Notes under the pieces: generated by a model
Seen by the model: only the letters and a program-made list of their open reading frames with translations
Databases searched by the model: none
What the model was told of the DNA's origin: nothing
Assembly: GCA_965263035.1 (NCBI GenBank)
Contig: OZ253580.1
Coordinates: 6,016,001 to 6,080,000, forward strand
Source: Acidobacteriota bacterium
Lineage (GTDB): Bacteria; Acidobacteriota; UBA6911; RPQK01; JAJDTT01
Direction: 5' to 3'
DNA length: 64,000 nt
Shown: piece after piece, positions 1 to 64,000 of the stretch
How positions within the stretch are numbered: the stretch's first letter is position 1
Layout: every line of letters starts with the position of its first letter
Made by a program: the position numbers and the translations under genes

Positions 1-710
1 GGCTCGGGCGCGGAACCGAAAGGAGCGGGCCATCCAGCAGGCTCTCCGGCTGGCGGAGGGGTTGACGGGAGACCTGGTCCGCGTGGTGTGCGAGACCCGG
101 ATTCAACCTGGGGCTCTCCCGGGCTGCCGGAGGTACCAAGTGGGCAAAACGACACGGCTCGACCGACCTGCCGGCGGTCCCCGCCGACGTAGAGATGATG
201 TCCAAAGGATACGCTTGTGCATGCTGAGCGGGCCGGTCGGGGCGACCCATTGAGCCCCGCAAGGAGGCCCCCGGCGCGTCACGCCTCCGGATCGAGGGCA
301 AACTGGAGACAGCCCCATGAGGCCAGCGGGAGTTCCACCTGCTGGCCCGAGAGTATGTCTTGACCAGCCCGGCGCGGCATCCGAAGGACGACTCCGCTCA
401 CCGGTCGGAGCGGACCCGGAAGATCGGGCGCGACATTGGGCCGAGCCGGTTGACGGACCAGGGAAGGCGTAGTGTGGACTGCGCCGTGCCCCGACGCGAG
501 GTCCTCTTCCATCCTGGCCGAGAAATGTCTTCCCATCTCGCGCCAGCCACATGGGAAGAGAGTCGACGGTCAGTGTAGGAGTTGAGATTTCACCAAATAT
601 TTACCATATCGACCCTTATTTTCATGCTAATTTCACTGATCCCTTGCTATACTCGATTCAGAAAGTGCATTCGGTGTTTTGAGGGAAGTCTTCTAAAAGG
701 AAGAGTGGCC

Positions 711-1034
711 TTGATTTTCGTCATCAGTCAAGGGGCGACGGACTGGAAGCGGTTGTGGCAGAGACTGGCGCGGGTGTGCTGGGCGCCGGGATAGTGGACG
801 GAGGAGGCATCGGGCCCGTGGAAGGGACCGAAACGGTGGGAATATCTCACCGGAAAGTCAACCTGTCGGCGGGTGACGCTCCCCCTGGCCGGCAAACAGT
901 TTAGGACTGGTTCAATCGTCCTGTTTTCGAGCCGATTCAGTCGAATCGACAGAGGTTCAAGAGAAACCCGGCTGCGACCGCACGAAAACGCCGGGTTGGA
1001 AGCCCTTATCAACATGTCCCATGAATAATCTGGG
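711..1034 (+). mobile_element. IS1380-family right-end remnant (last transposase codons plus right IR)
   Basis: Near-identical to 26946-27268, ending in ATGAATAATCTGGG; encodes LIFVISQGATDWK...WAPG*. Confidence 0.9.
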
Positions 1035-1102
1035 TCTAACGGTCCGGAATAGGTTCGATCATTCTTGTTCGATGTGGATTGCTCCCATCTCCGAAGTCGA
1101 AT

Positions 1103-1385
1103 TGTCAATGGCCATTGACAATTGCACACTTTTGGCCACTGAAAATTGCACACATCGCGGGAGCCCCCGTGAAGGGAGCGGAGCGACCCCAACGGGGGCT
1201 CCCGCGGCCGGACTTGGTCCTCTCATGCCCCCTCCCTCCCGCTCCGGCGTCCTGGGCTCTGACCGCTCGCGCGGCGGTCGGATGGATCGCCTTGGAGAGT
1301 TCGGCGTGGCGGCGCAGCCGGTAGCTGTTGCCCCGGATGTTGACGATGTGGCACCGGTGCAGGACCCGGTCCAGAAGCGCCGCCT
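1103..1385 (-). mobile_element. istB: IS21-family remnant: IstB C-terminus plus terminal repeat
   Basis: AALLDRVLHRCHIVNIRGNSYR is the IstB C-terminal motif; the end begins TGTCAATGGCCA with repeated AATTGCACAC units. Confidence 0.8.
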
Positions 1386-1667
1386 CCCCGCGCGCTGCTC
1401 GAATCTCTCCGAGGAGAAGCTGGACCCGGCCGGTAGAAGGAGAGGGCAAATGCAAAACCTGCGAGGGCCGAGGGAGATCCGGCCGAATCTCGCCGGCGGT
1501 GGCTGGCTGGTGGAGTTCAGCCTGGACGGGAAGCCGTTGCGCGCCGTGGTGGTCTCCACGGACGACGAGGCCCACGATGTGGCCCAGGAGTACGTGGACA
1601 CGGGCCAGGATGACAGGGACACCATTGTAGGATGGATAGCGCAGTTCTTCGCCGTACGGAGCACAAC

Positions 1668-2096
1668 ATGTGGGAAAATGATTCGCTGGAATCCCCGATC
1701 GCGCCCCGAGATCCCATTGCTCCGGGTGTTGCCCAGCAACATCCCAGGGGGCGACACGGGAAACGATCCGTCATCGGGTCCACCCTCACCATCAAGGGAG
1801 AGGTGAGCGGAGGGCAGGACCTGCTCATCAAGGGTCGTATCGAAGGGCGATTGTCCTTCACCGGGTACAGCATCACTGTGGGGAAGGAAGGCCGGATCAA
1901 GGCCGACCTGCTCGCCAAGACGATTCAGGTCGACGGTTGTGTGGAAGGGACTCTTCAAGGAGAAGAACGGATCGTCCTGAGTGAAACCGGACGTGTCCGA
2001 GGCAAGCTGATCGCACCTCGAGTCATCCTGGAAGAGGGCTGCAACTTCAAAGGCTCCGTTGACATGGACGCCGGCGCCAAGTCTTCCGCTGAATAA
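1668..2096 (+). CDS. Bactofilin (polymer-forming cytoskeletal protein)
   Basis: SVIGSTLTIKGEVSGGQDLLIKGRIEG...LEEGCNFKGSVDM; GGAG RBS before ATG 1668. Confidence 0.9.
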   Translation: MWENDSLESPIAPRDPIAPGVAQQHPRGRHGKRSVIGSTLTIKGEVSGGQDLLIKGRIEGRLSFTGYSITVGKEGRIKADLLAKTIQVDGCVEGTLQGEERIVLSETGRVRGKLIAPRVILEEGCNFKGSVDMDAGAKSSAE

Positions 2097-2277
2097 CCGG
2101 TTTCACATTCGGGCAGAAGATCTATCCATTCGCCCACCGCCCGGCCTGTGTGGAACGGGCGAGATCCTGCATGGTCCCCACCGGGAAAGTTCCCCCCTCT
2201 TCCTCGTGACCTGGGTCTTCGTGGCGGCGTGGCCGATGGGAGGACACCCCAGAGCCATTTGCTAGACTGCCGAGAGC

Positions 2278-2664
2278 ATGCGACCACTGGAGGGCCAAGC
2301 TCAAGGCCAGATCCAGAACCGCACGGACCCCTTTGGGAATCCCCGAAAACCCCCGATGAGGATGATGGGGCCTCTCTTCCTGCCCTGGCTGCAGGAGATG
2401 ATTCGGGACGAGGAGGTGGCCGTGATCTTCCTGAAGGAGTTCTGGCCCCAGATTGTCGGCGATCGGCTGGCCGCATCGACGGCTCCGCTCCGGCTCCGAA
2501 AGCGCACTCTGGAGATTGGCGTGTCCGGCCACGAATGGGATCGGGTGCTCCGGGAGATGGCTCAGCCCTTGGTGGCCAACGTCAATGCGTTCTGGAATCG
2601 TTCTCTGCTTCGACGCCTGGATTTCCAGGGGGTTTATCCCTGGCCGGAAGATCGCTCCGCGTGA
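2278..2664 (+). CDS. DUF721/DciA-family protein
   Basis: WPQIVGDRLAASTAPLRLRKRTLEIGVSGHEW motif; start uncertain. Confidence 0.75.
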   Translation: MRPLEGQAQGQIQNRTDPFGNPRKPPMRMMGPLFLPWLQEMIRDEEVAVIFLKEFWPQIVGDRLAASTAPLRLRKRTLEIGVSGHEWDRVLREMAQPLVANVNAFWNRSLLRRLDFQGVYPWPEDRSA

Positions 2665-2863
2665 GTCGGTTGGAGCGGGGGTTGCCGTCTGGATCCTGAC
2701 CCGTCTCGTTGAGGTCGGACCAACGCCTTCAGACGGGGAGTCGCTCGGCCATGTTGCCCGGGGCCGAGCTGTCGGCTCGGGGTATTTCTCCCGCGGCGGC
2801 ACTCCGCCATGATCGGAACTACCCAAAACTTGCCCGCACGAGCCGAGAACAGGAGGAATCCCC

Positions 2864-3837
2864 ATGCCGAGAGCGACTTGCAGCGTTGTCATGTTTGTCT
2901 TGGTGACCGCGCCTGCGGCGGGCCAGGAAGTGTGCGAGATTCCCGGCTATCGGGGCTCCCATCCGGTCCGCCAAGTCGCCCTGCAGGCCCCCAACTTCCA
3001 CCGGAGATGACGGTGGACCGTTATCTGCTGCAGGCCGAAGAGTTGATGGCCACACAAGACTACCAGGGGGCCCTCGACAAGATGGACCAGATCCTCGCCC
3101 TGCAAAAAGAGCACAACCTCACGCTGCCGGCGGAGTTCGATTTCCAGTACGCGCAAGGGGCGCTGGGGGCCGGCTCCCTCCCGTCCGCAATGGCGGCGGC
3201 CACCCGGTATTTGGCGGCGGCCGGGAGAGAGGGCGAGTACTACCGGGAGACGCTGAAGTTGCTCAACAAGGTGGAGGCGGTTCAGACGCGGCTGGAGCAG
3301 TATCCGGGGCAGGTCGAACGGCTGATGACCGCCGAGGACTATACGGGCGCCCGCGAGCTGATGGAACAGATTGCGGATCTGGGAAAAGAGCATCAGCTCC
3401 CGTTGCCGAAGGAGTTCCGCTCCCAACAGGCGGGCGTGGTGCGATTGAGTCAAACTTGCGCGGGACAGCCGGTAGGCGCCACCTGCTGGCTGGAACTGGC
3501 CAACCAACCAGGATGCTATTTCTGGGTTCCTTCTCTCATCGCGGCGGACCAGGCTATGACCTGGACAGCCGAGTGTGTCGAAGGCGTGGCTCAGGGATCG
3601 GGAAGCCTCAAGGGGGTCTGGAACAATGGCAAAATTCCATGGAAGGGACCGGTCGCCTGCAGGCGGGCAAGCTGCACGGGCAGTGGGTCGTGCGCTACGC
3701 GGACGGGAACGTCGAGGAAGGGCTTTTTTGTAGAGGGAAATCGGCAGGGGCGGTGGGTCCTGCGCTACGCGGACGGGAGGATGCTCGAGTCCACCTTCCA
3801 AAACGGCAAGCAGGTGGGCAACGCAAAGGAGTTCTGA
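2864..3837 (+). pseudogene. Frameshifted secreted helical-repeat plus MORN-like protein
   Basis: AGGAGG RBS and ATG 2864 are out of frame with the main ORF (shift near 2990). The MORN-like text GKLHGQWVVRYADGNVEEG lies in another frame between ~3632 and ~3725, then NRQGRWVLRYADG resumes. Confidence 0.6.
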
Positions 3838-3925
3838 GGTCCCTGGGCGTGCTCCCGGGGACGCCCCATTCTGTGGCCGGGCATCCGGACGGACGGCCAA
3901 GACAGCGGTTCCGGACCCACGTCCC

Positions 3926-4907
3926 TCAGACGGAGATCCGCTCGACGATGTTGCGGGTGACGCGTCGCCGGCACCGGTCGTAGATCTGCGTGGTGCGGGG
4001 ATGGGAGTGCCCGGCCAGGTACCGGACGTCCTCAAACGGCACGTTCTGGCTCAGCAGATCCGTGACCGCCAGGACCCGGAAGGAGTGGGGCGAGAGGATC
4101 TCCGGCAGCCCGGCCGCCTGGAGCCGGCGCTTGAGCATCCGCCTGACGGCGTGAGGCGAGAAGGGCCGATCGGTAAGGGTGCCGTGCCGGCTCTCTCCGG
4201 CCCGAAACATCACCGACCCCTTGGGCGCGGCGCCGAGCCCGGCCCCCTCGATGTAGGCCGTGAGCCATCGGTCCAGGTCATGGCGCACGGGGATCTCCCG
4301 GGCTTTGCCGCCCTTCTCGGCAAACAGGAGCGAGCGCAGGCTCCTAGTCCCGCAGATCCTGGATCCGGAGCCGGGTGATGGCCCCGACGTGGGCGCCAGT
4401 GTAGATCAGGGTCCCCAAGACCGCCCGGTCCCGAAGTCCGAATACATGGCTGGTATCGATCGAGGCGAGGAGTTGCCGGGCTTGGCGAACCGTCATCTCG
4501 GGGATCTTTCCGTCTCCGAACGGATTCCGGACGCCGCGAACCGACTGAAAGGGATTGAGTACCGCCGCGTGGCGGCGGACGAGGGCGTCGAAGAAGTGGC
4601 GCAATCCGGCCAGAGCCTGGTTCTTGTTGGCGGCCTCGCCGGGGAGCTGCTCGATGAAGCGGCCGGCGGTTCCTGGCGTGACTTGCCGCAGCTCGAGTCC
4701 CTGGGCCTCGCACCAGGAGAGGAACTCGCTGACGGCCCGGGCGTAGGAGCGCCGGGTGTGGGGGCTGGAGATCTGCGCCGAGAAGAACTCATCGGCCGCA
4801 AAGCAGGCGGCTTTCCCGGCGCGCACGAGGATGGCCGGGAAGGCCGTTTGGAGGTGGTTTTTCGCTGGCGTGGCCGACGTTTTCAGGGCGATCTTCTGAT
4901 GACTCAT
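3926..4907 (-). pseudogene. XerC/XerD-like tyrosine recombinase, frameshifted
   Basis: N-part 4907-4344 (GLRDRAVLGTLIYTGAHVGA); C-part EKGGKAREIPVRH...SPHSFR...LAGHSHPRTTQIYD in another frame; stop/frameshift near 4344. Confidence 0.9.
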
Positions 4908-4911
4908 TCTC

Positions 4912-4939
4912 GGGTACGATAATATGCTTTGTCGTACCC
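4912..4939. other. dif-like recombination site A (11-6-11 inverted repeat)
   Basis: GGGTACGATAA tatgct TTGTCGTACCC, 4 bp upstream of the recombinase start codon. Confidence 0.7.
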
Positions 4940-5010
4940 TGCACCACGCCCCTGACTCCCCATTCTCTGCGACGGCCGTGCGCTATTCCATCCCCTTCTG
5001 TCCCCACCCG

Positions 5011-5039
5011 GTGAGCCCATTCCGACGAGAAAATCACCT
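5011..5039 (+). promoter_or_regulatory. Conserved promoter-like motif, copy A
   Basis: GTGAGC-N17-TCACCT. Confidence 0.65.
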
Positions 5040-5139
5040 TTCATTGTGTCGTGAAAGTGAAATCATTTCGGGAAACCAATCGGGGGAACCGGGGACCCGC
5101 TCCGTGGGTCCCCGGTTCCCCAAGACAGGAGGAAGACCT

Positions 5140-5688
5140 ATGAAGCGATGGAGTCAAAATGAAGGAACCCGTCGGCATCTGTGGAACCGGGCCCTCATCC
5201 TGCCGCTGTGCGCTTGCCTGGTGCTCGCCGGCAGTGTGACGCATCCCGTCTGGTCCGCCGGAGCCTCCGAGGACGAGCGGCTGCACGAACTTCTCAGAGG
5301 CAAGAAGATCCATGCGGCCTTCAAGAACTACGGCTTCGTGTCGGGCCAGGTCAAGGAAGTCCAAGAGAACGCCCTGAGAGTCGATGTCACTAAGAGTTTC
5401 AATCTCAGTTTGATTTCGACTGGGGTTCAGGACATCCCCATCGAGCGGATTTCCACCGTGCGCTGGACGGCAGGGTCCAAGAACAGAAAGATTTTCTTCA
5501 CGGTGGGCTTTGCAATCGGAATTGTTGGGGGGCTTTGGCTTACGGGAAGTGGAGCTAATGTACTCGCATTTATGGGAACTACAGCGGGGGGAGGACTACT
5601 TGGGTACTTTGTGGGTTCGAGAATGGACCATAGGAGCATCGACCTTGGGACCCACCGACCGCCGACGGGGCGCCCGCCCAAGAAATAA
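5140..5688 (+). CDS. Secreted small beta-domain (Sm-like?) protein with C-terminal glycine-zipper helices
   Basis: AGGAGG RBS; signal peptide; C-terminal GFAIGIVGG...GGGLLGYFVGSRMD. Confidence 0.75.
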   Translation: MKRWSQNEGTRRHLWNRALILPLCACLVLAGSVTHPVWSAGASEDERLHELLRGKKIHAAFKNYGFVSGQVKEVQENALRVDVTKSFNLSLISTGVQDIPIERISTVRWTAGSKNRKIFFTVGFAIGIVGGLWLTGSGANVLAFMGTTAGGGLLGYFVGSRMDHRSIDLGTHRPPTGRPPKK

Positions 5689-6193
5689 GAGTGCGAGCCA
5701 TAAGCGGCCCCCTGAGCTGGCCGACAACTGGATCACGAGCTGGATGGCCGTCCCCACTGATTCGGCGAGCCAAGTGAAATCGCCCTACCGTACATGAACG
5801 GAAACCACAGCGATGACCTGTCGAGAACAATTCAGAGGGGAACCCGAGTGACCACTGGGCGCGGGCCGGCCGCCGGTGCAGATCGTTTAGGCCGGCAACT
5901 CAACAAGTCGTTTCTTGTCCTGAGTTTTCTCCTGCAGTATTCTTGGTGTCCTGAAGGCGAGCCCGCCAAGTGTAGCAGCACCCGGCAGGCTCTAAGCCAA
6001 CTCGACCTATGCCGGAGGACGAGCCAGCCTGGTAGATATTCTATTCCACCATCCTCCCTGGTTTCATTCCGGCATAGGTCCTCTCATCGGAGTCAGGATC
6101 TTCCGACTGCGGAGAATGAAGGCCTCCAACCCGCGCCAGGTCCACTCCTAATTGGGCACACATGGATCCCGACCCATTCACGAGGGAGAAACC

Positions 6194-8569
6194 ATGACCA
6201 CCTTTGAACACACCGAAGACAACATCGTGTTTCGGTGCCGCTCCGGCTCGTGGGGAGGCCGATTTTTCCGAACGAGCATATTGCAAGACAAACTCGTCTC
6301 TTTCGTTTTGTCCTCGGCAGTGGGGTGCCTCACGGTCGTCTTGCTGCTGGCGGCGGCGCCCCCTTTGCAAGCCTGCGACGATGGTTGGACGGTGCCGGAT
6401 CCCGAGAACAATTCCGGTCTGGTGGAGGACTGTAGAGTCCTTCTGGCTATACGCGATGACTTGGCCGGGACCGGCTTCTTGAACTGGGAGTTTGGTTTGC
6501 CCATCGACCGCTGGGGCGGTATCCGCGTCTCGGCATCTCCCAGCCGCGTGCGGCAGTTGGTCCTGTTTGGAGACGACCTGTCAGGGTCGATCCCGTCGGG
6601 ACTGGGTCGGCTGTCCCAACTGCAGACGTTAAGGCTCCTTAGCCGGCAACTGATGGGGCCGATCCCACCGGAATTGGGACAATTGTCGCATCTGGAGGAG
6701 TTGAGCCTCTCTGGCGACCGGCTGGGAACGATTCCTGCCGAGTTGGGGCAGCTCTCCCGCCTTCGTCGGTTGGGACTCGTCGGCAATCAGCTGACGGGTC
6801 CGATCCCCGCCGAGTTGGGTCAACTGTCCAATCTCCGTCGGTTGCATCTTCAGAACAACGAATTGACAGGCCCAATTCCGGCCGAACTGGGCCAACTATC
6901 TCAGTTGGAGGCGATGTCGCTTGACCACAACAAACTGACGGGTCCGATCCCCGTCGAGTTGGGACAGCTGTCCCAGTTGGGCGAAGGGTTGCATCTCCAG
7001 AACAATCAACTGACGGGGCAGATTCCGGGCGAACTGGGTCGACTGTCTCAACTTTGGGGGGAATTGGATCTACGGAACAACCAGCTAGCGGGTCCGATTC
7101 CCGCCGAGTTGGGTCAACTGTCCCAGCTGACACGCTTGTACCTTCAAGACAACCAGCTGACCGGATCGATCCCGCCGGAACTGGGACAAATGTCCCGGTT
7201 GCTGGAGTTGTATCTCCACAACAACAAACTGACGGGTCCGATTCCCGCCGAACTGGGAAAACTCTCCCGGCTGTGGCGCCTGCACCTGCAGAACAACGAG
7301 TTGACAGGATCGGTTCCGGCCGAACTAGGGCAACTCTCCGAGTTGCAGGAGTTCGGTTTCCGGGGCAATCGGCTGACGGGATCGGTTCCCACCGAGTTGA
7401 GTCATTTGCCCGATGTGTACGTATTGAACTTGCACGCGCGCCGGACCACCCCAGAACAGATTAAGGTCACCTGGGACGATCCGGGTGACCCCAGCACCGA
7501 TTACGAGTACCGGCTCGTGCTGCGGGATGAGAACCTGAACTATACGGTGACAGACTGGACCGAAATTGAAGATCCAGAGGCGACACTGGGTGGGGGCGAA
7601 GGGGTCACCATCGAATGGACTTTGACCAACCTGCCAGCCGAACTCGATGTCGTCTCGGTCCGTTTGAGGGCGAAGAACGAGAACGGTCCAAGTCCGCCAG
7701 CATCGGCTCCAATAGAACCCTTCCAGGTTTCCGAGGATGTGGATCTACCCTACTGCCGTTCGCTGTGGCCGGGACGGGCGCGTTGCACCACCACTACAGT
7801 CCTGCCTCACGTCTTCATGGGCCCTCTCGGCGAGGATGAGGCCCGAGCCGAAATCCTCATTACCAACCGCAGCGGGTTTGTAGCTTGCGACCTGGCGCTG
7901 CTCTTTCACCAGGGAACTTCCGAAGCTCCGCAGGTATTGTTCGACAACGAGCCGCTCGAGGGGAACCTGTTCGAGACCAACCTTTCCAGGGGAGCTGCAC
8001 GGATCCTGACCTTGACGTCGGATTCGGAAGAGCTGGTGGTCGGGGCGGTCTCGGTCTTCGTCCGCGTTCCCTGCTCGATCACCTCGTTCCAGGTTCGGGG
8101 ACGTTACCTCGTAGAAGATCGGATGAGCGGAGATATCCAAGAGCTCTTTTCCGTTTCCGGCCAGTCTCCGCGGGAGTGGCTCGGAAATGGGGATTGTCAA
8201 GTCTTGACCGGAGCCTTCGGCCCGGGACGCAATCTCGGTTTTGCCTCGGTGACGACCGAACCGAATCAGGGTGCTCCGGCGGGGACCCAACTCCATTTCC
8301 AGGCCTTCGATCTGGAGGGGAACCCCATGGACGACCCACCCAGCATGGAGATCACCGGCGCACAGACCGCCTCCTTTCCCTGGAGCTTCCAGGAACCCAC
8401 CATCCTCAAGATGTGCCTGGAGGTTCCGGAGCCGGACAGTCAATTCCAGCTCTCGACCATCGCCATCGGCGTCGTCCAGAAGGGGAACAACGTGCAATGG
8501 AGTGATGAACCCGCCGTCGAAGTCACGCCAGCAGGTCAACCCTCGGGCTGGCCGGACACCCGGCCCTGA
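6194..8569 (+). CDS. Secreted plant-type leucine-rich repeat protein with FN3-like and C-terminal beta domains
   Basis: About a dozen LxxLxLxxNxLTGPIPxELGxL repeats; hydrophobic N-terminal segment; IKVTWDDPG...YEYR. Confidence 0.9.
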   Translation: MTTFEHTEDNIVFRCRSGSWGGRFFRTSILQDKLVSFVLSSAVGCLTVVLLLAAAPPLQACDDGWTVPDPENNSGLVEDCRVLLAIRDDLAGTGFLNWEFGLPIDRWGGIRVSASPSRVRQLVLFGDDLSGSIPSGLGRLSQLQTLRLLSRQLMGPIPPELGQLSHLEELSLSGDRLGTIPAELGQLSRLRRLGLVGNQLTGPIPAELGQLSNLRRLHLQNNELTGPIPAELGQLSQLEAMSLDHNKLTGPIPVELGQLSQLGEGLHLQNNQLTGQIPGELGRLSQLWGELDLRNNQLAGPIPAELGQLSQLTRLYLQDNQLTGSIPPELGQMSRLLELYLHNNKLTGPIPAELGKLSRLWRLHLQNNELTGSVPAELGQLSELQEFGFRGNRLTGSVPTELSHLPDVYVLNLHARRTTPEQIKVTWDDPGDPSTDYEYRLVLRDENLNYTVTDWTEIEDPEATLGGGEGVTIEWTLTNLPAELDVVSVRLRAKNENGPSPPASAPIEPFQVSEDVDLPYCRSLWPGRARCTTTTVLPHVFMGPLGEDEARAEILITNRSGFVACDLALLFHQGTSEAPQVLFDNEPLEGNLFETNLSRGAARILTLTSDSEELVVGAVSVFVRVPCSITSFQVRGRYLVEDRMSGDIQELFSVSGQSPREWLGNGDCQVLTGAFGPGRNLGFASVTTEPNQGAPAGTQLHFQAFDLEGNPMDDPPSMEITGAQTASFPWSFQEPTILKMCLEVPEPDSQFQLSTIAIGVVQKGNNVQWSDEPAVEVTPAGQPSGWPDTRP

Positions 8570-8586
8570 GAGCCACCCCCGACCTG

Positions 8587-8615
8587 GTGAGCCCATTCCA
8601 GCGGAAAAATCACAT
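8587..8615 (+). promoter_or_regulatory. Conserved promoter-like motif, copy B
   Basis: GTGAGC-N17-TCACAT, 44 nt before ATG 8660. Confidence 0.7.
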
Positions 8616-8659
8616 TTACTGCTGCTAGGACGATCCAAACCATGAAGGGGGTACACGCC

Positions 8660-9115
8660 ATGAGAGGTCTGACGATTGAGAGTCAAGGATGGCTCAGGAT
8701 AACCACAGCGATGGGAGTGATCTCCTTGCTGCTAGCGCCAGTCACGACCGACCTATTCTGTGCTCCCCGGACAGAGAAGTTCGGGTCGGCGATTTATCGA
8801 AAAATGGTGTGGAACGAACTTCCCGCCTTTCTCGAAGGAGAAAAGAAGGTCACCATCGTGCTCGCCGAGGGGGGCGCAGTCCGCGGCGACGTGGCCGGGG
8901 TGCCGGACAATGGCATCCATCTCAGTCGCGTTTCAATGACTACCAACGGGTGGCTCTACCCGACGGGTTCGGACGCTTTGATCCCCAGATCCTCGGTCAA
9001 AGAAATACGTGTGGAGAAACGCGGTGGGCTTAATCGCGTCGGGGGTGCTGTTCTGGGCTACCGGATGGGCAAACGCGCGGATGTCGAGACCACCATCATC
9101 ATGATCGTGGACTGA
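8660..9115 (+). CDS. Secreted small beta-domain/glycine-zipper family protein, internally shortened
   Basis: VTIVLAEGGAVR...SVKEIRVEK...GGAVLGYRMGKRADVETTII matches the protein at 63310-63891. Confidence 0.8.
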   Translation: MRGLTIESQGWLRITTAMGVISLLLAPVTTDLFCAPRTEKFGSAIYRKMVWNELPAFLEGEKKVTIVLAEGGAVRGDVAGVPDNGIHLSRVSMTTNGWLYPTGSDALIPRSSVKEIRVEKRGGLNRVGGAVLGYRMGKRADVETTIIMIVD

Positions 9116-9199
9116 TTCCCCAAGGTATCGAGAATAGCTTGGAAGACGACCGCTCGCCGGAACCCCTCAGCAAGCTGAAAATGGCGATCCTCTGGGTAA

Positions 9200-9225
9200 C
9201 GTCTGTTAACTGAAATTAACGGACG
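9200..9225. other. Type-2 palindromic recombination-like site (left copy)
   Basis: CGTCTGTTAA ctgaaa TTAACGGACG. Confidence 0.6.
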
Positions 9226-9464
9226 ATCTCTGGAAAAAGGGAGGATCCCGGGGCGTGCAAATCAGTCGCAAATCTCCCGGAAACACGGTTTAAGAGAATA
9301 CCACCAAGACCCTTCATGAGGGCTCGGGGTACGAAAATTGCACTTTATTGGACTCTGATACCATCCCACAGAGTCGCCGCCGCAGTTGAGATGATCCAGC
9401 ACGAGGCGGATTCTGTCCTGGCCCATGACTCCGGGAAGGGATAAAGTGGGGAGGGAGAGAACGC

Positions 9465-9749
9465 ATGTCCAACGAACAACTCCTGACCATCGTCGCTTCC
9501 ATTGCGAGCGCCACCATCGCTCTCGGTGGTCTCATCCTGGCCCAATCACGCACGATCCGTTCTGAGCTTCGAGAAGCGGCTCGGGAACGCGCTGCTCTCC
9601 GGGACCGCATGGATACCCAGATCGGAGATCTCCGGGACCGCATGGATACTCAGATCGGAGATCTCCGGGACCGCATGGGGCGGATCGAGGGAACGCTCGA
9701 CGTGCTCCGGGAGTTCTTCGTGGGGTCCGGCCGCGGCACCGCCGCTTGA
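9465..9749 (+). CDS. Small membrane-anchored coiled-coil protein with 11-aa tandem repeat
   Basis: N-terminal TM segment; LRDRMDTQIGD repeats; GGAG RBS. Confidence 0.75.
   Translation: MSNEQLLTIVASIASATIALGGLILAQSRTIRSELREAARERAALRDRMDTQIGDLRDRMDTQIGDLRDRMGRIEGTLDVLREFFVGSGRGTAA
9597..9678 (+). repeat. 33-bp tandem repeat (about 2.5 copies)
   Basis: CTCCGGGACCGCATGGATAC(C/T)CAGATCGGAGAT x2 plus a partial copy. Confidence 0.9.
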
Positions 9750-9938
9750 CCCGTCCTTGCACCTTGCACAACACGCGTGTTCATGTCGACCACGCGTTAT
9801 AGACCTTCTGCAATTCTTCGATCCAACACTTATCCTCATCGATCGTATCGCGTCCCCGCGACCGGGCTAGGAAATTGATCTACTGCGAAAGCGGTAGAAT
9901 CGGTCCATATTCCCCCGATTTCTCGGCGAATAGAACAA

Positions 9939-10301
9939 CTATGCACCTCCAAATCGAGAAAATCTGGCCTCGATTCCCCACTTTCTCGCTACGATCATTT
10001 CTACCGCGCAGACTCCTAGCGTGAAGAAACCGGGTCCGGGTATCCGGTCACCCTTGTGCACGACCACGGCGGTGAGCATCCCTCGTCCTGCTTCATCCTC
10101 TTCAGTCGAGATATCCCCGAGCATCCGCGCCAAGCGGGGGTCATGGGGTTCGAGAATGCAACTCGTAATGCTGTGCACGAGGTCTGAATAAGCAATCGTG
10201 TCCCGCTGGCGGGACACGGCAATCATGGCTTTGCGGGCTTCTTCCTTGGCGGCGTTCCAGGCGATTTGAGTAAATCCGTGATTGAAGGTTTCACGCTTCA
10301 T
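9939..10301 (-). CDS. Hypothetical protein coupled to the methyltransferase gene
   Basis: ATGA overlap with the MTase stop; TIAYSDL...GMLTAVVV...PGPGFF. Confidence 0.6.
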   Translation of the reverse strand: MKRETFNHGFTQIAWNAAKEEARKAMIAVSRQRDTIAYSDLVHSITSCILEPHDPRLARMLGDISTEEDEAGRGMLTAVVVHKGDRIPGPGFFTLGVCAVEMIVARKWGIEARFSRFGGA

Positions 10302-11928
10302 GTGTTTCTCGCCCGTGTTCCACGCTCCAGACGGTAGAGGTTAAGTTCCAGCAACTCGCAGCGGACGTCGTCGTCAGTGATGTCAGCACGCCATCCATAG
10401 GCATCCGCAACCGCAGAGTCGAGCGTTGCGTGGGCGTCGGCGAGCCACTGTGGCCGGGCGTTGTAGAGATTCGTCAGCGTGCGCTTCTTGAGTTCCTTCG
10501 CCGCTGTTTCGTTGCGAGGAACGGGACGCTTCGGATAACCGGGAACCGGCTCGTCCACCCATTCGACCCATTCCGATGGGTTTAGCCAGCGGTCGCGACG
10601 CTCGACTAGTTTCTGCGCCGCTTCCGCAATGGTGACGGCGTGCGGATCGTCCGCATAGTCGGCGGAGGGAATGTCCGGAGATAGCCCCTCCGGGAAGGGG
10701 AAGGGCTCGAAAGTCGTGGTCGGGGTGTAGCGCGGATCATTGCCCTTGCCGACCGACGTCCCAAGCCGAAGAGACCAGATCTCGTGGAACCGGCTATGCA
10801 GGATGCCGAAGGTTGTGTCATCGTCGCGCGCGATGATGATCAATTGGTGATCGGGACAGATACGTGTGTCAAGCCACGAGAACACGCGATGCTTCGCGAC
10901 GGTTGGCGTAACGATGCAGCGCGAGCGCCCGGCGAGCACGGCCCACATGCCCTGTCTCGGCTCCACGTGGCGCCACCAGTACTCACGATACGTTTTCCGC
11001 CGATTCCGCTGGCGCATCGGGTAGACACGTTCCTGCACTCGTCGGAACGGCTCTTCGTATAGCGCCGCATCACCTTCCGGCATCGTCCACCCGAAGTCGA
11101 CGATCCACTTCCCCGCCGGCCGCTGGGTCACGTCCCTCCCGTTCACCCACGGCTTCAGGACATCGGCGTTCGTGCGGCCGTTCGGGTTCGCTGGCAGACG
11201 GAGCCACTCACGAGCCTGATCACCCGCAATGTCGAAGGGACCACCCTTCGTGTCGCCCATGAACGCGACGTTAGCATTCTCCGCAAGACGGCCGGCACTC
11301 GTCAGATCGACGCCAGCACCACCGCGGCGCGCTGTCAGGTCCGCATAGACCTCGTCGACAGCCTGGCCATCGAGCCAAATTCCAGCCAGGGATTCGTCGC
11401 CGGCACGCGAGAAGCAAACCGGTGACACCCGCACGGCCGCTCCGTCGACGACCCATGGCTCGTCGCTCCACGCCTCGAAGATCGACCGATTGTGCGTCGC
11501 GGTCGTTAGCATACGGCGGTTCGCTCCACCCCGGATGGAGTTGGTTGCAACAAGCCCGACCCGCTTCGCCTTGCCGGATGCAATCTGCTGGCCCGCCTTC
11601 TCGAACCAGTAGCAGACCAAGTCGGCTTCCGCCGGTACACGGCCAGCGTAGGTCGCGAACATCCGCGACACGTAGCCCTCGCCCAAGTGCGTAATCAGGA
11701 GCTTGCCGCCCAGAAACGGCGGGTTGCCGATGATGACATCGGCATCAGGCCAGTCTGGCTCGGTTCCGTCCGGCGCAAGGATCGCGTCTCGGCACTCGAT
11801 CGTGTCAAGCGGCTTCAGGATCGGGTCACGCGCCTCCGCGAAACCATTGCGCCGCATCCACTGGATCTCGCCGATCCAGACCGACACCCGCGCAAGCTCC
11901 GCCGCGTAGGGGTTGATTTCAAGCCCCT
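10298..11928 (-). pseudogene. 5'-truncated MmeI/type IIL-like adenine methyltransferase-specificity protein
   Basis: GLEINPYAAELAR, IIGNPPFLG, SRFHEIW...PRYTPTTTFEPFPFP; the nuclease and motif I region is missing. Confidence 0.85.
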
Positions 11929-12205
11929 GACCTCCAAGGGGAGCAACCTGGTGCTCAACTTCGCCACCTCGGCGGCGGGGAGCATCCACATCGAGATCCA
12001 GGACGAAGCGGGACGGCCGCTTCCCGGCTTCGCACTGGAGGAATCGCCGCTGGTCTGGGGAGACGACATCGAGCACACCGTCCGCTGGGAGCGGTCCCAC
12101 GCCGGGGCGACGTCGAAAGAGCCGTTGAAGCGGATCGCGGGCAAACCGGTGCGCTTGCGTCTGGTGATGAAGGACGCCGACCTGTTTTCGCTACGGTTTC
12201 AGTGA
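11921..12205 (+). pseudogene. C-terminal fragment of a glycoside hydrolase-like protein
   Basis: KPLT...LVLNFATSAAGSIHIEIQD...GKPVRLRLVMKDADLFSLRF*; no own start. Confidence 0.6.
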
Positions 12206-12479
12206 CCGGGTTGCGCATGGCCTGCCGGTAGATGCGCGGCCAAATGCGCTGGACTTGCATCTGTATTGGATCGCAGCAATTCTGAAATTCCTAGGCTGGG
12301 TGAAGATGCGGGTATTACCCGCCCCGTATTCTAGATTGAGAGCTGGGCGAATTAGGAACTTACAGCACTCTATACAGGTGGTTGTGCTGCGCATATGAAG
12401 GGGCTCGAACGGTCGCTTCCGGAACTGCTTGCTCCGGCGAGTCTTATTGTTCGAGGTTGCGATCCTCGGTGCCTCTACA

Positions 12480-12507
12480 GAATACGATAATATACTTTAT
12501 CGTATTC
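12480..12507. other. dif-like recombination site C (perfect 11-6-11)
   Basis: GAATACGATAA tatact TTATCGTATTC. Confidence 0.7.
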
Positions 12508-12575
12508 TAACCCCCGCCCCTGATCTCTGATTTCTGCGCCGGCCGGGACACTCGAGCTCCTCTTTTTTCAATCCG

Positions 12576-12604
12576 GTGAGCCCATCCCGGAGAGAAAATC
12601 ACAT
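12576..12604 (+). promoter_or_regulatory. Conserved promoter-like motif, copy C
   Basis: GTGAGC-N17-TCACAT, 43 nt before ATG 12648. Confidence 0.7.
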
Positions 12605-12647
12605 TTACCCCTGACGGGATCATCCCAACCCGGAGGAGGTCGATGCC

Positions 12648-13241
12648 ATGAGACGCCGGACCAACAAGAGCGGAGGTGGGATCAAGAACATCACCGCGAC
12701 GGGACTCGTCCCCCTGCTGCTTCTCGCGAGTATGCCAGGCTGCGGCGGGTGGTCCGTGGATCCCATGCCCACTTGGCCCAAGGTCCAAGGTGTGAAGCCG
12801 GGTACCAAGACTGAGGTTCAACTGTATAAAGATAAAGCGCCCCAAGGAAGGCAGAAGATCAAGGGGCGGTTCCTATCGGCTACGGACGACTCTGTCACGC
12901 TGGAACTCACCGAGCGCATCCACACGGATCTGAGAACCCGCACGTTGCAGAAGTCGGATGTGCGCAAGGTGCTGACCCATCGCCCGTTCTTGAAGCGATG
13001 GCCCGGATGGGCCACCATTTTGGTTTCCTCTGGTGTGGGTGCACTGGTTCCCATCAGCAATGATAAGACGCGAGCAGAAGGTTTTCTCACCAACTTCATT
13101 CTGTCCATCCCACTTTCGATCCCGTTCTTCATTGGATCACGCATGGGACGAATCTACGAGGTTCCACCCCAGCACAGAGATTCAGAGTGGTGGGATGGCT
13201 CGCCGGCGATCAAGGCGAAGAAGCTGACCCCTTCCAAATGA
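12648..13241 (+). CDS. Putative lipoprotein, small beta-domain plus two hydrophobic helices
   Basis: GGAGG RBS; LLLLASMPGC lipobox-like; KIKGRFLSATDDSVTL; C-terminal hydrophobic segments ending FFIGSRM. Confidence 0.75.
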   Translation: MRRRTNKSGGGIKNITATGLVPLLLLASMPGCGGWSVDPMPTWPKVQGVKPGTKTEVQLYKDKAPQGRQKIKGRFLSATDDSVTLELTERIHTDLRTRTLQKSDVRKVLTHRPFLKRWPGWATILVSSGVGALVPISNDKTRAEGFLTNFILSIPLSIPFFIGSRMGRIYEVPPQHRDSEWWDGSPAIKAKKLTPSK

Positions 13242-13676
13242 TTCGGAACTCCAGACACCGTGACCATTCCCGGTCTCGGTGAGCCGCCGCCGAGAACGGG
13301 CCGCAACGGCACGGTCCAAGCGTCGAAGCGGAGCGTCTCTTCCGGGGTCTTCACAGCGGCCTTCCCGCAGGGATCAATGAGAAGTGAGCGCCCCCCCCCG
13401 CATGGCAAGAGTGTGTTACACGGACGGGCCTGGCGTGAAGTGCGAGGCACGAAATAAGGGGGGTCGCTCACTTCTCCTTCCTTATTCCCCGTCCCTCCCC
13501 AAGTCCTCTGGGAGGAAGGGGGGAACTCGAAGGGGCTCAACAAGATGGGGGAAAGGGACCTCGGTACACTAGGGAGCCCCAAAATGGTACCCACCCCCCA
13601 TTGTGCGTGTACCAAACTGAGAGTGCTCCGCCTATAAGACCCCGAAGACGGTACACAGGCGGGGATCTTCTGGACA

Positions 13677-13704
13677 ACATCCGTTAACTGAAATTAACGG
13701 ATGT
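13677..13704. other. Type-2 palindromic recombination-like site (right copy)
   Basis: ACATCCGTTAA ctgaaa TTAACGGATGT, perfect 11-6-11. Confidence 0.65.
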
Positions 13705-13773
13705 AGACTGCTCACACTTGATTCAGACTCTGCGCCGTCCGTGCGCTTTCCCGTCCGCTTCTGTCCCAATCCG

Positions 13774-13802
13774 GTGAGCTCCTGCCGGTGGAAAAATCAC
13801 AT
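13774..13802 (+). promoter_or_regulatory. Conserved promoter-like motif, copy D
   Basis: GTGAGC-N17-TCACAT, preceded by sequence homologous to module A. Confidence 0.65.
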
Positions 13803-13835
13803 CTGTTTGTACCGTGTCGGACGAAGAGTTCGGAG

Positions 13836-13922
13836 GAACCCTTGAAGCGAATCGCGGGCAAACCGGTGCGGCTGCGTTTAGTGATGAAGGACGCCGATCT
13901 CTTTTCGTTGCGGTTCCGGTGA
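13836..13922 (+). repeat. Second copy of the hydrolase 3'-end fragment
   Basis: Encodes EPLKRIAGKPVRLRLVMKDADLFSLRF; homologous to 12119-12205. Confidence 0.8.
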
Positions 13923-14339
13923 AGTCGGTGGCGCCAGCCCGATCGCCCTATTCGGTGTCACAGGCGCCAGATGCGCAGTTGAATCCGAGAACGGCGATCC
14001 TGAATGGCCTACCAGGCGCGGCCACCGAAACTGCACCAAGCTTGGCGCACTAGTCCGAAGTTTCAGAGGTAAAGGCAAGTAACTCTCTCATTTGGAACGC
14101 CTTATATATTTTCCTCCCATAGTCTGTCTCGCTCCACCAGGGCGTCACTCCCAACTTTTGGAATGCCCGTCGCTGCAATTCGGTGGGCTGCGTCTTGAGC
14201 ACAAGGGTGTCCTCACGATCCTTTATCTTTGGCGTATTCTGAGCCAGCGTGCCGAGATCCTGCAGTGGCGTGCGGAAGCTGTGGACGGGGAGGTCGTCCG
14301 ATCATTCGACCTTCGTTTGGAGGACCGGAGAGATCCGGG

Positions 14340-17300
14340 CTACGAGACTTCCATACCTTCTTCGCCCTCCCGGATGCTCAAGTTGCCGTAGCGATGGTAA
14401 TCGACACTGATGCTTTGCTCCCTCAAATACCAGAGCAACTCCACCCGGCCCTGGATCAGGACGGGGGCTCGCGCCAAGTAAACCCCGGACGCGGCCGCCG
14501 CCCGGAAAACGATCTCCGGCACCCGCTCCGGCGCCGAAAAGCGGACGCGGTCGGTCTCGGATTCGCGGACCCGGCTCGCCAGCTCGTCGTCGGTTTCCTC
14601 GAGAAATTCGACACCCTCGTTCCACGATGCGGTCAGCTCCTGCAGCCAGTCGGTGGCCGGAGACCACCAGCCCCGGGGGCAACTCAACGTGGCTCGGCAG
14701 CCAACGGCCTTGGCCGCACAGACGCGCGCAAAGATCTCGAACAGCGAATCAAGGGGATCCAGGCGGATGTGGAGCCGGCGGACGGGCAGATAGCGCCGCA
14801 GGTTGTCCTGGCCCACCAGACGGAAGTGGTCATGGGTACGGCCGAATTCCTCTTGACTGTTGGCGCAGTAGCTCTCCAGGGCTACCGCGACCCGAAGCAG
14901 GTCGTCCCCGTCCGCGGCGACTCCGGGCGGACTCGGCTGTTGCAGGCGCCAACGGAGGTCGGCGAGATCGGGATCGGCGACTTCGAGGGAGCCGGCGCCA
15001 ACTTCACCGTCTCGGAAATCCATAAGCTGGGCCACGTAGTTGGGTCCTCCCGCCTTGATTCCGGGGCCGAAGGCGGACTTACCCATGCCACCAAAGGGTT
15101 GGCGGAGCACGATGGCCCCGGTGGTCCCCCGATTGACGTAGAGGTTGCCCGCCTCGACGCGGTCGCACCAGTAAGATTGTTCGCGATCGTCCAGGCTCTC
15201 GAGGCCGGAGGTCAGGCCATACCCGGTCTGACGGATGAGGTCCAGGGCCTGGTCCAGGTTCTTCACCTCCATCACCCCCAGCACGGGACCGAAGAGCTCG
15301 GTCAGGTGGGTGAAACTCCCCGGCCGGACATCCCACTTGATCCCTGGTGAGTAGAGACATGGATTGTCTTCCAGCCGTCGGGGCATCACAGCCCAGGACT
15401 CGCCCGGCTCCAGTTCCTTGAGGCCGGTTTCCAGGACACCCGAGGGAGCGCGAATCAGGGGACCCATACTGGTGTGGAGGTCCCAGGCCGAGCCCACCTC
15501 CAGACTCCGCACCGCGTCGCAGAGCGTCTCTTTGAACCTCGAATCCCGGTAGACCTCCTCCTCCACAAGGAGCAGGGACATAGCCGAACACTTCTGTCCG
15601 CTGTGACTGAAGGCGGAGTGAACCACGTGGCTGATGGCCAACTCCCGGTCTCCAAGAGCGGTCAAGGTCGTAGCGTTCTTCCCCCCCGTCTCAGCCAGCA
15701 GATTCATATCCGGCTTGGCCCGCAGCATCCACCGGGCGGTCTCGGTACCGCCGGTGAGGATGACGGCGTCCACCTCCGGGTGGGAGACCAGGCAGGATCC
15801 GGCAATCTCGTCGGAGCAGGAGACCATCTGCAGAGTCCGTCGGGAAACCCCGGCCCTCCAGAAGCAACGGCAAAGCTCGTGAGCCACCAGCACCGTGTCG
15901 GGGGCGGGCTTGAGGATGACCGTGTTCCCGGCCGCCAGTGCGGCGGCGATTCCGCCTCCCGGTATGGCGATGGGAAAGTTCCAGGGAGCAACGACGACCA
16001 CGACACCCTTGGGCTTGACCTGCAGACCTGGAAGGTCGTGGAAGTCGCGGGCCGCCAAGTCGTAGAAAACGACGAAATCCACCACCTCGCTGACCTCCGG
16101 GTCCGACTCGGCCAGGGTCTTGCCGCCGTCCGCCAGGGCGGCGCCCATGAGGTCCCCCCGGCCACGGCGCAATTCCCGCGCCACCGACTCCAGCACTTGG
16201 GAGCGCTCTTCCACCGTCCTCCTGCGCCAGCCGTCGATATCGTTTCGAGCGCAGGTCACTGCCCGCTCGATGTCCTCCCGGTTGGCCTGCCGATATCGGC
16301 CGACGACCAGGCCCGGCCGGGAGGGATCCCGGCAGTCTCGCAGCTCCCGATCCTGAAAGATCTCCTCCCCGTCCACCACCAGGGGAACTTCCACCTTGTT
16401 GTCGTCGTGTCGAGGTTTCCAGCGTTCGATGATCGCCTGGGCCCACTCGCGGTTGGCAGGAAGTGAGAAATCGGTATCCGGTTCGTTGACAAATCGGCTC
16501 CACGAACTCGGGGGTGGCGACGCACCAGTCTCGGCCAGGCGGTTCTGAACGCGTCGAGGCATCTCCGAAACTTCTTCGCGGCGACGGGAAGATTCGAGGA
16601 ACCCCGCTTCCAGTCGTTTCCACTCCGGGCTGCCGGGGACCAGCTTGAAGGCGTACCTGAGAAAATTGTCGGTTCCCGTGTTCTCGTCCAGACGGCGAAA
16701 GAGGTATCCGACGGCGTTGATGAAGTTCTCTTTCCTGGTCGCCGGCGCATAGAGAAGGAGGTCTTGCACCAGCTCGGACAGGGCACGGCGCTGGGCATTG
16801 GCCATCCCTTCCAGCATCTCGAACTGCACCCGGTCCAGGACGCCGGCCTCCGCAGCCAACAGCAGGGCGTACGAGACGTCGAAGAGGTTGTGTGAAGCCA
16901 CCCCCAGCCGCACGGCGGCAATATTCTCCGGAGCCAGAGCTTCGTGCAGCATGCGCTTGTAGTTGGCGTCGGTCTCAAGCTTTGACTCGTACGGCGCCTG
17001 CTCCCAGCCCCGCAGCGACGCCTCCACACGTTCCATCTCCAGGTTGGCGCCCTTCACCAGCCGGATCGTTACCGGCGCTCCTCCGCTCTGCATCCGTTCC
17101 CTGGCCCAGGCGTTGATTCTCTTCTGGGCCAGGTAGGAGTCGGGGAGGTAGGCTTGAAGAGCGATCCCCCCGCCGGCCTGTCGCAAGCCCTTGCGGTCGA
17201 GGGTCCGCAGAAAGACCTCCGTAGTCACCGCCAGGTCGCGATACTCCTCCATGTCGAGGTACACGAACTTGGACACCACGCTGCCATCCCTGCGTCGAAA

Positions 17301-18005
17301 GCGCCCTCTGGCCGCAGCCCGATACAGCAGCTCCAGCCGGTCGCAAAGCACGGAGACGGCGTGCTCGAAGGCCAGAGACGAGATCTGCGAGTAGATGGTG
17401 GAGATCTTGACCGAGATGACCTCAATCTCCGGGATCTGCAGCGCACTCAGGTACAACTCCAAACGCCGCTGGGCCTCGGCTTCTCCCAGGAGGGCCTCTC
17501 CCAGGAAGTTGACGTTCATCCGCACCCCGCCGGACCGGCGAGCCTCCAGGTGCCGGACTAGCAGGTCCTCCTCGGCGGGGAGGATGACGTTTGCGGTTTC
17601 TTCCCGCATCCTCTCCCGGACCAGCGGCGCCGCCACCTCCGGGAGGTAGCTGCCGAAGGAGTGAAACCCCTTGAGCAGCGTTCGGTCCAGACCGCTGAAG
17701 AAGCGAGGGATTCCCTGGATGTCCAGGATGTGCAGGATCTGGTCGACGGCGCGGTGCGGGTTGCTGGATCGGAAGGCCTGGTCGGTGAGCTGGGTGACGG
17801 TCGCTTTGTCGTGCGGACTCTGCACCATCCGCTCCAGTTCGGCCTGCTGCTTTTCTTCTTCGGGGGTTTGAAGCGTCGCCGCGTTTTCCTGAAGACACCG
17901 TGCCAGGAAGACGGCTTTCTGCGCCCGCTCGGAGTAGGGTGACCCGCAGTCCGGCCCAAACCATCCGAGAAGCTCGTGCAAGGACTTCTTCACGTGGGGA
18001 TCCAT
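14340..18005 (-). CDS. putA: Bifunctional proline dehydrogenase / P5C dehydrogenase
   Basis: LDMEEYRD, RLVKGAN, ASHN (PRODH); PWNFP, ETGGKN, GQKCSA, ELFGP (ALDH). Confidence 0.95.
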   Translation of the reverse strand: MDPHVKKSLHELLGWFGPDCGSPYSERAQKAVFLARCLQENAATLQTPEEEKQQAELERMVQSPHDKATVTQLTDQAFRSSNPHRAVDQILHILDIQGIPRFFSGLDRTLLKGFHSFGSYLPEVAAPLVRERMREETANVILPAEEDLLVRHLEARRSGGVRMNVNFLGEALLGEAEAQRRLELYLSALQIPEIEVISVKISTIYSQISSLAFEHAVSVLCDRLELLYRAAARGRFRRRDGSVVSKFVYLDMEEYRDLAVTTEVFLRTLDRKGLRQAGGGIALQAYLPDSYLAQKRINAWARERMQSGGAPVTIRLVKGANLEMERVEASLRGWEQAPYESKLETDANYKRMLHEALAPENIAAVRLGVASHNLFDVSYALLLAAEAGVLDRVQFEMLEGMANAQRRALSELVQDLLLYAPATRKENFINAVGYLFRRLDENTGTDNFLRYAFKLVPGSPEWKRLEAGFLESSRRREEVSEMPRRVQNRLAETGASPPPSSWSRFVNEPDTDFSLPANREWAQAIIERWKPRHDDNKVEVPLVVDGEEIFQDRELRDCRDPSRPGLVVGRYRQANREDIERAVTCARNDIDGWRRRTVEERSQVLESVARELRRGRGDLMGAALADGGKTLAESDPEVSEVVDFVVFYDLAARDFHDLPGLQVKPKGVVVVVAPWNFPIAIPGGGIAAALAAGNTVILKPAPDTVLVAHELCRCFWRAGVSRRTLQMVSCSDEIAGSCLVSHPEVDAVILTGGTETARWMLRAKPDMNLLAETGGKNATTLTALGDRELAISHVVHSAFSHSGQKCSAMSLLLVEEEVYRDSRFKETLCDAVRSLEVGSAWDLHTSMGPLIRAPSGVLETGLKELEPGESWAVMPRRLEDNPCLYSPGIKWDVRPGSFTHLTELFGPVLGVMEVKNLDQALDLIRQTGYGLTSGLESLDDREQSYWCDRVEAGNLYVNRGTTGAIVLRQPFGGMGKSAFGPGIKAGGPNYVAQLMDFRDGEVGAGSLEVADPDLADLRWRLQQPSPPGVAADGDDLLRVAVALESYCANSQEEFGRTHDHFRLVGQDNLRRYLPVRRLHIRLDPLDSLFEIFARVCAAKAVGCRATLSCPRGWWSPATDWLQELTASWNEGVEFLEETDDELASRVRESETDRVRFSAPERVPEIVFRAAAASGVYLARAPVLIQGRVELLWYLREQSISVDYHRYGNLSIREGEEGMEVS

Positions 18006-18405
18006 CGGAATATAAGATCTTGGACCAGGAGCCTCTTTGGTGGCGCCCCCTCCACAGGATCAGCGGCCCGCATCGTCAGTTTCTTTCGCATTCCCTTCTC
18101 TAACAACCCGCAGTCGGTTGGCTCGATTGCTCGAGGCGGTTCCTTCCAACCGTTTCTACCACCGGCCCGCATTTCTCATCGGGGCCTGCACTCTTGAGAA
18201 GAGTGTAGGGATGGCGCAGAGATTCTTTGTAAGCGCCTGCACGCGACCGCAAAGCGTAGCCGGGTCCCCGTTTGAGCGCGACCGCAAAGCGGAGCACCGG
18301 ACTGTCCCCTTCTCTTCCTAAAGCATTCTACTGGACCCTGCCCCTTCCCCCTGCCCCGTCTTCAGGCGCTGGCTACGCCTCTCCGTCCTTTCTTTTTTCG
18401 ACCCG

Positions 18406-18434
18406 GTGAGCCCCTTCCGGCGAAAAAATCACAT
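18406..18434 (+). promoter_or_regulatory. Conserved promoter-like motif, copy E
   Basis: GTGAGC-N17-TCACAT, 26 nt before ATG 18461. Confidence 0.7.
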
Positions 18435-18460
18435 CTGTCTATGGTGAGCTTGGAGGAGCT

Positions 18461-19222
18461 ATGAGCAATATTTCCCACCCCCCCGGAAAGCGATTCAGGA
18501 AAATCTCGACAATCGGTCAGGCACCCTCGCCGCGGGCGACTCCCTGGCGTCCGTACGTTTTCGTCCTTGCGGCAACATTGCAACTCTGCAGTTGGGAGCC
18601 GCTTTGTGCGCAGCAGCGTGATCCTGCGGTAGAGATCTACGGACTAACAGGAGCTTACTATTTTGGGAATCGTTCGAACGTATTGAAAGGCGGGGAATGG
18701 AACCTACAGCTCGGGGTCGGCGGTCTGTTTCCTCTGGGATCGAAGTGGGCGGTGATGATCGATGGAGTCACGAGCCATCTGGAGGTCAATGAGGGGCCAC
18801 ATGGCCCATATGATGGCCATCCATTCTCAGAATTCTACAGAGTGAATCCCAGGATTCAGAACAATGATGTTACGACGCAAAGACTGATTTCCATTCTGCC
18901 ATCCATCGTCAGGCTGTGGAGAAGGGACCGACTCTCGATCTACATCGGCCTCGGTCTTGGGTTTGAGCAACAGCGTCAACTGATAAGGTATCAACCGGCT
19001 CTTCAACAGGAGAATCCTGATGGAAGCCGCATCCTTGTTCGCGCCGAAGAATTTAGGGAGTCGAGGGATGTCGTATCCGTCATGCCCCTAAACTTTCGCG
19101 CGGGTATCCTGATGAGTCTTGCTCCATGTGTTGTCGTGCGAGCGGGATACTCGCAAATTGTTGCTTACGTCGATACGGCTGCCTCCAGATCTCTCGAAGT
19201 GGGGATCGGATATCGTTTCTAG
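18461..19222 (+). CDS. Putative outer-membrane beta-barrel protein
   Basis: Signal peptide; alternating beta strands; C-terminal SLEVGIGYRF. Confidence 0.7.
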   Translation: MSNISHPPGKRFRKISTIGQAPSPRATPWRPYVFVLAATLQLCSWEPLCAQQRDPAVEIYGLTGAYYFGNRSNVLKGGEWNLQLGVGGLFPLGSKWAVMIDGVTSHLEVNEGPHGPYDGHPFSEFYRVNPRIQNNDVTTQRLISILPSIVRLWRRDRLSIYIGLGLGFEQQRQLIRYQPALQQENPDGSRILVRAEEFRESRDVVSVMPLNFRAGILMSLAPCVVVRAGYSQIVAYVDTAASRSLEVGIGYRF

Positions 19223-19591
19223 GGGATGGGAAGGAGCCGACCAAGAGGGGAGATCCAGAGCAGGCTCCGGCGACATGGCGGATGGCGTTGAAATTGGGCA
19301 CCCACCGAACACATAGGGCGCCCTTCAACAGTGTCATCACCGGTGGAAACCGGTTTTTCCGTCGAGAATGTAGAGCTACGGGCGAATCTCCCATCCACCG
19401 ACCAAAAGGTTTTCTACGGCACGGTTGGTCGAAGCCAGGACGAACCGCCGGACTCATCCCAAAAATCTTCCACGGCGCAGGCCACCAGCCTGGATTCCTT
19501 GGAGCGGGGGGGACGCCATCCAGGAGACCCGGACACCGGCCAATCACCGGTGACGTGGGTAGAACCTGAATCGCGCCCCATATTCAGAAGC

Positions 19592-19876
19592 CTACCAGCG
19601 GCCTCCACCGCCGCCGCCGCCGGACCGGTTCTCACGCGGACGTGCTTCGTTCACGGTCAGGGTCCTGCCGTCCAACTGAGTCCCGTTCAAGGCACTGATG
19701 GCCTTCTGGCCGTCCGCCTCGTCCATCTCGACGAAACCGAAGCCGCGCGACTGGCCGGTCATTCGATCCGTGATCACTCGAGCCGTTTCCACAGGACCGT
19801 ACTCGGAGAAGGTCTCCTCCAACCGGTCATCCGTGATTGCGTAGGGCAGGCCCCCTACATAGATGTTCTTCTTCAT
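19592..19876 (-). CDS. RRM RNA-binding protein
   Basis: IYVGGL (RNP2), RGFGFVEM (RNP1), Gly-rich tail. Confidence 0.95.
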   Translation of the reverse strand: MKKNIYVGGLPYAITDDRLEETFSEYGPVETARVITDRMTGQSRGFGFVEMDEADGQKAISALNGTQLDGRTLTVNEARPRENRSGGGGGGGRW

Positions 19877-20370
19877 TTTCTCCTCCTAATGTTGTAAGAA
19901 ATGGAATTTCTACCCTGAGACGCCAAGTGCAAACGGAGCAGGCCCCGATCCTGTGTAGTTGTACGATTCGATCGGGGATTCCTTGGGAGTCTTTCGCAGG
20001 GAAGAAACTAGCTTGGGCTCTCAACACCTGTCTTCGGTGTTACCTGTCGAACCCTCTGCTGAATTAACCGCCGCGAGCGTAGCCCTTTTTTCCATCGTTG
20101 TCAAAAGAACTTTGTCGTTAGTACGTGAAGTCTCCGGTCCATGAAGTGGGAGGTTTGAAGGTTTCCCGTTTTCGTGGACGGTTGGGTGGTACGGTTTCAA
20201 TCGGTGTTTTTTGTAATCCCCCTTCTATCGCTCAATGGCCATCGACGATGTCAGGGTTGTGGCCACTGACAGAGCGTTCTTTCTTCAGTGGGGGGGGACT
20301 GATGGAGACGTCGGCAGAAGGGCTCAGGTTGTGGGAAATCTCTGGTTTCCCACAACGGGATACCGTATTC

Positions 20371-20470
20371 AGACTCCTCCAAGAGGGATCAGGGCACGAC
20401 AGAAGCTCTTTATTGGACCCTGACCCGCGTCCCTGACCCCCAATTCCCCAGCCTTTTCCAGTGCTGGCTG
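20371..20470 (+). repeat. Degenerate module copy F (dif-like site region)
   Basis: AGACTCCTCCAAGAGGGA...GGGCACGACAG aagctct TTATTGGACCC TG...CCCTGACCCCC; homologous to copies A, E and G. Confidence 0.55.
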
Positions 20471-20523
20471 GACAACGAAGCCGGGACGTTGCGGACCGTC
20501 CGGACGCTTCCAGCCCAAGTCGG

Positions 20524-21393
20524 CTACTGAAAGGATTCATCGCACTCGGCGATGGTGTCAGGATCGGTAGCGACCTGATCGGCCCAATCGCGTCCCTCGA
20601 ACCAATACCGGCGGTGCCGTTCGAGCCAGCCATCGGCTTGGCGAACCACAATCCAGCCATTGAAGAAATTCAAGGCATCGAGGTCACCTTTCCGCACGGC
20701 CATCGCCAGCACGTCCGAGGCAAACGGCTCGTCGAAGGGCAGGTGCAGGGTCTGCGGGTTGGCTTCAACCCAGGTGGTCCGCTTCACCGCGACCGCTGCC
20801 GCAGCATGGGCCTCACCGGTGACGAGGGCCTCGAGGACCGCGTTGTCGGTATCAAAGTGAAGGAGCATGGCATCAGGAAAAACATTTTCGATAGCAGAGA
20901 TTGACGAGGATCCCCGCCGGGTCGCAATCGTGACACTGGAACTGTTGAAATCTGCCAGCGTTTCCAAGTCGGCGGTCTGCTCTGTATTCGCCACCAGGTA
21001 GACACCGGCAACATTGTATGGTGACGTGAAATTGACCTCGAGGTTGCGTCGCGGAAGGATCGTCATGCCACTGATAATCACGTCAAACTCCTCAGCGATC
21101 AGGGAGGGGATGATATAGCTCCAGTTCGTCCGCACGAATTCAACCTCCACCCCCATGTCCTCGGCCACTTTGGTCGCGACATCGATCTCAAAGCCGATCA
21201 GTTCGCCGTCCGCATTGCAGGCGGACCAGGGCTCGAACAGGCCCAGACCGACTCTCAGCGTCCCACGGTCCCGGGCCTCCTCAATGACACTGTCAAATGA
21301 CCACCAAAGGGAAATCTGGGCCATCACCGGAGAGTTGACACCGCCGATCAGGGCAGCAACGACCAGGCCACACACGATGTGCTTTCTTTGCAT
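20524..21393 (-). CDS. Amino-acid ABC transporter substrate-binding protein (family 3)
   Basis: GELIGFEIDVA, IIPSLIAEEFDVIISGMTILPRR, FTSPY. Confidence 0.9.
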   Translation of the reverse strand: MQRKHIVCGLVVAALIGGVNSPVMAQISLWWSFDSVIEEARDRGTLRVGLGLFEPWSACNADGELIGFEIDVATKVAEDMGVEVEFVRTNWSYIIPSLIAEEFDVIISGMTILPRRNLEVNFTSPYNVAGVYLVANTEQTADLETLADFNSSSVTIATRRGSSSISAIENVFPDAMLLHFDTDNAVLEALVTGEAHAAAAVAVKRTTWVEANPQTLHLPFDEPFASDVLAMAVRKGDLDALNFFNGWIVVRQADGWLERHRRYWFEGRDWADQVATDPDTIAECDESFQ

Positions 21394-21507
21394 CAGACAC
21401 CTCCGTCGAAGTATGGATTCCCTCCAGGAGCGGGGGCCCTCCCCTTCTCTCGCGAGCGCGGATCAGTCCCAAGGTCCCCGGAAACACGGGCCAGAAGAAG
21501 ATGACCA

Positions 21508-21645
21508 GACCCCTCCAGGAGGGAACACCGTACGATAAGAGCACTTTATTTTACCCTGTTCCCTCCCTCTGACTCCCCCGTCTTCTACGGCGGCCGCGGT
21601 CCCGCGCCATCCCCTTCTTTCCCATTTCGGTGATTCCATTCGGGT
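21508..21645 (+). repeat. Degenerate full module copy G
   Basis: CCGTACGATAA gagcact TTATTTTACCC TG...CTGACTCCCC...CCATCCCCTTCT...CGGTGATTCCATT; collinear with 4912-5021. Confidence 0.65.
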
Positions 21646-21861
21646 CATAAACGAGTCCAGGACCCGATCCGTCAGATCGGTGGCCCCTTCCGCAATTCGG
21701 CCAGAAGGAATGTACCCGCATCACTGAATACAGTCGAAGGCCATCCTTCTGCTTGGAGGAACCGTCACGGATGTCAGTAATCTCCCTGAAGACCTCGTAT
21801 CTTTGCCGGCGGGAATCTTCTTCCCGTTTTCCAGGACCGGAGAAATTTCGAGCATAGGAAC

Positions 21862-22104
21862 ATGATCTGGGACCTGATTCTCATTGGAGCCTTGCTTTAC
21901 TTGGCCGTCGCCATCCGGGGCCAGATCCGGCACCTGAAACAGATGGAGTTGGGATTGGGTGTCAGAATCACCAGCCTGGAGACGCAGATCAGAGACCTAC
22001 AGGATTGCGCTGGCCGGATTGAGGACACGTTGGCCGTGTCCAAGAAGTCCTTCGGAGCAACCGTTCCGGATGCCCGTAATCTCCCCGAAGACCTCGTATC
22101 TTAG
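21862..22104 (+). CDS. Small TM plus coiled-coil protein
   Basis: N-terminal hydrophobic helix followed by a heptad pattern; AGGA RBS. Confidence 0.55.
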   Translation: MIWDLILIGALLYLAVAIRGQIRHLKQMELGLGVRITSLETQIRDLQDCAGRIEDTLAVSKKSFGATVPDARNLPEDLVS

Positions 22105-22336
22105 CCGGTAGCGATCCACGACCTCGCCCGGGGTGCCGGTCCTCTTCGACCCGAACGCACGATCCTCACAGGTCGCCGCGGTTGTCCATGTGGTCGGCGA
22201 ATGGGTGCCCGGTAAAGATGTAGACTGAACGGGTCGCTTCATCGCCCAGCTTCCGACAGAGCCTCTTCACGAAGGCCCGCCCCATGCGAACCAGATGGGA
22301 CCCAGGGGAAGAAACATTTCGGAGGAATCGCCAACC

Positions 22337-24067
22337 ATGATCGGACAAGTTCTGGCGAGGCTGGCTGTTTTACTGCTGTGCGTATCGATTCTGGTGGGCC
22401 GGTCGGACCAGGTGTACCGTGCCGAGAACAACGTCATCTACGTGACGCGCGTGGAGGATGGGGTGCTGAGGTGCGGACATGCCACGCCGGCCAATATGGA
22501 TTTAGTGGAGAGAATACAAGCTCGAGTCTCCCGTGCGAGGTCTACGCCAGTACAGACAAACTTGGCCCAGCCCGCTGCGGATATCGTCGTCAACTACACG
22601 GGGTTCACTCCGGAAGCCCAGGCCGCCTTTCAGCGGGCGGTCGACATCTGGGCGTCTACACTGATGACGACGGTGCCGATTGAAATCGATGCCGACTTCG
22701 TCTCGGCCGACGATCTGGAGAACCCTGAAGAACTGGAAAATGCTCTGGCATTCGCCCGACCCTCCCAATCTTGGGCGATAGCTATGGCAAATGATCAGCA
22801 AGTCGCGGTGCCGATTGCCATTGGCAATCAGCTTTCAAACCGGGATCGAGATCCTGACAAACCAGACTTTGCAGCGACGGTCATCGACCGCGGTGACTGG
22901 TACTTTGGGCTGGACGGACGCCCTGAGAGTAATCAGTTCGATTTGGTTTCCGTCGTCCTGCACGAGATTTCACACGGACTGGGGATCTTAGACAGCTTCG
23001 AACTGGACGACGACGGAAACGGCCAGTACGGACTGAAGTTCCGAGATAGAGAGGAGCGTATTCCCACGTTGTTCGATTATTTCGTCCGTCTAAGGAATGG
23101 GGACCAGTTGATTACAGACTTGTCCAGTCCCTCCGCCGAATTGGCTGACGCGATCACCGGCATCAAACTCTTCTGGGCGGGACCACAAACGAGGAGAGCC
23201 AATGGTGGTCGAACCCCCGTCCTGCTTTGGGCGCCAAACGAGTTTGAAGCTGCCAGCAGCATCGCCCATTTGGACGAAGATGCGTATCCTTCCGGGACTT
23301 CCAACAGCTTGATGACCCCACAAATAGGCAGAGGCGAAGTGTCGCAGATTCCGGGTCCCCTGTTGCGCGCCATGCTCAAGGACCTGGAATACACGGTTCG
23401 TGGCCAGGTTCTGCAGATTCCGCATTTTGGGGTCGGGGACGGCTTGAGCTCGGATATCGTCGTCACCAATCGTTCTTCGACCGAGACTGCCGCCGTGGCG
23501 GTCGATGCCTGGGACTCGGAGGGGAGCGAGTTGGACGGGGACACCCTGTTCGGCACGGCGGGCGCCGATCGATTCGATCTCCCCCCCTTGGGAAGCCGGA
23601 CCCTGACTCTGTCGTCCGGCGACGGAGGCCTGCTGACCGGATCGATAACGGTCTCGACGGATGATGTTCCGGTTTCCGCGGTGGTTCGTTTCGAACTCAC
23701 GGGCACCGGCATCACCGGAGTCGGCGCCAGCTCCAGACTGCGGGCAGCCGTGGCGCCGGCGCGGCGCAGCGGGGGGCTCAGTACCGGAATCGCGGTGCGC
23801 AACACCGAGCTGGCGGAGCAGAGGGTGGACCTGACACTCAAAGATGAAAGCGGGGAGGTGGTCGCCGGCGGAACGTCCGCCAGAACAATTCAGGCCGGGG
23901 GCCAATTTGCCGCGTTCATTCAAGAGATATTCCCCGACGCCGTGACCACTGATTTCAAAGGGGAGATCTGCGTTCGGACCCAAGCCGGCCGGGTCGCCGT
24001 CGTCGCCCTGGAACTGGAGCCCGGCAGGGCGTTCACGACGCTGCCGGTGGGTCCGATTGTGGATTGA
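22337..24067 (+). CDS. Secreted zinc metalloprotease (HEXXH) with C-terminal beta domain
   Basis: Signal peptide; VVLHEISHGLG; SSIAHLDE; LMTP. Confidence 0.85.
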   Translation: MIGQVLARLAVLLLCVSILVGRSDQVYRAENNVIYVTRVEDGVLRCGHATPANMDLVERIQARVSRARSTPVQTNLAQPAADIVVNYTGFTPEAQAAFQRAVDIWASTLMTTVPIEIDADFVSADDLENPEELENALAFARPSQSWAIAMANDQQVAVPIAIGNQLSNRDRDPDKPDFAATVIDRGDWYFGLDGRPESNQFDLVSVVLHEISHGLGILDSFELDDDGNGQYGLKFRDREERIPTLFDYFVRLRNGDQLITDLSSPSAELADAITGIKLFWAGPQTRRANGGRTPVLLWAPNEFEAASSIAHLDEDAYPSGTSNSLMTPQIGRGEVSQIPGPLLRAMLKDLEYTVRGQVLQIPHFGVGDGLSSDIVVTNRSSTETAAVAVDAWDSEGSELDGDTLFGTAGADRFDLPPLGSRTLTLSSGDGGLLTGSITVSTDDVPVSAVVRFELTGTGITGVGASSRLRAAVAPARRSGGLSTGIAVRNTELAEQRVDLTLKDESGEVVAGGTSARTIQAGGQFAAFIQEIFPDAVTTDFKGEICVRTQAGRVAVVALELEPGRAFTTLPVGPIVD

Positions 24068-25272
24068 TTTCTTATCCCTGCGAGTCCAGGCCGCATTCCT
24101 CACCAGGTCGCCTTTGTCCCATCCTTGGTGACGGCGGCCGGTGGCACCTATTTTCGACTCGGGATAATCGGCAGTGTGACGTGTGAGGGGAACTGGCTGT
24201 TGTGATAGATCTTCTGCGTGGCCACTACCGAACGGGTCTCCAGACCGATATTGTCGGCGCCCGTGTTCAAATTCCTGAGATAGTAGGGAAAGTAACTGCT
24301 GGAGACCTCGACTCGGATGCGGTGCCCTTTCTTGAACACGTTCCCGGTCGACCTCCAGAATTCGATCGTATACTCGTAGACCCTGTTGGGCTCGATCTTG
24401 CTCAGCCGTTCCGAATTGAACGCCCCTTCTCTTTGCGGGTCTCGATGCCGTGCCCGTAGCACCCCGTCACACAGGAGGGCGGCATAGCCATCGGGATGGA
24501 CGTCGATCAAGCGCACCATCCAATCGGTATCTCGTGCCGAGGTCGCCGCATAGAGCTTCGCCTCAACCGGCCCCGTCACTTCGATGTCTTCGGCCAGCGG
24601 CGGCGTCGTATAGACCAGCACATCATCCCGGATCGACGGAATTCTCGCATCCACCGCTCCATCGATATGACCATTCGTAAATGGGGCACAAGGGGTGGGA
24701 TCGGCCGGGTCGTAAACATAAGCATCCCAGGATTCCTCACCCGGCGGTGTCGTGTTCAGCACGCCGCCTCCCTTCAGCGAATTGGCCTTACCTCCACTGT
24801 GCAGGTAGTAATTCGTCCAATTTGTTTGAGGTAGCGGCCAGTCCTGCTCCGCGTACCAGCGGTTGGGTCCCATGACAAAGACATAAACGGGAGGCTCATC
24901 GGTCACCCCGTTGTCGATCCCCTTCAAGAAATGGTCAAACCACCGGCAGATCATTCCGTTCAGGTCGATCACGGCATCGGGACCGTAGTCGAATCCCGCG
25001 ACCACCCGTTGATTGATGGCGTGTTGCCAGGGTCCGATGACGAGGGAAGGACGGCGGGATTCCGGGGTCGCTCCGTACTGCTTCATCCCCTGGTAGTTCA
25101 TGGGCGAGCCGGGATAGTTCGCATCGAACCACCCTGTGATGTTCAGGGCCGGTACCGTCATTTTTGAATAGTTGTCTTTGCCCTGGTAGGAAATCTTCCT
25201 CCAGTATTCACCTGTCGAGAGATTTTGCCGGATCCACGTCTCGAACCAGGGCGCATCCAGCGCTCCCTTCAC

Positions 25273-27268
25273 CCCAGATTATTCATCACGCAAACATAAA
25301 ATGAGCAAGCGTGCCCGTCATGTCGAGTCGGATCAGAGGGTTACGGGATACCCACAGAAAACGGATGGGATCCGACCTGGGTGAAACGCTATATTTGTTT
25401 TCAACGTCGGTTTAACCCCAGGATTCAAGTGGGGCCGAAACCCAAGCATTTCCACGGTTTTCGTCCCCTCCAAGGGCGGCATAAAGAGACGGCGTGCCCG
25501 TCATTTGTGGTATGATTATAGTGCTAAGAAACAACCACAATAAACGGAGCACGCCATGCCTGAGACGATACCGCAGATCCGGCCCTCATTCAACCGATCC
25601 CTCCGCCTCGAGACCCGCCCCGAGTTGCTCAGTGCGGACACGGGAGCCCTGGTGCAACGGGAGCTGATGGAGCGCAGCGGCCTCATCGACTGGTTGACCG
25701 AGCGGTTGCACGATCCGCGACACCCGAGTTCGATCCGCTATCCGCTGTCGGATCTGCTGCGGACTCGACTCCTGCTGCTGGGTCAGGGCTGGCGCGACCA
25801 GTCCGACGCCGACCGCCTGCGTCAGGATCCGAGCTTGCGGGTGGCGAGCCGGACCCGTCGGGGCACGGCGGCCTTGGAGGAGGGCCAGGGGCTGGCGTCG
25901 CAGCCGACCTTGTCCCGACTGCTGGACACGCTCAGCCGGGAGGAGAACCTTCCGGTCCTGCACCAGGCGGTGACGGAGCTGGCGTGCCGTCGGATCGAGA
26001 TGATCGAAGGCCAGCGGCGAAAACGGGGGAAAAAGACCCCACGGAAGAAGAGACGGAAAAAGACGATGTACCTGGACGTGGACGGTCTCCCGGTCGAGGT
26101 CCATGGGCATCCCCCGGGAAGCGAATGGAACGGATACTATCGCCAGCGGATGTACCACGGGTTGGTGGCGAGTTGTGCCGAGACGGGGGACCTGATCGAC
26201 GGGGAGATTTTTCCGGGAGCCAGCTACCTGGGGAAAAAGGCGCTGAAGTTGACGCTGCGGGTGGTGGACCGCTGTCGGGGGCGTCTGTGCGGCTCGATGA
26301 TCGTGCGGATGGATGCGGGGTTCCCGGAGCCGGGGCTGCTGAAGGGGCTGGAGTCGAGAAGCGTGCCCTATATCGCTCGAATCCGCAAGAATGAGGTCCT
26401 GAACCGGATGGCGAAGCCCTACTTGACCCAGCCGGCGGGGCGATCCCCGAAAGAGCCGCCGAGGCTCTGGTTCCATGAGCTGACCTACCAGGCGGAGAGT
26501 TGGGATCGGGCGCGCCGGGTGGTGCTGGTGGTGCGGGAGCGACCGGGGGAGTTGTATCCGGATCATTTCTGGTTGCTGACGAGCCTGAGCCGGAAGCGTT
26601 ATGAGGCGGAAGCGTTGCTGACACAGTATCGAAAGCGGGGGAAGGCGGAAGGGCACATGGGGGAGTTGATGGACGTGCTCGATCCGGCCTTGTCCTCCGC
26701 GAGCCGGCCCAAGACGCACTATCGGGGCCAACCGCTGAAGTCGGAAGCCAAGCCGGAAGCGAGGACGGAGGCCGGCGTTCGACCCCACAACGAAGTCTTG
26801 TTCCTGCTGAATCTTCTGGGGTACGAGATCCTGCACCTGGGTCGGGTGCTGATGGAGCAGGCGACGCGTCGGGGCTGGAGTCTGCGTCGTTTTCGCGAGC
26901 GGGTGTTGCGAGTGGCGAGTCGGGCGCTACGTCAGGGGAGGCGATTGATTTTCGTCATCAGTCAAGGGGCGACGGACTGGAAGGAGTTGTGGCAGAGACT
27001 GGCGCGGGTGTCCTGGGCGCCGGGATAGTGGACGGAGGAGGCATCGGGCCCGTGGAAGGGACCGAAACGGTGGGGATTTCTCACCGGAAAGTCAATCTGT
27101 CGGCGGGTGACGGTCCCCCTGGCCGGAAAACGGTTTATGACTGGTTCAATCGTCCTGTTTTTGAGCCGATTCAGTCGAATCGACAGAGCTTCAAGAGAAA
27201 CCGGGCTCCGACCGCACGAAAACGCCGGGTTGGAAGCCCTTATCAACATGTTCCATGAATAATCTGGG
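25273..27268 (+). mobile_element. Complete IS1380-family element
   Basis: 14-bp IRs CCCAGATTATTCAT/ATGAATAATCTGGG; 5-bp TSD TTCAC (25268-25272, 27269-27273). Confidence 0.92.
25556..27028 (+). CDS. IS1380 DDE transposase
   Basis: LSADTGAL, LASQPTLSRL, YLDVDG, VRMDAGF, YRKRGKAE. Confidence 0.92.
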   Translation: MPETIPQIRPSFNRSLRLETRPELLSADTGALVQRELMERSGLIDWLTERLHDPRHPSSIRYPLSDLLRTRLLLLGQGWRDQSDADRLRQDPSLRVASRTRRGTAALEEGQGLASQPTLSRLLDTLSREENLPVLHQAVTELACRRIEMIEGQRRKRGKKTPRKKRRKKTMYLDVDGLPVEVHGHPPGSEWNGYYRQRMYHGLVASCAETGDLIDGEIFPGASYLGKKALKLTLRVVDRCRGRLCGSMIVRMDAGFPEPGLLKGLESRSVPYIARIRKNEVLNRMAKPYLTQPAGRSPKEPPRLWFHELTYQAESWDRARRVVLVVRERPGELYPDHFWLLTSLSRKRYEAEALLTQYRKRGKAEGHMGELMDVLDPALSSASRPKTHYRGQPLKSEAKPEARTEAGVRPHNEVLFLLNLLGYEILHLGRVLMEQATRRGWSLRRFRERVLRVASRALRQGRRLIFVISQGATDWKELWQRLARVSWAPG

Positions 27269-27372
27269 TTCACTTTGGGGATTATATACGAAAGTGCCGA
27301 AAAAGTTGCCCGTAGGGGTTGATAATGCCGGTACTTTCCTATAGAATATGTCTTGTAAGTCAGGAGGATGCA

Positions 27373-28323
27373 ATGAGTTACGAGACACGGAACAAGGCAC
27401 CCGGAAAGGCGTTCCGAGAGGGACTTTCACTTCGCGGATTCTTCAAGAGATTTCCCGACGATAAAGCCGCTGAGGAATGGTTCATAAAGCAGCGGTGGCC
27501 GGAGGAAGTCTGTTGCGTCCATTGCGGCTCCACCAACGTCCAGACCGGAGCCAAGCATCCTTCCATGCCGTATCGTTGCCGCGATTGCGGCAAGCGGTTC
27601 AGCGTCCGGGTCGGGACGGTTATGCAGTCCTCCAAACTCGGCTATCAGACTTGGTTGCTTGCGACCTACCTCCTTACTACCAGCCTCAAGAGCGTTTCCT
27701 CCATGAAGCTGCATCGTGACCTGGACGTAACACAGAAGACGGCTTGGCACCTTGCTCACCGGATACGGAAAGGTCTGAACCTGACTGGAATGGCCCTGTT
27801 CTCCGGCCCGGTCGAGGCTGACGAGGCGTATCTCGGCGGAAAGCGGAAGCATATGCCGAAGGCCAAACGCGCCAAACTGGAGGGACGTGGAGCCGTTGGA
27901 AAGACGGCCGTGGCTGCCGTCAAAGATCGCCCCTCCAACCAAGTGTCGGCCCGAGTCGTCCCTGACACCAAGTCTGAAACCCTCTCCCGTTTCGTCTTGG
28001 AGCACGTGGGAGAAGATGCCAAGATCTACACGGACGATTCAACCTCTTACGGCCGGCTTGTCCATCACGAGACGGTCAGGCATTCTCTTCAGGAGTACGT
28101 CAAAGGCAACTGCCACACCAACGGAGCCGAATCATTCTGGTCCATGTTGAAGCGGAGTTACCACGGAACCTTTCACCACTTCTCGGAACAGCACACCGAC
28201 CGATACGTTGGAGAGTTTGCCGCACGTCACAACCTAAGGCGCATGGACACGTTGGATCAAATGGCCCTGGTCGCTGACCGGATGGTGGGAAAGCGGCTGC
28301 GTTACAAGGATTTGGTGGGTTGA
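27373..28323 (+). CDS. IS1595 (ISXO2-like) transposase
   Basis: Zn ribbon CVHC/CRDC; VEADEAY; IYTDD; HTNGAESFW. Confidence 0.93.
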   Translation: MSYETRNKAPGKAFREGLSLRGFFKRFPDDKAAEEWFIKQRWPEEVCCVHCGSTNVQTGAKHPSMPYRCRDCGKRFSVRVGTVMQSSKLGYQTWLLATYLLTTSLKSVSSMKLHRDLDVTQKTAWHLAHRIRKGLNLTGMALFSGPVEADEAYLGGKRKHMPKAKRAKLEGRGAVGKTAVAAVKDRPSNQVSARVVPDTKSETLSRFVLEHVGEDAKIYTDDSTSYGRLVHHETVRHSLQEYVKGNCHTNGAESFWSMLKRSYHGTFHHFSEQHTDRYVGEFAARHNLRRMDTLDQMALVADRMVGKRLRYKDLVG

Positions 28324-28825
28324 ACGAAAATCGACTGAGCTTTGGAGACAACCTTGAAGTCATGCGGGAGGATGTCCCGGATGAATCCGTTGGGAACACA
28401 CCCAATACATTGGCCTTCCCCATACCATCACACACGCTCAGGAGCTTGCCGGCATCGATAAATTCCGGTTTGAGAGGTGGGCTGCTGCTCTGGTGGACGG
28501 TATGGAGCCGAACCGAATCCAGAGACGGGATGGCGGAATTGACGGCGTGGGACGGCTCCCGATCCGCAAGGGCCGGTTCATTGACATCGTTTCTCAGGTC
28601 AAAGGCGGCTCTACCAATCCCGGACACGTCCAAGCCTTCAACGGCGCACGTCAACAGGCCGGAGCTGATCTCGGCATCTTCACCTGCTTTCGAGACAGAG
28701 TGACCAACGGCATGAGAAATGCCGCCGTCAACGCCGGACGCTTCATGGACCTGCCCAAGATTCAAATCTACACGCCGGAAGACTACTTTGAGGGGAAGCA
28801 ACCTAGGATGCCGAGGGCCGCATGA
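28320..28825 (+). pseudogene. Internally deleted DNA methyltransferase / Mrr-like nuclease passenger
   Basis: NRLSFGDNLEVMRE...DESV resembles an MTase N-terminus; DGGIDG...SQVKGG in another frame resembles an Mrr-like domain. Confidence 0.65.
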
Positions 28826-29004
28826 AGAAACCCAGACACAATCCCCAACATCCCACCATCGAACTGGTCAAGGATTCCTACCAACCGACCAAGGCCGAAC
28901 TGGAACAGGATATGCGCGTGGAAGCAGACTTCGAGGAGCTGGCCCGTGCATTGGTCCAGCCCGTGAATATCAGATGGATAGACCGGCCACGGAACCGGCG
29001 TTAA
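28822..29004 (+). CDS. Small IS1595 passenger protein
   Basis: ATGA overlap with the upstream ORF; lies inside the right IR; YQPTKAELE. Confidence 0.55.
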   Translation: MKKPRHNPQHPTIELVKDSYQPTKAELEQDMRVEADFEELARALVQPVNIRWIDRPRNRR

Positions 29005-29799
29005 TGCTCAGGTTTCGGCACTTTCGTATATAATCCCCTTCACTTTCGGCATTTCGATATAGGGTAGATGCATATATTCTTCGTGCCGATTATTGGAAAA
29101 CCCTCCGTAGGGCCCCTCACCGATAACTTGTATGGTCCGGCCGGCCATCATTCCCGCTCCCCAATCCATGGCCCAGCACACCAAAATTCCATTCTGGTAC
29201 GGAGCATTGAAGAACTGATCCGGCGGAGCCACTTCGGGGGCGATGGCTTTCAAGGAAGGGGGGGCCTGGCTGGCAGTCCACCACTGGGTCCACCCCAGAT
29301 AAGAGCCCCCTGTCATGCCAACATTGCCGTTGGACCAGGACTGGCGAGCCAGCCACTCGACGAGGTCGTAACCGTCCGTCTTGTGTTTCTCGTCGAAGAT
29401 GTCAGTCTCCCCTTCCGAATCGTATCGGCCTCGCAAATCGGAAATGGCGAAGACGTAACCGCGTCGCGCAAACCACTTGGCTCGATCCGTTCCAAACCCG
29501 GCTCTTCCACCGAGATTGCTGTAACCCGTGTGGCTCAGTATCACGGGGAACCTTCCCGGAGCGTCGGGCCGGTAGAGGTCCACGGAGAGTCTTACCCCGT
29601 CTCTCATGGGCACCATGTTCCCCAGCACGACCTTCGATTCGTACTCTGGTTCGGAATAGTTCCCCGAATCCGGTTTCTGGGCCCCTGCCAACGCCGGAAA
29701 ACCAAGGCCCACCAGGGATAGGGTCGATACAATCCTTTGCCCGCGTCCCATCACCCCTCCCTTCCGCGCCTTCTTCATTCCCAGAAAAACATGGGGGCT

Positions 29800-29868
29800 A
29801 GGAGGACATCCTTGTCCCCCTCTTCATCGCCAGCCCGGAATCGGGGGTTGCAAACCCCCGCTCCCACG
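29800..29868. repeat. REP-like palindromes
   Basis: GGACATCCTTGTCC and CGGGGGTTGCAAACCCCCGCTCCCAC. Confidence 0.5.
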
Positions 29869-29948
29869 CTCCCCCTTATTCTGCCAGTTGGTGTTGTGCT
29901 CACTTCTATCGTTTGGGGATAAACGGCGGCAAACTGCAATGACCGGAC

Positions 29949-31172
29949 TCAGCCCAGGGACCGGATCTCCTCGATGAGGGGCCAGAAGTTCAACTGGTCC
30001 ACCGCGTGGCCGCGGTACATCCCCACCGAGTCCGCCCCGTTCGCCAGGGCGGTCCGGGCGGCTTCCAGCATCAGCTTGGGGTCCTGGAAGCTCCCGACGT
30101 GGTAGCAGGACAGCTCCACGATGAGAGGACACCGCCCCCGGATCAATTTCGCCAACTGGCTGGTGTAGCGCTCCACCCGGGTCAGGTCGGAAGTGGTCCG
30201 GAACCAGAGGTAGAGTTTGTCCGTCAGCGACTCGTCGAGCCAGGCGCGGAGATCCTGGAAGGCGCCCAGGTAACGGTCTCCGTGAGGCCCCGCCAGATCC
30301 TGGGCGATGACGGCTATGGTAACGGGGGCTTCCGGGTGCAGGGCCTTCATGCGACGGCGCAGCTCCCGAAGCGTCTCGGTGACGAAACCGGCCCGGAAAC
30401 GCAGCCATTCCGGGTCATGGTTCGGGAGTCCTGACGGACTCTTGCCGCTCCGTTTCCGGTACGCCTCCACCATCGGGGATTCGTAACCGTGGATCGCGGC
30501 GCCGTGGCCGTCCCGGAGTTCGCTCACGAACTCCACCTGCACGCCATGGCCGCCCGATTCCTCCACGATCTCCAGGTACCGGTCGACCATGTACGACCGC
30601 ACCTCGGGAACGGCCAGGCTCATGGAGAGCCGGCTCCCCAGCTTGAGTTCGCGGTCGCCTTCCCGGTCCAGCGCCCACCAGTCCGGATGTTCCTTGGCGA
30701 ATGAGCCGATGCTCAGCATGGCTCGGGGGCTGTTCCAGATGGGGCGATGCCGATCCAGCTTTTCCTTGAGCCGGGCGGAGCCGTAGGGAAGACCGATGTA
30801 GTTGAGGGACCAGTTGGCCCGCATCCGCCTCGCGCCATGGCTGTTGAACGCCATGTAGGGATGCATCACGATCCCCTTCTCCCGGGCCGCCTGGGCCAGG
30901 ATCAGGGACCCGCGAGTCGGAACCAGATGGGTCACGCCATGCCGAGCGCACTTCTCGACGAAGTCGATGACGGCCGGCTCATCGGAAGGCTGGGTCGGAC
31001 TGATCAATCCGCCCGGAGCACACCAAAGTGAAAACCTGGGATCCCCGGAGCGTTTCGCCGCCGAAGCTGCAACCGCCTTCGCGGTCGCGGGTGGAGCCGC
31101 GGCCACGGCTCCGTAGGCCAAGCTCCTCTCCAGGAAACGGCGGCGGCTGAGATTGGAGGACGACTCGGACAT
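29949..31172 (-). CDS. Tat-exported glycoside hydrolase-like (GHL10-type TIM barrel) protein
   Basis: LSRRRFL twin-arginine signal; HPDW, PEVRSY, WLRFRA. Confidence 0.65.
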   Translation of the reverse strand: MSESSSNLSRRRFLERSLAYGAVAAAPPATAKAVAASAAKRSGDPRFSLWCAPGGLISPTQPSDEPAVIDFVEKCARHGVTHLVPTRGSLILAQAAREKGIVMHPYMAFNSHGARRMRANWSLNYIGLPYGSARLKEKLDRHRPIWNSPRAMLSIGSFAKEHPDWWALDREGDRELKLGSRLSMSLAVPEVRSYMVDRYLEIVEESGGHGVQVEFVSELRDGHGAAIHGYESPMVEAYRKRSGKSPSGLPNHDPEWLRFRAGFVTETLRELRRRMKALHPEAPVTIAVIAQDLAGPHGDRYLGAFQDLRAWLDESLTDKLYLWFRTTSDLTRVERYTSQLAKLIRGRCPLIVELSCYHVGSFQDPKLMLEAARTALANGADSVGMYRGHAVDQLNFWPLIEEIRSLG

Positions 31173-31175
31173 GGC

Positions 31176-32120
31176 CTACTTCAAGAAGGCGGCGACCTCC
31201 TCTTTGTTCCCCTCCTGGGCCAGGGTCCGGGCGGTCTTGCCATCCTCGTTCTTGGCCTTGGCGTCGGCTCCAGCCTCCACCAGTGCCTTGACCGCTTCGG
31301 CATGGCCGTTTACCGCCGCGTACATGAGTCCGCTCCAACCCTGCTTGTCCTGCACGTTGACGTCGGCTCCCGCCTCGACCAGGGCCTTCACGGTTGCCGT
31401 GTGCCCTCCCTCGGCGGCCCAGACCACGGAGGTCTTTCCATCCGGATCCGTCCCCTCCGCGTCGACCCCCTCGTCCAGCAGGGCCGTGACGCTCTCGGTG
31501 TCGCCCAGTTTGGCCGCCAGCAGAACCGAAGGAGATCCATCGCTGGTCATGGAATAGGCGTCCGCACCATGGCTCAGGAGAGCTCGCGCCGTCTCTCCGT
31601 GTCCGGCCCCGAGCGCCATGATCAGGGCGGTTCCGCCGCTCTGATCCGCGATGTCCAGGTTGGCTCCCTTCTCCGCCAACACTCCGATGACCTCTCCGTG
31701 GCCCCGAGCCGCGGCCCAGAGCACGGCCGTCCGCTTCCGGTTGTCCTGCGCCTCCACTTCGGCTCCAGCCTCCAGCAGGGCCTGGACCGTCCCGGCATGA
31801 CCGCTCGCCGCAGCTGCCATCAGCGGCGTCCGCTCCTCGGAATCCCGGATCTCGATGTCGGCACCGCCACCGATCAGGGATTGGACCACGGCGTCGTGGC
31901 CGTGACCGGCGGCAAGGATGAAGGCGAGCTGTCCCTCCTGTCCCTCTTCCTCGCTGGCCACATTGGCATCGGCCCCCTGTGCCAGGAGTTCCTTGACGGC
32001 AGCGTCATCCCCTTTCCCCGCGGCCTGGATCAGTTCCTCGTTGATGTTCCCGCCACAGCTGCAGAGCAGAAGAAGAGAGGGGGCAAGCCAAGTCACAAAT
32101 CCCCGAAAAGTCAGCATCAT
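31176..32120 (-). CDS. Ankyrin-repeat lipoprotein
   Basis: LLLLCSC lipobox-like; repeated TPLMAAAASGH...LLEAGA; AAGGAG RBS. Confidence 0.9.
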   Translation of the reverse strand: MMLTFRGFVTWLAPSLLLLCSCGGNINEELIQAAGKGDDAAVKELLAQGADANVASEEEGQEGQLAFILAAGHGHDAVVQSLIGGGADIEIRDSEERTPLMAAAASGHAGTVQALLEAGAEVEAQDNRKRTAVLWAAARGHGEVIGVLAEKGANLDIADQSGGTALIMALGAGHGETARALLSHGADAYSMTSDGSPSVLLAAKLGDTESVTALLDEGVDAEGTDPDGKTSVVWAAEGGHTATVKALVEAGADVNVQDKQGWSGLMYAAVNGHAEAVKALVEAGADAKAKNEDGKTARTLAQEGNKEEVAAFLK

Positions 32121-32288
32121 GGGTCTCCTTTCTGAGTCGCGGGACGCGCGGACCGAGCAGTAACAGGTTCCGCCGCAGGAACGGCCCTCCGGGGCGTTCG
32201 GGCCAACGAGCCCATCTCCGAATTGCCTCGGAGTTTCGGGCATGATAACACAGCACTCGGGGATTTCACCGGGGAGGAGACGAGCAGA

Positions 32289-33983
32289 TTGAAGCACCGG
32301 AAACGGAAAAACCTGCGCAGCCGCGAGTGGTTCGACACTCCCGAACTGTACGGGTGGACTCGACAGGCGGCCTTGCAGGGACTCGGACTGGACCCCGCAG
32401 TGTACCGGGACCGTCCCCTCATCGGCATCTGCAACACCTGGAGCGAGTTGACCCATTGCAATGCCCACCTGCGCACGTTGGCCCAGCGGGTCAAGGAGGG
32501 GGTCTGGCAGGCCGGCGGGGTGCCCTTCGAATTTCCGGTCATCTCGTTGGGCGAGTTCAACATGCGCCCCACCTCCATGCTCTTCCGGAACCTCTTGAGC
32601 ATGGACGTGGAGGAATGCATCCGGGCCAATCCTCTGGATGGGGTGGTCCTCCTGGGAGGTTGCGACAAGACCACGCCGGGACTGCTCATGGGCGCCGTGA
32701 GTGCGGACGTGCCGGCGATTCTCGTGACCGGCGGGCCACAACTCACCGCCCACTGGCGAGGCCAGGAGTTGGGATCCTGCACCGATTGCAGGCGCTTCGA
32801 GGCCGAACTTCGAGCCGGGAGGATCGGCCAAGAAGACTGGCTGGATCTCCAGGGCGCCATGGTCCGGAGTCCGGGCCACTGCATGACCATGGGCACGGCC
32901 TCCACCCTGGCCACGCTGGCCGAAGCCCTGGGAATGGCACTGCCCGGGAACGCCGCCTACCCGGCGGCCGATTCCCGCCGAACGCGCTTGGCGCACCGGG
33001 CCGGACGCCAGATCGTGCGCCTGGTGGAACTGGACCTGAAACCTTCTCGGCTGCTGAGCGCCGGATCGTTCGACAACGCCATCCGCACCCTTCATGCCAT
33101 CGGCGGTTCCACCAACGCCATCGTTCATCTCCTCGCGGTGGCCGGGCGGACCGGCATCCCGCTGTCCCTCAAGAGGTTCGACGAACTGTCCCAGACCACG
33201 CCGGTGCTGCTGGATCTGAAGCCGGCCGGCCGCTTCCTGATGGAGGACTTCGCCTACGCGGGAGGGGCCCCGGCGCTCCTGAGTGAGATGGCGCCCCTGC
33301 TGGATCTGGACCAGCCGACGGTCACCGGTCTGAGCCTGGGCGAAAACCTCCAGGGGGCGCGCAACGACAATCCGGAAGTCATCCATCCCATGGACCGCCC
33401 TCTGGAGACCTCCGGCGGCCTGGCCGTTCTCTATGGATCCCTGGCCCCGGACGGATGCATCATCAAGCACAGCGCCGCCACGCCCGGACTTCTCCGCCAT
33501 GAGGGCCGGGCGGTGGTTTTCGAAGACCACCACGAACTACTGGAGGGAATCGACGGTCCGGACCTGGACGTCGGTCCCGAAGACGTGCTGGTGCTTCGGG
33601 GCGTCGGCCCCCTCGGCGGGCCGGGCATGCCCGAGTGGGGCTTGCTCCCGATCCCTCGAAAGCTGCTCCGAGCGGGCGTTCAGGACATGGTCCGGATCAG
33701 CGACTCACGTATCAGCGGCACGGCTCGAGGCACGGTGGTGGTCCACGTCTGTCCGGAAAGCGTGGCGGGAGGTCCTCTGGCCGCAGTCCGGACCGGCGAT
33801 CGTATCCGGCTGGACGTCCCCGCGCGGCGGTTGGACCTCCTGGTGGAGCCCCGAGAGATCCAGCGCCGGATGGCAGGCATCCGTTCGACCGTCCGCCCCG
33901 CCGCGAGAGGCTACCGCCGGCTCTACTTCGAGCACGTCCTGCAGGCCGACCAGGGATGTGATTTCGATTTCCTGCAGGCGTAG
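32289..33983 (+). CDS. IlvD/Edd-family sugar-acid dehydratase
   Basis: IGICNTWSELTHCN, GGCDKTTP, CMTMGTAST, GGSTN, SDSRISGT. Confidence 0.9.
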   Translation: MKHRKRKNLRSREWFDTPELYGWTRQAALQGLGLDPAVYRDRPLIGICNTWSELTHCNAHLRTLAQRVKEGVWQAGGVPFEFPVISLGEFNMRPTSMLFRNLLSMDVEECIRANPLDGVVLLGGCDKTTPGLLMGAVSADVPAILVTGGPQLTAHWRGQELGSCTDCRRFEAELRAGRIGQEDWLDLQGAMVRSPGHCMTMGTASTLATLAEALGMALPGNAAYPAADSRRTRLAHRAGRQIVRLVELDLKPSRLLSAGSFDNAIRTLHAIGGSTNAIVHLLAVAGRTGIPLSLKRFDELSQTTPVLLDLKPAGRFLMEDFAYAGGAPALLSEMAPLLDLDQPTVTGLSLGENLQGARNDNPEVIHPMDRPLETSGGLAVLYGSLAPDGCIIKHSAATPGLLRHEGRAVVFEDHHELLEGIDGPDLDVGPEDVLVLRGVGPLGGPGMPEWGLLPIPRKLLRAGVQDMVRISDSRISGTARGTVVVHVCPESVAGGPLAAVRTGDRIRLDVPARRLDLLVEPREIQRRMAGIRSTVRPAARGYRRLYFEHVLQADQGCDFDFLQA

Positions 33984-34259
33984 GGAGCGGCGGTTTCCAA
34001 CCGCCGAACAGGAGCGGCGACTTTCTTGTCGCCGACAGGGGGGCAGGGGGGACGGAGTCCCCACTTTACACTTTCCGGCCCCTACACTATCCGGCCGCCG
34101 AATCGAATAGGGACACAGAAGAGCAGGCGGCAAGAAAGCCGCCTGGCCCAGTGGGCGACAAGAAAGTCGCCCCTCCAGCAGGCGGCAAGAAAGCCGCTTG
34201 GCCCGGTGGGCGATTAGAAATCGCCCCTCCCAGTGGGCGGCAAGAAAGCTGTCCCTCCT
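33983..34259. repeat. REP/REPIN-like palindrome cluster
   Basis: Multiple GGCG(A/G)CAAGAAAG(T/C)CGCC and GGAGCGGCGGTTTCCAACCGCC hairpins between convergent genes. Confidence 0.8.
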
Positions 34260-34287
34260 CGTCGCCTCTCCACGGTCTTCTTCCCGT

Positions 34288-36072
34288 TTACCTTTGCCGC
34301 AGGCACCAGCGGACCGCGTTCTTCATGAGCCGCTGGTACATGGGGTGAAACAGGGGTTCGGCCGGGTGGCCGGCAGCCAGGTGGCAGACTCTTCCCTTCC
34401 CCACCTCGCGGACCCATCCGGCCGGGACCGCGATTCCGTTGTCCATACGACTTTCCAGGATCATGTGGACCTGGCTCTCGTCGTACAGGACCGGCGTGTG
34501 CTGCTCGTCCGCCGTCGTGAAATCGCTGACGCCCTCGGTGATGGGATGGTCCGGGTCCACGACCTCGATGCGGAAGCGCTCGTAGGGTCCGTGGCCGATG
34601 TAACGGCCTCCCACCAGCTTCAGGTAGGGTCCGGCGGGCGGATACAGCCCCAGGGAGTTGTGGAGATTCAGGAAGGATCCGCCCTTGTCGACGAATTCCG
34701 CCACGGCCCGCTCCTGATCCAGGGTCATCCAGGTCTTGATCTCCCCATGAAGGGGATCCACCAGCGTTCTCAAAGGCTCCCGGCCCTCGCCCACGCGCTC
34801 CACCTGACGGCCGTCCCGCAGAATCACCAGCAACTGGACCCGAGACAGGTTCTCCGCTGAAAGAGCGTTCACATCCACGGTGAAGTGGGGCGTGACGCCG
34901 GTGGCCTGGAAAACCAGAGTCAGTGCTTTCCGGATCGGAGCGGGTGGATGGGGGCTGTCCCCAATCAGGACCAGCGCGTGGGGACTGGAGTCGCCGGGCT
35001 GGGGTGGACGGCCATGGAACGGAGCGTTGGGGACCGTGAGCTCCGTGTAGACATGCGCGATCTGAGCTTCCCTGGGGCGCGTATGGGTGGTCCAGTACTG
35101 GAGCCCGTCGGGAATCCGGACGTATTTCTGGACCTCGGGCAGGGAGTATCCGATGGCGATCCCATAGGCGACCTCGTCCCGGAGCTCCACCATCAGGTCC
35201 CGAAGCCGTCCCACCATGTTCGGACCGGTCCAGGAACCGAATCCGGGCACCACTTCCCGGGCGCCAAGTTCATGAAGGCGATCCAGAACGCCGATCCAGG
35301 CTGCGGTGTCTTTCCCCTTCGGGTTGAAACGGATCCCGTTCATCACCGAGGGCCCACCAAACAGAACTTTGTCCCGCTGGAGATACAGGGCCCCGGCCCC
35401 CTCGTCCCAAACCTCGTCCAGGGGCAGGAACTGGATGGACCGGGCGGGATCTCCCACGAACCCCGGCTTTGACAGCGCCGTCACCAGGGCTGGTTCCAGA
35501 TCCGGAATTCCGGCCAGCAGGCGCTCCCGAATCCGGGGCGAGGTCACGATCTGGGTGACGCCCGCCTTGAGCAGCGCCCGGACCAGCGGAGCGATGGGAT
35601 CCAGCCCCATGGGCTCGGCGGAGCGATACCAGCGCTTCTCCACCGGGTCGTAGGCCGAGGAGGTCCCCCAGGACGGATCTTCCCAGATATGCGTCAAGAC
35701 CAGCCGCCGCGCAGGGCGCTTGCCCCCGCTCGTGACCCGAGCCAGATAGGCATCGACCGATCTGCCCCGGGGCAGATCGATGAGCAGGGTTTCCCCGTCC
35801 AACTCCACCCATCCGCAGTTGGCGCTGGCGAATTGGTGGGAGAAGCCGGCGGCGTGAACCCCCGGGGCCAGTTCCGCGTGATGAGGGAGGAGCTGCTGGT
35901 GCGACTCGGCAATCATCGGCGCCGTGGAGAGTACCAAAATCAGCAACAAACCCACGGTTCCAAGCTCCCGGGAACGCGGAATGGTTCCCGAATGCCTCAA
36001 GTCCCTGGCCCGAGTCATCGAATGGGCCCCAATTTGTAATGACATTTCGATCCTCCCTGAAAACCAGGACAC
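34288..36072 (-). CDS. MBL-fold-like plus ThuA-like domain protein
   Basis: ANCGWV...LLIDL...LVLTH, VVPGFG; C-terminal GGSFLNLH, HPIT, DEQH, GRVCHLAAGH; start uncertain. Confidence 0.75.
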   Translation of the reverse strand: MSWFSGRIEMSLQIGAHSMTRARDLRHSGTIPRSRELGTVGLLLILVLSTAPMIAESHQQLLPHHAELAPGVHAAGFSHQFASANCGWVELDGETLLIDLPRGRSVDAYLARVTSGGKRPARRLVLTHIWEDPSWGTSSAYDPVEKRWYRSAEPMGLDPIAPLVRALLKAGVTQIVTSPRIRERLLAGIPDLEPALVTALSKPGFVGDPARSIQFLPLDEVWDEGAGALYLQRDKVLFGGPSVMNGIRFNPKGKDTAAWIGVLDRLHELGAREVVPGFGSWTGPNMVGRLRDLMVELRDEVAYGIAIGYSLPEVQKYVRIPDGLQYWTTHTRPREAQIAHVYTELTVPNAPFHGRPPQPGDSSPHALVLIGDSPHPPAPIRKALTLVFQATGVTPHFTVDVNALSAENLSRVQLLVILRDGRQVERVGEGREPLRTLVDPLHGEIKTWMTLDQERAVAEFVDKGGSFLNLHNSLGLYPPAGPYLKLVGGRYIGHGPYERFRIEVVDPDHPITEGVSDFTTADEQHTPVLYDESQVHMILESRMDNGIAVPAGWVREVGKGRVCHLAAGHPAEPLFHPMYQRLMKNAVRWCLRQR

Positions 36073-36173
36073 GGTTGGCGGATGGCCGCGGCGGCCGGAC
36101 CCGGCGTCAGTCTACTATGGCCAGGAGCCCGCCGTGACGGCTATCCCGCCACTCGATCCGCACTTCGACAAAG

Positions 36174-37157
36174 TCAAGGGACCAGAACGGCGGCTCCATC
36201 CAGTTCGCCCTGCTTCAACCGCCTGAGGGCTTCGTTGGCCTCGGTGAGAGGGAACTCCTCGGTCTCGGTGCGCACCGGAACCCGTGGAGCCAACTCCAGG
36301 AACTCCACCGCATCCTTCCGGGTCAGGTTGGCCACCGAACAGAGCCGGCGCTCCTCCCACAGGAGGCGGTAGGGAAACGACGGGATGTCACTCATGTGGA
36401 TTCCACCGCAGACCACCGTTCCTCCCTTGCCCACGGCTTCGAGCGCCACCGGCACCAGCGGACCCACCGGAGCGAAGATGACGGCGGCATCCAGAGGGTG
36501 CGGCGGCTTCCGTTGCGAGCCCCCGGCCCAGACCGCTCCCAGGGAACGGGCGAAGTCCTGCGCCGTCCCATCGCCGGGACGGGTGAAGGCGTAGACGCTT
36601 CTGCCCTGGTGACGGGCGACCTGAGCGACGATATGGGCCGCCGCTCCGAACCCGTAGAGACCCAGACGCCGTCCCGGACCGGCCATGACCAGCGACCGAT
36701 AGCCGATGAGGCCGGCACACAAAAGGGGAGCCGCCTTCACATCCGAGTACTCCCGGGGGATGGGAAAGCAGAAGCGCTCGTGAGCCAGCACCTGCTCGGC
36801 GTAGCCTCCGTTCAAGGTATATCCGGTAAACTGGGCTCTCGAGCAGAGATTCTCCCGTTCCGACCGGCAGTAGTCGCACTGTCCGCAGGTCCATCCCAAC
36901 CAGGGGATTCCGACCCGGTCGCCGATGCCGTGCCGCCCCACGCCGGGACCCAACTGGGTCACGACACCCACGATTTCATGCCCAGGGATGATGGGCAGCT
37001 TGGGGTCGGTCAGATCTCCGTCCACGACGTGGAGATCGGTTCGGCACACGGCGCAGGCCCGCACCTTGACCCTCACCTGACCCGGGCCGGGCTGCAAGGG
37101 CGGCAGATCCACTGCCTCCAGCCTCGTCCCCGGCTGCTTCAGGATCATGGCCCGCAT
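36174..37157 (-). CDS. Zinc-dependent alcohol dehydrogenase
   Basis: CRTDLH, PGHEIVG, CGQCDYC...C, GLYGFG. Confidence 0.95.
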   Translation of the reverse strand: MRAMILKQPGTRLEAVDLPPLQPGPGQVRVKVRACAVCRTDLHVVDGDLTDPKLPIIPGHEIVGVVTQLGPGVGRHGIGDRVGIPWLGWTCGQCDYCRSERENLCSRAQFTGYTLNGGYAEQVLAHERFCFPIPREYSDVKAAPLLCAGLIGYRSLVMAGPGRRLGLYGFGAAAHIVAQVARHQGRSVYAFTRPGDGTAQDFARSLGAVWAGGSQRKPPHPLDAAVIFAPVGPLVPVALEAVGKGGTVVCGGIHMSDIPSFPYRLLWEERRLCSVANLTRKDAVEFLELAPRVPVRTETEEFPLTEANEALRRLKQGELDGAAVLVP

Positions 37158-37158
37158 G

Positions 37159-37983
37159 TCAATGCTCCCGCCGGAGTCCGCCTGCGGTCCCCTGAAGATG
37201 GTCCAACAGGCAGTAGAGGAAGGACTCCAGCTCGTCCGGATGCTGAAGCTGGTAGTGGGCTTCGGTGGCCGAATCGCCCCCGCTCACGACGAAGGTCAGT
37301 CCCTCGTCGCTCAGCGCCTGAAACGCCGTCTCATCGTCTGGGTGCGTCCCCACGTAGAGGGGGATCCGACCGGATCCCGGCGGCGCCAATTCAGCCGCGA
37401 TCCGTGTCGCGGCCCGGCCCCGATCCCATTCCAGCCGGGGACGCACCTGTAGTCCGTCCCGGCCCCGCATCTTCCGGAGTTGAGGATATCCTCTCAGAAC
37501 CGAATCGAGAACTCGCTCCACCTCATCCGAATCAGCCCGGACCGCCGGATCCAGATGGAGGCGCAGGGTGATGTCCCTGGGGTCTACCAGAACTCCGTTC
37601 GTTCCAAGGTACGCTTGGACCAGATCGGCAGCAAGGGAGCGAATCTGCAACACCCACTCCGCCTTGGTTCGCGACCGGCCGCTCAATCCCGGTCCCGAGA
37701 AATCCAACCCGTCGCTGCCGGCGTGATACAGGCCGTCGATATCCACCATGGAGGCCAGATCCTGCCGTCCGCGCCGGCTCACGATCACCGTGGGACAGAG
37801 ACCGGCCAATTGGCGGAGCACCTCTTTCATCCCCCGGGACAGAACCGCCATGTCCTCTCGGGAGACCAGAGGCGCCAGCGCCCCGTCGTAGGACAGAAAA
37901 AGCAGCGGCTGCCGACCCTGAAGGCGATGCCTGATCCGCGGCCAGTGGGCCGGGGCAGCCGGCAACCGGCGATCCCGCACCAT
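37159..37983 (-). CDS. Trehalose-6-phosphate phosphatase-like HAD protein (degenerate)
   Basis: LLFLSYDGALAP, VIVSRR, QVRPRLEWDRG, YVGTHPDDETAF. Confidence 0.8.
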   Translation of the reverse strand: MVRDRRLPAAPAHWPRIRHRLQGRQPLLFLSYDGALAPLVSREDMAVLSRGMKEVLRQLAGLCPTVIVSRRGRQDLASMVDIDGLYHAGSDGLDFSGPGLSGRSRTKAEWVLQIRSLAADLVQAYLGTNGVLVDPRDITLRLHLDPAVRADSDEVERVLDSVLRGYPQLRKMRGRDGLQVRPRLEWDRGRAATRIAAELAPPGSGRIPLYVGTHPDDETAFQALSDEGLTFVVSGGDSATEAHYQLQHPDELESFLYCLLDHLQGTAGGLRREH

Positions 37984-38110
37984 CCCCACCTCCAGATACT
38001 CCGGTGTCAGTGTCGTCGGGTCCGCATTGTTTCTTCCCCTTCCCACCGAGTCAATTGAACCTGCCGTGCCTTGACTCGCCCCGGTGCGGAAACTACCATC
38101 CCGAACCATC

Positions 38111-39316
38111 ATGTACGCGCGTCAACTCGTCGGTTTCTCCTGGTGCATCCTGCTGGCGGCCGGAAGCATGGTCCTGGCTCAATCGTCCGATCGCCCGGTG
38201 AACTGGAAGGAACTTCCCGAACCGTTCCACACCAAATCGTCCAGCAACCGTCCGCAGGTCGTCCCTCGCCCTGAAGGTGCAAAACTCAATCTCCCCAACG
38301 GCTTCCATGGCGAAGTCATCGCCAGCGGTTTCGAGCGTCCTCGTTTCATGCTCCTGGGTCCCACCGGAGAGGTTCTGGTGACCGACAGCGGCAAGCGAAA
38401 TGAGCCCACCGGGTCGGTGACCCGACTATTGCCCGGGAAACGCACCGTCCTGCTGGAAGGATTGGACCGCCCTTACGGATTGGCTCGGTACAGAGGTTAC
38501 CTTTACGTGGGCGAGCCCACTTCCATCAAGCGCTACCCCTACCAAAATCAACAGATAACGGGCGAGGGGGAGGAAGTCTTCTCCCTGGCGGGATTCGGCA
38601 AGGGGCACTGGACTCGGACCCTCCTCTTCGACCGGCAGCGGGAGAAGCTCTACGTGACGGTGGGATCCAGTTCCAACATCGGCAAGGGAGATCCGCCGGT
38701 CCGTGCGGCCATCAACCGGATCAATCCCGACGGCAGCGGACACGACATCTTCGCCACCGGTCTGCGCAACACCGTGGGCTTGCGCTGGCGCCCGGGGACG
38801 GATGAGCTCTGGGGCAGCGTGCAGGAACGGGACGGCCTGGGCGACGATCTGGTGGACGACTACCTGGTCCACATCAAGCAGGGCAGATTCTACGGCTTTC
38901 CTGACGCGTATTCCGGCCCCCACAAGGAGCCGCGGCACCAGGAGACGGACCAGGAGAAGGTCGACAGCAGCCTCTATCCGGACGTCCAGCTGGGCGCCCA
39001 TGTCTCGGTCCTGGACATCCTTTTCTACAGCGGCAGCCAGTTCCCCGAGAAATTTCACGGAGGCCTCTTCCTGGCCTTTCACGGCTCTTCCAACCGATCG
39101 GTGCGAGTCGGATATTCCATCGCCTTCATCCCCTTCCTGAAGGGGCGCCCCACCTCAGGCCCCACCGACTTCCTCTCGGGCTGGATGTTGGCGCCCGATC
39201 GGCCGGAGGTCTGGGGACGGCCCGTGGGTCTGCTGCAGATGATCGACGGGTCGCTGCTGATCTCCGAGGACGGGGCCGGCACGATCTGGCGGGTGTCCTA
39301 CGAACCCAAGAGCTAG
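38111..39316 (+). CDS. Glucose/sorbosone dehydrogenase-family beta-propeller
   Basis: Signal peptide; GHWTR, ATGLRN, ERDGLGDD, FHGSSNR, WGRPVG. Confidence 0.88.
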   Translation: MYARQLVGFSWCILLAAGSMVLAQSSDRPVNWKELPEPFHTKSSSNRPQVVPRPEGAKLNLPNGFHGEVIASGFERPRFMLLGPTGEVLVTDSGKRNEPTGSVTRLLPGKRTVLLEGLDRPYGLARYRGYLYVGEPTSIKRYPYQNQQITGEGEEVFSLAGFGKGHWTRTLLFDRQREKLYVTVGSSSNIGKGDPPVRAAINRINPDGSGHDIFATGLRNTVGLRWRPGTDELWGSVQERDGLGDDLVDDYLVHIKQGRFYGFPDAYSGPHKEPRHQETDQEKVDSSLYPDVQLGAHVSVLDILFYSGSQFPEKFHGGLFLAFHGSSNRSVRVGYSIAFIPFLKGRPTSGPTDFLSGWMLAPDRPEVWGRPVGLLQMIDGSLLISEDGAGTIWRVSYEPKS

Positions 39317-39420
39317 GAGTCTCACGGCAGGCGTCGCCGCGGGCTGACAATCACGGCGCGAAACGGCGCACAGGCCCACTCCGGCGATGGCCCAATGCGT
39401 TCCGGACGGGAGCGGACCTT

Positions 39421-40071
39421 ATGTCGGGGAAGAGCTTGAGCCAGGTCGGCTACGCCCTCAGCGCGCCGCTTCTGTTCGGCTTGACCCTCTTCTCTTCCCC
39501 GGATTTCTCCCACCCGATTCATCTCGATCTGGGCCTGGCCTGCACCCGGTGCCACGCCGGAGCCGAGACCAGCCGTCAGGCCGGCGATCAAATCTTTCCG
39601 CAACCCGCGGTCTGCCTTTCCTGTCACTCGGGCGGCAAGGCCACAAACCTCGATCCGGCTCGGCTCAGCTGGTCCGCTCCGGAACGAATCTACCGCTTCG
39701 ATCACGGTTTCCACGTCCGGCTGGGCAACCTGGCGCCCTTTCTGGCATCAGCCATCGACGGGGGAAGCTATTTCGGCTCTCCCCATATCCGGCCGCAATT
39801 GGAAAACGCCGACGGCTGCACCGCCTGCCACCGGGGACTCGACACCAGCGAGGCCACGCCTCTTCCCGTCATGTCCGACTGCCTGGTCTGCCACTCGGAG
39901 ATCGACAACCCGTTCAGCTGCAGCTACTGCCACCTGGAGGGGGTGAACCTGCGCCCGGCCGACCACACTCAGGAGTTCGCCGACCTCCACTCCACGGGCA
40001 AGATCCAACTGGACAAGGCCAGTTGCCTGCCCTGCCATGGAACCAACTTCGAATGCCGAGGCTGCCATTGA
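39421..40071 (+). CDS. Multiheme (7 CxxCH) cytochrome c
   Basis: CTRCH, CLSCH, CTACH, CLVCH, CSYCH, CLPCH, CRGCH; signal peptide. Confidence 0.9.
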   Translation: MSGKSLSQVGYALSAPLLFGLTLFSSPDFSHPIHLDLGLACTRCHAGAETSRQAGDQIFPQPAVCLSCHSGGKATNLDPARLSWSAPERIYRFDHGFHVRLGNLAPFLASAIDGGSYFGSPHIRPQLENADGCTACHRGLDTSEATPLPVMSDCLVCHSEIDNPFSCSYCHLEGVNLRPADHTQEFADLHSTGKIQLDKASCLPCHGTNFECRGCH

Positions 40072-41369
40072 AACCGATACTGCCCAACGAATTCGGTGGA
40101 ACTGACGCCCCCTTCCTCCCCACTGCCGAGATGAGCCGCCACAACGGCCTCCTCTACGTCGTGTCCATGTGCATCTTCATGTTCGCGGCGCCGGTGGTCT
40201 ACGTGGGAGTGGTCCAGGCCGGGCTGCTGGACAAGCTGGGGGCCAGCGCCATGGTCGCCAACCTCCCGGCCTCCACCTATCTCCTGGGCGCCTTTGCACC
40301 GCCCCTCCTGTCGTGGCTGGTCCCCCACCGGTTCGTCCGAACCACCGCCGTCGTCGCCTGCGCCGTGACCACCACCATGATCTCGGTGGTCTGTATCTGT
40401 CTCTTCGCCCCGGTCAGCGATATGGCCCGCTTGACCGCCGTCATCGGCCAGGGCCTGATCCAGGGTTTTTCCGCCTACACCTTCCAGGTGTACAAGTACC
40501 AGTGCCTGAAACGCGGCACCACACCCGAAGGGCGGGCCTGGGCCTTCAAATGGACGTTCGCCCTGGGTCCCATCTTCGCCGTGGCCGGCTCCCTCTGGGC
40601 CCAGTACATCCTGGGGGGCGGGATCGAGTGGCTCCCCTATCCCTACGACTTCGCCCTGCTCTACCTGATCGGGGCGCCCTGCATGGGCATGGCCTGCTAC
40701 CTGACGAGCCGATACGATCTGGCGCGGGTCCCGGAAACTCCGCGTCAACGCTTCGTCCAATACTACGCGGACAGCTTCAGGTCCTTCGTTCGTCAGCCCA
40801 CCCTGGTCTACCTGTGGCTGGGCTTCTTCATGTGGTTCATGGTCTTCACCGCCATGCCCACCCTCTCCCTCTACAGCCGGGAGGTTCTGGGCGGCGACCC
40901 CAAGGACTACTCGGGTTGGGTGATGGCCCTTCGCTTCGGCTTCAAGGCCGTGGCGGGGTACGCCCTGGGCGTCATCGCGTTGCGGTACGGCCTGCGGTCT
41001 CCCCTCTTCGTCTGCATGGTGCTGTTGGGGACCTCCATCATCTGGGGCTGGGCGGTTCCCGGCTACTTCTACCTGCTCGCCTTCGGATTGATGGGAGCCG
41101 GTGAGCTGGGGGGCGCCTACTTCCCCAACTACATCGTCGGGATCTCATCACCCGCGCTCTCCACCATGAACATGTCGATCCTGATGATGACCAGTTGCGC
41201 CAGCTTCTTCGCTCCCACCACCCACGGGGCCCTGGCGGACCACTTCGGATTCCATGCCAGCTTCATCTTCGCCCTGGTCGCGGCCGTCGTCTCCCTGTTC
41301 CTGATTGCCAAACTGCCCAAGCTCCGGGCCCAGGACGAGGCAACGAGTTCGTCGGCCACGGAGGGATAG
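40068..41369 (+). CDS. MFS-type transporter
   Basis: About 12 hydrophobic helices; start uncertain (TTG overlapping the cytochrome stop, or ATG 40053/40131). Confidence 0.75.
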   Translation: MKPILPNEFGGTDAPFLPTAEMSRHNGLLYVVSMCIFMFAAPVVYVGVVQAGLLDKLGASAMVANLPASTYLLGAFAPPLLSWLVPHRFVRTTAVVACAVTTTMISVVCICLFAPVSDMARLTAVIGQGLIQGFSAYTFQVYKYQCLKRGTTPEGRAWAFKWTFALGPIFAVAGSLWAQYILGGGIEWLPYPYDFALLYLIGAPCMGMACYLTSRYDLARVPETPRQRFVQYYADSFRSFVRQPTLVYLWLGFFMWFMVFTAMPTLSLYSREVLGGDPKDYSGWVMALRFGFKAVAGYALGVIALRYGLRSPLFVCMVLLGTSIIWGWAVPGYFYLLAFGLMGAGELGGAYFPNYIVGISSPALSTMNMSILMMTSCASFFAPTTHGALADHFGFHASFIFALVAAVVSLFLIAKLPKLRAQDEATSSSATEG

Positions 41370-41455
41370 CGTCGAATGCCGCTACGGCGTTGCTAAGGGC
41401 CGTTCGGAAACATGTGCGCGCTCAGAACCAGCGACGGCGAGCTCCCCGGTGAGAT

Positions 41456-43972
41456 ATGAGGGCGAACCGAGGGACCCGATTTTGGAAATACTCCCTGCAC
41501 ATCGGGCCTCTCGCCAGCTTGTCCGTAGCCCAGCCGATTTTCGACCTCCTCTCCCAGCAGCCCGAGTATCTGGTCGCGCGTCACGCCGGACTCTTGGACG
41601 CGGCGTTCTTGATCTCCCTCCTGATTCTGCTCGTTCCTGCATCAGTCGCAGCCGGAGCATATTTCCTGGGATGGGCTCTGGGCGGGATACGTTGGATCCA
41701 AGCCGCCGGCGTCGGGCTGTTTGGTTTTCTCTTGGGTCTTCTGGGCTTGAAAACCCTGATGTGGGACCTGGGAGTATCCCTCATCGCTGCGGTCGGGCTG
41801 CTCGCGTGCTTGAGTGCTCTCGTCTACGCTCGGTTCTCCACTGCGCGTCTGTTCCTGACCTTTCTTTCGCCCGCCATGGTCATCGTTCCCGCGCTCTTTC
41901 TGACAGATCCCACGGTCCAGAAAGTTCTCGATCCAAACCAGCCGCAAGGTACGGCGCTGGAGAGCGGCAAGACGGATACGCCGATCGTCATGGTCGTCTT
42001 CGACGAACTTCCCCTTCAATCTCTCCTTGATCGCCGGGGCGAAATCGACTCCGTACGCTTCCCCAATTTTTCCGGTCTCGCCAACGGCGCCACCTGGTTC
42101 CGAAAAACGACGACCGTCTCGCCTTCCACCCAATACGCGGTCGCAGCCATGACAACCGGGAATCTCCCGCAGCCGGACCGGACGGTTCTCCCCGCATTGG
42201 CCGACTATCCGGACAATCTCTTCACCTGGCTCCGAAACTCCCACCGGCTCAACGTCTCCGAATCGACGACGCACCTCTGTTTCGACTGTCCAGGGTCCGC
42301 ACGCGATCACCTGCAGAGGTGGGTCCAGCTTCTGGTGGATGTCTCGCTGCTCTATCTCAATCTCGTCCTGCCCGAGGACCTGACTTCCGGCTTGCCCGAC
42401 ATCCGTTACGGCTGGACCTGGCAGTTGGGTCATCCAGTCCGGCAATTCGAAGCATTTCTGGAATCTATCCCGGAACCCGGGAAGCCGGGGCTGCATTTCA
42501 TCCATATTCAGATTCCCCATCTGCCCTGGGTCTACCTCCCTTCGGGAAAGCGCTATCTGTTCGGCGGGGACATGGGCCTGTTCACCAAGAGGGATATCTG
42601 GACCCGGGATGAAACTCTGGTGACTCTGGCCTACCAGCGCCACCTGCTGCAGGTGGGCTTCGCCGACCGGCTCCTGGGCCGCCTGCTCCGAAAGCTGAAG
42701 ACTCACGATCTCTACGACCGGAGCCTGATCGTCGTCGCCTCGGACCACGGGGTCAGCTTTCAGCCCGGCGGGTCCAGGCGCACTATGACGGACGCCAACT
42801 TCAGGAACATCCTGAACGTGCCTCTGTTGATCAAAGCTCCCCATCAGAAAGAGGGCCGGGTGTCGGATCGCCCCACACGAACCACGGATATCCTCCCCAG
42901 TGTTGCGGGCATCCTCGGGGTTCCGGCTCCATGGCCCACCGACGGGATTCCGGTTGCGGAAACCGAGCCTCCGGAGAACCGGGATCTTGCATCCACAGTT
43001 CTGAACATCGCTCGCCCGTTCGAGTTTCTGCGTTCGCGAACGACGGTTTGTCTGGGAGGTCGGGCCTTCGATGTGACCCAACGTGGATCCCGGGTCCATT
43101 TGGATGAGGTGAGCGAGAACGGCAACAGGATTGTGTTTTTCGGCTGGTCGGCAGACATGGAAACCCTGGAACCGGCCGATTCCATTCTCGTGTTCGTCAA
43201 TGACGAATTGGTGCACCGGGGAATGGTTCGCCGCCCGCGCCCGGACGTGGTGGAATTCTTCAAGGCCGCAGAACTGGAGAATTCCGGGTTTTTGATTGAG
43301 CTCGACCGGGAACTTCTCGAAGGGAGTCCCACGGTGCGCTGCTTTGCCTCCTTCGGGGACCGAATCCGCGAGGCGCAATATCCGGCGAGTTTTCCCTGGA
43401 CCGCCAAATCGGAAGAAATTCCGGATGAAGCCAAGTCAGTTGATGCCGGTCAGATCTGCTCCCTGGATCAGAACTCGAAACGTTCTTTTCTGATCACACG
43501 GCCGCTCACCCCGGAGACCCTCAGGAAGACCTCCGAACCCAGTGAGTTCGAGATCCGTGTCCAGCAACTGGCGTGGGATGCGGGCGCGGATGGCTTGTTT
43601 CAGCCCGGCCCCTTCCGTGCCCTGATCGGGAAACGGCTGGATCAACTTACCGTACGGCCGACCCCGGGCCTCCAAATCGAGTTGGACAAGCCAAGCCTTC
43701 TTCCGAGGATGAGGCGGAGACTGGATCCCGACTTCATTCCGGCCGCCGTCGAAGGACGAGTCTCGACGAAGTACGCGGAGATTTTGGCAGTGGCCGTGAA
43801 CGGAACCGTCCGGGCGGTTGCTTCCACATTCGTCGGGCCGAGGGGCGACCGGCGTTTCCAGGCGATCGTCCCCGAATCGTCCTTGTTGGAGGAGACATAC
43901 CGAATTCAGGTGTTCGCGGTGGGACAAACGAACGGCGACGTGATCTTGTTTTCCTCAGCCGAGGGCGACTGA
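41456..43972 (+). CDS. Membrane-anchored sulfatase/alkaline-phosphatase superfamily protein
   Basis: N-terminal TMs; MVVFDEL, HIQIPHLPW, IVVASDHG, VPLLIK. Confidence 0.85.
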   Translation: MRANRGTRFWKYSLHIGPLASLSVAQPIFDLLSQQPEYLVARHAGLLDAAFLISLLILLVPASVAAGAYFLGWALGGIRWIQAAGVGLFGFLLGLLGLKTLMWDLGVSLIAAVGLLACLSALVYARFSTARLFLTFLSPAMVIVPALFLTDPTVQKVLDPNQPQGTALESGKTDTPIVMVVFDELPLQSLLDRRGEIDSVRFPNFSGLANGATWFRKTTTVSPSTQYAVAAMTTGNLPQPDRTVLPALADYPDNLFTWLRNSHRLNVSESTTHLCFDCPGSARDHLQRWVQLLVDVSLLYLNLVLPEDLTSGLPDIRYGWTWQLGHPVRQFEAFLESIPEPGKPGLHFIHIQIPHLPWVYLPSGKRYLFGGDMGLFTKRDIWTRDETLVTLAYQRHLLQVGFADRLLGRLLRKLKTHDLYDRSLIVVASDHGVSFQPGGSRRTMTDANFRNILNVPLLIKAPHQKEGRVSDRPTRTTDILPSVAGILGVPAPWPTDGIPVAETEPPENRDLASTVLNIARPFEFLRSRTTVCLGGRAFDVTQRGSRVHLDEVSENGNRIVFFGWSADMETLEPADSILVFVNDELVHRGMVRRPRPDVVEFFKAAELENSGFLIELDRELLEGSPTVRCFASFGDRIREAQYPASFPWTAKSEEIPDEAKSVDAGQICSLDQNSKRSFLITRPLTPETLRKTSEPSEFEIRVQQLAWDAGADGLFQPGPFRALIGKRLDQLTVRPTPGLQIELDKPSLLPRMRRRLDPDFIPAAVEGRVSTKYAEILAVAVNGTVRAVASTFVGPRGDRRFQAIVPESSLLEETYRIQVFAVGQTNGDVILFSSAEGD

Positions 43973-43982
43973 TTTCCACCGG

Positions 43983-44612
43983 ATCGGGTCGGGCGCAGGG
44001 GATTGCGCCCCTGCACCCTCCCACACCACCGGACGTACCGTTTTCAGTATCCGGCGGTTGGAGTCACCCGAGGCTCTTTCGAGCCTCGTACAGGGCCTTT
44101 CTTTCCGGTTTCCGCCGCCGCTGAGACTTGATCTCCGCCCTTCCGGCTTGCCGGGCTCCACCCGTGGGCCTTCCATGCCGGGTCCGAGGAGGGTTCCCGT
44201 CGCCCCGCTGTCGGAGGTGTTGCGATCCCGCTGACGAGTCCACCATAGGGCCAGTCCGACTCCTTCGGTCCTTCGCTCCACCGGCATTACCCGGCTTCTT
44301 CGCTACTACGACCTCTGCTGACTTCTCAAGGGCTCTCACCCTTGAGATCTCCCCGAGTAAGGTGCTGCATCTTTCCCCCCGGGCCGCCCGGCTCTACCTG
44401 ATGCGTCTGGATGGGGTTCGGGTTTCGCTGTTGCTCGCCAGCTCACCACCCGCACCCGGCCTCACTGCCGGTTCGTGTTCCTGCGGTCGTGGGTTTGCCT
44501 TCCGCTTCCTTCAGCTTCACCTCGCGGCTACGCCTTGCGGTTCGGCTAGGGTTGGTCCCATCACCTCCCTTGGGATCTTTCATCCCTTAGATACAGCCCA
44601 TGTCGGGCGCAC
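43983..44612 (-). mobile_element. Group IIC intron lacking its RT ORF (630 nt)
   Basis: 5' GTGCGCCCGACATGGGC; domain V AACCGCCGGATACTGAAAACGGTACGTCCGGTGGTGT (CGC triad); domain VI ending ACCCGAT. Confidence 0.88.
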
Positions 44613-44742
44613 GAGCGGCGACTTTCTTGTCGCCGATTAGGGGGGGTAAGGGGGGACGGAGTCACCCCTCCTCTTCCTCCGTCCGGAACAGACGACAAGA
44701 AAGTCGCCTGTCCCAGTGGGCGACAAGAAAGTCGCCCCTCCA
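44613..44742. repeat. REP/REPIN cluster homologous to 34010-34176
   Basis: GAGCGGCGACTTTCTTGTCGCCG...GGGGACGGAGTC...CCCAGTGGGCGACAAGAAAGTCGCCCCTCCA. Confidence 0.8.
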
Positions 44743-44847
44743 AGCGCGCCTACATTTTTCTCAGCATTGGCACGATGATCTGACCCCGAATATCCCGATT
44801 GTGAGACCGCTTCTGCATCGCAGTCTCATGAAGTGGCGGAACCCTCC

Positions 44848-45190
44848 CGAGTCATGGCCGGAATGAACGATGCCCTCTACGATCAGACGGACAACCACTT
44901 CGTGACCGTGACCTACGCCTACTTCGACCTCGAAGCACGAGAGTTGCGAGACCGCCTCGATCCCACTGACTTCAGGCGATCGAATCGTAATCTACAGCGA
45001 CGGCGTCACCGAGGCTGAAGCGCCGAACGGGGAGCAATTCTCGACGGAACGCCTGCTTGATATTCTCGTCGAGCACTCCAACACCACCGCGGCTGAATTC
45101 GCCGACTACACCCTACGGCAACTGATCGGATGGACCCAAGCTCGCACTGGATGACGACCTGACCCTCCTCGTCATCGACGTGCCGGAGAA
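44848..45190 (+). pseudogene. SpoIIE/PP2C phosphatase fragment
   Basis: MNDALY...FVTVTY, GDRIVIYSDGVTEA, DDLTLLVIDV in shifting frames. Confidence 0.7.
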
Positions 45191-45344
45191 CGGGGAACAA
45201 GCAACTCCAACAGGCTGAAAGTGCTTCGAATATAGGAAAGACGTCGTGTCAAGAAGTGGCACGGTGCACTGTACGCAATTTTGAGAAAACCCAGGAACAA
45301 CCTGACTCTGGATTCAGCAGTTCAGGATCGGGGTTCGAGACATT

Positions 45345-45914
45345 ATGTCACATGAACGGAGGAATGCTATGCATTCTTCAGAGAGAAAAAGAGCCTTCAA
45401 GAAGACTTGGTTGTGCGTCCAAAAGAGATACGTCATGGGATCCATAGTATCGGAGCGTGGTCTCCAAGCGGCGCTTTCCGAGGAGCTTAGAGGGAAACTT
45501 CCAACTAGTGTATGCGTCGTTGTGGAACCGCCATGGACGATGGCTGACGGAACTAGAAAGACACCAGATCTTATCATAATTGAGGGAGAGCAAATCACCG
45601 ACATTATTGAGCTTAAATTTGTCCCACATCACCGAGCACCGTGGAAGAAAGATATTGAAAAACTTCGCTCTTACATTAGAACACCGAATACACAGTATCC
45701 AATACTCCTGGATCCAAAGACTGGGCAATGGGACAAATATTTTTCAGTCCACGATGCCTGTCGCCTGCATTTTGTTGCGGTTTCTCGGAACGACTCTGAT
45801 GCTGTGTTGCCTCCTCTCCCTCTCGAAAATCAAGTTTCGAGCATCAACCATTGGTATGAGCGTACTGGCGATGGCGATGACAAGTGGGACATTGATTTCG
45901 CATACGATCAATAG
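45345..45914 (+). CDS. PD-(D/E)XK nuclease-like hypothetical protein
   Basis: SERGLQAAL...TPDLII...IELK; AT-rich segment. Confidence 0.55.
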   Translation: MSHERRNAMHSSERKRAFKKTWLCVQKRYVMGSIVSERGLQAALSEELRGKLPTSVCVVVEPPWTMADGTRKTPDLIIIEGEQITDIIELKFVPHHRAPWKKDIEKLRSYIRTPNTQYPILLDPKTGQWDKYFSVHDACRLHFVAVSRNDSDAVLPPLPLENQVSSINHWYERTGDGDDKWDIDFAYDQ

Positions 45915-46268
45915 AAATTTATTAAATTCGTCTACACCTTAACTCTACTTGAATTAGGGAATTCAATAGATACTATCGGGATAGCGTCGTTTAAGATTTG
46001 CTGCTCAGTTACGGAGCAGACCCGCATTGATTCTACAGGGAATGTATCCATGTAACTTCGGAGTTACAGATACAATACAATAGTAATGTAGTCGTGAGAA
46101 TATGAAGGAGATCCAGCCCAGCTATCATGGGTCCGGGTAGTGAGAGCAGGCATCAATAGCTGGAGTTATTATTCGCATTCCTCGTTAATACAACTATAAT
46201 CCAGTCTTCCAAATGATGCGTAGGAGTACTGCATTTCCACACGTACTGCCGGATTCTTCCAAGCCTGC

Positions 46269-47672
46269 CTACCAAACCCCCAACACCTTCCACCAGAGGC
46301 CACCGGCGACGAAGTAGATGAGGATGTTCACCACGCTCAGGAGGCCGCCCAGCTTCCACCAGTCGCCCATCTCCACGTATCCCGTCCCGAAGAAGACCGG
46401 CGCCGGCCCGGTACCGTAGTGGGTCATGCCGCTGAACAGGTTGCTGAAGAACCCCAGCACCAGCGCCGCCAGCAGGGGCGGGGTTCCCACCGCCAGGGCC
46501 ACGGCCAGGAAGGGAGCGTACATGGAGCTGATGTGGGTCGTGTTACCGGCGAACAGGTAGTGGCTGTAGAAATACACCAGACTCAACAGGAGGAACGACG
46601 GCATCCAGTGGCCGTCCCCCAGGATGGCGGCCAACTGGTCTCCGAACCAGGGGATCAGCCCCATCTGGTTCAGGTGGCTGGCCAGGTTGATGAGGACGGC
46701 GAACCAGACCAGGGCGTCCCAGGCTCCCTTCTCTCCCAGGATGTCCCGCCACCGCAGCGTTCCGGTCAGAAGCAGAATCGCGAGACCCGTAAGCGCCGCC
46801 ACCGTGCTGGTGATTCCGAAACGGCCGCCGAAGATCCACAGAAACAGAAGGAGGGCGAAGGTGCCGAGCATGGTCCACTCGGACGACTTCAAAGGCCCCA
46901 TCTCCTCCAGCTTCTGCCGAGCCATCCGGGCGGCTCCGGCCGTCTCCTTGATCTCCGGCGGATAGATCCGGTAGAGGATCCAGGGGCCCACCGCCAGACT
47001 CAGCAGTCCGGGAACCAGGGCGGCCAGGAACCAGGTGGTCCAATCGATTTCGATTCCCATCCCTGCGGCCAGCCCGGCCGCCATGGGATTGCCGGCCATG
47101 GAGGTGAGGAACATGCCGCTCACCACGACGCTACCCTGATAGGACGCCTTGATCAGAAACGCTCCCAGCCGGCGGGCGCTGGCACCGTCCGGACGGCTCC
47201 CGAAGGAGACGGCCACGGACCGCAGGATGGGGCAGATGACGCCGCCGCAACGGGCTGTATTGCTGGGAATGGCCGGGGCCAGGACCAGATCGACTCCGAT
47301 CATGCTGTAGGCCAGCCCCAGACTCTTCTTTCCTACCGCCGCCATGAACAGATATGCGATCCGCAAACCCAGACCGGTGACCAGGAATCCCCGGGAGATG
47401 AAGAAGGCGGACACGATGAGCCAGACCACGGGGTAACCGAACCCGGCCAATGCCTCGTCCGGCTTCAGGACTCCCGTGAGCATGGTGGCGATCAGCCCGA
47501 CCATGGCCATGGCGCCCAACGGAAGTGTCTTGGCCAGGATCCCTGCGATAGTGGCCAGGAAGATGGCCAGGAGGCGCCACGCCTGGAGCTGCACCTCGTC
47601 CGGAGGCGGCACGAACCAGACCAAGAGGCCGATAAGGATCGGGGGGAGGAATCGCAGCGGCAGACCGCTCAT
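46269..47672 (-). CDS. DASS-family dicarboxylate transporter
   Basis: PAIPSNTAR, MFLTSMAGNP, THYGTGPAP. Confidence 0.92.
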   Translation of the reverse strand: MSGLPLRFLPPILIGLLVWFVPPPDEVQLQAWRLLAIFLATIAGILAKTLPLGAMAMVGLIATMLTGVLKPDEALAGFGYPVVWLIVSAFFISRGFLVTGLGLRIAYLFMAAVGKKSLGLAYSMIGVDLVLAPAIPSNTARCGGVICPILRSVAVSFGSRPDGASARRLGAFLIKASYQGSVVVSGMFLTSMAGNPMAAGLAAGMGIEIDWTTWFLAALVPGLLSLAVGPWILYRIYPPEIKETAGAARMARQKLEEMGPLKSSEWTMLGTFALLLFLWIFGGRFGITSTVAALTGLAILLLTGTLRWRDILGEKGAWDALVWFAVLINLASHLNQMGLIPWFGDQLAAILGDGHWMPSFLLLSLVYFYSHYLFAGNTTHISSMYAPFLAVALAVGTPPLLAALVLGFFSNLFSGMTHYGTGPAPVFFGTGYVEMGDWWKLGGLLSVVNILIYFVAGGLWWKVLGVW

Positions 47673-50506
47673 TGCTCGGACGATGAGTAGGTCACCCAGA
47701 CGGGAGAGCCCCAAGCCACCATGCCGTCCTGCTGCAGGACCCGCACGTAGTAGTAATGCTCGCCGGCCCCGGCGTCGGCGTCCACGTACTCGAACGAGAT
47801 CTCGTCCTCCTCCTCGGGAGACACCTGGTAGACGATGGCCTCATCCCGGATGACGTCCACGCGATGGAGAGGATCGGTCCCCACCACTCTCGTCTTCAGG
47901 CGGAGCGGTCCGGACACGGTGAACTCCTCGCCCATGAGATGCTCGCCCCCGTCGTGGACGAAACGCACGTCCAGGATGATGTTGTCGGTGGACGCATAGG
48001 CGCGGCGGCTCCGGATCGCCTCCATCAGGCTCTCCAGGGTCAGGTCCTCGGCCAGCAGGCAAGCGTAGCTCATGTGGGTGGAATGGTGGTCCGAGGAGGC
48101 GATGAATCCCAACCGGTACCCCTTGGCCAGAGCGTTCCAAACATAGCCGGGACGTTCCTCGGAGTCCCGGGGCTTCAAGGTTCCGGGCTGGGGCGCCCCG
48201 GCGTGCTCGTAGGTGTCCCGCAGACCCTGGTAGATCTCCACCAGGGTCTCCACCTCGGGATCGTTGTCACGCCAGTCGTTGGACCTGCCGGTGGTGTGGG
48301 GGATGGAGGTGCCCCCATGGCGCCGAAGGTACCAGAAAAGCCTCTCGGCGCCCTCCTGTCCCCGCTCCTCAGGCCCCAGGATGGGATGGATGGGCTTCCC
48401 CCGTTCGGTGAAGAAGATGTTCCGGTGGCCGCTGGGGAAACTGAGCGATCGCTCGTAGCCGTAGAAGGCCACGAAATTCTTCAGTTGGAAGAGGTCGGCG
48501 GTTTTCTGGCTCCGCCACCAGGTGTAGGGCTCGTCAACATGGTGAGTGTGATCGCTCACTCCCAGGAAATCCAACCCACCCGCATCCACGGCATACCGGT
48601 AGGCATCCAGGAGGGTGCCGTCCGCCGCACCGTCCACCGAGATTTCCGTATGGCGGTGCAGATCTCCCCGGTAGATGGAGTAGGTCTTCCCCCGATGCTC
48701 CACCCGGAAAGCGCGGATTCGGTCCAACTCTTCCTCTTCGTCGGGATGGATGGGCGGGACCGGAGGATCCTCTGCCGGCGGAGGGGCGGGAACCAGGGAT
48801 ACGCCTTGTTCCAACTCCGGCGGCTGCAGCCTGGCCAGGAAGACCTGATTGTGTTGCTGCATGTAGCTCTTGGCGTTTCGGTGATCCGTGGCCCACGTGA
48901 GCCAGAACGCGCCGTCCGGAGTCCTGGCGCCGGAGGGCATCAGGGCGTTGCGGCCGCTGGTGCGGGCCAGACGTATCGGCGCACTCCATCGGTCGCCCCG
49001 GTATTGGGTGAGGTGAATGTCCCAGCGCGGATAGTAGGCGGGTCCCAGCCTGCCCCTCACTTCCCGGATGTCGGGCTGGCGCAGGTACAGTTTTCGGACC
49101 AGCAGCCAGGGTTCGCCGGAGGGCCCCATCTCCAAGTGGGGCATCTCCCAAAGGTCTCCGATGAAGATCGTCGAGAGAGACCCCTCCGTGTCCAACCGCT
49201 GCTCTCCGTCCAGACAGACGATCCGGATTTCCCTGGACTCGCGAAGCTGTGTCCCTTGCACCCGGGACAGCCGGCCCGAGTCCTTGCCCCACTCGACGCC
49301 CGACTCCTGCCAAGCCACCCAGATGCGGCCTCCCGGGTCTACAGTGACCGAAGGGTTGGCCTCGAACCGGGCGGTTCCCGCCACCGTCCGGACCGGCATC
49401 CACTGGCCCGACGACCAGACCCGCAGATAGACGTCGTAGCTCCCGGAGGCGTAACCGTCCCAGACCACCGCCAGCGTGCCCTCGGGTCCGGCCGCGGCGA
49501 CCGGCCACCAATTGTTGCCCGCGGCGGAATCCCCCGTGCTGATCTGCCGGGGCGGCGACCAGCGGTCCTTCTCCAAGCTCCGGGCCATGATCTGCGCCCG
49601 GTCTCCCGGGACGGCCCGCCAGATCAGCCAAAGACGTCCCGAGGCATCCCGGACCAGGCTGTGGTGGATGTCGGGACCCGAGCCCTCGGTGAGCCGCTCC
49701 ATCCCGGACCAGCGGCCTCGCTCATGGGATCGGCCATAGAGATCCCAGTTGCCGTCCACCTGCATGGACCAGACCACCCAGATCCGCCCGGAGTCGTCCT
49801 CCGCCACCGCCGTCTGCAACACATCCGACTCCGCCGCCAGCACCTGGGTGGGCCCCCAGGAATCCCCTGAAATGTTCCGGACGCAGACCGAATCGGAGTC
49901 GTTCTCGTACTCCTGCCAAGCCACCCAGAGATCGCCCGAGCCGGTTGCCCAGACCGCCGGGTAGTCCTGCTGTCCCGCCGGACGGGAGTCGGCAGCCAGG
50001 GGCGACGGCAGGGACTCGACGCGGACGCCTCCGTCCAGAAAGTCGGCCGCCGCGAATGGAGGGAGCTCCCGGGGAAGGAAGGAAAAGGCTCCTCGGACGG
50101 TTTCGATCTCAACCGGTCCATGGGAGGAATTCTCCCAGACCTGGATCAGAATGCTGGGATACTCCAACTGGTAGCTCTTCGGATTCCGCATCCACGCCTT
50201 CCGCGTGCTCACGACCCAACTGGAGCCGGTCCGGACGTAGTCGTTGGGGAAGACCGGGTCCTCGCCGGTCTGGATGTTGTGCTCCCGGATCAGATCGGGA
50301 ACCGCCTGGATCCGTTGCCCCGGGGAGAGGACCAGACGGCCGTCCCAGGCGGTCGGGGTAGCGTCCTTCAGTCCGAAGGTGAGCCGGTAGGTGGCTTCCG
50401 GGGCCGGAGACGGGCTCGCCGGCCGGTGGGAAACCGGGGTTGAGTCCAGGGCACAGCCTGCAGCCAGCCCCAACAGCAGAAAGAGAGCCCACGTGCGGGT
50501 CAGCAT
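47669..50506 (-). CDS. Lipoprotein with beta-propeller and PHP-like (DUF3604/CehA) metallohydrolase domain
   Basis: LAAGC lipobox; GDLHRHTEISVDG, SDH, GHRN, IPH, ASSDHH. Confidence 0.8.
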   Translation of the reverse strand: MLTRTWALFLLLGLAAGCALDSTPVSHRPASPSPAPEATYRLTFGLKDATPTAWDGRLVLSPGQRIQAVPDLIREHNIQTGEDPVFPNDYVRTGSSWVVSTRKAWMRNPKSYQLEYPSILIQVWENSSHGPVEIETVRGAFSFLPRELPPFAAADFLDGGVRVESLPSPLAADSRPAGQQDYPAVWATGSGDLWVAWQEYENDSDSVCVRNISGDSWGPTQVLAAESDVLQTAVAEDDSGRIWVVWSMQVDGNWDLYGRSHERGRWSGMERLTEGSGPDIHHSLVRDASGRLWLIWRAVPGDRAQIMARSLEKDRWSPPRQISTGDSAAGNNWWPVAAAGPEGTLAVVWDGYASGSYDVYLRVWSSGQWMPVRTVAGTARFEANPSVTVDPGGRIWVAWQESGVEWGKDSGRLSRVQGTQLRESREIRIVCLDGEQRLDTEGSLSTIFIGDLWEMPHLEMGPSGEPWLLVRKLYLRQPDIREVRGRLGPAYYPRWDIHLTQYRGDRWSAPIRLARTSGRNALMPSGARTPDGAFWLTWATDHRNAKSYMQQHNQVFLARLQPPELEQGVSLVPAPPPAEDPPVPPIHPDEEEELDRIRAFRVEHRGKTYSIYRGDLHRHTEISVDGAADGTLLDAYRYAVDAGGLDFLGVSDHTHHVDEPYTWWRSQKTADLFQLKNFVAFYGYERSLSFPSGHRNIFFTERGKPIHPILGPEERGQEGAERLFWYLRRHGGTSIPHTTGRSNDWRDNDPEVETLVEIYQGLRDTYEHAGAPQPGTLKPRDSEERPGYVWNALAKGYRLGFIASSDHHSTHMSYACLLAEDLTLESLMEAIRSRRAYASTDNIILDVRFVHDGGEHLMGEEFTVSGPLRLKTRVVGTDPLHRVDVIRDEAIVYQVSPEEEDEISFEYVDADAGAGEHYYYVRVLQQDGMVAWGSPVWVTYSSSEQ

Positions 50507-50577
50507 CGCCTGTCCCCTCCGAATTTCGATGGCCCCGTCGTGGCGCGTTTGCCCGGCGCTGTGCCCGACGGCCGCCC

Positions 50578-51162
50578 TCAGTCCGACTCCAGCAGGCCGG
50601 CCGCTTCCAGTGGACGCCAAAAGGCGTAGTCGGCATGGTGGACGATGGTCACGTGTAGAGAACGGCGGACCAGCTCGCCCTCGCCCGAGTGGCAACCGGC
50701 GGCGTGGCAGACTTCCTCGGGAAGCCCCACCACCAGGCAAACGTGAGTTCCGTACTGGGGATGGCGGATGGGGGGCCAGCCCGAGGCGGCGGGCCGGCTG
50801 CTCCAGCGCTTCTGTCGCGGAGGATCGAACTCGTAGGGCTTGCCCACATCATGGCAGAGTGCGCAAGCGGCCAGCAGGTCCCGATCGATGGGGAGCTGGG
50901 GAAACTGTTCCTTGAGCGTGTCGGCCAAGGCCAGCGCCAGTCGGGTCACACCCCGGATGTGGTCGGTCTGGGTGCCCCCCTTCAGCGTGGGCGTGTCGGG
51001 ATTGCCCGAGGGGCGAATCTCGTCGATGGACTGGAAGGTACTCTGGCCCAGGCAGTAGGCCCAGGCGTCCACCACCAGATTACGGAGTTCTTCGTCCTTG
51101 ATCTCCGACAACTCGGGAAGAGATTTTCGGACCGATTCGCGCAGGTCCTCACGTATTTCCAT
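50578..51162 (-). CDS. HD-domain phosphohydrolase
   Basis: DHIRGV, LCHDVGK, CHS, HHAD. Confidence 0.88.
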   Translation of the reverse strand: MEIREDLRESVRKSLPELSEIKDEELRNLVVDAWAYCLGQSTFQSIDEIRPSGNPDTPTLKGGTQTDHIRGVTRLALALADTLKEQFPQLPIDRDLLAACALCHDVGKPYEFDPPRQKRWSSRPAASGWPPIRHPQYGTHVCLVVGLPEEVCHAAGCHSGEGELVRRSLHVTIVHHADYAFWRPLEAAGLLESD

Positions 51163-51251
51163 GGCCTCACCCCCAGTGCGGTCAAGCTATCCCCCACCCC
51201 GGGGGGTGTCAAGTCGGGACGCCCCTGGTGGGCGCCCTCGTTCGTCTTGAA

Positions 51252-51480
51252 AGGAGGGGCGATTTCCAGTCGCCCTCTTCCACCCCTGCCCCAGACTCAC
51301 TCCGGTGTCGGCGGGAGGGGTGATTTCCAATCGCCCTCTTCCACCCCTGCCCACAAACTCACCCCGGTGTCGGCGGGAGGGGTGATTTCCAATCGCCCTC
51401 TTCCACCCCTGCCCACAAACTCACCCCGGTGTCGGCGGCTAGAAACCGCCGCTCCCATTCGGCGGCTGGAAACCGCCGCT
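51252..51480 (+). repeat. Three 61-62-bp tandem repeats followed by two REP hairpins
   Basis: Units start at 51252, 51313 and 51375; then CGGCGGCT(A/G)GAAACCGCCGCT x2. Confidence 0.85.
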
Positions 51481-51494
51481 TGTCTGTTTAAATG

Positions 51495-51660
51495 GGGCCG
51501 TCCGGGTCGCTCATGAGCGACCCGGACGGCGGTGGCTGGACCGTACCGCCGCGGACTGTTACGAACCGTATGGGAGTGAGGTCGGCCACCGTCTTTCCCG
51601 ATGTCCTGAATGGATACGAGGGCATCAAGGCCCGAATGACAAGCACAGGAGACAGGAAAG
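51495..51660 (+). ncRNA. IS110 bridge RNA
   Basis: 5' hairpin 51497-51530; target loop ACCGCCGC (51545) and ATGGGAG (51570); donor loop ATGGATAC (51610) and GACAAG (51638). Confidence 0.82.
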
Positions 51661-52608
51661 ATGAAACAGCATACCGTAGGCATCGACATCTCGAAAGCGC
51701 ACCTGGACGCGCACCGGCTGGCCGACGGCCATTCCGCCCAGTTCGACAATGACCCGGCCGGCTTCCGGGCGCTGATTGATTGGATCGGAACTCCGGTCGA
51801 GTGCGTCGCGTACGAGGCCACCGGTCCCTACCACCGGGACCTCGAGGAAGCGCTGTCCAAAGCGAAGCTGCCGCTGGCGAAGGTGAACCCCTGGCAGGCG
51901 CGGCGCTTCGCCGAGGCGACCGGGAGCCGCGCCAAGACCGACGCCGTAGACGCTCGGAAACTGGCCCAGCTGGCCGCCACGCTGGAGCCGCGCCGGACCC
52001 AGGTGCCGTCCAAAACGCAACGCCGGCTCCAGGATCTGCAGACGTCCCGGGACGCGCTGATGCGCCAGCGCACGGCCGCGCTCAACCGCCGCCGACAGCT
52101 CCGCGAACCCCTGCTCAAACAGCAGAACCAGATCCAGATCAACATGTTCGAGCGCCACCTGCGCGCCATCGACCGCAAAATGCAGCAGCTGATTGCGGCC
52201 GACGAGGCGCGGGCCCGCAAGTTGGAGATCCTCACCTCCATCCCGGGGATCGCGGCCACCACCGCCGCCGGTCTGCTGGCCGAGATGCCCGAGCTGGGCG
52301 CCCTCAGCGGCAAGGCCGCCGCCAGTCTGGCCGGGTTGGCCGCCGTTCCGCGCGAGTCGGGGGCTTGGCAGGGCCGGGCCTTCATCCGGGGCGGACGGGC
52401 GCGGGCGCGACGGCTCCTGTACATGCCGGCGGTGGCCGCCCTGCGTTGGAACCCCGACTTGGCCGAGGTGTACCGGAGGCTGAGCGAGCGCGGCAAGCCC
52501 GGCAAGGTGGCCCTCGTCGCCGTCATGCGCAAGCTTATCGTCCTGGCCAACACCCTCGTCCGGCAGGACCGCACCTGGTTGCCCGTAGCGCCCCGAGCGA
52601 CCTTCTGA
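51661..52608 (+). CDS. IS110 DEDD recombinase
   Basis: VGIDISK, YEATG, KTDAVDA, SIPGI, RESG. Confidence 0.95.
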   Translation: MKQHTVGIDISKAHLDAHRLADGHSAQFDNDPAGFRALIDWIGTPVECVAYEATGPYHRDLEEALSKAKLPLAKVNPWQARRFAEATGSRAKTDAVDARKLAQLAATLEPRRTQVPSKTQRRLQDLQTSRDALMRQRTAALNRRRQLREPLLKQQNQIQINMFERHLRAIDRKMQQLIAADEARARKLEILTSIPGIAATTAAGLLAEMPELGALSGKAAASLAGLAAVPRESGAWQGRAFIRGGRARARRLLYMPAVAALRWNPDLAEVYRRLSERGKPGKVALVAVMRKLIVLANTLVRQDRTWLPVAPRATF

Positions 52609-53092
52609 GGCCACGGAGAAACCCCGTGAGGAAAGGGAGCGTGTGGACCCCCTGATGGCCGTCTGTCGAACTTCCGGTCAAGTCTGGCCGGAAGCTTGCT
52701 TACGGCCATGAAAGCTCTTCACGCCCTGGGGAGCGCCGGGTCACCCGAAGGGTCGCAGCGAAGCGGAGGAGCCGGAGGCTTGACCCGACGCTCCCCAGGG
52801 CGTATCCGGACCTCCCGGAGGACTGACGTCGACGATCTCAGGTCCCTCGATCCAGTTATCGGTCCACTCATCGCCCCCTGCACGGCGCCCGGCGGATCCA
52901 GCTCGATCTCCGCCTCACCTCCGGCGGAAGAACGCTCCTCCTAACCCTGTGCCCTTTGGACCGGACAGATCACGTACTAACGACACGGGATGGAAACACC
53001 GATTAGCACCCACCACTTGCAACATGGATACTCCCGTTCGGCGTTTGGAAAACCGCCGCTCCCAAGGAGATTGCCGTATTCTGGGACCGGTA

Positions 53093-56089
53093 ATGCTCCG
53101 ATTACGAGACCTCTTCCTGGTTTTGATCTGGCCCGTGCTGGGCCTGGCCTGCCATTTGGCGCCGGACACGGGCATCAACAACACCGACCTGGAGTTCGCC
53201 CTGGCGGGCCCGTTTCAGTTGGACACCATCGCCTCCGAGCCGGAGATCCGGCAACCGCTGTACATGACCTTCGACGAACGGGGGCGGATCTGGGTGGTTC
53301 AGTATCTCCAGTATCCCTTCCCCGCCGGCTTGAAGGTCGTTTCCCATGACCGCTTCTGGCGCGTCCAATACGACCGCTTTCCGCCCCCGCCGCCACCCGG
53401 CCATATCCCGGGCCGGGACCGGGTCACCATCCTGGAAGACCGGGACGGCGACGGCCGCTACGAGACTCAGAAGGACTTCGTCACTGGACTGAACATCTGC
53501 AGCGCGGCACTGCCCGGGCGCGGCGGCGTCTGGGTGCTGAATCCCCCGTATCTGCTCTTCTACCCGGACGCGGACCGGGACGACGTGCCCGACGGCCCCC
53601 CTGCGGTGCACCTGGAAGGCTTCGGCCTGGAGGACCTCCACTCCGTCTCCAACAGCCTGCTCTGGGGACCGGACGGCTGGCTCTACGGCTGCACCGGAAG
53701 CACCACCACGGCCACCATCCGCCACCCCGGCAAGGAGGGGCCGGGGCTCCACTTCAAGGGACAATCCATCTGGCGCTACCATCCCGGGAAACAGATCTTC
53801 GAGCTCTTCGCCGAGGGCGGGTACAACAATTTCGGCCTCGCCATGGACGCCAAGGGACGACTCTATACCGGCACCAATGGAAGCCTCATCGGCGTCCACT
53901 ACGTTCAAGGGGGCTACTATCGAAAGACCTGGGGCAAGCACGGCCCCCTGACCAACCCGTATGCCTTTGGTTTCTTTCCGGCCATGGAGGATCACAGCAG
54001 CAAGGCGAGGCTCTCCCAGGCCATGATCGTCTACGACGGGGGACAACTGCCCGACGCCTACGAGGGCACGCTGATCACCGCCCGGGTGCTTCGGCGACGC
54101 CTCGACGTTTGCGACCTGGAGAGCCGGGGCTCCACCTATGCCGCTCGCGAACGGGAAACCATCCTCTCCAGCCCCGACGTTCACTTCCGGCCCGTCGACC
54201 TGAAGGCAGGCCCGGACGGCGCCATCTACATTGCGGACTGGTACGACCGGAACGTGACCTGGAACGTCTCCGCCGAGAACGACGGGACCGACCGGTCCAC
54301 CGGACGAATCTACCGCCTCGGCCGCACCGGAACGGCACCCGCCGAGCCCTTCGACCTGAGCCTCCTTTCCGGACCGGAGCTCGTCGACCTCCTGTTGACG
54401 GACAACAAATGGCAGCGGCAGATGGCCCAGCGTCTGCTTCGCGAGCGGAAAGACGCTTCCCTGATCCCGCGTCTGGAGAAGCTGCTGGCCACCAGCGCAG
54501 GACAGCCGGCCCTGGAGGCGCTCTGGGCCCTGGGTGCCAGCGGCGGTTTCAGTCTTGAATCGGCACTCCGTTCGCTGGACCACGCAGACCCCTTCGTCCG
54601 CATCTGGACGATCCGACTCCTGGGGGACGACGGAGAGCTGAATCCGCCCCTCCGAAAGAGATTGCAGGTTCTGGCCGCGGACGAGACGCACCCGCAGGTC
54701 CGCAGCCAACTGTCCTCCTCGGTGAAGCGGTTTCCGCTTGCCGACGCGCTTCCCGTCCTGAGCGTCCTCCTGGAAAAATCAGAGGACCTTGCGGACCCGC
54801 ACATCCCGTTGCTGCTCTGGTGGGCCGTGGAGGCGAAACTGCGAGAGGGACCGAATGAGGTGCTGCACTGGGTGCGGCAGCAGATCCCGGCGGCGACGCC
54901 CCTCATGAATCAGGTCATCCTTCCTCGATTGGGACAGCGCTTCACCGTGGAGAGGAACCGAGAGGATCTCGTGACCTGTCACCGGTTGCTGGAACTCGAG
55001 TTGACGCCGGAACAGGTGCGGAGCCTGGCCCAGGGGATGATTCAGGGCCTGAGGGGCGCTCCGCTCGATCGCTGTCCTCCCCGGCTGCTTCGGAAGGTGG
55101 AGCAACTCTCGTCCCGCCTGCCTTCGGAATCCGCGCTGCTGGATCTGGCGATCCGTTTGGGAAGTGCCATGGCCGTCGAGCGTGTTCTGGCACGGTTCGA
55201 AGATCCCTCCCTCACGGAGGAATCCCGAATCGCCTTCATCCACACGCTGGCCGAATGCCGCATCGGCGGGGGGCTGGACCTGCTTTTGGACAGCTTCCGG
55301 CACGGCGCTTCCCCGGAGATCCGTGCGGAGGCTCTGGGGGCGCTGCACGACTTCCCGGAGGAGCGCGTCGCCCACAGCTTGCTGGAGTACTTCCCGGACA
55401 CCGATGCGGAACTTCGGCCCAAGCTCCTTCACCTGCTGGCCTCGCGAGTCTCGTGGGCCCGGCTGCTGCTGGATCGGATCGACTCCGCCCTGATCCCGGA
55501 GACTGCCGCGTCCCGGGGCCTATTGGTTCGAATCGCGAGTCTGGAGGACGAGGAAATCAACCGGCGGCTCTATGGGCGATGGGGCCGAATTCGCCAGAAT
55601 CCCCAAGAGAAGCTGGCCCGGATGTCGGCCGTCCGTTCCATGCTGACACGGGGCCGGAGGTCGTCCGAACTGGGTGCGGACCTCTTCCGAGAACTCTGCT
55701 CCAGCTGTCATCGCTTTCGAGGCGTGGGCACCCAGGTCGGGCCGGACCTCACGCAGATCGATGGCATGGAGCGAGACGCCCTGATGGAAGCCATCGTGGA
55801 CCCGGGAAGCTCCATCCTTCCCGACTTCATGGGATTTGTCCTGACCGTGGACAGGGACGGGACCGGCGCCGAACCTCAGCTCCTGGAGGGCCTGGTGCTG
55901 GAGGAGAACCCGCGCACCACCACTATCGTCGACTCGTCGGGCAGCCAGATTCAGGTGCCCAGCCCCGCCATCCTCCACAAGGAGGCCATGCAGGAGTCGA
56001 TCATGCCCGACGGTCTGCTGCACAACCTGGACGAGGAGCAAATCAGGGACCTGTTCGCCTATCTCCGAGGTCGAGACGGACCCCAGTAG
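53093..56089 (+). CDS. PVC-type heme-binding membrane-bound dehydrogenase-like protein
   Basis: FDERGRIWVVQYLQYP propeller, HEAT-like helices, CSSCH, VGPDL, SIMPDGL. Confidence 0.88.
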   Translation: MLRLRDLFLVLIWPVLGLACHLAPDTGINNTDLEFALAGPFQLDTIASEPEIRQPLYMTFDERGRIWVVQYLQYPFPAGLKVVSHDRFWRVQYDRFPPPPPPGHIPGRDRVTILEDRDGDGRYETQKDFVTGLNICSAALPGRGGVWVLNPPYLLFYPDADRDDVPDGPPAVHLEGFGLEDLHSVSNSLLWGPDGWLYGCTGSTTTATIRHPGKEGPGLHFKGQSIWRYHPGKQIFELFAEGGYNNFGLAMDAKGRLYTGTNGSLIGVHYVQGGYYRKTWGKHGPLTNPYAFGFFPAMEDHSSKARLSQAMIVYDGGQLPDAYEGTLITARVLRRRLDVCDLESRGSTYAARERETILSSPDVHFRPVDLKAGPDGAIYIADWYDRNVTWNVSAENDGTDRSTGRIYRLGRTGTAPAEPFDLSLLSGPELVDLLLTDNKWQRQMAQRLLRERKDASLIPRLEKLLATSAGQPALEALWALGASGGFSLESALRSLDHADPFVRIWTIRLLGDDGELNPPLRKRLQVLAADETHPQVRSQLSSSVKRFPLADALPVLSVLLEKSEDLADPHIPLLLWWAVEAKLREGPNEVLHWVRQQIPAATPLMNQVILPRLGQRFTVERNREDLVTCHRLLELELTPEQVRSLAQGMIQGLRGAPLDRCPPRLLRKVEQLSSRLPSESALLDLAIRLGSAMAVERVLARFEDPSLTEESRIAFIHTLAECRIGGGLDLLLDSFRHGASPEIRAEALGALHDFPEERVAHSLLEYFPDTDAELRPKLLHLLASRVSWARLLLDRIDSALIPETAASRGLLVRIASLEDEEINRRLYGRWGRIRQNPQEKLARMSAVRSMLTRGRRSSELGADLFRELCSSCHRFRGVGTQVGPDLTQIDGMERDALMEAIVDPGSSILPDFMGFVLTVDRDGTGAEPQLLEGLVLEENPRTTTIVDSSGSQIQVPSPAILHKEAMQESIMPDGLLHNLDEEQIRDLFAYLRGRDGPQ

Positions 56090-56230
56090 AAAGGCACTCC
56101 CATGTTTCCAATCAGACCCCGGAAGCAGGACCGGGAGGGATCCCCTACCAGAACCGGCGGCAACCTCCACCCGTCCGGTGGCGCCGAATTCTGCACGCCG
56201 ATCGAAAAAACGGTTTATCCTGATCCAGTT

Positions 56231-57121
56231 ATGCCTCGACCGTCACTGTTGAGCCGCCTGGCCCAGGAGGAGCCCCTCATCTCGGATGGGGCCACCGGAA
56301 CCTACCTCCAGATGCACGGCCTGGAGCCGGGCGGATGTCCCGAAGCGTTCAACGCCGACCACCCCGACATCGTTCGGGGAATGTCCGCCGCTTATGCCGA
56401 TGCGGGATCGGAGATGGTGCTGACCAACTCCTTCGGCGGCAACCGTTTCATGCTCAAGAAATACGGCTACGGCAACCAGATTCACCGTTTCAACAAACTG
56501 GCTGCCCAACTCGCTCGCGAGGGAGCCGGCGGCGACTGCTACGTCGTCGGGGCCATGGGACCCACCGGAGAGTTCTTGGAGCCGCTGGGTGAGGTGAGCG
56601 AACAGGAAATGTACGAAGCCTTTGCCGAGCAGGCCGCTGCCCTGGCCGAGGGGGGCGCCGACGCGATCCTGGCGGAGACCATGACCGCGGCGGAAGAGGC
56701 AACGCTGGCCATCCAGGCCGCCAAGGACGCCACCGGTCTTCCAGTCCTGGTTTCCATGACCTTCGACAAGGGTCTGCGCGGCTATTTCACCATGATGGGG
56801 ATCTCGCCTGAGCAGGCCGTCCTCAAGCTGCATGCCGCGGGCGCCGATGTGGTGGGAACGAACTGCGGCAACGGCATCGAAAGAATGGTGGAGCTCTCCG
56901 ACATCATGCGGGACCTGACCGACCGGCCCCTCCTGGTCCACTCCAACGCGGGAATCCCCAAACTGGTGGACATGAAGATCGTCTACGATGAAGAGCCCCG
57001 CTGGATGGCCAAACGCTTTCGCCACATGGCCGATATGGGTATCAAGATCATCGGTGGCTGCTGCGGCACCACCCCCGAGCATATCCGCGAACTGGTCAAG
57101 GCGGTCCGGCCGGCGGCCTGA
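56231..57121 (+). CDS. Homocysteine S-methyltransferase domain protein
   Basis: DGATGT, TNSFG, GTNC, NAGIP, GGCCGTTPEHI. Confidence 0.92.
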   Translation: MPRPSLLSRLAQEEPLISDGATGTYLQMHGLEPGGCPEAFNADHPDIVRGMSAAYADAGSEMVLTNSFGGNRFMLKKYGYGNQIHRFNKLAAQLAREGAGGDCYVVGAMGPTGEFLEPLGEVSEQEMYEAFAEQAAALAEGGADAILAETMTAAEEATLAIQAAKDATGLPVLVSMTFDKGLRGYFTMMGISPEQAVLKLHAAGADVVGTNCGNGIERMVELSDIMRDLTDRPLLVHSNAGIPKLVDMKIVYDEEPRWMAKRFRHMADMGIKIIGGCCGTTPEHIRELVKAVRPAA

Positions 57122-57329
57122 GCGGCTCGGGAGAAGCGGTCTTCAACGTGCATTCCACCCATGACCCACTTGCCGACCCCGGTTTGGTAACGCGGGCGAA
57201 AGCTAAGGAGCGCGTTATCGAAGATTCGGTCAATCAGATGTGCGATACCATCGCTAACACTGAACGTGCAACTCGAGAACCGGCCGTCCGATGCATCTTG
57301 GCCTTCCGACAGATCCTCATTGTTGAGGG

Positions 57330-58418
57330 GTGGATTTAGTGTCTCTATCTCTCTACAAGAAACTAGCGGATATGGCCATCACCAGCCTGGACCTACAGCC
57401 AGGGCAGTTCGTTGAAATCCGTGGCGACGTTGCCATCTGGAAATGTATCGAAGCCGTATCGCTCGCCGTAGAAAAAGCTGAGGCGGTCCCATGCCTCAAC
57501 GTAACCTCGATTGCTCACGAGGCGGAACGCATTCGGACGCTGGCTACCGATTGGCTGCGACGTCCGTCACCGTTTCTAATGGACCTCGCTACCAGGGCTA
57601 CTGCCGCCATCGTCATCGAACGTGACTGGACTCAATTGGTCGCATCTTGTCCTTCCGAGCGACTCAAGGCATGGAACCAAGCTATCGGAGTGCTGGTAAA
57701 CCAACAAGAATCCAGACACGTTCCCTGTTGCATGATCGCGCATCCAGGCGCGCTGCGACAGGATGAGCTCCTGGTCCCCAGAGGGGACATTTATAGCATA
57801 ATTGAGAATGCTATTAACGTGGACATAATCGAATTGGATGAGCGTGTACGATCCGTCAAACAAACCATAGAAAATGGAAGCGTTTTGGACATAAGATCTC
57901 CCAATGGTAGTCGCTTGGAGTGTCAACTTGGCAGCAGACCCGTATTCGAAAACGATGGTCGCCTCCGCGATAATTCCGCTCTGAATCTGCCATTCGGTGC
58001 GATCTCGTTTACCGTGCCGGAAACCACCGTTAAGGGCTCCATTTGTTTTAGACGGTGGAGAAATGTACAGGATCTGACTATTACCTTCGTCGACGGTCGT
58101 ATTTCGGACATTTCGGCGGCCAACAGCCCGAAGGCCTTTGCGGACTTTGTTGGCACACATTCCGGCCACCGCGATCGAATAAGCCACATCGGGATTGGGG
58201 TTAACCCGGGCATCCAATCCTCAACGGGACTTATATCCGTAGATGAATGTAAATCGGGGATGCTGTTCGTTGCTTTGGGAGAAAACAGGTATATGGGTGG
58301 AAAAAATGAATCCACCCTGAATATGGATCTGACATGTCCGGATTCGACGGTGTTTATTGGATCACGATGTATAGTCCGAGACGGACGATTGACACTGGAT
58401 TGCCAAGTCCCTTCCTAG
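57330..58418 (+). CDS. M29 aminopeptidase-like protein (degenerate metal site)
   Basis: NLPFG, HIGIGVNP, VDECKSG...VALG, NESTLNMD; AT-richer DNA; start uncertain. Confidence 0.7.
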   Translation: MDLVSLSLYKKLADMAITSLDLQPGQFVEIRGDVAIWKCIEAVSLAVEKAEAVPCLNVTSIAHEAERIRTLATDWLRRPSPFLMDLATRATAAIVIERDWTQLVASCPSERLKAWNQAIGVLVNQQESRHVPCCMIAHPGALRQDELLVPRGDIYSIIENAINVDIIELDERVRSVKQTIENGSVLDIRSPNGSRLECQLGSRPVFENDGRLRDNSALNLPFGAISFTVPETTVKGSICFRRWRNVQDLTITFVDGRISDISAANSPKAFADFVGTHSGHRDRISHIGIGVNPGIQSSTGLISVDECKSGMLFVALGENRYMGGKNESTLNMDLTCPDSTVFIGSRCIVRDGRLTLDCQVPS

Positions 58419-58508
58419 GAGTCTGCGCTCGCATCTCCTGACCGTGGTTTTCGGTTAAATTGAGGCGAAGCCTATACCGAGTGGAAACACGCACTAGTTC
58501 CCCGGTTT

Positions 58509-59459
58509 TCAATCCCGAGACTGCGCGTTGATCCGGTTGATGAGGACCGCGCCCAGGATGAGGGCGCCCTGGACCACGTGCTGCCAGTACTCGTTGATGT
58601 TCATCAACGTCATGCCGTTGACCAGGATGCCCAGGAAGATGACGCCCATCAGGGTGCCCCGGATCTTCCCTTCTCCGCCCATGAGGCTGGTGCCGCCGAT
58701 GATGACCGAAGCGATGACGGCCAGTTCCCAACCCCGGGCCGTGGTCGCGGACCCGGACATGATCTGGGCCGACTGCATGATCCCGGCCAGGGCGGCCAGG
58801 CAAGCGACGCTGGCCATCACCAGCACCTTGACCCGTCCCACCCGGATCCCGCTGAGACGGGCCGCTTCCGGGTTTCCTCCCACGGCATAGACGGAGCGTC
58901 CGAACGACGTGTACCCCATGAGGACATGGGTGGTCAGGAAGACCAGCAGGAAGACCAGCGCGGGAAAGGGCACGCCGAAGAGATAGCCCCCGCCGAAGAA
59001 GTTGTACCACTCGGGGAAGGGAGTCAGCGGAAAGCCGCCGGTGATGAGCTCGGCGACTCCCGTCAGCACGGTCATCCAGGCCAGGGTGATGATGAAGCTG
59101 GGAACGGCGAAGCGGACCCGGATCAGGCCCGTCAAGGCTCCGATGCTCATGCCCAGAAGAAGCGTCGAGAACATGGCCAGGGGAAGAGCCACTACCATGG
59201 ACAGCCCCATGGCAGCCAGCCACTGCGCCAGCCAGGCCGTGACGCAACCGGCGAAGGCCACGGCCGATCCCACGCTCAGGTCGATCTCGCCCGAGATGAT
59301 GACCATGGTCATGCCGAAGGCGATGATCCCCGGCATGGAGACGTTCCGCAGAACGTTGAGCAGGTTGACCACGGTAAAGAAGCCCTCCGCCTGAAATGCC
59401 AGCACCAGGCAGAGAACCACCAGGACCAACTCCAGGATGGAGCTTCGGGCCCAGACCAT
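58509..59459 (-). CDS. Sugar ABC transporter permease (RbsC-like)
   Basis: GEIDLSVG, GGNPEAARLSGI, IGGTSLMGGEG. Confidence 0.92.
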   Translation of the reverse strand: MVWARSSILELVLVVLCLVLAFQAEGFFTVVNLLNVLRNVSMPGIIAFGMTMVIISGEIDLSVGSAVAFAGCVTAWLAQWLAAMGLSMVVALPLAMFSTLLLGMSIGALTGLIRVRFAVPSFIITLAWMTVLTGVAELITGGFPLTPFPEWYNFFGGGYLFGVPFPALVFLLVFLTTHVLMGYTSFGRSVYAVGGNPEAARLSGIRVGRVKVLVMASVACLAALAGIMQSAQIMSGSATTARGWELAVIASVIIGGTSLMGGEGKIRGTLMGVIFLGILVNGMTLMNINEYWQHVVQGALILGAVLINRINAQSRD

Positions 59460-59482
59460 CAGTCGGGTAGGGGTCAGCCGGA

Positions 59483-60976
59483 TTACATGCACTGGACGAA
59501 GAGTTGATCGGCGGTCGTGTTTTCGGGCCGGATCTCCTGCTGAATCCGACCGTGCTTCATGACCAGGATACGGTGGCACACCTCCACCAGTTCCTCAAGC
59601 TCGCTGGAGACGAAGAGGATGGCAATCCCCTGGCGGCTCAGGTCCCACATCAGTTGGAAGATCTGCTGCTTGGCCTGGAGATCGATGCCGCGCGTGGGCT
59701 CGTCCAGGAGCAGCACTTGCAAGGCAGTGCCAAGCCACTTGCCCACCACTACCTTCTGCTGGTTGCCGCCGCTCAGCGAAGAGACGGCCTCTTCCACGTC
59801 GGGAGCCTTGATGTGCAAACGATCCACCTGCTCCCGGATCAGCCTCCGCTCCCGCCGCCGACTCAGGAATCCCCGCCTCGAAATCCGGTCCAGACTGGCC
59901 AGACAGAGATTGGACCGGATGCTCTGGGTCTGAATCAGGCCCTCCTGCTTCCGGTCCTCGGGGGCAAATCCGAGACCCAGATCCTTCATCTCAGGTGGAG
60001 AGACTTTACGGCAAGTCCTCTCGGAGAAAAGGATTTCACCGCGATCGAAGGGCAGGGCTCCGAAGACGGCCTTCAGCAACTCGGTGCGTCCCGAGCCCAG
60101 CATGCCGGCGATTCCCAGGATCTCTCCCCGGTGAAGGGTCAGGTCCACGTCCTGGAACTCCTCGCCCCGGGACAATCCCCGGACCTGCAGGACCGGCTCC
60201 CGGCCGGCCAACAGGTCGGCGGGACGCTCCTTCTGCACGGTCTCACCGAACATGTAGTGGACGATCTCTTCGGCCGACGTCTCGGCCATTTCCACAGTCG
60301 CCACGTGATCGCCGTCCCGGAGGACCGTAACCCGGTCGGCGATTTCCCCCAACTCCTGGAGCCGATGGGAGATGTAGAGGATGGCCACGCCCTGCTCCGC
60401 CAGTTGGCGGACCAGCCGGAAGAGGCTCTGGGTCTCGTGGCGGGCCAGTCCCGACGTCGGCTCGTCCAGCATCAAAACCGAGGGCCGGAAGGACATGGCC
60501 TTGGCGATCTCCACCGTCTGCTGCTGAGCGAAGCCCAGCCGGCCCACCGGCTCGTCCACGTCCATCTCCACGTCCATGGTGGCCAGCACGGCACGGGCCC
60601 GCTCGGCGGCCGACGTCCAGTCGATGAAGGGGCCGCGGCTCCGGGGCATGCGTCCCAGGAGGATGTTCTCGGCCACGCTCAACCCCGGCACCAGGCTCAA
60701 CTCCTGGTAGACGGTGGCGATCCCCCGCTGGAAAGCGTCGCCGGGCGATCTGAGCGCCACCGGTTCGCCGTCGAGCAGGACCTGGCCGGCGGTGGGTTGA
60801 GTGGAGCCGGCCAGAATCCGGACCAGCGTGCTCTTCCCGGCGCCGTTCCGGCCGATGAGGGCGTGCACCTTGCCCCCTTCGAACCGCACCCGGACGTCTT
60901 TGAGGGCGACGATTCCCGGATATTCCTTCCGGATTCCGCGGGCTTCGAGCTGGATCGGCTTGGGGACGGGCCTCAC
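59483..60976 (-). CDS. Sugar ABC transporter ATPase (RbsA-like)
   Basis: GRNGAGKST, LDEPT, LSGGNQQK. Confidence 0.95.
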   Translation of the reverse strand: MRPVPKPIQLEARGIRKEYPGIVALKDVRVRFEGGKVHALIGRNGAGKSTLVRILAGSTQPTAGQVLLDGEPVALRSPGDAFQRGIATVYQELSLVPGLSVAENILLGRMPRSRGPFIDWTSAAERARAVLATMDVEMDVDEPVGRLGFAQQQTVEIAKAMSFRPSVLMLDEPTSGLARHETQSLFRLVRQLAEQGVAILYISHRLQELGEIADRVTVLRDGDHVATVEMAETSAEEIVHYMFGETVQKERPADLLAGREPVLQVRGLSRGEEFQDVDLTLHRGEILGIAGMLGSGRTELLKAVFGALPFDRGEILFSERTCRKVSPPEMKDLGLGFAPEDRKQEGLIQTQSIRSNLCLASLDRISRRGFLSRRRERRLIREQVDRLHIKAPDVEEAVSSLSGGNQQKVVVGKWLGTALQVLLLDEPTRGIDLQAKQQIFQLMWDLSRQGIAILFVSSELEELVEVCHRILVMKHGRIQQEIRPENTTADQLFVQCM

Positions 60977-60978
60977 AA

Positions 60979-61980
60979 TTAAGAACCGGGGCTGGCGATG
61001 AGTTCCTGCAGCCGGGCCCGGTAGGCGCGGACGTTCTCGAGGTCCCGGCGCTCGAGCAGGACTCCCGACATGGAGACGTGGCTCTCGACTTCCCTGCCCT
61101 GAATGACGTTGACGGCGGCTTTGACTGCCTGGTAGCCGATTTCAAAGGGTTTCTGGCCGGTGACGGCTTGCAGGATCCGGTCCTCCGACAGGAGAAAACC
61201 GAGCATCTGGTCGCTCACGTCGGTCCCGAAGACGGCGATGTCGCCTCCGCGTCCGGCGTTCTTGACGGCCATGACGGCCCCCACCGTCCCGCCCTCGTTG
61301 GCGCACCAGATCAGGTCGATCCCGGGATTGGCGGTGAGGATGTCGCCGGCCTTTCGGATGCCCATCTCGGGCAACCAGGCATCCTGCTCCGCCACGATCT
61401 CGACGCCGGGCAAATCGGCGATCTGACTCTTGAAACCGTTGGTCCGGGCTTCGCTCTGCTCCGTCAGCGCCGACTTGAAGGCCAGAATGGCGATCTGAGC
61501 CTTTCCATCCAGCTTCTCCTCGATGTAGGCGCGGGCCACCGTACCCGTCTGGGCGCCCAGGTTGGACTGGTCGCTCTCGATGAATGTGGCCGGAAGCCCG
61601 CCCACCACGGTGGAGTTGTACGCGATGACATGGATCCCGGCATCTCGCGCCTGCCGCAGAGCCGTGACCGATGCGGTGGCGCTCAGAGGCGAGAGGACGA
61701 TGGCGTCCACCTGCCGGGCGATGTAAGTGTTGACGAGCTGCAGTTCCTTCTCCGGCTTGCCGTCGACGGTGGACAGCAGCAGCTCGGCCCCTTCCTCCCT
61801 GGCCGCCTCCTGCATCCCGAATCGGACCAGACGGAAGAACTGGTCCTCCTGCATGAACATCCCGGCTATCTTCATGCGGCCGTCCTCGTCCGCCGCCGGC
61901 CCGCAGGCCGCCGACGAGAGCACCAGAAACAGGGAAATTCTGATCAGGAAGCGAAGTTGTGGTCGATGTCTCATGGCCAC
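60979..61980 (-). CDS. Sugar ABC transporter substrate-binding lipoprotein
   Basis: SAAC lipobox-like; periplasmic binding protein type I pattern. Confidence 0.9.
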   Translation of the reverse strand: MAMRHRPQLRFLIRISLFLVLSSAACGPAADEDGRMKIAGMFMQEDQFFRLVRFGMQEAAREEGAELLLSTVDGKPEKELQLVNTYIARQVDAIVLSPLSATASVTALRQARDAGIHVIAYNSTVVGGLPATFIESDQSNLGAQTGTVARAYIEEKLDGKAQIAILAFKSALTEQSEARTNGFKSQIADLPGVEIVAEQDAWLPEMGIRKAGDILTANPGIDLIWCANEGGTVGAVMAVKNAGRGGDIAVFGTDVSDQMLGFLLSEDRILQAVTGQKPFEIGYQAVKAAVNVIQGREVESHVSMSGVLLERRDLENVRAYRARLQELIASPGS

Positions 61981-62042
61981 GTCATTCTAGCAGCCCGCAG
62001 CTATAGTCCCGCACCGAGGAGAGAACGTCGACCGGCCCGCCC

Positions 62043-62840
62043 TCACAACTCTTTCAGCAACTTGCGGATCTGGGACGGAGTGTCCCTGCTCGGCACCGAT
62101 TCGGCGTCTTCGAGATAGCGTTCCAGCAGCTTCCGCGCTCTCGGATACAGGGGGGAGCGTTTCGCTCCGATCCACGCTTTGGCCGCAACCACCCAAAGTT
62201 TGCGGTTGTCGGGATCCCGTGCGAACGCGGTCTCGAAGAGCTCGTCGCTCTCCGCATGCTGGCGGCGCCGGGAGAGGTACGCGGCGTGTTCCGCCAAGTA
62301 ATCGGTGTTGTCCGGGTCAAGTTTGCGGGCCAGCACATACTGAGCGGCCGCATTCGTGAAGTCCTTGTCGTGCTCGAAACAGACGGCCCAGGCGATGGCG
62401 CCTCGTCCCTCGTCGATCTGCTTGATGCGATCGGCTATCTTCGGGGTTTCCGCCTTGTTTCCTCCCACGATGCCGGGAGCCTCAAAGTGGAAGTTCTGCA
62501 GGGCCTCCAAGGCGTCAAGATTCGAACCGTCCAGTTCCACGGCGCGTTCGAAATGCACCTTCACCTTCTTCGCCAGACCCATGGCCCGGAAGCGGCCAAA
62601 TCCCGTCATGCCTTCGGCCCGCCGCCCCATCGCGAGGCCCAGCCAATAATGGTAGGTCGAGCTGCCGGGATCCTTGCTCACAGCTCGTTCCAGCGATTTC
62701 TGCGCACGCTTGTAGTCCTCGATCCCATAAAGGCGGCGCCCTTCCTCCCAGTCCTCCCGTCCCGGCTCGCCGACCGCAAGGGCCGCGATGCAGAACAGCG
62801 CAAGTGCCAAACTCCCTCTAGCCATTATCGTCGCTCCCAT
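62043..62840 (-). CDS. Secreted TPR protein
   Basis: Signal peptide; YHYWLGLA, FERAVELD, ETAFARDP. Confidence 0.8.
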   Translation of the reverse strand: MGATIMARGSLALALFCIAALAVGEPGREDWEEGRRLYGIEDYKRAQKSLERAVSKDPGSSTYHYWLGLAMGRRAEGMTGFGRFRAMGLAKKVKVHFERAVELDGSNLDALEALQNFHFEAPGIVGGNKAETPKIADRIKQIDEGRGAIAWAVCFEHDKDFTNAAAQYVLARKLDPDNTDYLAEHAAYLSRRRQHAESDELFETAFARDPDNRKLWVVAAKAWIGAKRSPLYPRARKLLERYLEDAESVPSRDTPSQIRKLLKEL

Positions 62841-63119
62841 TCACATGAACTTGGATTCTTCGTTTCCCTGCTGCGCGGGGACTCATTCTCCATGACGCAA
62901 GTATCCGTCGGCAACCTTGCAGCTGTCATGATCATGGGTTCTGCCGTTTCTTCCTGCTCCCGACAGGAAAAACACACTGGAATCGGGCTGCCGGGAACAT
63001 GCCGGTGATAGTGGATGTCAGGCCGCCGGGTTCCAAAGGCGGGTTTGCAGAGGGCGTGAAGACCCAAGTTGGCAAGGTGCCGATCTGGGTGGCTACGAAT
63101 TGATGCCTTGGATGAGCTG

Positions 63120-63222
63120 GCCGGCGGCTTGGAAGGGGGACATTCTTGTCCCCCTGAATCCCAAGATTCGGCGACTGCAAATCGCCGCTCCGGTTCGGCG
63201 GCTGGAATGTCGCCGCTCCCGC
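63120..63222. repeat. REP-like palindrome cluster
   Basis: GGGGGACATTCTTGTCCCCC, CGGCGACTGCAAATCGCCGCTCC, CGGCGGCTGGAATGTCGCCGCTCCC. Confidence 0.7.
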
Positions 63223-63309
63223 CGAATCCCGATCCTCGTTTCTCCCAAGAGTTCGCCGCGCGCGGGCCCTTTGGGATGCACTATGGGCCTATCCGAGAGA
63301 TTGGTCGAA

Positions 63310-63891
63310 TCAGTCGGCGATCGTGATGATGGTGGTTTGGCGATCCAATCGCTTGCCCAACCAATGGCCAAGAATACCGCCCCCGACGGGTGCGACCACC
63401 AAGGCGACGATCCTGCCTACAGCCGCAGCACCACTCCATTCTCCCCATCCGCGAATGCCGAAGGCAGCCGGAAGCAAGGATCCGCCGCCGATTCCCAGCA
63501 TGAGTCCCTGCTTCCGTGCGATACCCACCAGTTTCTCCACACGGATTTCCTTCACTGATCCTCTGGCGATGGAAGCCTCGGAACCCCAGGGGTACTGCTT
63601 CGGGTCCGTGGCCATGATGATGCGATGGAGGTGGATGCTGTCGTCCAGCAACGTGACCGAATCGCTCCGGACAGCTCCTCCCTCGGTCAGGACGATGGTG
63701 ACCGTCGAGTCCCTGTCGAGGAGATAGGGGAGTCCCTCCCAGTGCATTTCACGCCGAGTCTCCGACCGGGCCTCCAGCGTCTGGGGAACCAAGAAAAGAG
63801 CGATCAAGCCTTGAACCAACAACATGGGCAACATCCCCGCTGCCGTGGTTTTCGTGAGCCAACCTTCATTCTTTTTGGTGTGATTTCTCAT
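63310..63891 (-). CDS. Secreted small beta-domain/glycine-zipper family protein
   Basis: Paralog of 8660-9115; GLMLGIGGG...GGGILGHWLGKRLD. Confidence 0.8.
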   Translation of the reverse strand: MRNHTKKNEGWLTKTTAAGMLPMLLVQGLIALFLVPQTLEARSETRREMHWEGLPYLLDRDSTVTIVLTEGGAVRSDSVTLLDDSIHLHRIIMATDPKQYPWGSEASIARGSVKEIRVEKLVGIARKQGLMLGIGGGSLLPAAFGIRGWGEWSGAAAVGRIVALVVAPVGGGILGHWLGKRLDRQTTIITIAD

Positions 63892-63934
63892 GGCGTCCTC
63901 CTCCTCATGGTTCGAAACCTCCGGACATTAGTAG

Positions 63935-63963
63935 ATGTGAATTTTTCTCCGGAGGAGGCTCAC
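63935..63963 (-). promoter_or_regulatory. Conserved promoter-like motif, copy H
   Basis: GTGAGC-N17-TCACAT on the minus strand, 43 nt before ATG 63891. Confidence 0.7.
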
Positions 63964-64000
63964 CGAGTGAATTCGGACGGAGTGAGTCCGGAGGGTTTCG

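What the first reader, a model, noticed from the sequence alone, without database searches (positions are those of the whole stretch)
3926..21645. Candidate integron/dif-module-like cassette system: tyrosine recombinase plus repeated site-and-promoter modules heading secreted-protein genes
Seen: a ~130-bp module begins 4 bp upstream of the recombinase start and points away from it. It consists of an 11-6-11 inverted repeat, a C-rich linker and GTGAGC-N17-TCAC(A/C)T. Homologous copies lie at 12480-12604 (full), 21528-21645 and 20392-20470 (degenerate), 18328-18434 (right arm plus motif), 13727-13802, 8587 and 63963 (motif side only). All but the last are co-oriented. The arms co-vary (GGGTAC..GTACCC vs GAATAC..GTATTC). 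Known: 11-6-11 sites with TAA/TTA flanking the spacer are the Xer/dif-type architecture used by tyrosine recombinases. Inference: each module heads a mobile or duplicable cassette carrying its own promoter, loaded with cell-surface genes.
Basis: partly seen in the sequence, partly recalled or inferred. Interest (0 to 1): 0.9.

Follow-up and report, generated by a model that had tools for sequence, protein, structure and literature searches.

The report
Xer-like recombinase sites between surface genes
An uncultured acidobacterium carries many copies of a Xer-like recombinase gene, each starting a few bases from its own short palindromic DNA site, and lone copies of that site lie between secreted-protein genes, so the enzyme probably reshuffles those genes, although no recombination event was seen directly.

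Summary
The 11-6-11 palindrome (IR-A) lies at 4912-4939, 4 nt from the recombinase ATG, and again at 12479-12508. The GTGAGC..TCAC motif (P1) occurs six times in the window, against 1.3 expected.

The module is two separable things.

(1) IR-A belongs to the recombinase.
- 8 of 9 paralogs in this genome have it 4-7 nt from their ATG.
- Homologs down to 36-41% identity in other phyla, and on plasmids, keep an ATAA-N6-TTAT palindrome there, and the arms co-vary.
- The enzyme is a simple Xer-like tyrosine recombinase. It is not XerC/D (the genome has both) and not an integron integrase.
- The window copy is dead: an in-frame TAG, a frameshift, and His at the first catalytic Arg.

(2) P1 is a genus-wide promoter-like motif (21 copies here, 8 of 8 congeners). 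It heads a family of small signal-peptide proteins and mostly occurs without IR-A.

Recombinase+IR-A units head co-oriented gene arrays whose intergenic spaces carry lone IR-A and IR-B modules. Against the closest genome, an orthologous unit (95% identical up to the site) has a different downstream segment, and the switch falls exactly at the right arm.

No excision junction was seen, and recombination between short repeats is not excluded. The layout is integron-like or dif-module-like, but it is a member of neither family.

The parts
3926..4907 (-). Xer-like simple tyrosine recombinase, pseudogene. It has an in-frame TAG at 4344-4346, a frameshift next to it, and His in place of the first catalytic Arg.
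   Evidence: Translation in three frames. Pfam Phage_int_SAM_1 2.5e-7 and Phage_integrase 5.3e-14. TGAHVGA here against TGARVGA in the intact paralog, at the position aligned to the XerD active-site Arg. Contigs of 3 other runs carry 2 extra bases behind 4342.
4912..4939 (+). IR-A: 11-6-11 palindrome, GGGTACGATAA / TATGCT / TTGTCGTACCC. Proposed core recombination site; it probably overlaps the recombinase promoter.
   Evidence: model R1 E = 2.1e-14.
4940..5009 (+). C-rich linker of 'alpha' type (CCCTGACTCCCCATTCTCTGCGACGG...).
   Evidence: Conserved after IR-A in 23 genome copies. Its first half belongs to the repeat unit of the recombinase paralogs (homology 3923 to about 4978).
5010..5040 (+). 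P1 promoter-like motif.
   Evidence: It does not match the sigma-70 consensus.
5140..5688 (+). Small protein with an N-terminal hydrophobic signal-like segment and a C-terminal Gly-rich segment. No Pfam or NCBIfam family.
   Evidence: Duplicated together with the LRR gene at G000 6167033-6170518 at 88-89% identity.
6152..8569 (+). Leucine-rich-repeat protein with 72-nt periodic repeats.
   Evidence: Pfam LRR_1 4.6e-35, LRR_8 7.8e-23; repeat family D1.
8586..8613 (+). P1 motif without IR-A, heading the gene at 8642-9115.
   Evidence: The ortholog of this gene in G007 (85%) sits behind a recombinase fragment + IR-A.
8642..9115 (+). Small signal-peptide protein; paralog family.
9203..9355 (+). 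IR-B palindrome (9203-9222) + conserved block L + degenerate IR-A-like site (about 9326-9355).
   Evidence: E = 7.8e-31; D12.
12479..12508 (+). Lone IR-A, a perfect 12-6-12 palindrome with spacer TATACT.
   Evidence: R1 E = 1.9e-14.
12509..12604 (+). Linker and P1 motif (12575-12602).
12648..13241 (+). Small lipoprotein-like protein. Its homologs in G007 and G001 lie directly behind recombinase + IR-A units.
13677..13704 (+). IR-B, an 11-6-11 perfect palindrome. Left limit of synteny with the closest genome.
13773..13800 (+). P1 motif behind IR-B. No intact gene follows; only a 3' gene fragment at 13830-13922.
   Evidence: (D11).
18322..18432 (+). Remnant of IR-A (spacer + right arm), linker, and P1 (18405-18432), heading 18461-19222.
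   Evidence: In G007 this segment is replaced by an IS.
18461..19222 (+). 253-aa protein with a signal-like N-terminus; no family.
20392..20470 (+). Degenerate IR-A + linker.
   Evidence: nhmmer E = 0.063; R1 E = 0.0026; conserved in G007.
21439..21647 (+). Partial block L, degenerate IR-A with extended 21-nt arms (21518-21566), linker, and start of a P1-like motif.
21648..21811 (+). 164-nt insertion inside the P1-like motif; absent at the orthologous place in G007.
63937..63964 (-). P1 motif on the opposite strand, heading a paralog of the small-protein family.

Best explanation
IR-A is the core recombination site of the neighbouring simple (Xer-like) tyrosine recombinase. It has two arms of about 11 bp ending in ATAA/TTAT around an asymmetric 6-bp spacer. 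It lies so close to the ATG that it must overlap the gene's own promoter and leader.

This gene+site unit is an old, horizontally spread module. On plasmids it sits singly, in two of the five records examined beside replication or partition genes. That is the layout of a multimer-resolution system.

In this acidobacterial genus the unit has multiplied and decayed. This genome holds 7 full-length copies, including the broken window copy, and at least 5 fragments. About 15-20 lone IR-A sites lie in intergenic modules of co-oriented arrays of secreted or surface-protein genes. Several of these arrays begin with a recombinase+IR-A unit.

Intact paralogs acting in trans would exchange, excise or re-insert the DNA lying to the right of a site. 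That explains why orthologous recombinase+IR-A units carry different downstream genes in two congeners.

The GTGAGC..TCAC motif is a separate element. It is the genus-specific promoter-like 5' region of a paralogous family of small signal-peptide proteins, and it is often, but not necessarily, placed behind IR-A or IR-B.

Shown: the anatomy, the linkage, the covariation, the array layout, and the breakpoint at the site.
Inferred: binding, catalysis on IR-A, promoter activity, and the direction and frequency of exchange.
For: Linkage in this genome:
- 8 of 9 recombinase copies examined have IR-A 4-7 nt before the ATG. The ninth has a 150-bp repeat element in between.
- The shared repeat unit is the gene plus IR-A plus half the linker, and nothing 3' of the stop.

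Linkage elsewhere:
- Under a strict TAA-N6-TTA criterion with at least 5 of 7 outer pairs, 20 of 58 homolog loci from several phyla have a site within 200 nt of the start, against 3 of 1100 control windows.
- By eye about 15 more have variant sites or half-sites.
- Arms change by compensatory pairs, for example GC 9 against CG 8 at one position.
- The Frigoriglobus and Singulisphaera plasmid copies also have a site.

Enzyme:
- SAM_1 + Phage_integrase domains.
- The best models are XerD/XerC, but far below their cut-offs.
- All six residues aligned to the XerD active site are present in the intact paralog.

Plasmids: 157 plasmid records, 168 places. Five records were examined. Two show the gene beside RepA or partition genes.

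Arrays:
- G000 6146627-6193853 starts with a recombinase fragment + IR-A. About 12 co-oriented large ORFs follow, separated by IR-B / block L / IR-A modules.
- 10 of 23 block L copies lie within 120 nt after a co-oriented ORF stop, against 492 of 5000 random positions.
- 12 of 28 lone module loci lie within 20 kb of a full-length recombinase; within 50 kb the random mean is 11% and the maximum of 2000 trials is 36%.

Exchange:
- G000 6145130-6146657 and G007 1997129-1998634 are 95% identical up to the right arm of IR-A and unrelated after it.
- The G007 downstream segment is the ortholog (85-90%) of window 8578-9246.
- Homologs of gene 12648 and of L001 11104-11764 have other left flanks at IR-A in G007.
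- In L034 the break falls at the spacer/right-arm border, and in L033 inside the spacer.

Co-occurrence: IR-A model R1 and the recombinase are both found in 7 of 8 genomes of the genus, and neither in the eighth.
Against: - No recombination product was seen. The four runs laid are short contigs, and none joins two IR-A sites.
- The breakpoints could also come from recombination between the 25-30 identical bases of dispersed sites.
- Other boundaries fall at P1 (5011 and 8569/8578; L001 4296), at IR-B or at IS ends, not at IR-A.
- One array gene (G000 6149546-6151057) has a 92% relative in G007 with no module on either side.
- Modules at 13677, 20392 and 21528 have not moved since the two species split.
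- Lone sites of the 'TTGCACT' and 'GATCAAC' types have 7-nt spacers unlike the TATACT of the recombinase-linked sites. They would not be good partners.
- The window's own recombinase is dead.
- Many direct repeats of an active site should destabilise a chromosome.
- 18 of the 58 homolog loci show no recognisable site (my reading).
- In 3 of the 5 plasmid records examined the recombinase has no replication or partition gene among its annotated neighbours.
Confidence: 0.55

Rival explanations
1. Regulatory reading. IR-A and IR-B are operators for dimeric DNA-binding proteins; IR-A would be the autoregulatory operator of the recombinase gene. Block L is a 3' UTR or terminator region and P1 is a promoter. 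The arrays arose by tandem and segmental duplication of a surface-protein gene family together with its flanks. The differences between genomes come from ordinary homologous recombination, deletions and IS activity.
For: - P1 and the small-protein family are spread through the genome without IR-A.
- Array ORFs share C-terminal coding sequence and the 40-50 nt up to IR-B, so the flanks were co-duplicated with the genes.
- Duplication boundaries fall at P1.
- IS and MITE-like elements sit at several breakpoints.
- Recombinase-linked IR-A contains TATAAT.
Against: - A palindrome with co-varying arms stays beside this recombinase across phyla and on plasmids, where no such gene family exists.
- The 95%-to-unrelated switch lies exactly at the right arm.
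- Half-sites break at or in the spacer.
- No consensus RNA fold was found for block L: alifold -1.9 kcal/mol on 13 copies.
Confidence: 0.25
2. Mosaic non-autonomous repeats. The IR-B / block L / IR-A / linker blocks are BIME- or MITE-like intergenic elements that spread on their own, perhaps mobilised in trans by the recombinases, into spaces after genes. Genes are not carried with them.
For: - The blocks occur in many combinations: full, partial, IR-B with P1 only.
- G000 has 26 R1 matches against 9 in G007.
- A gene with modules on both sides in G000 has none in G007.
- The genome is rich in other short repeat families.
Against: - No terminal inverted repeats or target duplications were seen around the blocks (by inspection only).
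- No clean filled-versus-empty site pair was found in the syntenic stretch 13669-43982, where the three modules are conserved.
Confidence: 0.12
3. Chromosome dimer resolution. The recombinase and IR-A at 4912 are a single-recombinase Xer/dif pair like XerS/difSL or XerH/difH, placed at the replication terminus.
For: - Gene-adjacent 11-6-11 site.
- The window lies about 50 kb from the antipode of dnaA, and the window's cumulative skew peaks at 4-8 kb.
Against: - 23-26 sites and 12 recombinase matches in one chromosome.
- The window copy is a pseudogene.
- The genome has XerD (382 bits, cut-off 329.6) and XerC (353 bits, cut-off 335).
- The finer skew maximum is at about 5.54 Mb with a plateau, so the terminus is not defined.
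- The XerS model scores 39.8 against a cut-off of 267.
Confidence: 0.03

Closest known systems
Integrons (IntI, attI, attC cassette arrays)
   Same: - The recombinase gene reads away from an adjacent site.
- The site is followed by co-oriented genes separated by repeated palindromic elements.
- The recombinase-proximal segment differs between relatives.
   Different: - The enzyme lacks integron-integrase identity: TIGR02249 56.9 bits against a cut-off of 265.
- The sites are simple duplex-type 11-6-11 palindromes, not long folded attC sites.
- Segments are large (1.5-7 kb) and carry their own promoter-like motifs.
- There are several recombinase copies per genome.
Xer/dif, including the single-recombinase pairs XerS/difSL and XerH/difH (recalled; named in PMC8138268, section 7)
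   Same: - Simple CB+CAT tyrosine recombinase whose best models are XerD/XerC.
- 11-6-11 site with ATAA/TTAT inner ends.
- The site lies next to the gene, as I recall for difSL/xerS.
   Different: - Scores lie far below the equivalog cut-offs.
- Many copies of both gene and site.
- Not confined to the terminus.
- The host has its own XerC and XerD.
pdif (XerC/D-site) modules of Acinetobacter plasmids and IMEX elements (search listings and abstracts of PMC5790767, PMC11705084 and PMC12907356 seen)
   Same: Gene-bearing segments bounded by dif-like sites that move by site-specific recombination.
   Different: - Those use the host XerCD and have no recombinase of their own.
- As I recall, pdif sites alternate in orientation; here they are co-oriented.
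- Here the sites lie on the chromosome beside a dedicated recombinase family.
Plasmid and phage multimer-resolution tyrosine recombinases with a nearby simple site (Cre/loxP, ResD/rfsF; recalled)
   Same: - One gene plus one short palindromic site.
- Relatives of this family lie singly on 157 plasmid records. Of the five records examined, two have the gene beside rep or par genes.
   Different: - Here the unit is chromosomal, multiplied, partly decayed, and accompanied by lone sites.
- 6-bp spacer and 11-bp arms, rather than 8 and 13.
Site-specific switching of surface lipoprotein gene families by an adjacent Xer-like recombinase in Mycoplasma (vsa, vpma/Xer1; recalled, no call)
   Same: A Xer-like recombinase next to a family of surface-protein genes, each preceded by a conserved site-bearing 5' region.
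   Different: - Those work by inversion between oppositely oriented genes around one promoter.
- Here the genes and sites are co-oriented and each has a promoter-like motif.
Mosaic intergenic repeats (BIME, BOX, Correia-type; recalled)
   Same: Short conserved blocks combined in varying order in intergenic spaces, some carrying promoter-like sequences.
   Different: Those are not tied to a tyrosine recombinase gene that carries the same palindrome at its start.

Membership tests
Integron | Integron integrase (IntI clade with its specific insertion in the catalytic domain) | tested here: not met
   NCBIfam TIGR02249 56.9 bits (cut-off 265) and NF011946 23.1 bits (cut-off 435), matching only the C-terminal 75 residues.
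Integron | attC sites: long imperfect palindromes recombined as folded single strands | not tested
   No attC model was available. By inspection IR-A is a 28-30 bp 11-6-11 duplex-type site. Block L gave no consensus fold.
Integron | Array of co-oriented cassettes starting at the site beside the integrase | tested here: met
   G000 6146627-6193853, the window and L001 each start with recombinase + IR-A, followed by co-oriented modules and ORFs. By my reading, 5 of 8 units have co-oriented modules downstream.
Xer/dif chromosome dimer resolution | Protein reaches the XerC, XerD, XerS or XerA equivalog score | tested here: not met
   XerD 114.5 (cut-off 329.6), XerC 111.5 (335.15), XerA 90.6 (220), XerS 39.8 (267). 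Two other genes in the genome do reach the XerD and XerC cut-offs.
Xer/dif chromosome dimer resolution | A single site in the terminus region | tested here: not met
   23 (nhmmer) to 26 (R1) sites spread from 0.16 to 6.18 Mb. The terminus is poorly defined.
Xer/dif chromosome dimer resolution | 11-6-11 site architecture | tested here: met
Simple tyrosine recombinases (CB + CAT, no arm-binding domain; PMC8138268 section 7) | Two-domain build with catalytic R-K-H-R-H-Y | tested here: met
   Pfam SAM_1 + Phage_integrase. 327 aa. The residues aligned with XerD 1a0p include R, K, H-x-x-R, H and Y in the intact paralog. The window copy has His at the first Arg.
pdif modules | Modules bounded by dif-like sites and moved by host XerCD, with no recombinase of their own | tested here: not met
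   A dedicated recombinase family carries the site. Whether host XerCD also acts on IR-A is not testable here.
Plasmid multimer-resolution module | One recombinase plus a nearby site on a plasmid, in the maintenance region | tested here: inconclusive
   Relatives:
- 157 plasmid records with 168 places.
- Five records were examined. Two have the gene beside RepA or partition genes; three do not.
- A site was seen in 2 of the 5 plasmid loci inspected.

The window copy itself is chromosomal.
Inversion switches of surface genes (shufflon or vpma type) | Sites in inverted orientation flanking promoters or gene ends | tested here: not met
   All IR-A, IR-B and block L copies in the window and in the 6.146-6.194 Mb array are on the + strand.

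The most novel reading that the evidence does not exclude
A second, independently evolved kind of chromosomal gene-cassette platform. A plasmid-derived Xer-like recombinase with a dif-like site at its own start captures, excises and reorders promoter-bearing segments that encode secreted and surface proteins. Lone IR-A (and perhaps IR-B) sites would be the cassette boundaries. This would give uncultured Acidobacteriota a way to vary their surface. The same gene+site unit would be a widespread, uncharacterised recombinase/target pair across at least five phyla.
Probability: 0.3. Interest if true: 0.85.

Novelty: new variant of a known kind. Interest (0 to 1): 0.62.

Why it matters
If the recombinase acts on IR-A, three things follow.

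- This is a gene-reshuffling platform built from Xer-type parts rather than from integron parts. It would show that integron-like layouts can arise more than once.
- It would explain part of the hypervariability of secreted-protein gene arrays in these genomes.
- It would provide a large natural set of recombinase/target pairs with co-varying 11-bp arms. These are readable straight from genomes because the site sits at the gene's start, and they are useful for studying or borrowing site specificity.

If the recombinase does not act on IR-A, the finding reduces to a conserved operator and promoter architecture of an expanded gene family. That is ordinary.

Tried and rejected
Searches and scans that led nowhere
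- Wrong spacing of the motif (N14 instead of N13) gave 1 chance match.
- Strict palindrome scan around all 25 tyrosine recombinase genes of the genome found nothing, not even the known sites, because the criterion was too strict. No conclusion was drawn.
- No Rfam family lies in the modules at gathering score. The only hits are group II intron domains at 44268-44531.
- No sigma-70-type promoter was found at 4850-5200 or 12400-12700.
- No consensus fold for IR-B / block L / IR-A on 13 copies, on either strand.
- No conserved neighbour gene across 80 homolog loci.
- No conserved sequence 3' of the recombinase stop in 8 paralogs. The gene is therefore not an insertion flanked by two sites.
- Synteny with G001, G002 and G003 was too weak to use. 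An apparent link of G002 to the putA flank was not confirmed at protein level.
- The small proteins have no Pfam or NCBIfam family. The Atlas gave only a lead: one neighbouring cluster with Gly-zipper_Omp on 46% of its members.

Reads
- Four runs of Logan contigs were laid on 2500-22400.
- The joints listed there are explained by paralogs (for example 5993 to 13297 matches the 6167-6171 kb duplicate). None joins two IR-A sites.
- Contigs cannot show rare variants, so this is no evidence against excision.
It is no evidence of habitat, and I claim none.

Literature
- Four full-text searches gave no paper describing this recombinase/site family or such arrays.
- From those searches I saw listings and abstract starts only.
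- Of PMC8138268 I read passages and section 7.
- Its supplementary datasets, which may assign this family to a subgroup, were not seen.
- XerS/difSL adjacency, Cre/loxP, ResD/rfsF, pdif orientation and the Mycoplasma vsa/vpma systems are recalled, not taken from any call.

Considered and rejected
- Classical integron.
- dif/Xer dimer resolution.
- An inversion switch, because all copies are co-oriented.

Full report
**Setting.** The window is G000:C1:6016001-6080000 of a 6.198-Mb single-contig genome with 62% G+C. dnaA lies at 2.872 Mb, at the minimum of the cumulative GC skew. The maximum is a plateau from about 5.54 to 6.02 Mb, so the terminus is not sharply placed.

**The observation.**
- The palindrome at 4912-4939 has 11-nt arms, 6 nt between them and 91% complementarity. 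It starts 4 nt from the recombinase ATG.
- A perfect copy lies at 12479-12508.
- The motif GGTGAGC-N13-AAAATCAC (P1) has 6 matches in the window against 1.26 expected, and 0 of 100 shuffles reach 6.
- The recombinase (3926-4907, minus strand) has Phage_int_SAM_1 and Phage_integrase domains but is broken. It has an in-frame TAG at 4344-4346, a frameshift beside it, and His where the intact paralog has the first catalytic Arg.
- Contigs from three other runs carry two extra bases behind 4342. That would remove the frameshift but not the TAG.

**IR-A belongs to the recombinase.**
- tblastn finds seven full-length copies (60-77% identical to the window copy) and at least five fragments in this genome.
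- Upstream of 9 copies, 8 have IR-A 4-7 nt from the ATG, followed by the conserved start of the linker. In the ninth a 150-bp repeat element lies between them.
- The homology shared by the paralog loci runs from the stop codon (3923) to about 4978: the gene, IR-A and half the linker. Nothing is conserved 3' of the stop.
- In relatives the family is found in 7 of 8 genomes of the genus and 6 of 6 of the sister genus, with 0-12 matches per genome and many fragments.
- The site stays at the gene start. The close homologs L009-L012 have it. Homologs at about 40% identity have ACCATAA-CGTCCT-TTATGGT or GCATAA-CGTCCT-TTATGC.
- A scan of one genome per species returned 105 relatives, of which 80 loci were kept. 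They come from Acidobacteriota, Planctomycetota, Verrucomicrobiota, Chloroflexota, Gemmatimonadota, Cyanobacteria, Rhodothermia-type Salinibacter relatives and others.
- In the 58 of these loci where the start could be placed, a strict TAA-N6-TTA palindrome lies within 200 nt of the start in 20, against 3 of 1100 control windows.
- Reading the other 38 by eye, about 15 have variant sites (7- or 10-nt spacers, one changed base) or half-sites, and about 18 show nothing.
- Among 20 distinct sites the arms keep pairing through compensatory changes. At one position the pairs are GC 9 and CG 8; at others there are four pair types. These sites were chosen for being palindromic, so the paired fraction itself is biased; the variety of pair types is the informative part.
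- The spacer is conserved (TATACT, CATACT, CGTACT, CGTCCT) and usually points the same way relative to the gene. At least four are reversed.

**What kind of enzyme it is.**
- The intact paralog (327 aa) scores best with the XerD and XerC models, at 114.5 and 111.5 bits against cut-offs of 329.6 and 335.
- It scores 56.9 against 265 for integron integrases and 39.8 against 267 for XerS.
- The best solved relative is XerD (1a0p, E = 1.9e-15). All six active-site positions are occupied by R, K, H, R, H and Y (their roles are recalled).
- The genome has separate genes that pass the XerD (382 bits) and XerC (353 bits) cut-offs.
- The protein is therefore a simple CB+CAT tyrosine recombinase in the sense of PMC8138268 (section 7), outside the equivalogs tested.
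- tblastn finds it on 157 plasmid records, nearly always once per record (168 places). The closest, at 52-56% identity, are on planctomycete plasmids. It is on only 3 phage records.
- I examined five plasmid records. In Komagataeibacter pGX3 the gene lies between a toxin-antitoxin pair and partition + RepA genes. In a Frigoriglobus plasmid it lies near the replication initiator. The other three show no replication or partition gene among the neighbours.
- A palindromic site was visible in 2 of the 5 plasmid loci inspected.
- This points to a plasmid-type recombinase-plus-site module as the source. That step is an inference.

**P1 is a different element.**
- Genome-wide there are 21 copies at up to 1 mismatch. 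It is found in 8 of 8 genomes of the genus (1-22 copies), 0 of 6 of the sister genus, and never for the reversed control pattern.
- This includes G008, where neither the recombinase nor IR-A was found.
- Of 30 copies that I judged real, 6-7 have IR-A upstream, 6 have IR-B and 17 have neither.
- 29 of the 30 are followed within 300 nt by an ORF of at least 60 aa. Most belong to a family of 145-215-aa proteins with a hydrophobic N-terminal segment and a Gly-rich C-terminal segment (signal peptides judged by eye).
- These proteins have no Pfam or NCBIfam family. The Atlas places them among acidobacterial hypothetical proteins, with one neighbouring cluster carrying Gly-zipper_Omp on 46% of its members.
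- P1 does not match the sigma-70 consensus. Calling it a promoter rests on position and conservation only.
- The duplicate of 5011-8569 at 6167033-6170518 (88-89%) begins at P1, and there it is preceded by IR-B instead of IR-A.

**The wider module and the arrays.**
- Lone IR-A sites are usually preceded by a conserved block of about 115 nt (block L, 23 copies).
- Block L begins with a second palindrome of the same build, IR-B (CCGTTAA-CTGAAA-TTAACGG). IR-B is found at about 29 places at up to 4 mismatches; a few of these are probably chance. It is an 11-6-11 perfect palindrome at 13677-13704.
- At the IR-A position three palindrome types occur within this genome (TACGATAA.., CCAACAA.., TTCAAAA..), each self-complementary.
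- In G000 6146627-6193853, a recombinase fragment + IR-A is followed by about 12 large ORFs, all on the + strand. Most are followed after 27-56 nt by IR-B / block L, often with IR-A and a linker before the next ORF.
- Genome-wide, 10 of 23 block L copies lie within 120 nt after a co-oriented ORF of at least 150 aa, against 492 of 5000 random positions.
- The window (4912, 9203, 12479, 13677, 20392, 21528) and L001 (3684168 onwards) show the same layout behind a recombinase.
- 12 of 28 lone module loci lie within 20 kb of a full-length recombinase. Within 50 kb the observed share is 43%; the random mean is 11% and the maximum of 2000 trials is 36%. The loci are clustered, so they are not independent.

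**Comparison with the closest genome (G007; PutA 93% identical).**
- Synteny holds from window 13669 to at least 43982 and begins exactly at IR-B.
- Window 1-13668 is replaced in G007 by about 5.6 kb of other DNA between the same flanks. This stretch holds the recombinase and both good IR-A sites.
- Inside the syntenic part, the modules at 13677-13800, 20392 and 21528 are conserved in place.
- 21648-21811 is a 164-nt insertion into the P1-like motif found only in G000. 18322-19489 is replaced by an IS in G007.
- The strongest evidence is at the array head. G000 6145130-6146657 and G007 1997129-1998634 are 95% identical and lie at the same distance from putA, about 116 and 119 kb.
- The alignment stays nearly identical through the recombinase fragment and IR-A up to ...TTTATCGTAATCTA. 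It becomes unrelated at the next base.
- After the switch G000 continues with a 'beta' linker and a 760-aa ORF.
- G007 continues with an 'alpha' linker, P1 and the ortholog (85-90%) of window 8578-9246, which is the small gene plus IR-B.
- Two more cases: the best G007 match of window 12487-13293 (86%), and that of L001 11104-11764 (86%), each lie behind a recombinase fragment + IR-A. In G000 their left flanks are different.
- A G007 site at 1861862 shares the left flank, IR-A and half the linker with window 11920-12538, but continues into a segment that in G000 lies at L001 9036-10756.
- In two distant homolog loci the site is cut at the spacer/right-arm border (L034) or inside the spacer (L033). 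Tyrosine recombinases exchange strands at those positions (recalled).
- Model R1 finds 26 IR-A + linker copies in G000, 3-9 in six congeners, none in G008 and none in the sister genus, whose sites differ in sequence.

**What speaks against an active cassette system.**
- No IR-A x IR-A junction appears in the contigs of four runs (contigs cannot show rare forms).
- Several boundaries lie at P1, IR-B or IS ends rather than at IR-A.
- One array gene has a 92% relative in G007 with unrelated flanks and no modules.
- Array ORFs share C-terminal coding sequence and the short stretch up to IR-B, as expected from duplication of genes with their flanks.
- Many lone sites have 7-nt spacers unlike the recombinase-linked TATACT.
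- The 25-30 identical bases of IR-A could also support rare homologous exchange.

**Verdict.**
- I take IR-A as the recombinase's own site with fair confidence (about 0.75).
- Exchange at IR-A as the cause of the differing downstream segments I hold with moderate confidence (about 0.55).
- A true capture-and-reorder platform is the bold reading (about 0.3).
- The system works like an integron or a dif-module set in layout. It is a member of neither.

Noticed in passing
window 9871-10020: A 150-bp repeat with more than 200 copies at 95-99% identity in this genome, and many in G007. It is MITE-like. A copy separates a recombinase fragment from its IR-A at G000 163953.
   Followed up: partly
window 711-1035 and 26945-27244: A 325-bp repeat with about 20 copies at 94-96% identity across the genome, also found in G007.
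   Followed up: no
window 21648-21811: A 164-nt element inserted inside the promoter-like motif, missing at the orthologous place in G007. The same motif+insert composite occurs behind at least 7 other IR-A sites in G000. Either the element targets the motif or the composite was copied as a unit.
   Followed up: partly
window 13677-13704 and 9203-9222; G000 2107988 and 155493: IR-B is a second 11-6-11 palindrome with TAA/TTA inner ends, found at about 29 places. It lies 27-56 nt after the stops of array ORFs, marks the synteny break with G007, and sits about 70 nt from CRISPR-like repeat arrays at two places outside the window. No recombinase was found tied to it.
   Followed up: partly
G000 5547286 (-) and 6020912 (+): The cumulative GC skew is flat between about 5.55 and 6.02 Mb. 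A recombinase+IR-A unit sits at each end of this stretch, in opposite orientation. A past inversion between them is possible but was not tested.
   Followed up: no
window 44268-44531 (-): Group II intron domains: RF02001 at 86.4 bits and RF01998 at 45.3 bits.
   Followed up: no
window 10298-12100 (-): A 600-aa ORF with MmeI-type methyltransferase, TRD and C-terminal domains. The matches start at profile position 52, so it is probably a truncated type IIL restriction-modification gene. It lies between the two IR-A sites.
   Followed up: no
window 31248-32033; 34121-34259, 44686-44742, 51228-51471, 63168-63207: Repeats of 99-nt period inside a coding region (families D4, D5), and several families of short GC-rich hairpin repeats of the type GGCGGC-AAGAAA-GCCGCC in intergenic spaces (D6, D8, D13).
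   Followed up: no
window 25273-29035 and 33981-34281: Relative to G007 the window has 3.8 kb extra at 25273-29035. G007 has 8.9 kb where the window has 0.3 kb at 33981-34281.
   Followed up: no
L008 / L117 (G006, G007): The same IS (an IS5-type transposase by its N-terminal translation, judged by eye) is inserted right at the recombinase start, destroying IR-A, in G006. In G007 it sits inside block L.
   Followed up: no

What the first reader, a model, noticed from the sequence alone, without database searches (positions are those of the whole stretch)
51472..53040. IS110 bridge recombinase with fully readable guides programmed to a REP
Seen: target ACCGCCG-CT-CCC(G/A)T matches the left guide ACCGCCGC and the right guide ATGGGAG (reverse complement CTCCCAT). 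The circle donor ATGGATA-CT-TGTC matches ATGGATAC and GACAAG. The junction would create TTGCAA-N17-TTAAAT. Empty matching targets lie at 51445, 53052 and 33983-33994. Known: this is the IS621 bridge-RNA architecture. This is a likely new ortholog with a GC-rich target.
Basis: partly seen in the sequence, partly recalled or inferred. Interest (0 to 1): 0.75.

Follow-up and report, generated by a model that had tools for sequence, protein, structure and literature searches.

The report
Bridge-RNA insertion sequence targeting REP hairpins
This is a small jumping gene of the well-known IS110 family that carries its own guide RNA telling its enzyme where to insert; the mechanism is already known, but the guides can be read directly here, and sister copies in the same genome carry altered guides that fit different landing sites.

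Summary
Window 51481-53030 is an IS110-group insertion sequence with a CT core at each boundary. It encodes a 315-aa DEDD/Ser recombinase related to IS621 and ISCro4. The 180-nt left end folds into a 5' stem-loop plus two internal-loop modules, and these stems covary across relatives.

The genome holds 12 complete copies, one truncated copy and several solo ends. They fall into four guide classes. Ten of the 11 variable sites inside the bridge RNA lie in the target-binding loop.

Three copies carry a C-to-A change in the left target guide. They sit at ACCGACG-CT sites inside the end of an IS5-like element, not at the REP foot ACCGCCG-CT.

Across Acidobacteriota and Ca. Foliamicus relatives, guides track the local REP arm and the donor end.

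One of the two metatranscriptome runs laid shows much deeper contigs over the 5' part of the RNA than over the gene.

Verdict: a genuine, probably active bridge-RNA element. It is a new member of a known kind, with a modestly interesting natural retargeting series. No circle junction or transcript end was seen.

The parts
51445..51458 (+). Unoccupied REP target copy (ACCGCCG-CT-CCCAT), one REP unit upstream of the insertion
51460..51480 (+). REP hairpin CGGCGG-N7-CCGCCG. Its 3' arm is the left target (ACCGCCG, 51472-78), followed by the left core CT (51479-80).
51481..51660 (+). Left end of the element (180 nt), which encodes the bridge RNA. The right-donor half TGTCT is at 51481-85 and the 3-nt subterminal repeat GTT at 51486-88.
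51488..51493 (+). Candidate -10 hexamer TTAAAT of the split junction promoter
   Evidence: The position is conserved in relatives. Not called by the scan.
51498..51529 (+). 5' stem-loop of the bridge RNA
   Evidence: helix 1: 6 of 12 pairs with compensatory change
51530..51591 (+). Target-binding loop module. Base stems are 51530-35/51586-91 and 51539-42/51580-83. The left target guide ACCGCCGC is at 51545-52 and the right target guide GTATGGGAG at 51568-76. The handshake dinucleotide UG is at 51577-78.
51592..51598 (+). UCUUUCC, the 5' arm of an outer stem that pairs with the ribosome-binding region GGAAAGA (51655-61)
   Evidence: helix 4, one covarying pair
51604..51650 (+). Donor-binding loop module. 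The base stem is 51604-08/51646-50. The left donor guide ATGGATAC is at 51610-17 and the distal stem at 51620-23/51630-33. The right donor guide GACAAG is at 51638-43 and the handshake dinucleotide CA at 51644-45.
51661..52608 (+). Recombinase gene, 315 aa. The catalytic residues are D9, E52, D94, D97 and S233.
52609..53030 (+). Right end (422 nt), unusually long. The last ~90 nt are shared with relatives and the remainder is lineage-specific accretion.
52721..52803 (.). Nested 83-nt palindrome inside the right end. About 70-76 nt of it are missing in four copies of the genome.
53017..53032 (+). Candidate -35 hexamer TTGCAA (53017-22), subterminal repeat AAC (53021-23), left-donor half ATGGATA (53024-30) and right core CT (53031-32)
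53033..53039 (+). Right target half CCCGTTC
53052..53063 (+). Unoccupied REP target copy downstream of the insertion
33983..33994 (-). Unoccupied REP target copy elsewhere in the window

Best explanation
Window 51481-53030 is a copy of an IS110-group insertion sequence that works like IS621. Its left end is transcribed into a bridge RNA of roughly 150 nt.

How the RNA is read:
[quoted passage not shown] - A second internal loop does the same for the joined ends of the excised circle. AUGGAUAC reads the right end, and GACAAG reads the core plus the left end.
- The DEDD/Ser recombinase then exchanges strands at the CT core.
- The landing site is the 3' foot of a REP hairpin.

What is shown:
- the protein family and its catalytic residues;
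- the conserved, covarying RNA fold;
- the guide matches;
- covariation of guides with target and donor across paralogues and orthologues.

What is inferred:
- transcription from a promoter rebuilt at the circle junction;
- circle formation;
- present-day activity, suggested by three 100% identical copies;
- trans-mobilisation of the copies whose recombinase gene is broken.
For: Protein:
- Pfam PF01548 (E 7e-23) and PF02371 (E 1e-18).
- NCBIfam NF033542, 208 bits against a cut-off of 140.
- PDB sequence matches to ISCro4 (9t56, E 1.7e-35) and IS621 (8wt6, E 3e-32). IS621 residues D11, E60, D102, D105 and S241 align with D9, E52, D94, D97 and S233.

RNA fold:
- The single-sequence fold has z = -6.0, and 0 of 200 shuffles fold as well.
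- RNAalifold on 13 sequences gives a 5' stem-loop and two internal-loop modules. 12 of 40 predicted pairs show compensatory change.
- On 38 of those pairs, 95.7% of cells are paired. 0 of 500 shuffles reach the observed covariation score, and slid registers give 36-54% paired.

Boundaries:
- 14 of 14 left ends are preceded by CT and 14 of 15 right ends are followed by CT.

Guides:
- All four strings are present, and 0 of 30,000 resamples hold all four.

Target tracking within the genome:
- The LT heptamer equals the guide in 11 of 12 complete copies.
- The 3 copies with guide ACCGACGC are exactly the 3 that sit at ACCGACG-CT.
- 10 of 11 variable sites inside the RNA lie in the 37-nt target loop, and 0 of 57 lie in the 5' stem-loop and target-loop stems (Fisher p = 2e-6).

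Tracking across relatives:
- The LT heptamer equals the guide in 8 of 11 loci. The other 3 differ only at rU:dG positions.
- The donor guide tracks three right-donor variants (TGTC/GACAAG, TGTA/TACAAG, TATC/GATAAG) in 23 of 23 elements.
- In L028 the right target CCAGAC is matched by the guide GUCUGGAG.
- In a permutation of 8 guide classes over their targets, 8 of 40,320 arrangements reach the observed fit.

Other points:
- Handshake rule (Hiraizumi 2024): the base after the right target guide (U) can pair with donor position 7 (A). The base after the right donor guide (C) can pair with target position 7 (G).
- 9 of 13 copies keep an intact 315-aa frame. Three copies are identical over 1550 nt.
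- RNA hint: in the size-fractionated metatranscriptome X17, summed contig depth is 1261 and 689 over 51492-51619, against 14-26 over the gene. DNA-like run X1 shows 1050 and 476 against 260-919.
Against: - No transcript start or end, and no circle-junction contig, was seen in the four runs laid. These were contigs, which drop rare forms.
- The RNA depth signal comes from one run. The second RNA run (X16) is flat at about 10-11. In X17 the 3' half of the donor loop lies on a low-depth contig (14.5), so accumulation of a full-length RNA is not shown.
- The junction promoter matches only 8 of 12 consensus positions.
- The right end (422 nt) is longer than the left end (180 nt). This is opposite to the IS110-group habit stated by Durrant 2024.
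- Right-target matching is loose. Own-guide fits are 11-13 of 14 for 11 copies, but 7 of 14 for copy 2496249.
- 4 of 12 copies fit a sister guide class better than their own.
- The second handshake positions do not pair with the non-cognate DNA.
- Guide classes are related lineages, so the permutation test overstates independence.
Confidence: 0.9

Rival explanations
1. The bridge RNA is real, but site choice is set mainly by the REP hairpin, through protein or structure recognition. Base pairing would then be secondary, a stronger form of the 'dual-match' logic reported for ISPpu10.
For: - Every REP-type site is the foot of a 6-bp hairpin.
- Relatives in other hosts also sit at hairpin feet.
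- Right-target pairing is imperfect.
- An ISPpu10 preprint reports a target stem-loop as an extra determinant (abstract read).
Against: - The three ACCGACG sites lie in an IS5-like element end. There the equivalent hairpin has only 4 bp and -3.2 kcal/mol, and 72 of 200 shuffles fold as well.
- Those sites are nevertheless occupied, and only by copies whose guide carries the matching base.
- 0 of 4 otherwise similar ends reading ACCGAAG are occupied.
Confidence: 0.15
2. The three ACCGACG-type copies did not arise by RNA-guided retargeting. One chance insertion into the IS5-like element was then carried along when that element transposed, and the guide change is a coincidence.
For: - Two of the three host elements (at 1127344 and 3695501) are 99% identical over 300 nt, and 48-50 of 50 in each of the twelve 50-nt windows printed (600 nt), while the sequence further left differs. 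This fits carriage of a nested pair.
Against: - The third host element is only about 88% identical to the first, while the nested IS copies differ at 13 of about 1472 positions. That insertion is therefore younger than the divergence of its hosts.
- A solo right end abuts a fourth such element.
- The guide change is the same base at the same position as the target change. A second change in the right guide (A to U) also fits the target (T to A at position 14).
Confidence: 0.12
3. The guide-like strings are not guides. They would be remnants of target and end sequences captured in the left end, and the fold would be a transcriptional or translational control element for the recombinase gene only.
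For: - The outer stem UCUUUCC/GGAAAGA does cover the ribosome-binding region, so some cis-regulatory role of the fold is plausible.
Against: - The four strings sit in the internal loops with the strand rule of IS621: 5' side in sense, 3' side in antisense.
- They covary with target and donor across phyla while the stems stay fixed.
- The protein is homologous to recombinases shown to need such an RNA (Durrant 2024 passages).
Confidence: 0.03

Closest known systems
IS621 of Escherichia coli (bridge recombinase and bridge RNA; PDB 8wt6)
   Same: - DEDD plus Ser recombinase with all five catalytic residues.
- CT core.
- Bridge RNA in the left end with a 5' stem-loop, a target loop and a donor loop.
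- The 5' guides read the bottom strand and the 3' guides read the top strand.
- The first handshake base fits.
- The promoter is split across the junction.
- It lands in a REP (passages read in Durrant 2024 and Hiraizumi 2024).
   Different: - The sequence relationship is distant (E 3e-32).
- The target is ACCGCCG-CT-CCCAT, against ATCAGGC-CT-AC for IS621.
- The right target guide is 7-9 nt, against 4 nt.
- The right end (422 nt) is longer than the left end.
- An extra stem covers the ribosome-binding site. It was not mentioned in the passages searched (terms ribosome, RBS, Shine: 0 occurrences).
ISCro4 (PDB 9t56)
   Same: It is the best solved-structure match (E 1.7e-35, residues 3-299).
   Different: Only the protein was compared. 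Its RNA was not examined here.
ISPpu10 and ISPpu9 of Pseudomonas putida
   Same: These are IS110 elements that land at a conserved GC-rich stem-loop or REP (abstracts).
   Different: They come from a different host and have different guides. Here a sister variant also uses a site that lacks the strong stem-loop.
[quoted passage not shown]
   Same: These are IS110-family elements that land in the ends of other mobile elements. This precedent comes from reference-list titles only.
   Different: IS4321 and IS5075 are of the IS1111 group. Here the same element family in one genome shows both a REP-directed form and an IS-end-directed form that differ by single guide bases.

Membership tests
IS110 family, IS110 group (IS621-type bridge recombinase element) | Recombinase with an N-terminal DEDD RuvC-like domain and a C-terminal Tnp domain carrying a catalytic serine | tested here: met
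   Pfam PF01548 and PF02371. NF033542 is over its cut-off. D9, E52, D94, D97 and S233 align to the IS621 catalytic residues and are kept in 10 of the 11 copies that could be scored.
IS110 family, IS110 group (IS621-type bridge recombinase element) | A conserved CT core dinucleotide at both boundaries and no terminal inverted repeats | tested here: met
   14 of 14 left ends are preceded by CT and 14 of 15 right ends are followed by CT.
IS110 family, IS110 group (IS621-type bridge recombinase element) | A non-coding RNA in the left end with a 5' stem-loop and two internal-loop modules | tested here: met
   z = -6.0. The consensus fold has 12 compensatory pairs. 0 of 500 shuffles reach the observed covariation score. 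Rfam 15 has no matching family.
IS110 family, IS110 group (IS621-type bridge recombinase element) | [quoted passage not shown] The 3' side is complementary to the core plus the right target or donor. | tested here: met
   The strings lie at 51545, 51570, 51610 and 51638. Per-copy table.
IS110 family, IS110 group (IS621-type bridge recombinase element) | Guides covary with target and donor among relatives | tested here: met
   Permutation: 8 of 40,320. The lineages are related, so the significance is approximate.
IS110 family, IS110 group (IS621-type bridge recombinase element) | Handshake guides: the two bases 3' of the right guides pair with positions 7 and 6 of the non-cognate DNA | tested here: inconclusive
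   The first base fits in both loops (U with donor A7, C with target G7). For the second base, G with donor T6 is only a wobble and A with target C6 is a mismatch. The target-loop dinucleotide could also pair with its own target.
IS110 family, IS110 group (IS621-type bridge recombinase element) | A sigma-70 promoter rebuilt across the RE-LE junction | tested here: inconclusive
   TTGCAA-N17-TTAAAT matches 8 of 12 positions. The hexamers are at equivalent places in relatives (TTGACA-N18-TTGAAT in L030, TTGACA-N18-TGTAAT in L034). There are no transcript-start data.
IS110 family, IS110 group (IS621-type bridge recombinase element) | Long left end and short right end | tested here: not met
   The left end is 180 nt and the right end 422 nt. 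Relatives have right ends of 67-432 nt. This is a habit of the group stated in Durrant 2024, not a mechanistic requirement.
IS110 family, IS110 group (IS621-type bridge recombinase element) | A short (2-3 bp) subterminal inverted repeat flanking the donor | tested here: met
   AAC (53021-23) and GTT (51486-88). It is kept in L030-L033 and not in L034-L036.
IS110 family, IS110 group (IS621-type bridge recombinase element) | A circular intermediate and RNA-dependent recombination | not testable with these tools
   There was no junction contig in the 4 runs laid. Contigs cannot exclude rare circles.
IS1111 group (seekRNA in the right end, long subterminal repeats) | Guide RNA encoded downstream of the recombinase gene; subterminal repeats of 7-17 bp | tested here: not met
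   The guides lie upstream of the gene and the subterminal repeat is 3 bp.

The most novel reading that the evidence does not exclude
One genome holds a natural reprogramming series of a single bridge recombinase system. There are four target-loop variants on an unchanged donor loop and near-identical recombinases.

- One variant has been moved by a single left-guide base (C to A). A right-guide base that also fits the new site helps. The move is from the REP hairpin foot to the end of an IS5-like element, where it splits that element's terminus from its transposase gene.
- If the variants act in trans on each other's copies, the family behaves as a small network of guides sharing one donor.
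- The series would also be a natural test of whether a target stem-loop is needed.
- The conserved stem that covers the ribosome-binding site may couple RNA folding to recombinase translation.
Probability: 0.4. Interest if true: 0.55.

Novelty: new member of a known kind. Interest (0 to 1): 0.35.

Why it matters
The mechanism itself is established, so this does not open a new question.

Its value is as a clean natural data set. It offers 12 copies, four guide classes and single-base guide differences paired with single-base target differences. It also offers relatives in another phylum whose guides have shifted to that host's own REP arm.

This gives ready-made, evolution-tested guide and target pairs for a compact 315-aa recombinase with a 14-16 bp GC-rich site.

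It also gives a natural contrast for two open points in the current literature. One is how much a target stem-loop contributes (ISPpu10 preprint). The other is how off-target or half-matched insertions arise (IS621 preprint), for which copy 2496249 is a candidate.

Tried and rejected
- Rfam 15 on 51000-53500 gave only a chance microRNA hit (E 0.49). It holds no bridge-RNA family that matches.
- The promoter scan of the integrated locus found none. Its two terminator-like hits are the REP hairpin itself.
- Empty-site comparison in relatives: the right-flank gene was found in 12 of 20 relatives. The best match (G009, 78% identity) has no REP in the corresponding upstream region, so it says nothing about precise insertion.
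- The laid contigs showed no RE-LE junction. The one 'goes back' joint (53200 to 51432, side 40) lies in REP repeats and is not a circle junction.
- Loose ends that continue from 51480 into REP-like sequence could be an empty allele or a paralogous REP. They were not counted as evidence.
- Parts of the stretch without cover in RNA runs are not used.
- A short distal stem-loop between the two target guides could not be fixed. RNAalifold predicted only two pairs there, which I dropped before (38 of 40 pairs counted).
- The 82-aa frame in the right end (52696-52941) has no Pfam match and is taken as non-coding.
- L084:1-30 was an arbitrary unrelated control and carries no weight.
- L022 and L024 (guide ACCGCCGC with GUUUGGGAG) showed no right end within 1500 nt, so they were left out of the target tables. 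L027, L028, L029 and L079 lack a recognisable left boundary and were also left out. The 42 alphaproteobacterial loci were not analysed beyond one row in the alignment.
- Literature: a search for IS110 + Acidobacteriota + bridge RNA found 0 papers. A search for bridge RNA / target-binding loop / copies / same genome found 10 papers, none about in-genome guide variants by title or abstract.
- Supplementary tables of Durrant 2024 and the database of the 2026 language-model preprint (32,190 loci) were not visible. They may already list this element.
Full report
What is there

The window carries an open frame at 51661-52608 (+) of 315 aa. It matches Pfam DEDD_Tnp_IS110 (E 7e-23) and Transposase_20 (E 1e-18). 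It also matches the NCBIfam equivalog 'IS110 family RNA-guided transposase' at 208 bits, against a cut-off of 140.

By sequence it matches two solved recombinases: ISCro4 (9t56, E 1.7e-35) and IS621 (8wt6, E 3e-32). In the printed alignment the IS621 catalytic residues D11, E60, D102, D105 and S241 fall on D9, E52, D94, D97 and S233. These residue names come from Hiraizumi 2024 (passages read), and the chain numbering is shifted by two.

Boundaries and copies

The whole genome is a single contig of 6.198 Mb. The window is 6016001-6080000 of it.

It holds 12 complete copies, one truncated copy, one solo left end and three solo or degenerate right ends. 14 of 14 left ends are preceded by CT and 14 of 15 right ends are followed by CT.

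The element proper is therefore 51481-53030, with CT at 51479-80 and 53031-32.

Three copies are identical over 1550 nt, and the others differ at 2 to 65 positions. 9 of 13 copies keep the full 315-aa frame. Two are cut after 30 aa, one after 274 aa, and one is shifted.

The observation

All four guide strings occur once each in the 180-nt left end, at 51545, 51570, 51610 and 51638. In 30,000 first-order resamples of that left end the single strings turned up 165, 807, 111 and 1539 times. At least two occurred together 58 times, and all four never.

The junction hexamers are TTGCAA at 53017-22 and TTAAAT at 51488-93, 17 nt apart once the ends are joined (counted). They fit only 8 of 12 consensus positions. 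The scan tool finds no promoter in the integrated arrangement.

The RNA

The left end folds far better than shuffles: z = -6.0, with 0 of 200 shuffles as good.

I aligned 13 left ends: four variants from this genome, five from other Acidobacteriota MAGs, three from Ca. Foliamicus and one from an alphaproteobacterial MAG. RNAalifold returned the following:
- a 5' stem-loop;
- a module with a long internal loop;
- a second such module with a distal hairpin;
- an outer stem.

12 of the 40 predicted pairs keep pairing through changes on both sides. On 38 of those pairs, 95.7% of cells are paired. 0 of 500 shuffles reach the observed covariation score, and sliding the partners by one to three columns gives 36-54% paired.

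This is the layout described for IS621. Rfam 15 has no family that matches it.

Guides against sites, within the genome

Of the 14 left ends, 10 abut ACCGCCG, one abuts GCCGCCG and three abut ACCGACG.

The target loop comes in four forms:
- ACCGCCGC with GUAUGGGAG, in six copies;
- ACCGACGC with GUUUGGGAG, in three copies;
- ACCGCCGC with GAAAAGCAG, in three copies, one of them truncated;
- ACCGCCGC with GAAAAGGAG, in one copy.

The three copies with the C-to-A guide are exactly the three at ACCGACG sites. Their A-to-U change in the right guide also fits the T-to-A difference at target position 14.

The GAAAAGGAG copy sits at CT-CCTCTTC and fits 13 of 14 positions.

Own-guide fits are 11-13 of 14 for 11 copies. 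Copy 2496249 fits only 7 of 14, and its right flank matches no guide. It may be a rearranged or half-matched insertion.

Results against the simple reading must be stated. Only 8 of 12 copies are best or tied-best with their own guide class, and four fit a sister class better. This is expected if guides act in trans on a shared donor, but that has not been shown.

Where the copies differ

Among the 12 complete copies, 97 of 1550 positions vary. Inside the RNA (element positions 18-170), 10 of 11 variable sites lie in the 37-nt target loop. None of 57 lie in the 5' stem-loop and target-loop stems, and one lies in the donor module (Fisher p = 2e-6). This is the pattern of a programmable loop held in a fixed scaffold.

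The two kinds of landing site

The common site is the 3' foot of a REP hairpin, CGGCGG-N7-CCGCCG followed by CTCC. The genome holds 183 such hairpins with tail, and 241 copies of CCGCCGCTCC. Of 207 ACCGCCGCT sites, 10 continue into the element.

The ACCGACG sites lie about 40 nt inside the left end of another multi-copy element. Its frame matches DUF772 and DDE_Tnp_1, so it is IS5- or IS1182-like.

Of that element's ends:
- three are occupied, and a solo right end abuts a fourth;
- two read ACCGACG and are empty;
- four read ACCGAAG-CT-CCTTAAA and are all empty.

The host elements of two nested copies are only about 88% identical, while the nested copies differ at 13 of about 1472 positions. 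At least two insertions into that site were therefore independent. The other pair could have travelled as a nested unit.

The hairpin in register at this site has only 4 bp. It is no better than shuffles, 72 of 200 of which fold as well.

Relatives

A scan of one genome per species returned 60 loci:
- 10 in Acidobacteriota MAGs (84-94% aa identity);
- 7 in Ca. Foliamicus, a gammaproteobacterium (65-69%; taxonomy);
- 42 in one alphaproteobacterial MAG (37-44%);
- 1 fragment.

Among 20 relatives of the window's genome, the left end was found in 5 of 8 genomes of the same genus. It was found in 0 of 12 beyond the genus (a sample that includes the unpublished G014).

In the 11 loci with both boundaries, the left target equals the guide in 8. 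In the other 3 it differs only where an RNA U would face a G. The guide follows the local REP arm: GTCGCCG in other Acidobacteriota and GCCCTCG in Foliamicus.

The donor guide follows three right-donor variants without exception, in 23 of 23 elements. In L028 the right target CCAGAC is matched by GUCUGGAG.

Shuffling eight guide classes over their targets reaches the observed fit in 8 of 40,320 arrangements. The classes are related, so this is approximate.

Handshake bases

By the rule read in Hiraizumi 2024, the base after each right guide should pair with position 7 of the other DNA. Here U faces donor A7 and C faces target G7. The second bases do not pair cleanly, so this test is only half met.

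Expression

Twenty of the 24 runs listed hold part of the stretch, and four of those are on record as RNA. I laid two RNA runs and two others.

In the size-fractionated metatranscriptome X17, summed contig depth is 1261 and 689 over 51492-51619. It is 14-26 over the gene and 46-138 over the last 200 nt. Two deep contigs differ in the target loop, and one carries the changes of the ACCGACG-type variant.

Run X1, of unknown kind, shows 1050 and 476 against 260-919. The other RNA run is flat.

This is a hint that the 5' part of the RNA accumulates. It comes from contigs of one run, shows no ends, and does not cover the 3' half of the donor loop. No circle junction was seen.

Comparison and novelty

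The element meets the mechanistic features that define an IS621-type bridge system. It departs in one habit, having a right end longer than its left end. That right end has gained lineage-specific sequence, including an 83-nt palindrome.

REP targeting is the classic behaviour of IS621 and of ISPpu9 and ISPpu10. IS110-family elements that land in the ends of other mobile elements are also on record (reference titles).

Guide and target covariation across thousands of elements is the published basis of the mechanism. A 2026 preprint handles 32,190 such loci.

The element is thus a new member of a known kind. What is less ordinary is the set of single-base guide variants with matching sites inside one genome. 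I found no paper on this by two searches, but supplements were closed.

Verdict

- Observation: confirmed.
- Interpretation: supported.
- Confidence in the bridge-RNA reading: 0.9.
- Interest: 0.35.

Noticed in passing
window 9871-10019; genome-wide: A repeat of about 165 nt with more than 170 copies at roughly 90-98% identity is scattered over the genome. It looks MITE-like. One copy lies in the window and one lies next to a nested IS copy.
   Followed up: no
window 51254-51440: Three near-identical tandem units of about 61 nt lie directly upstream of the REP cluster that received the insertion. They were seen and not run through the tandem-repeat tool.
   Followed up: no
window 51592-51598 with 51655-51661: A conserved stem UCUUUCC/GGAAAGA encloses the donor loop and covers the ribosome-binding region and the A of the start codon. 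One pair covaries (C:G to U:A in three Foliamicus rows). It may couple RNA folding to translation of the recombinase. The terms ribosome, RBS and Shine do not occur in the two papers searched.
   Followed up: partly
window 52721-52803: An 83-nt palindrome (23-nt arms, 96% complementary) is nested in the right end. About 70-76 nt are absent from four copies and from an RNA contig. Fragments occur elsewhere in the genome. Its right arm contains CCCGACGCTCCCC, which resembles the ACCGACG-type target.
   Followed up: partly
genome 2494775-2496249 (locus L011): This copy is a mosaic of two sublineages. Its right flank (CT-CTCGAGT) fits no guide in the genome (7-9 of 14). It is a candidate rearrangement or half-matched insertion.
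   Followed up: partly
genome 4205102-4205526 and 5976187: Solo ends: two right-end fragments lie in opposite orientation next to an IS5-like element, and a solo left end of about 26 nt lies at a REP foot.
   Followed up: no
genome 2038242, 2456930, 3359813, 4847789: A second, longer IS110-family recombinase type occurs in four copies. Its match spans about 1188 nt, with open frames of 505-558 aa. Relatives L029 and L079 show a different left end with a donor-loop-like AAUGGAGAC.
   Followed up: no
loci L037-L078: One alphaproteobacterial MAG of a few megabases holds 42 loci of related recombinases in two subfamilies, which is a large expansion.
   Followed up: no
window 52900-53027: The last ~130 nt of the right end have 6-8 times the contig depth of the gene in RNA run X17, but not in the other runs. 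This could be a stable 3' fragment or a separate small RNA, as reported for Ssr9 of ISPpu9 (abstract).
   Followed up: no
window 51922-51984: An RNA-library contig of run X16 skips 61 nt inside the recombinase gene, so a deleted variant exists in that community.
   Followed up: no
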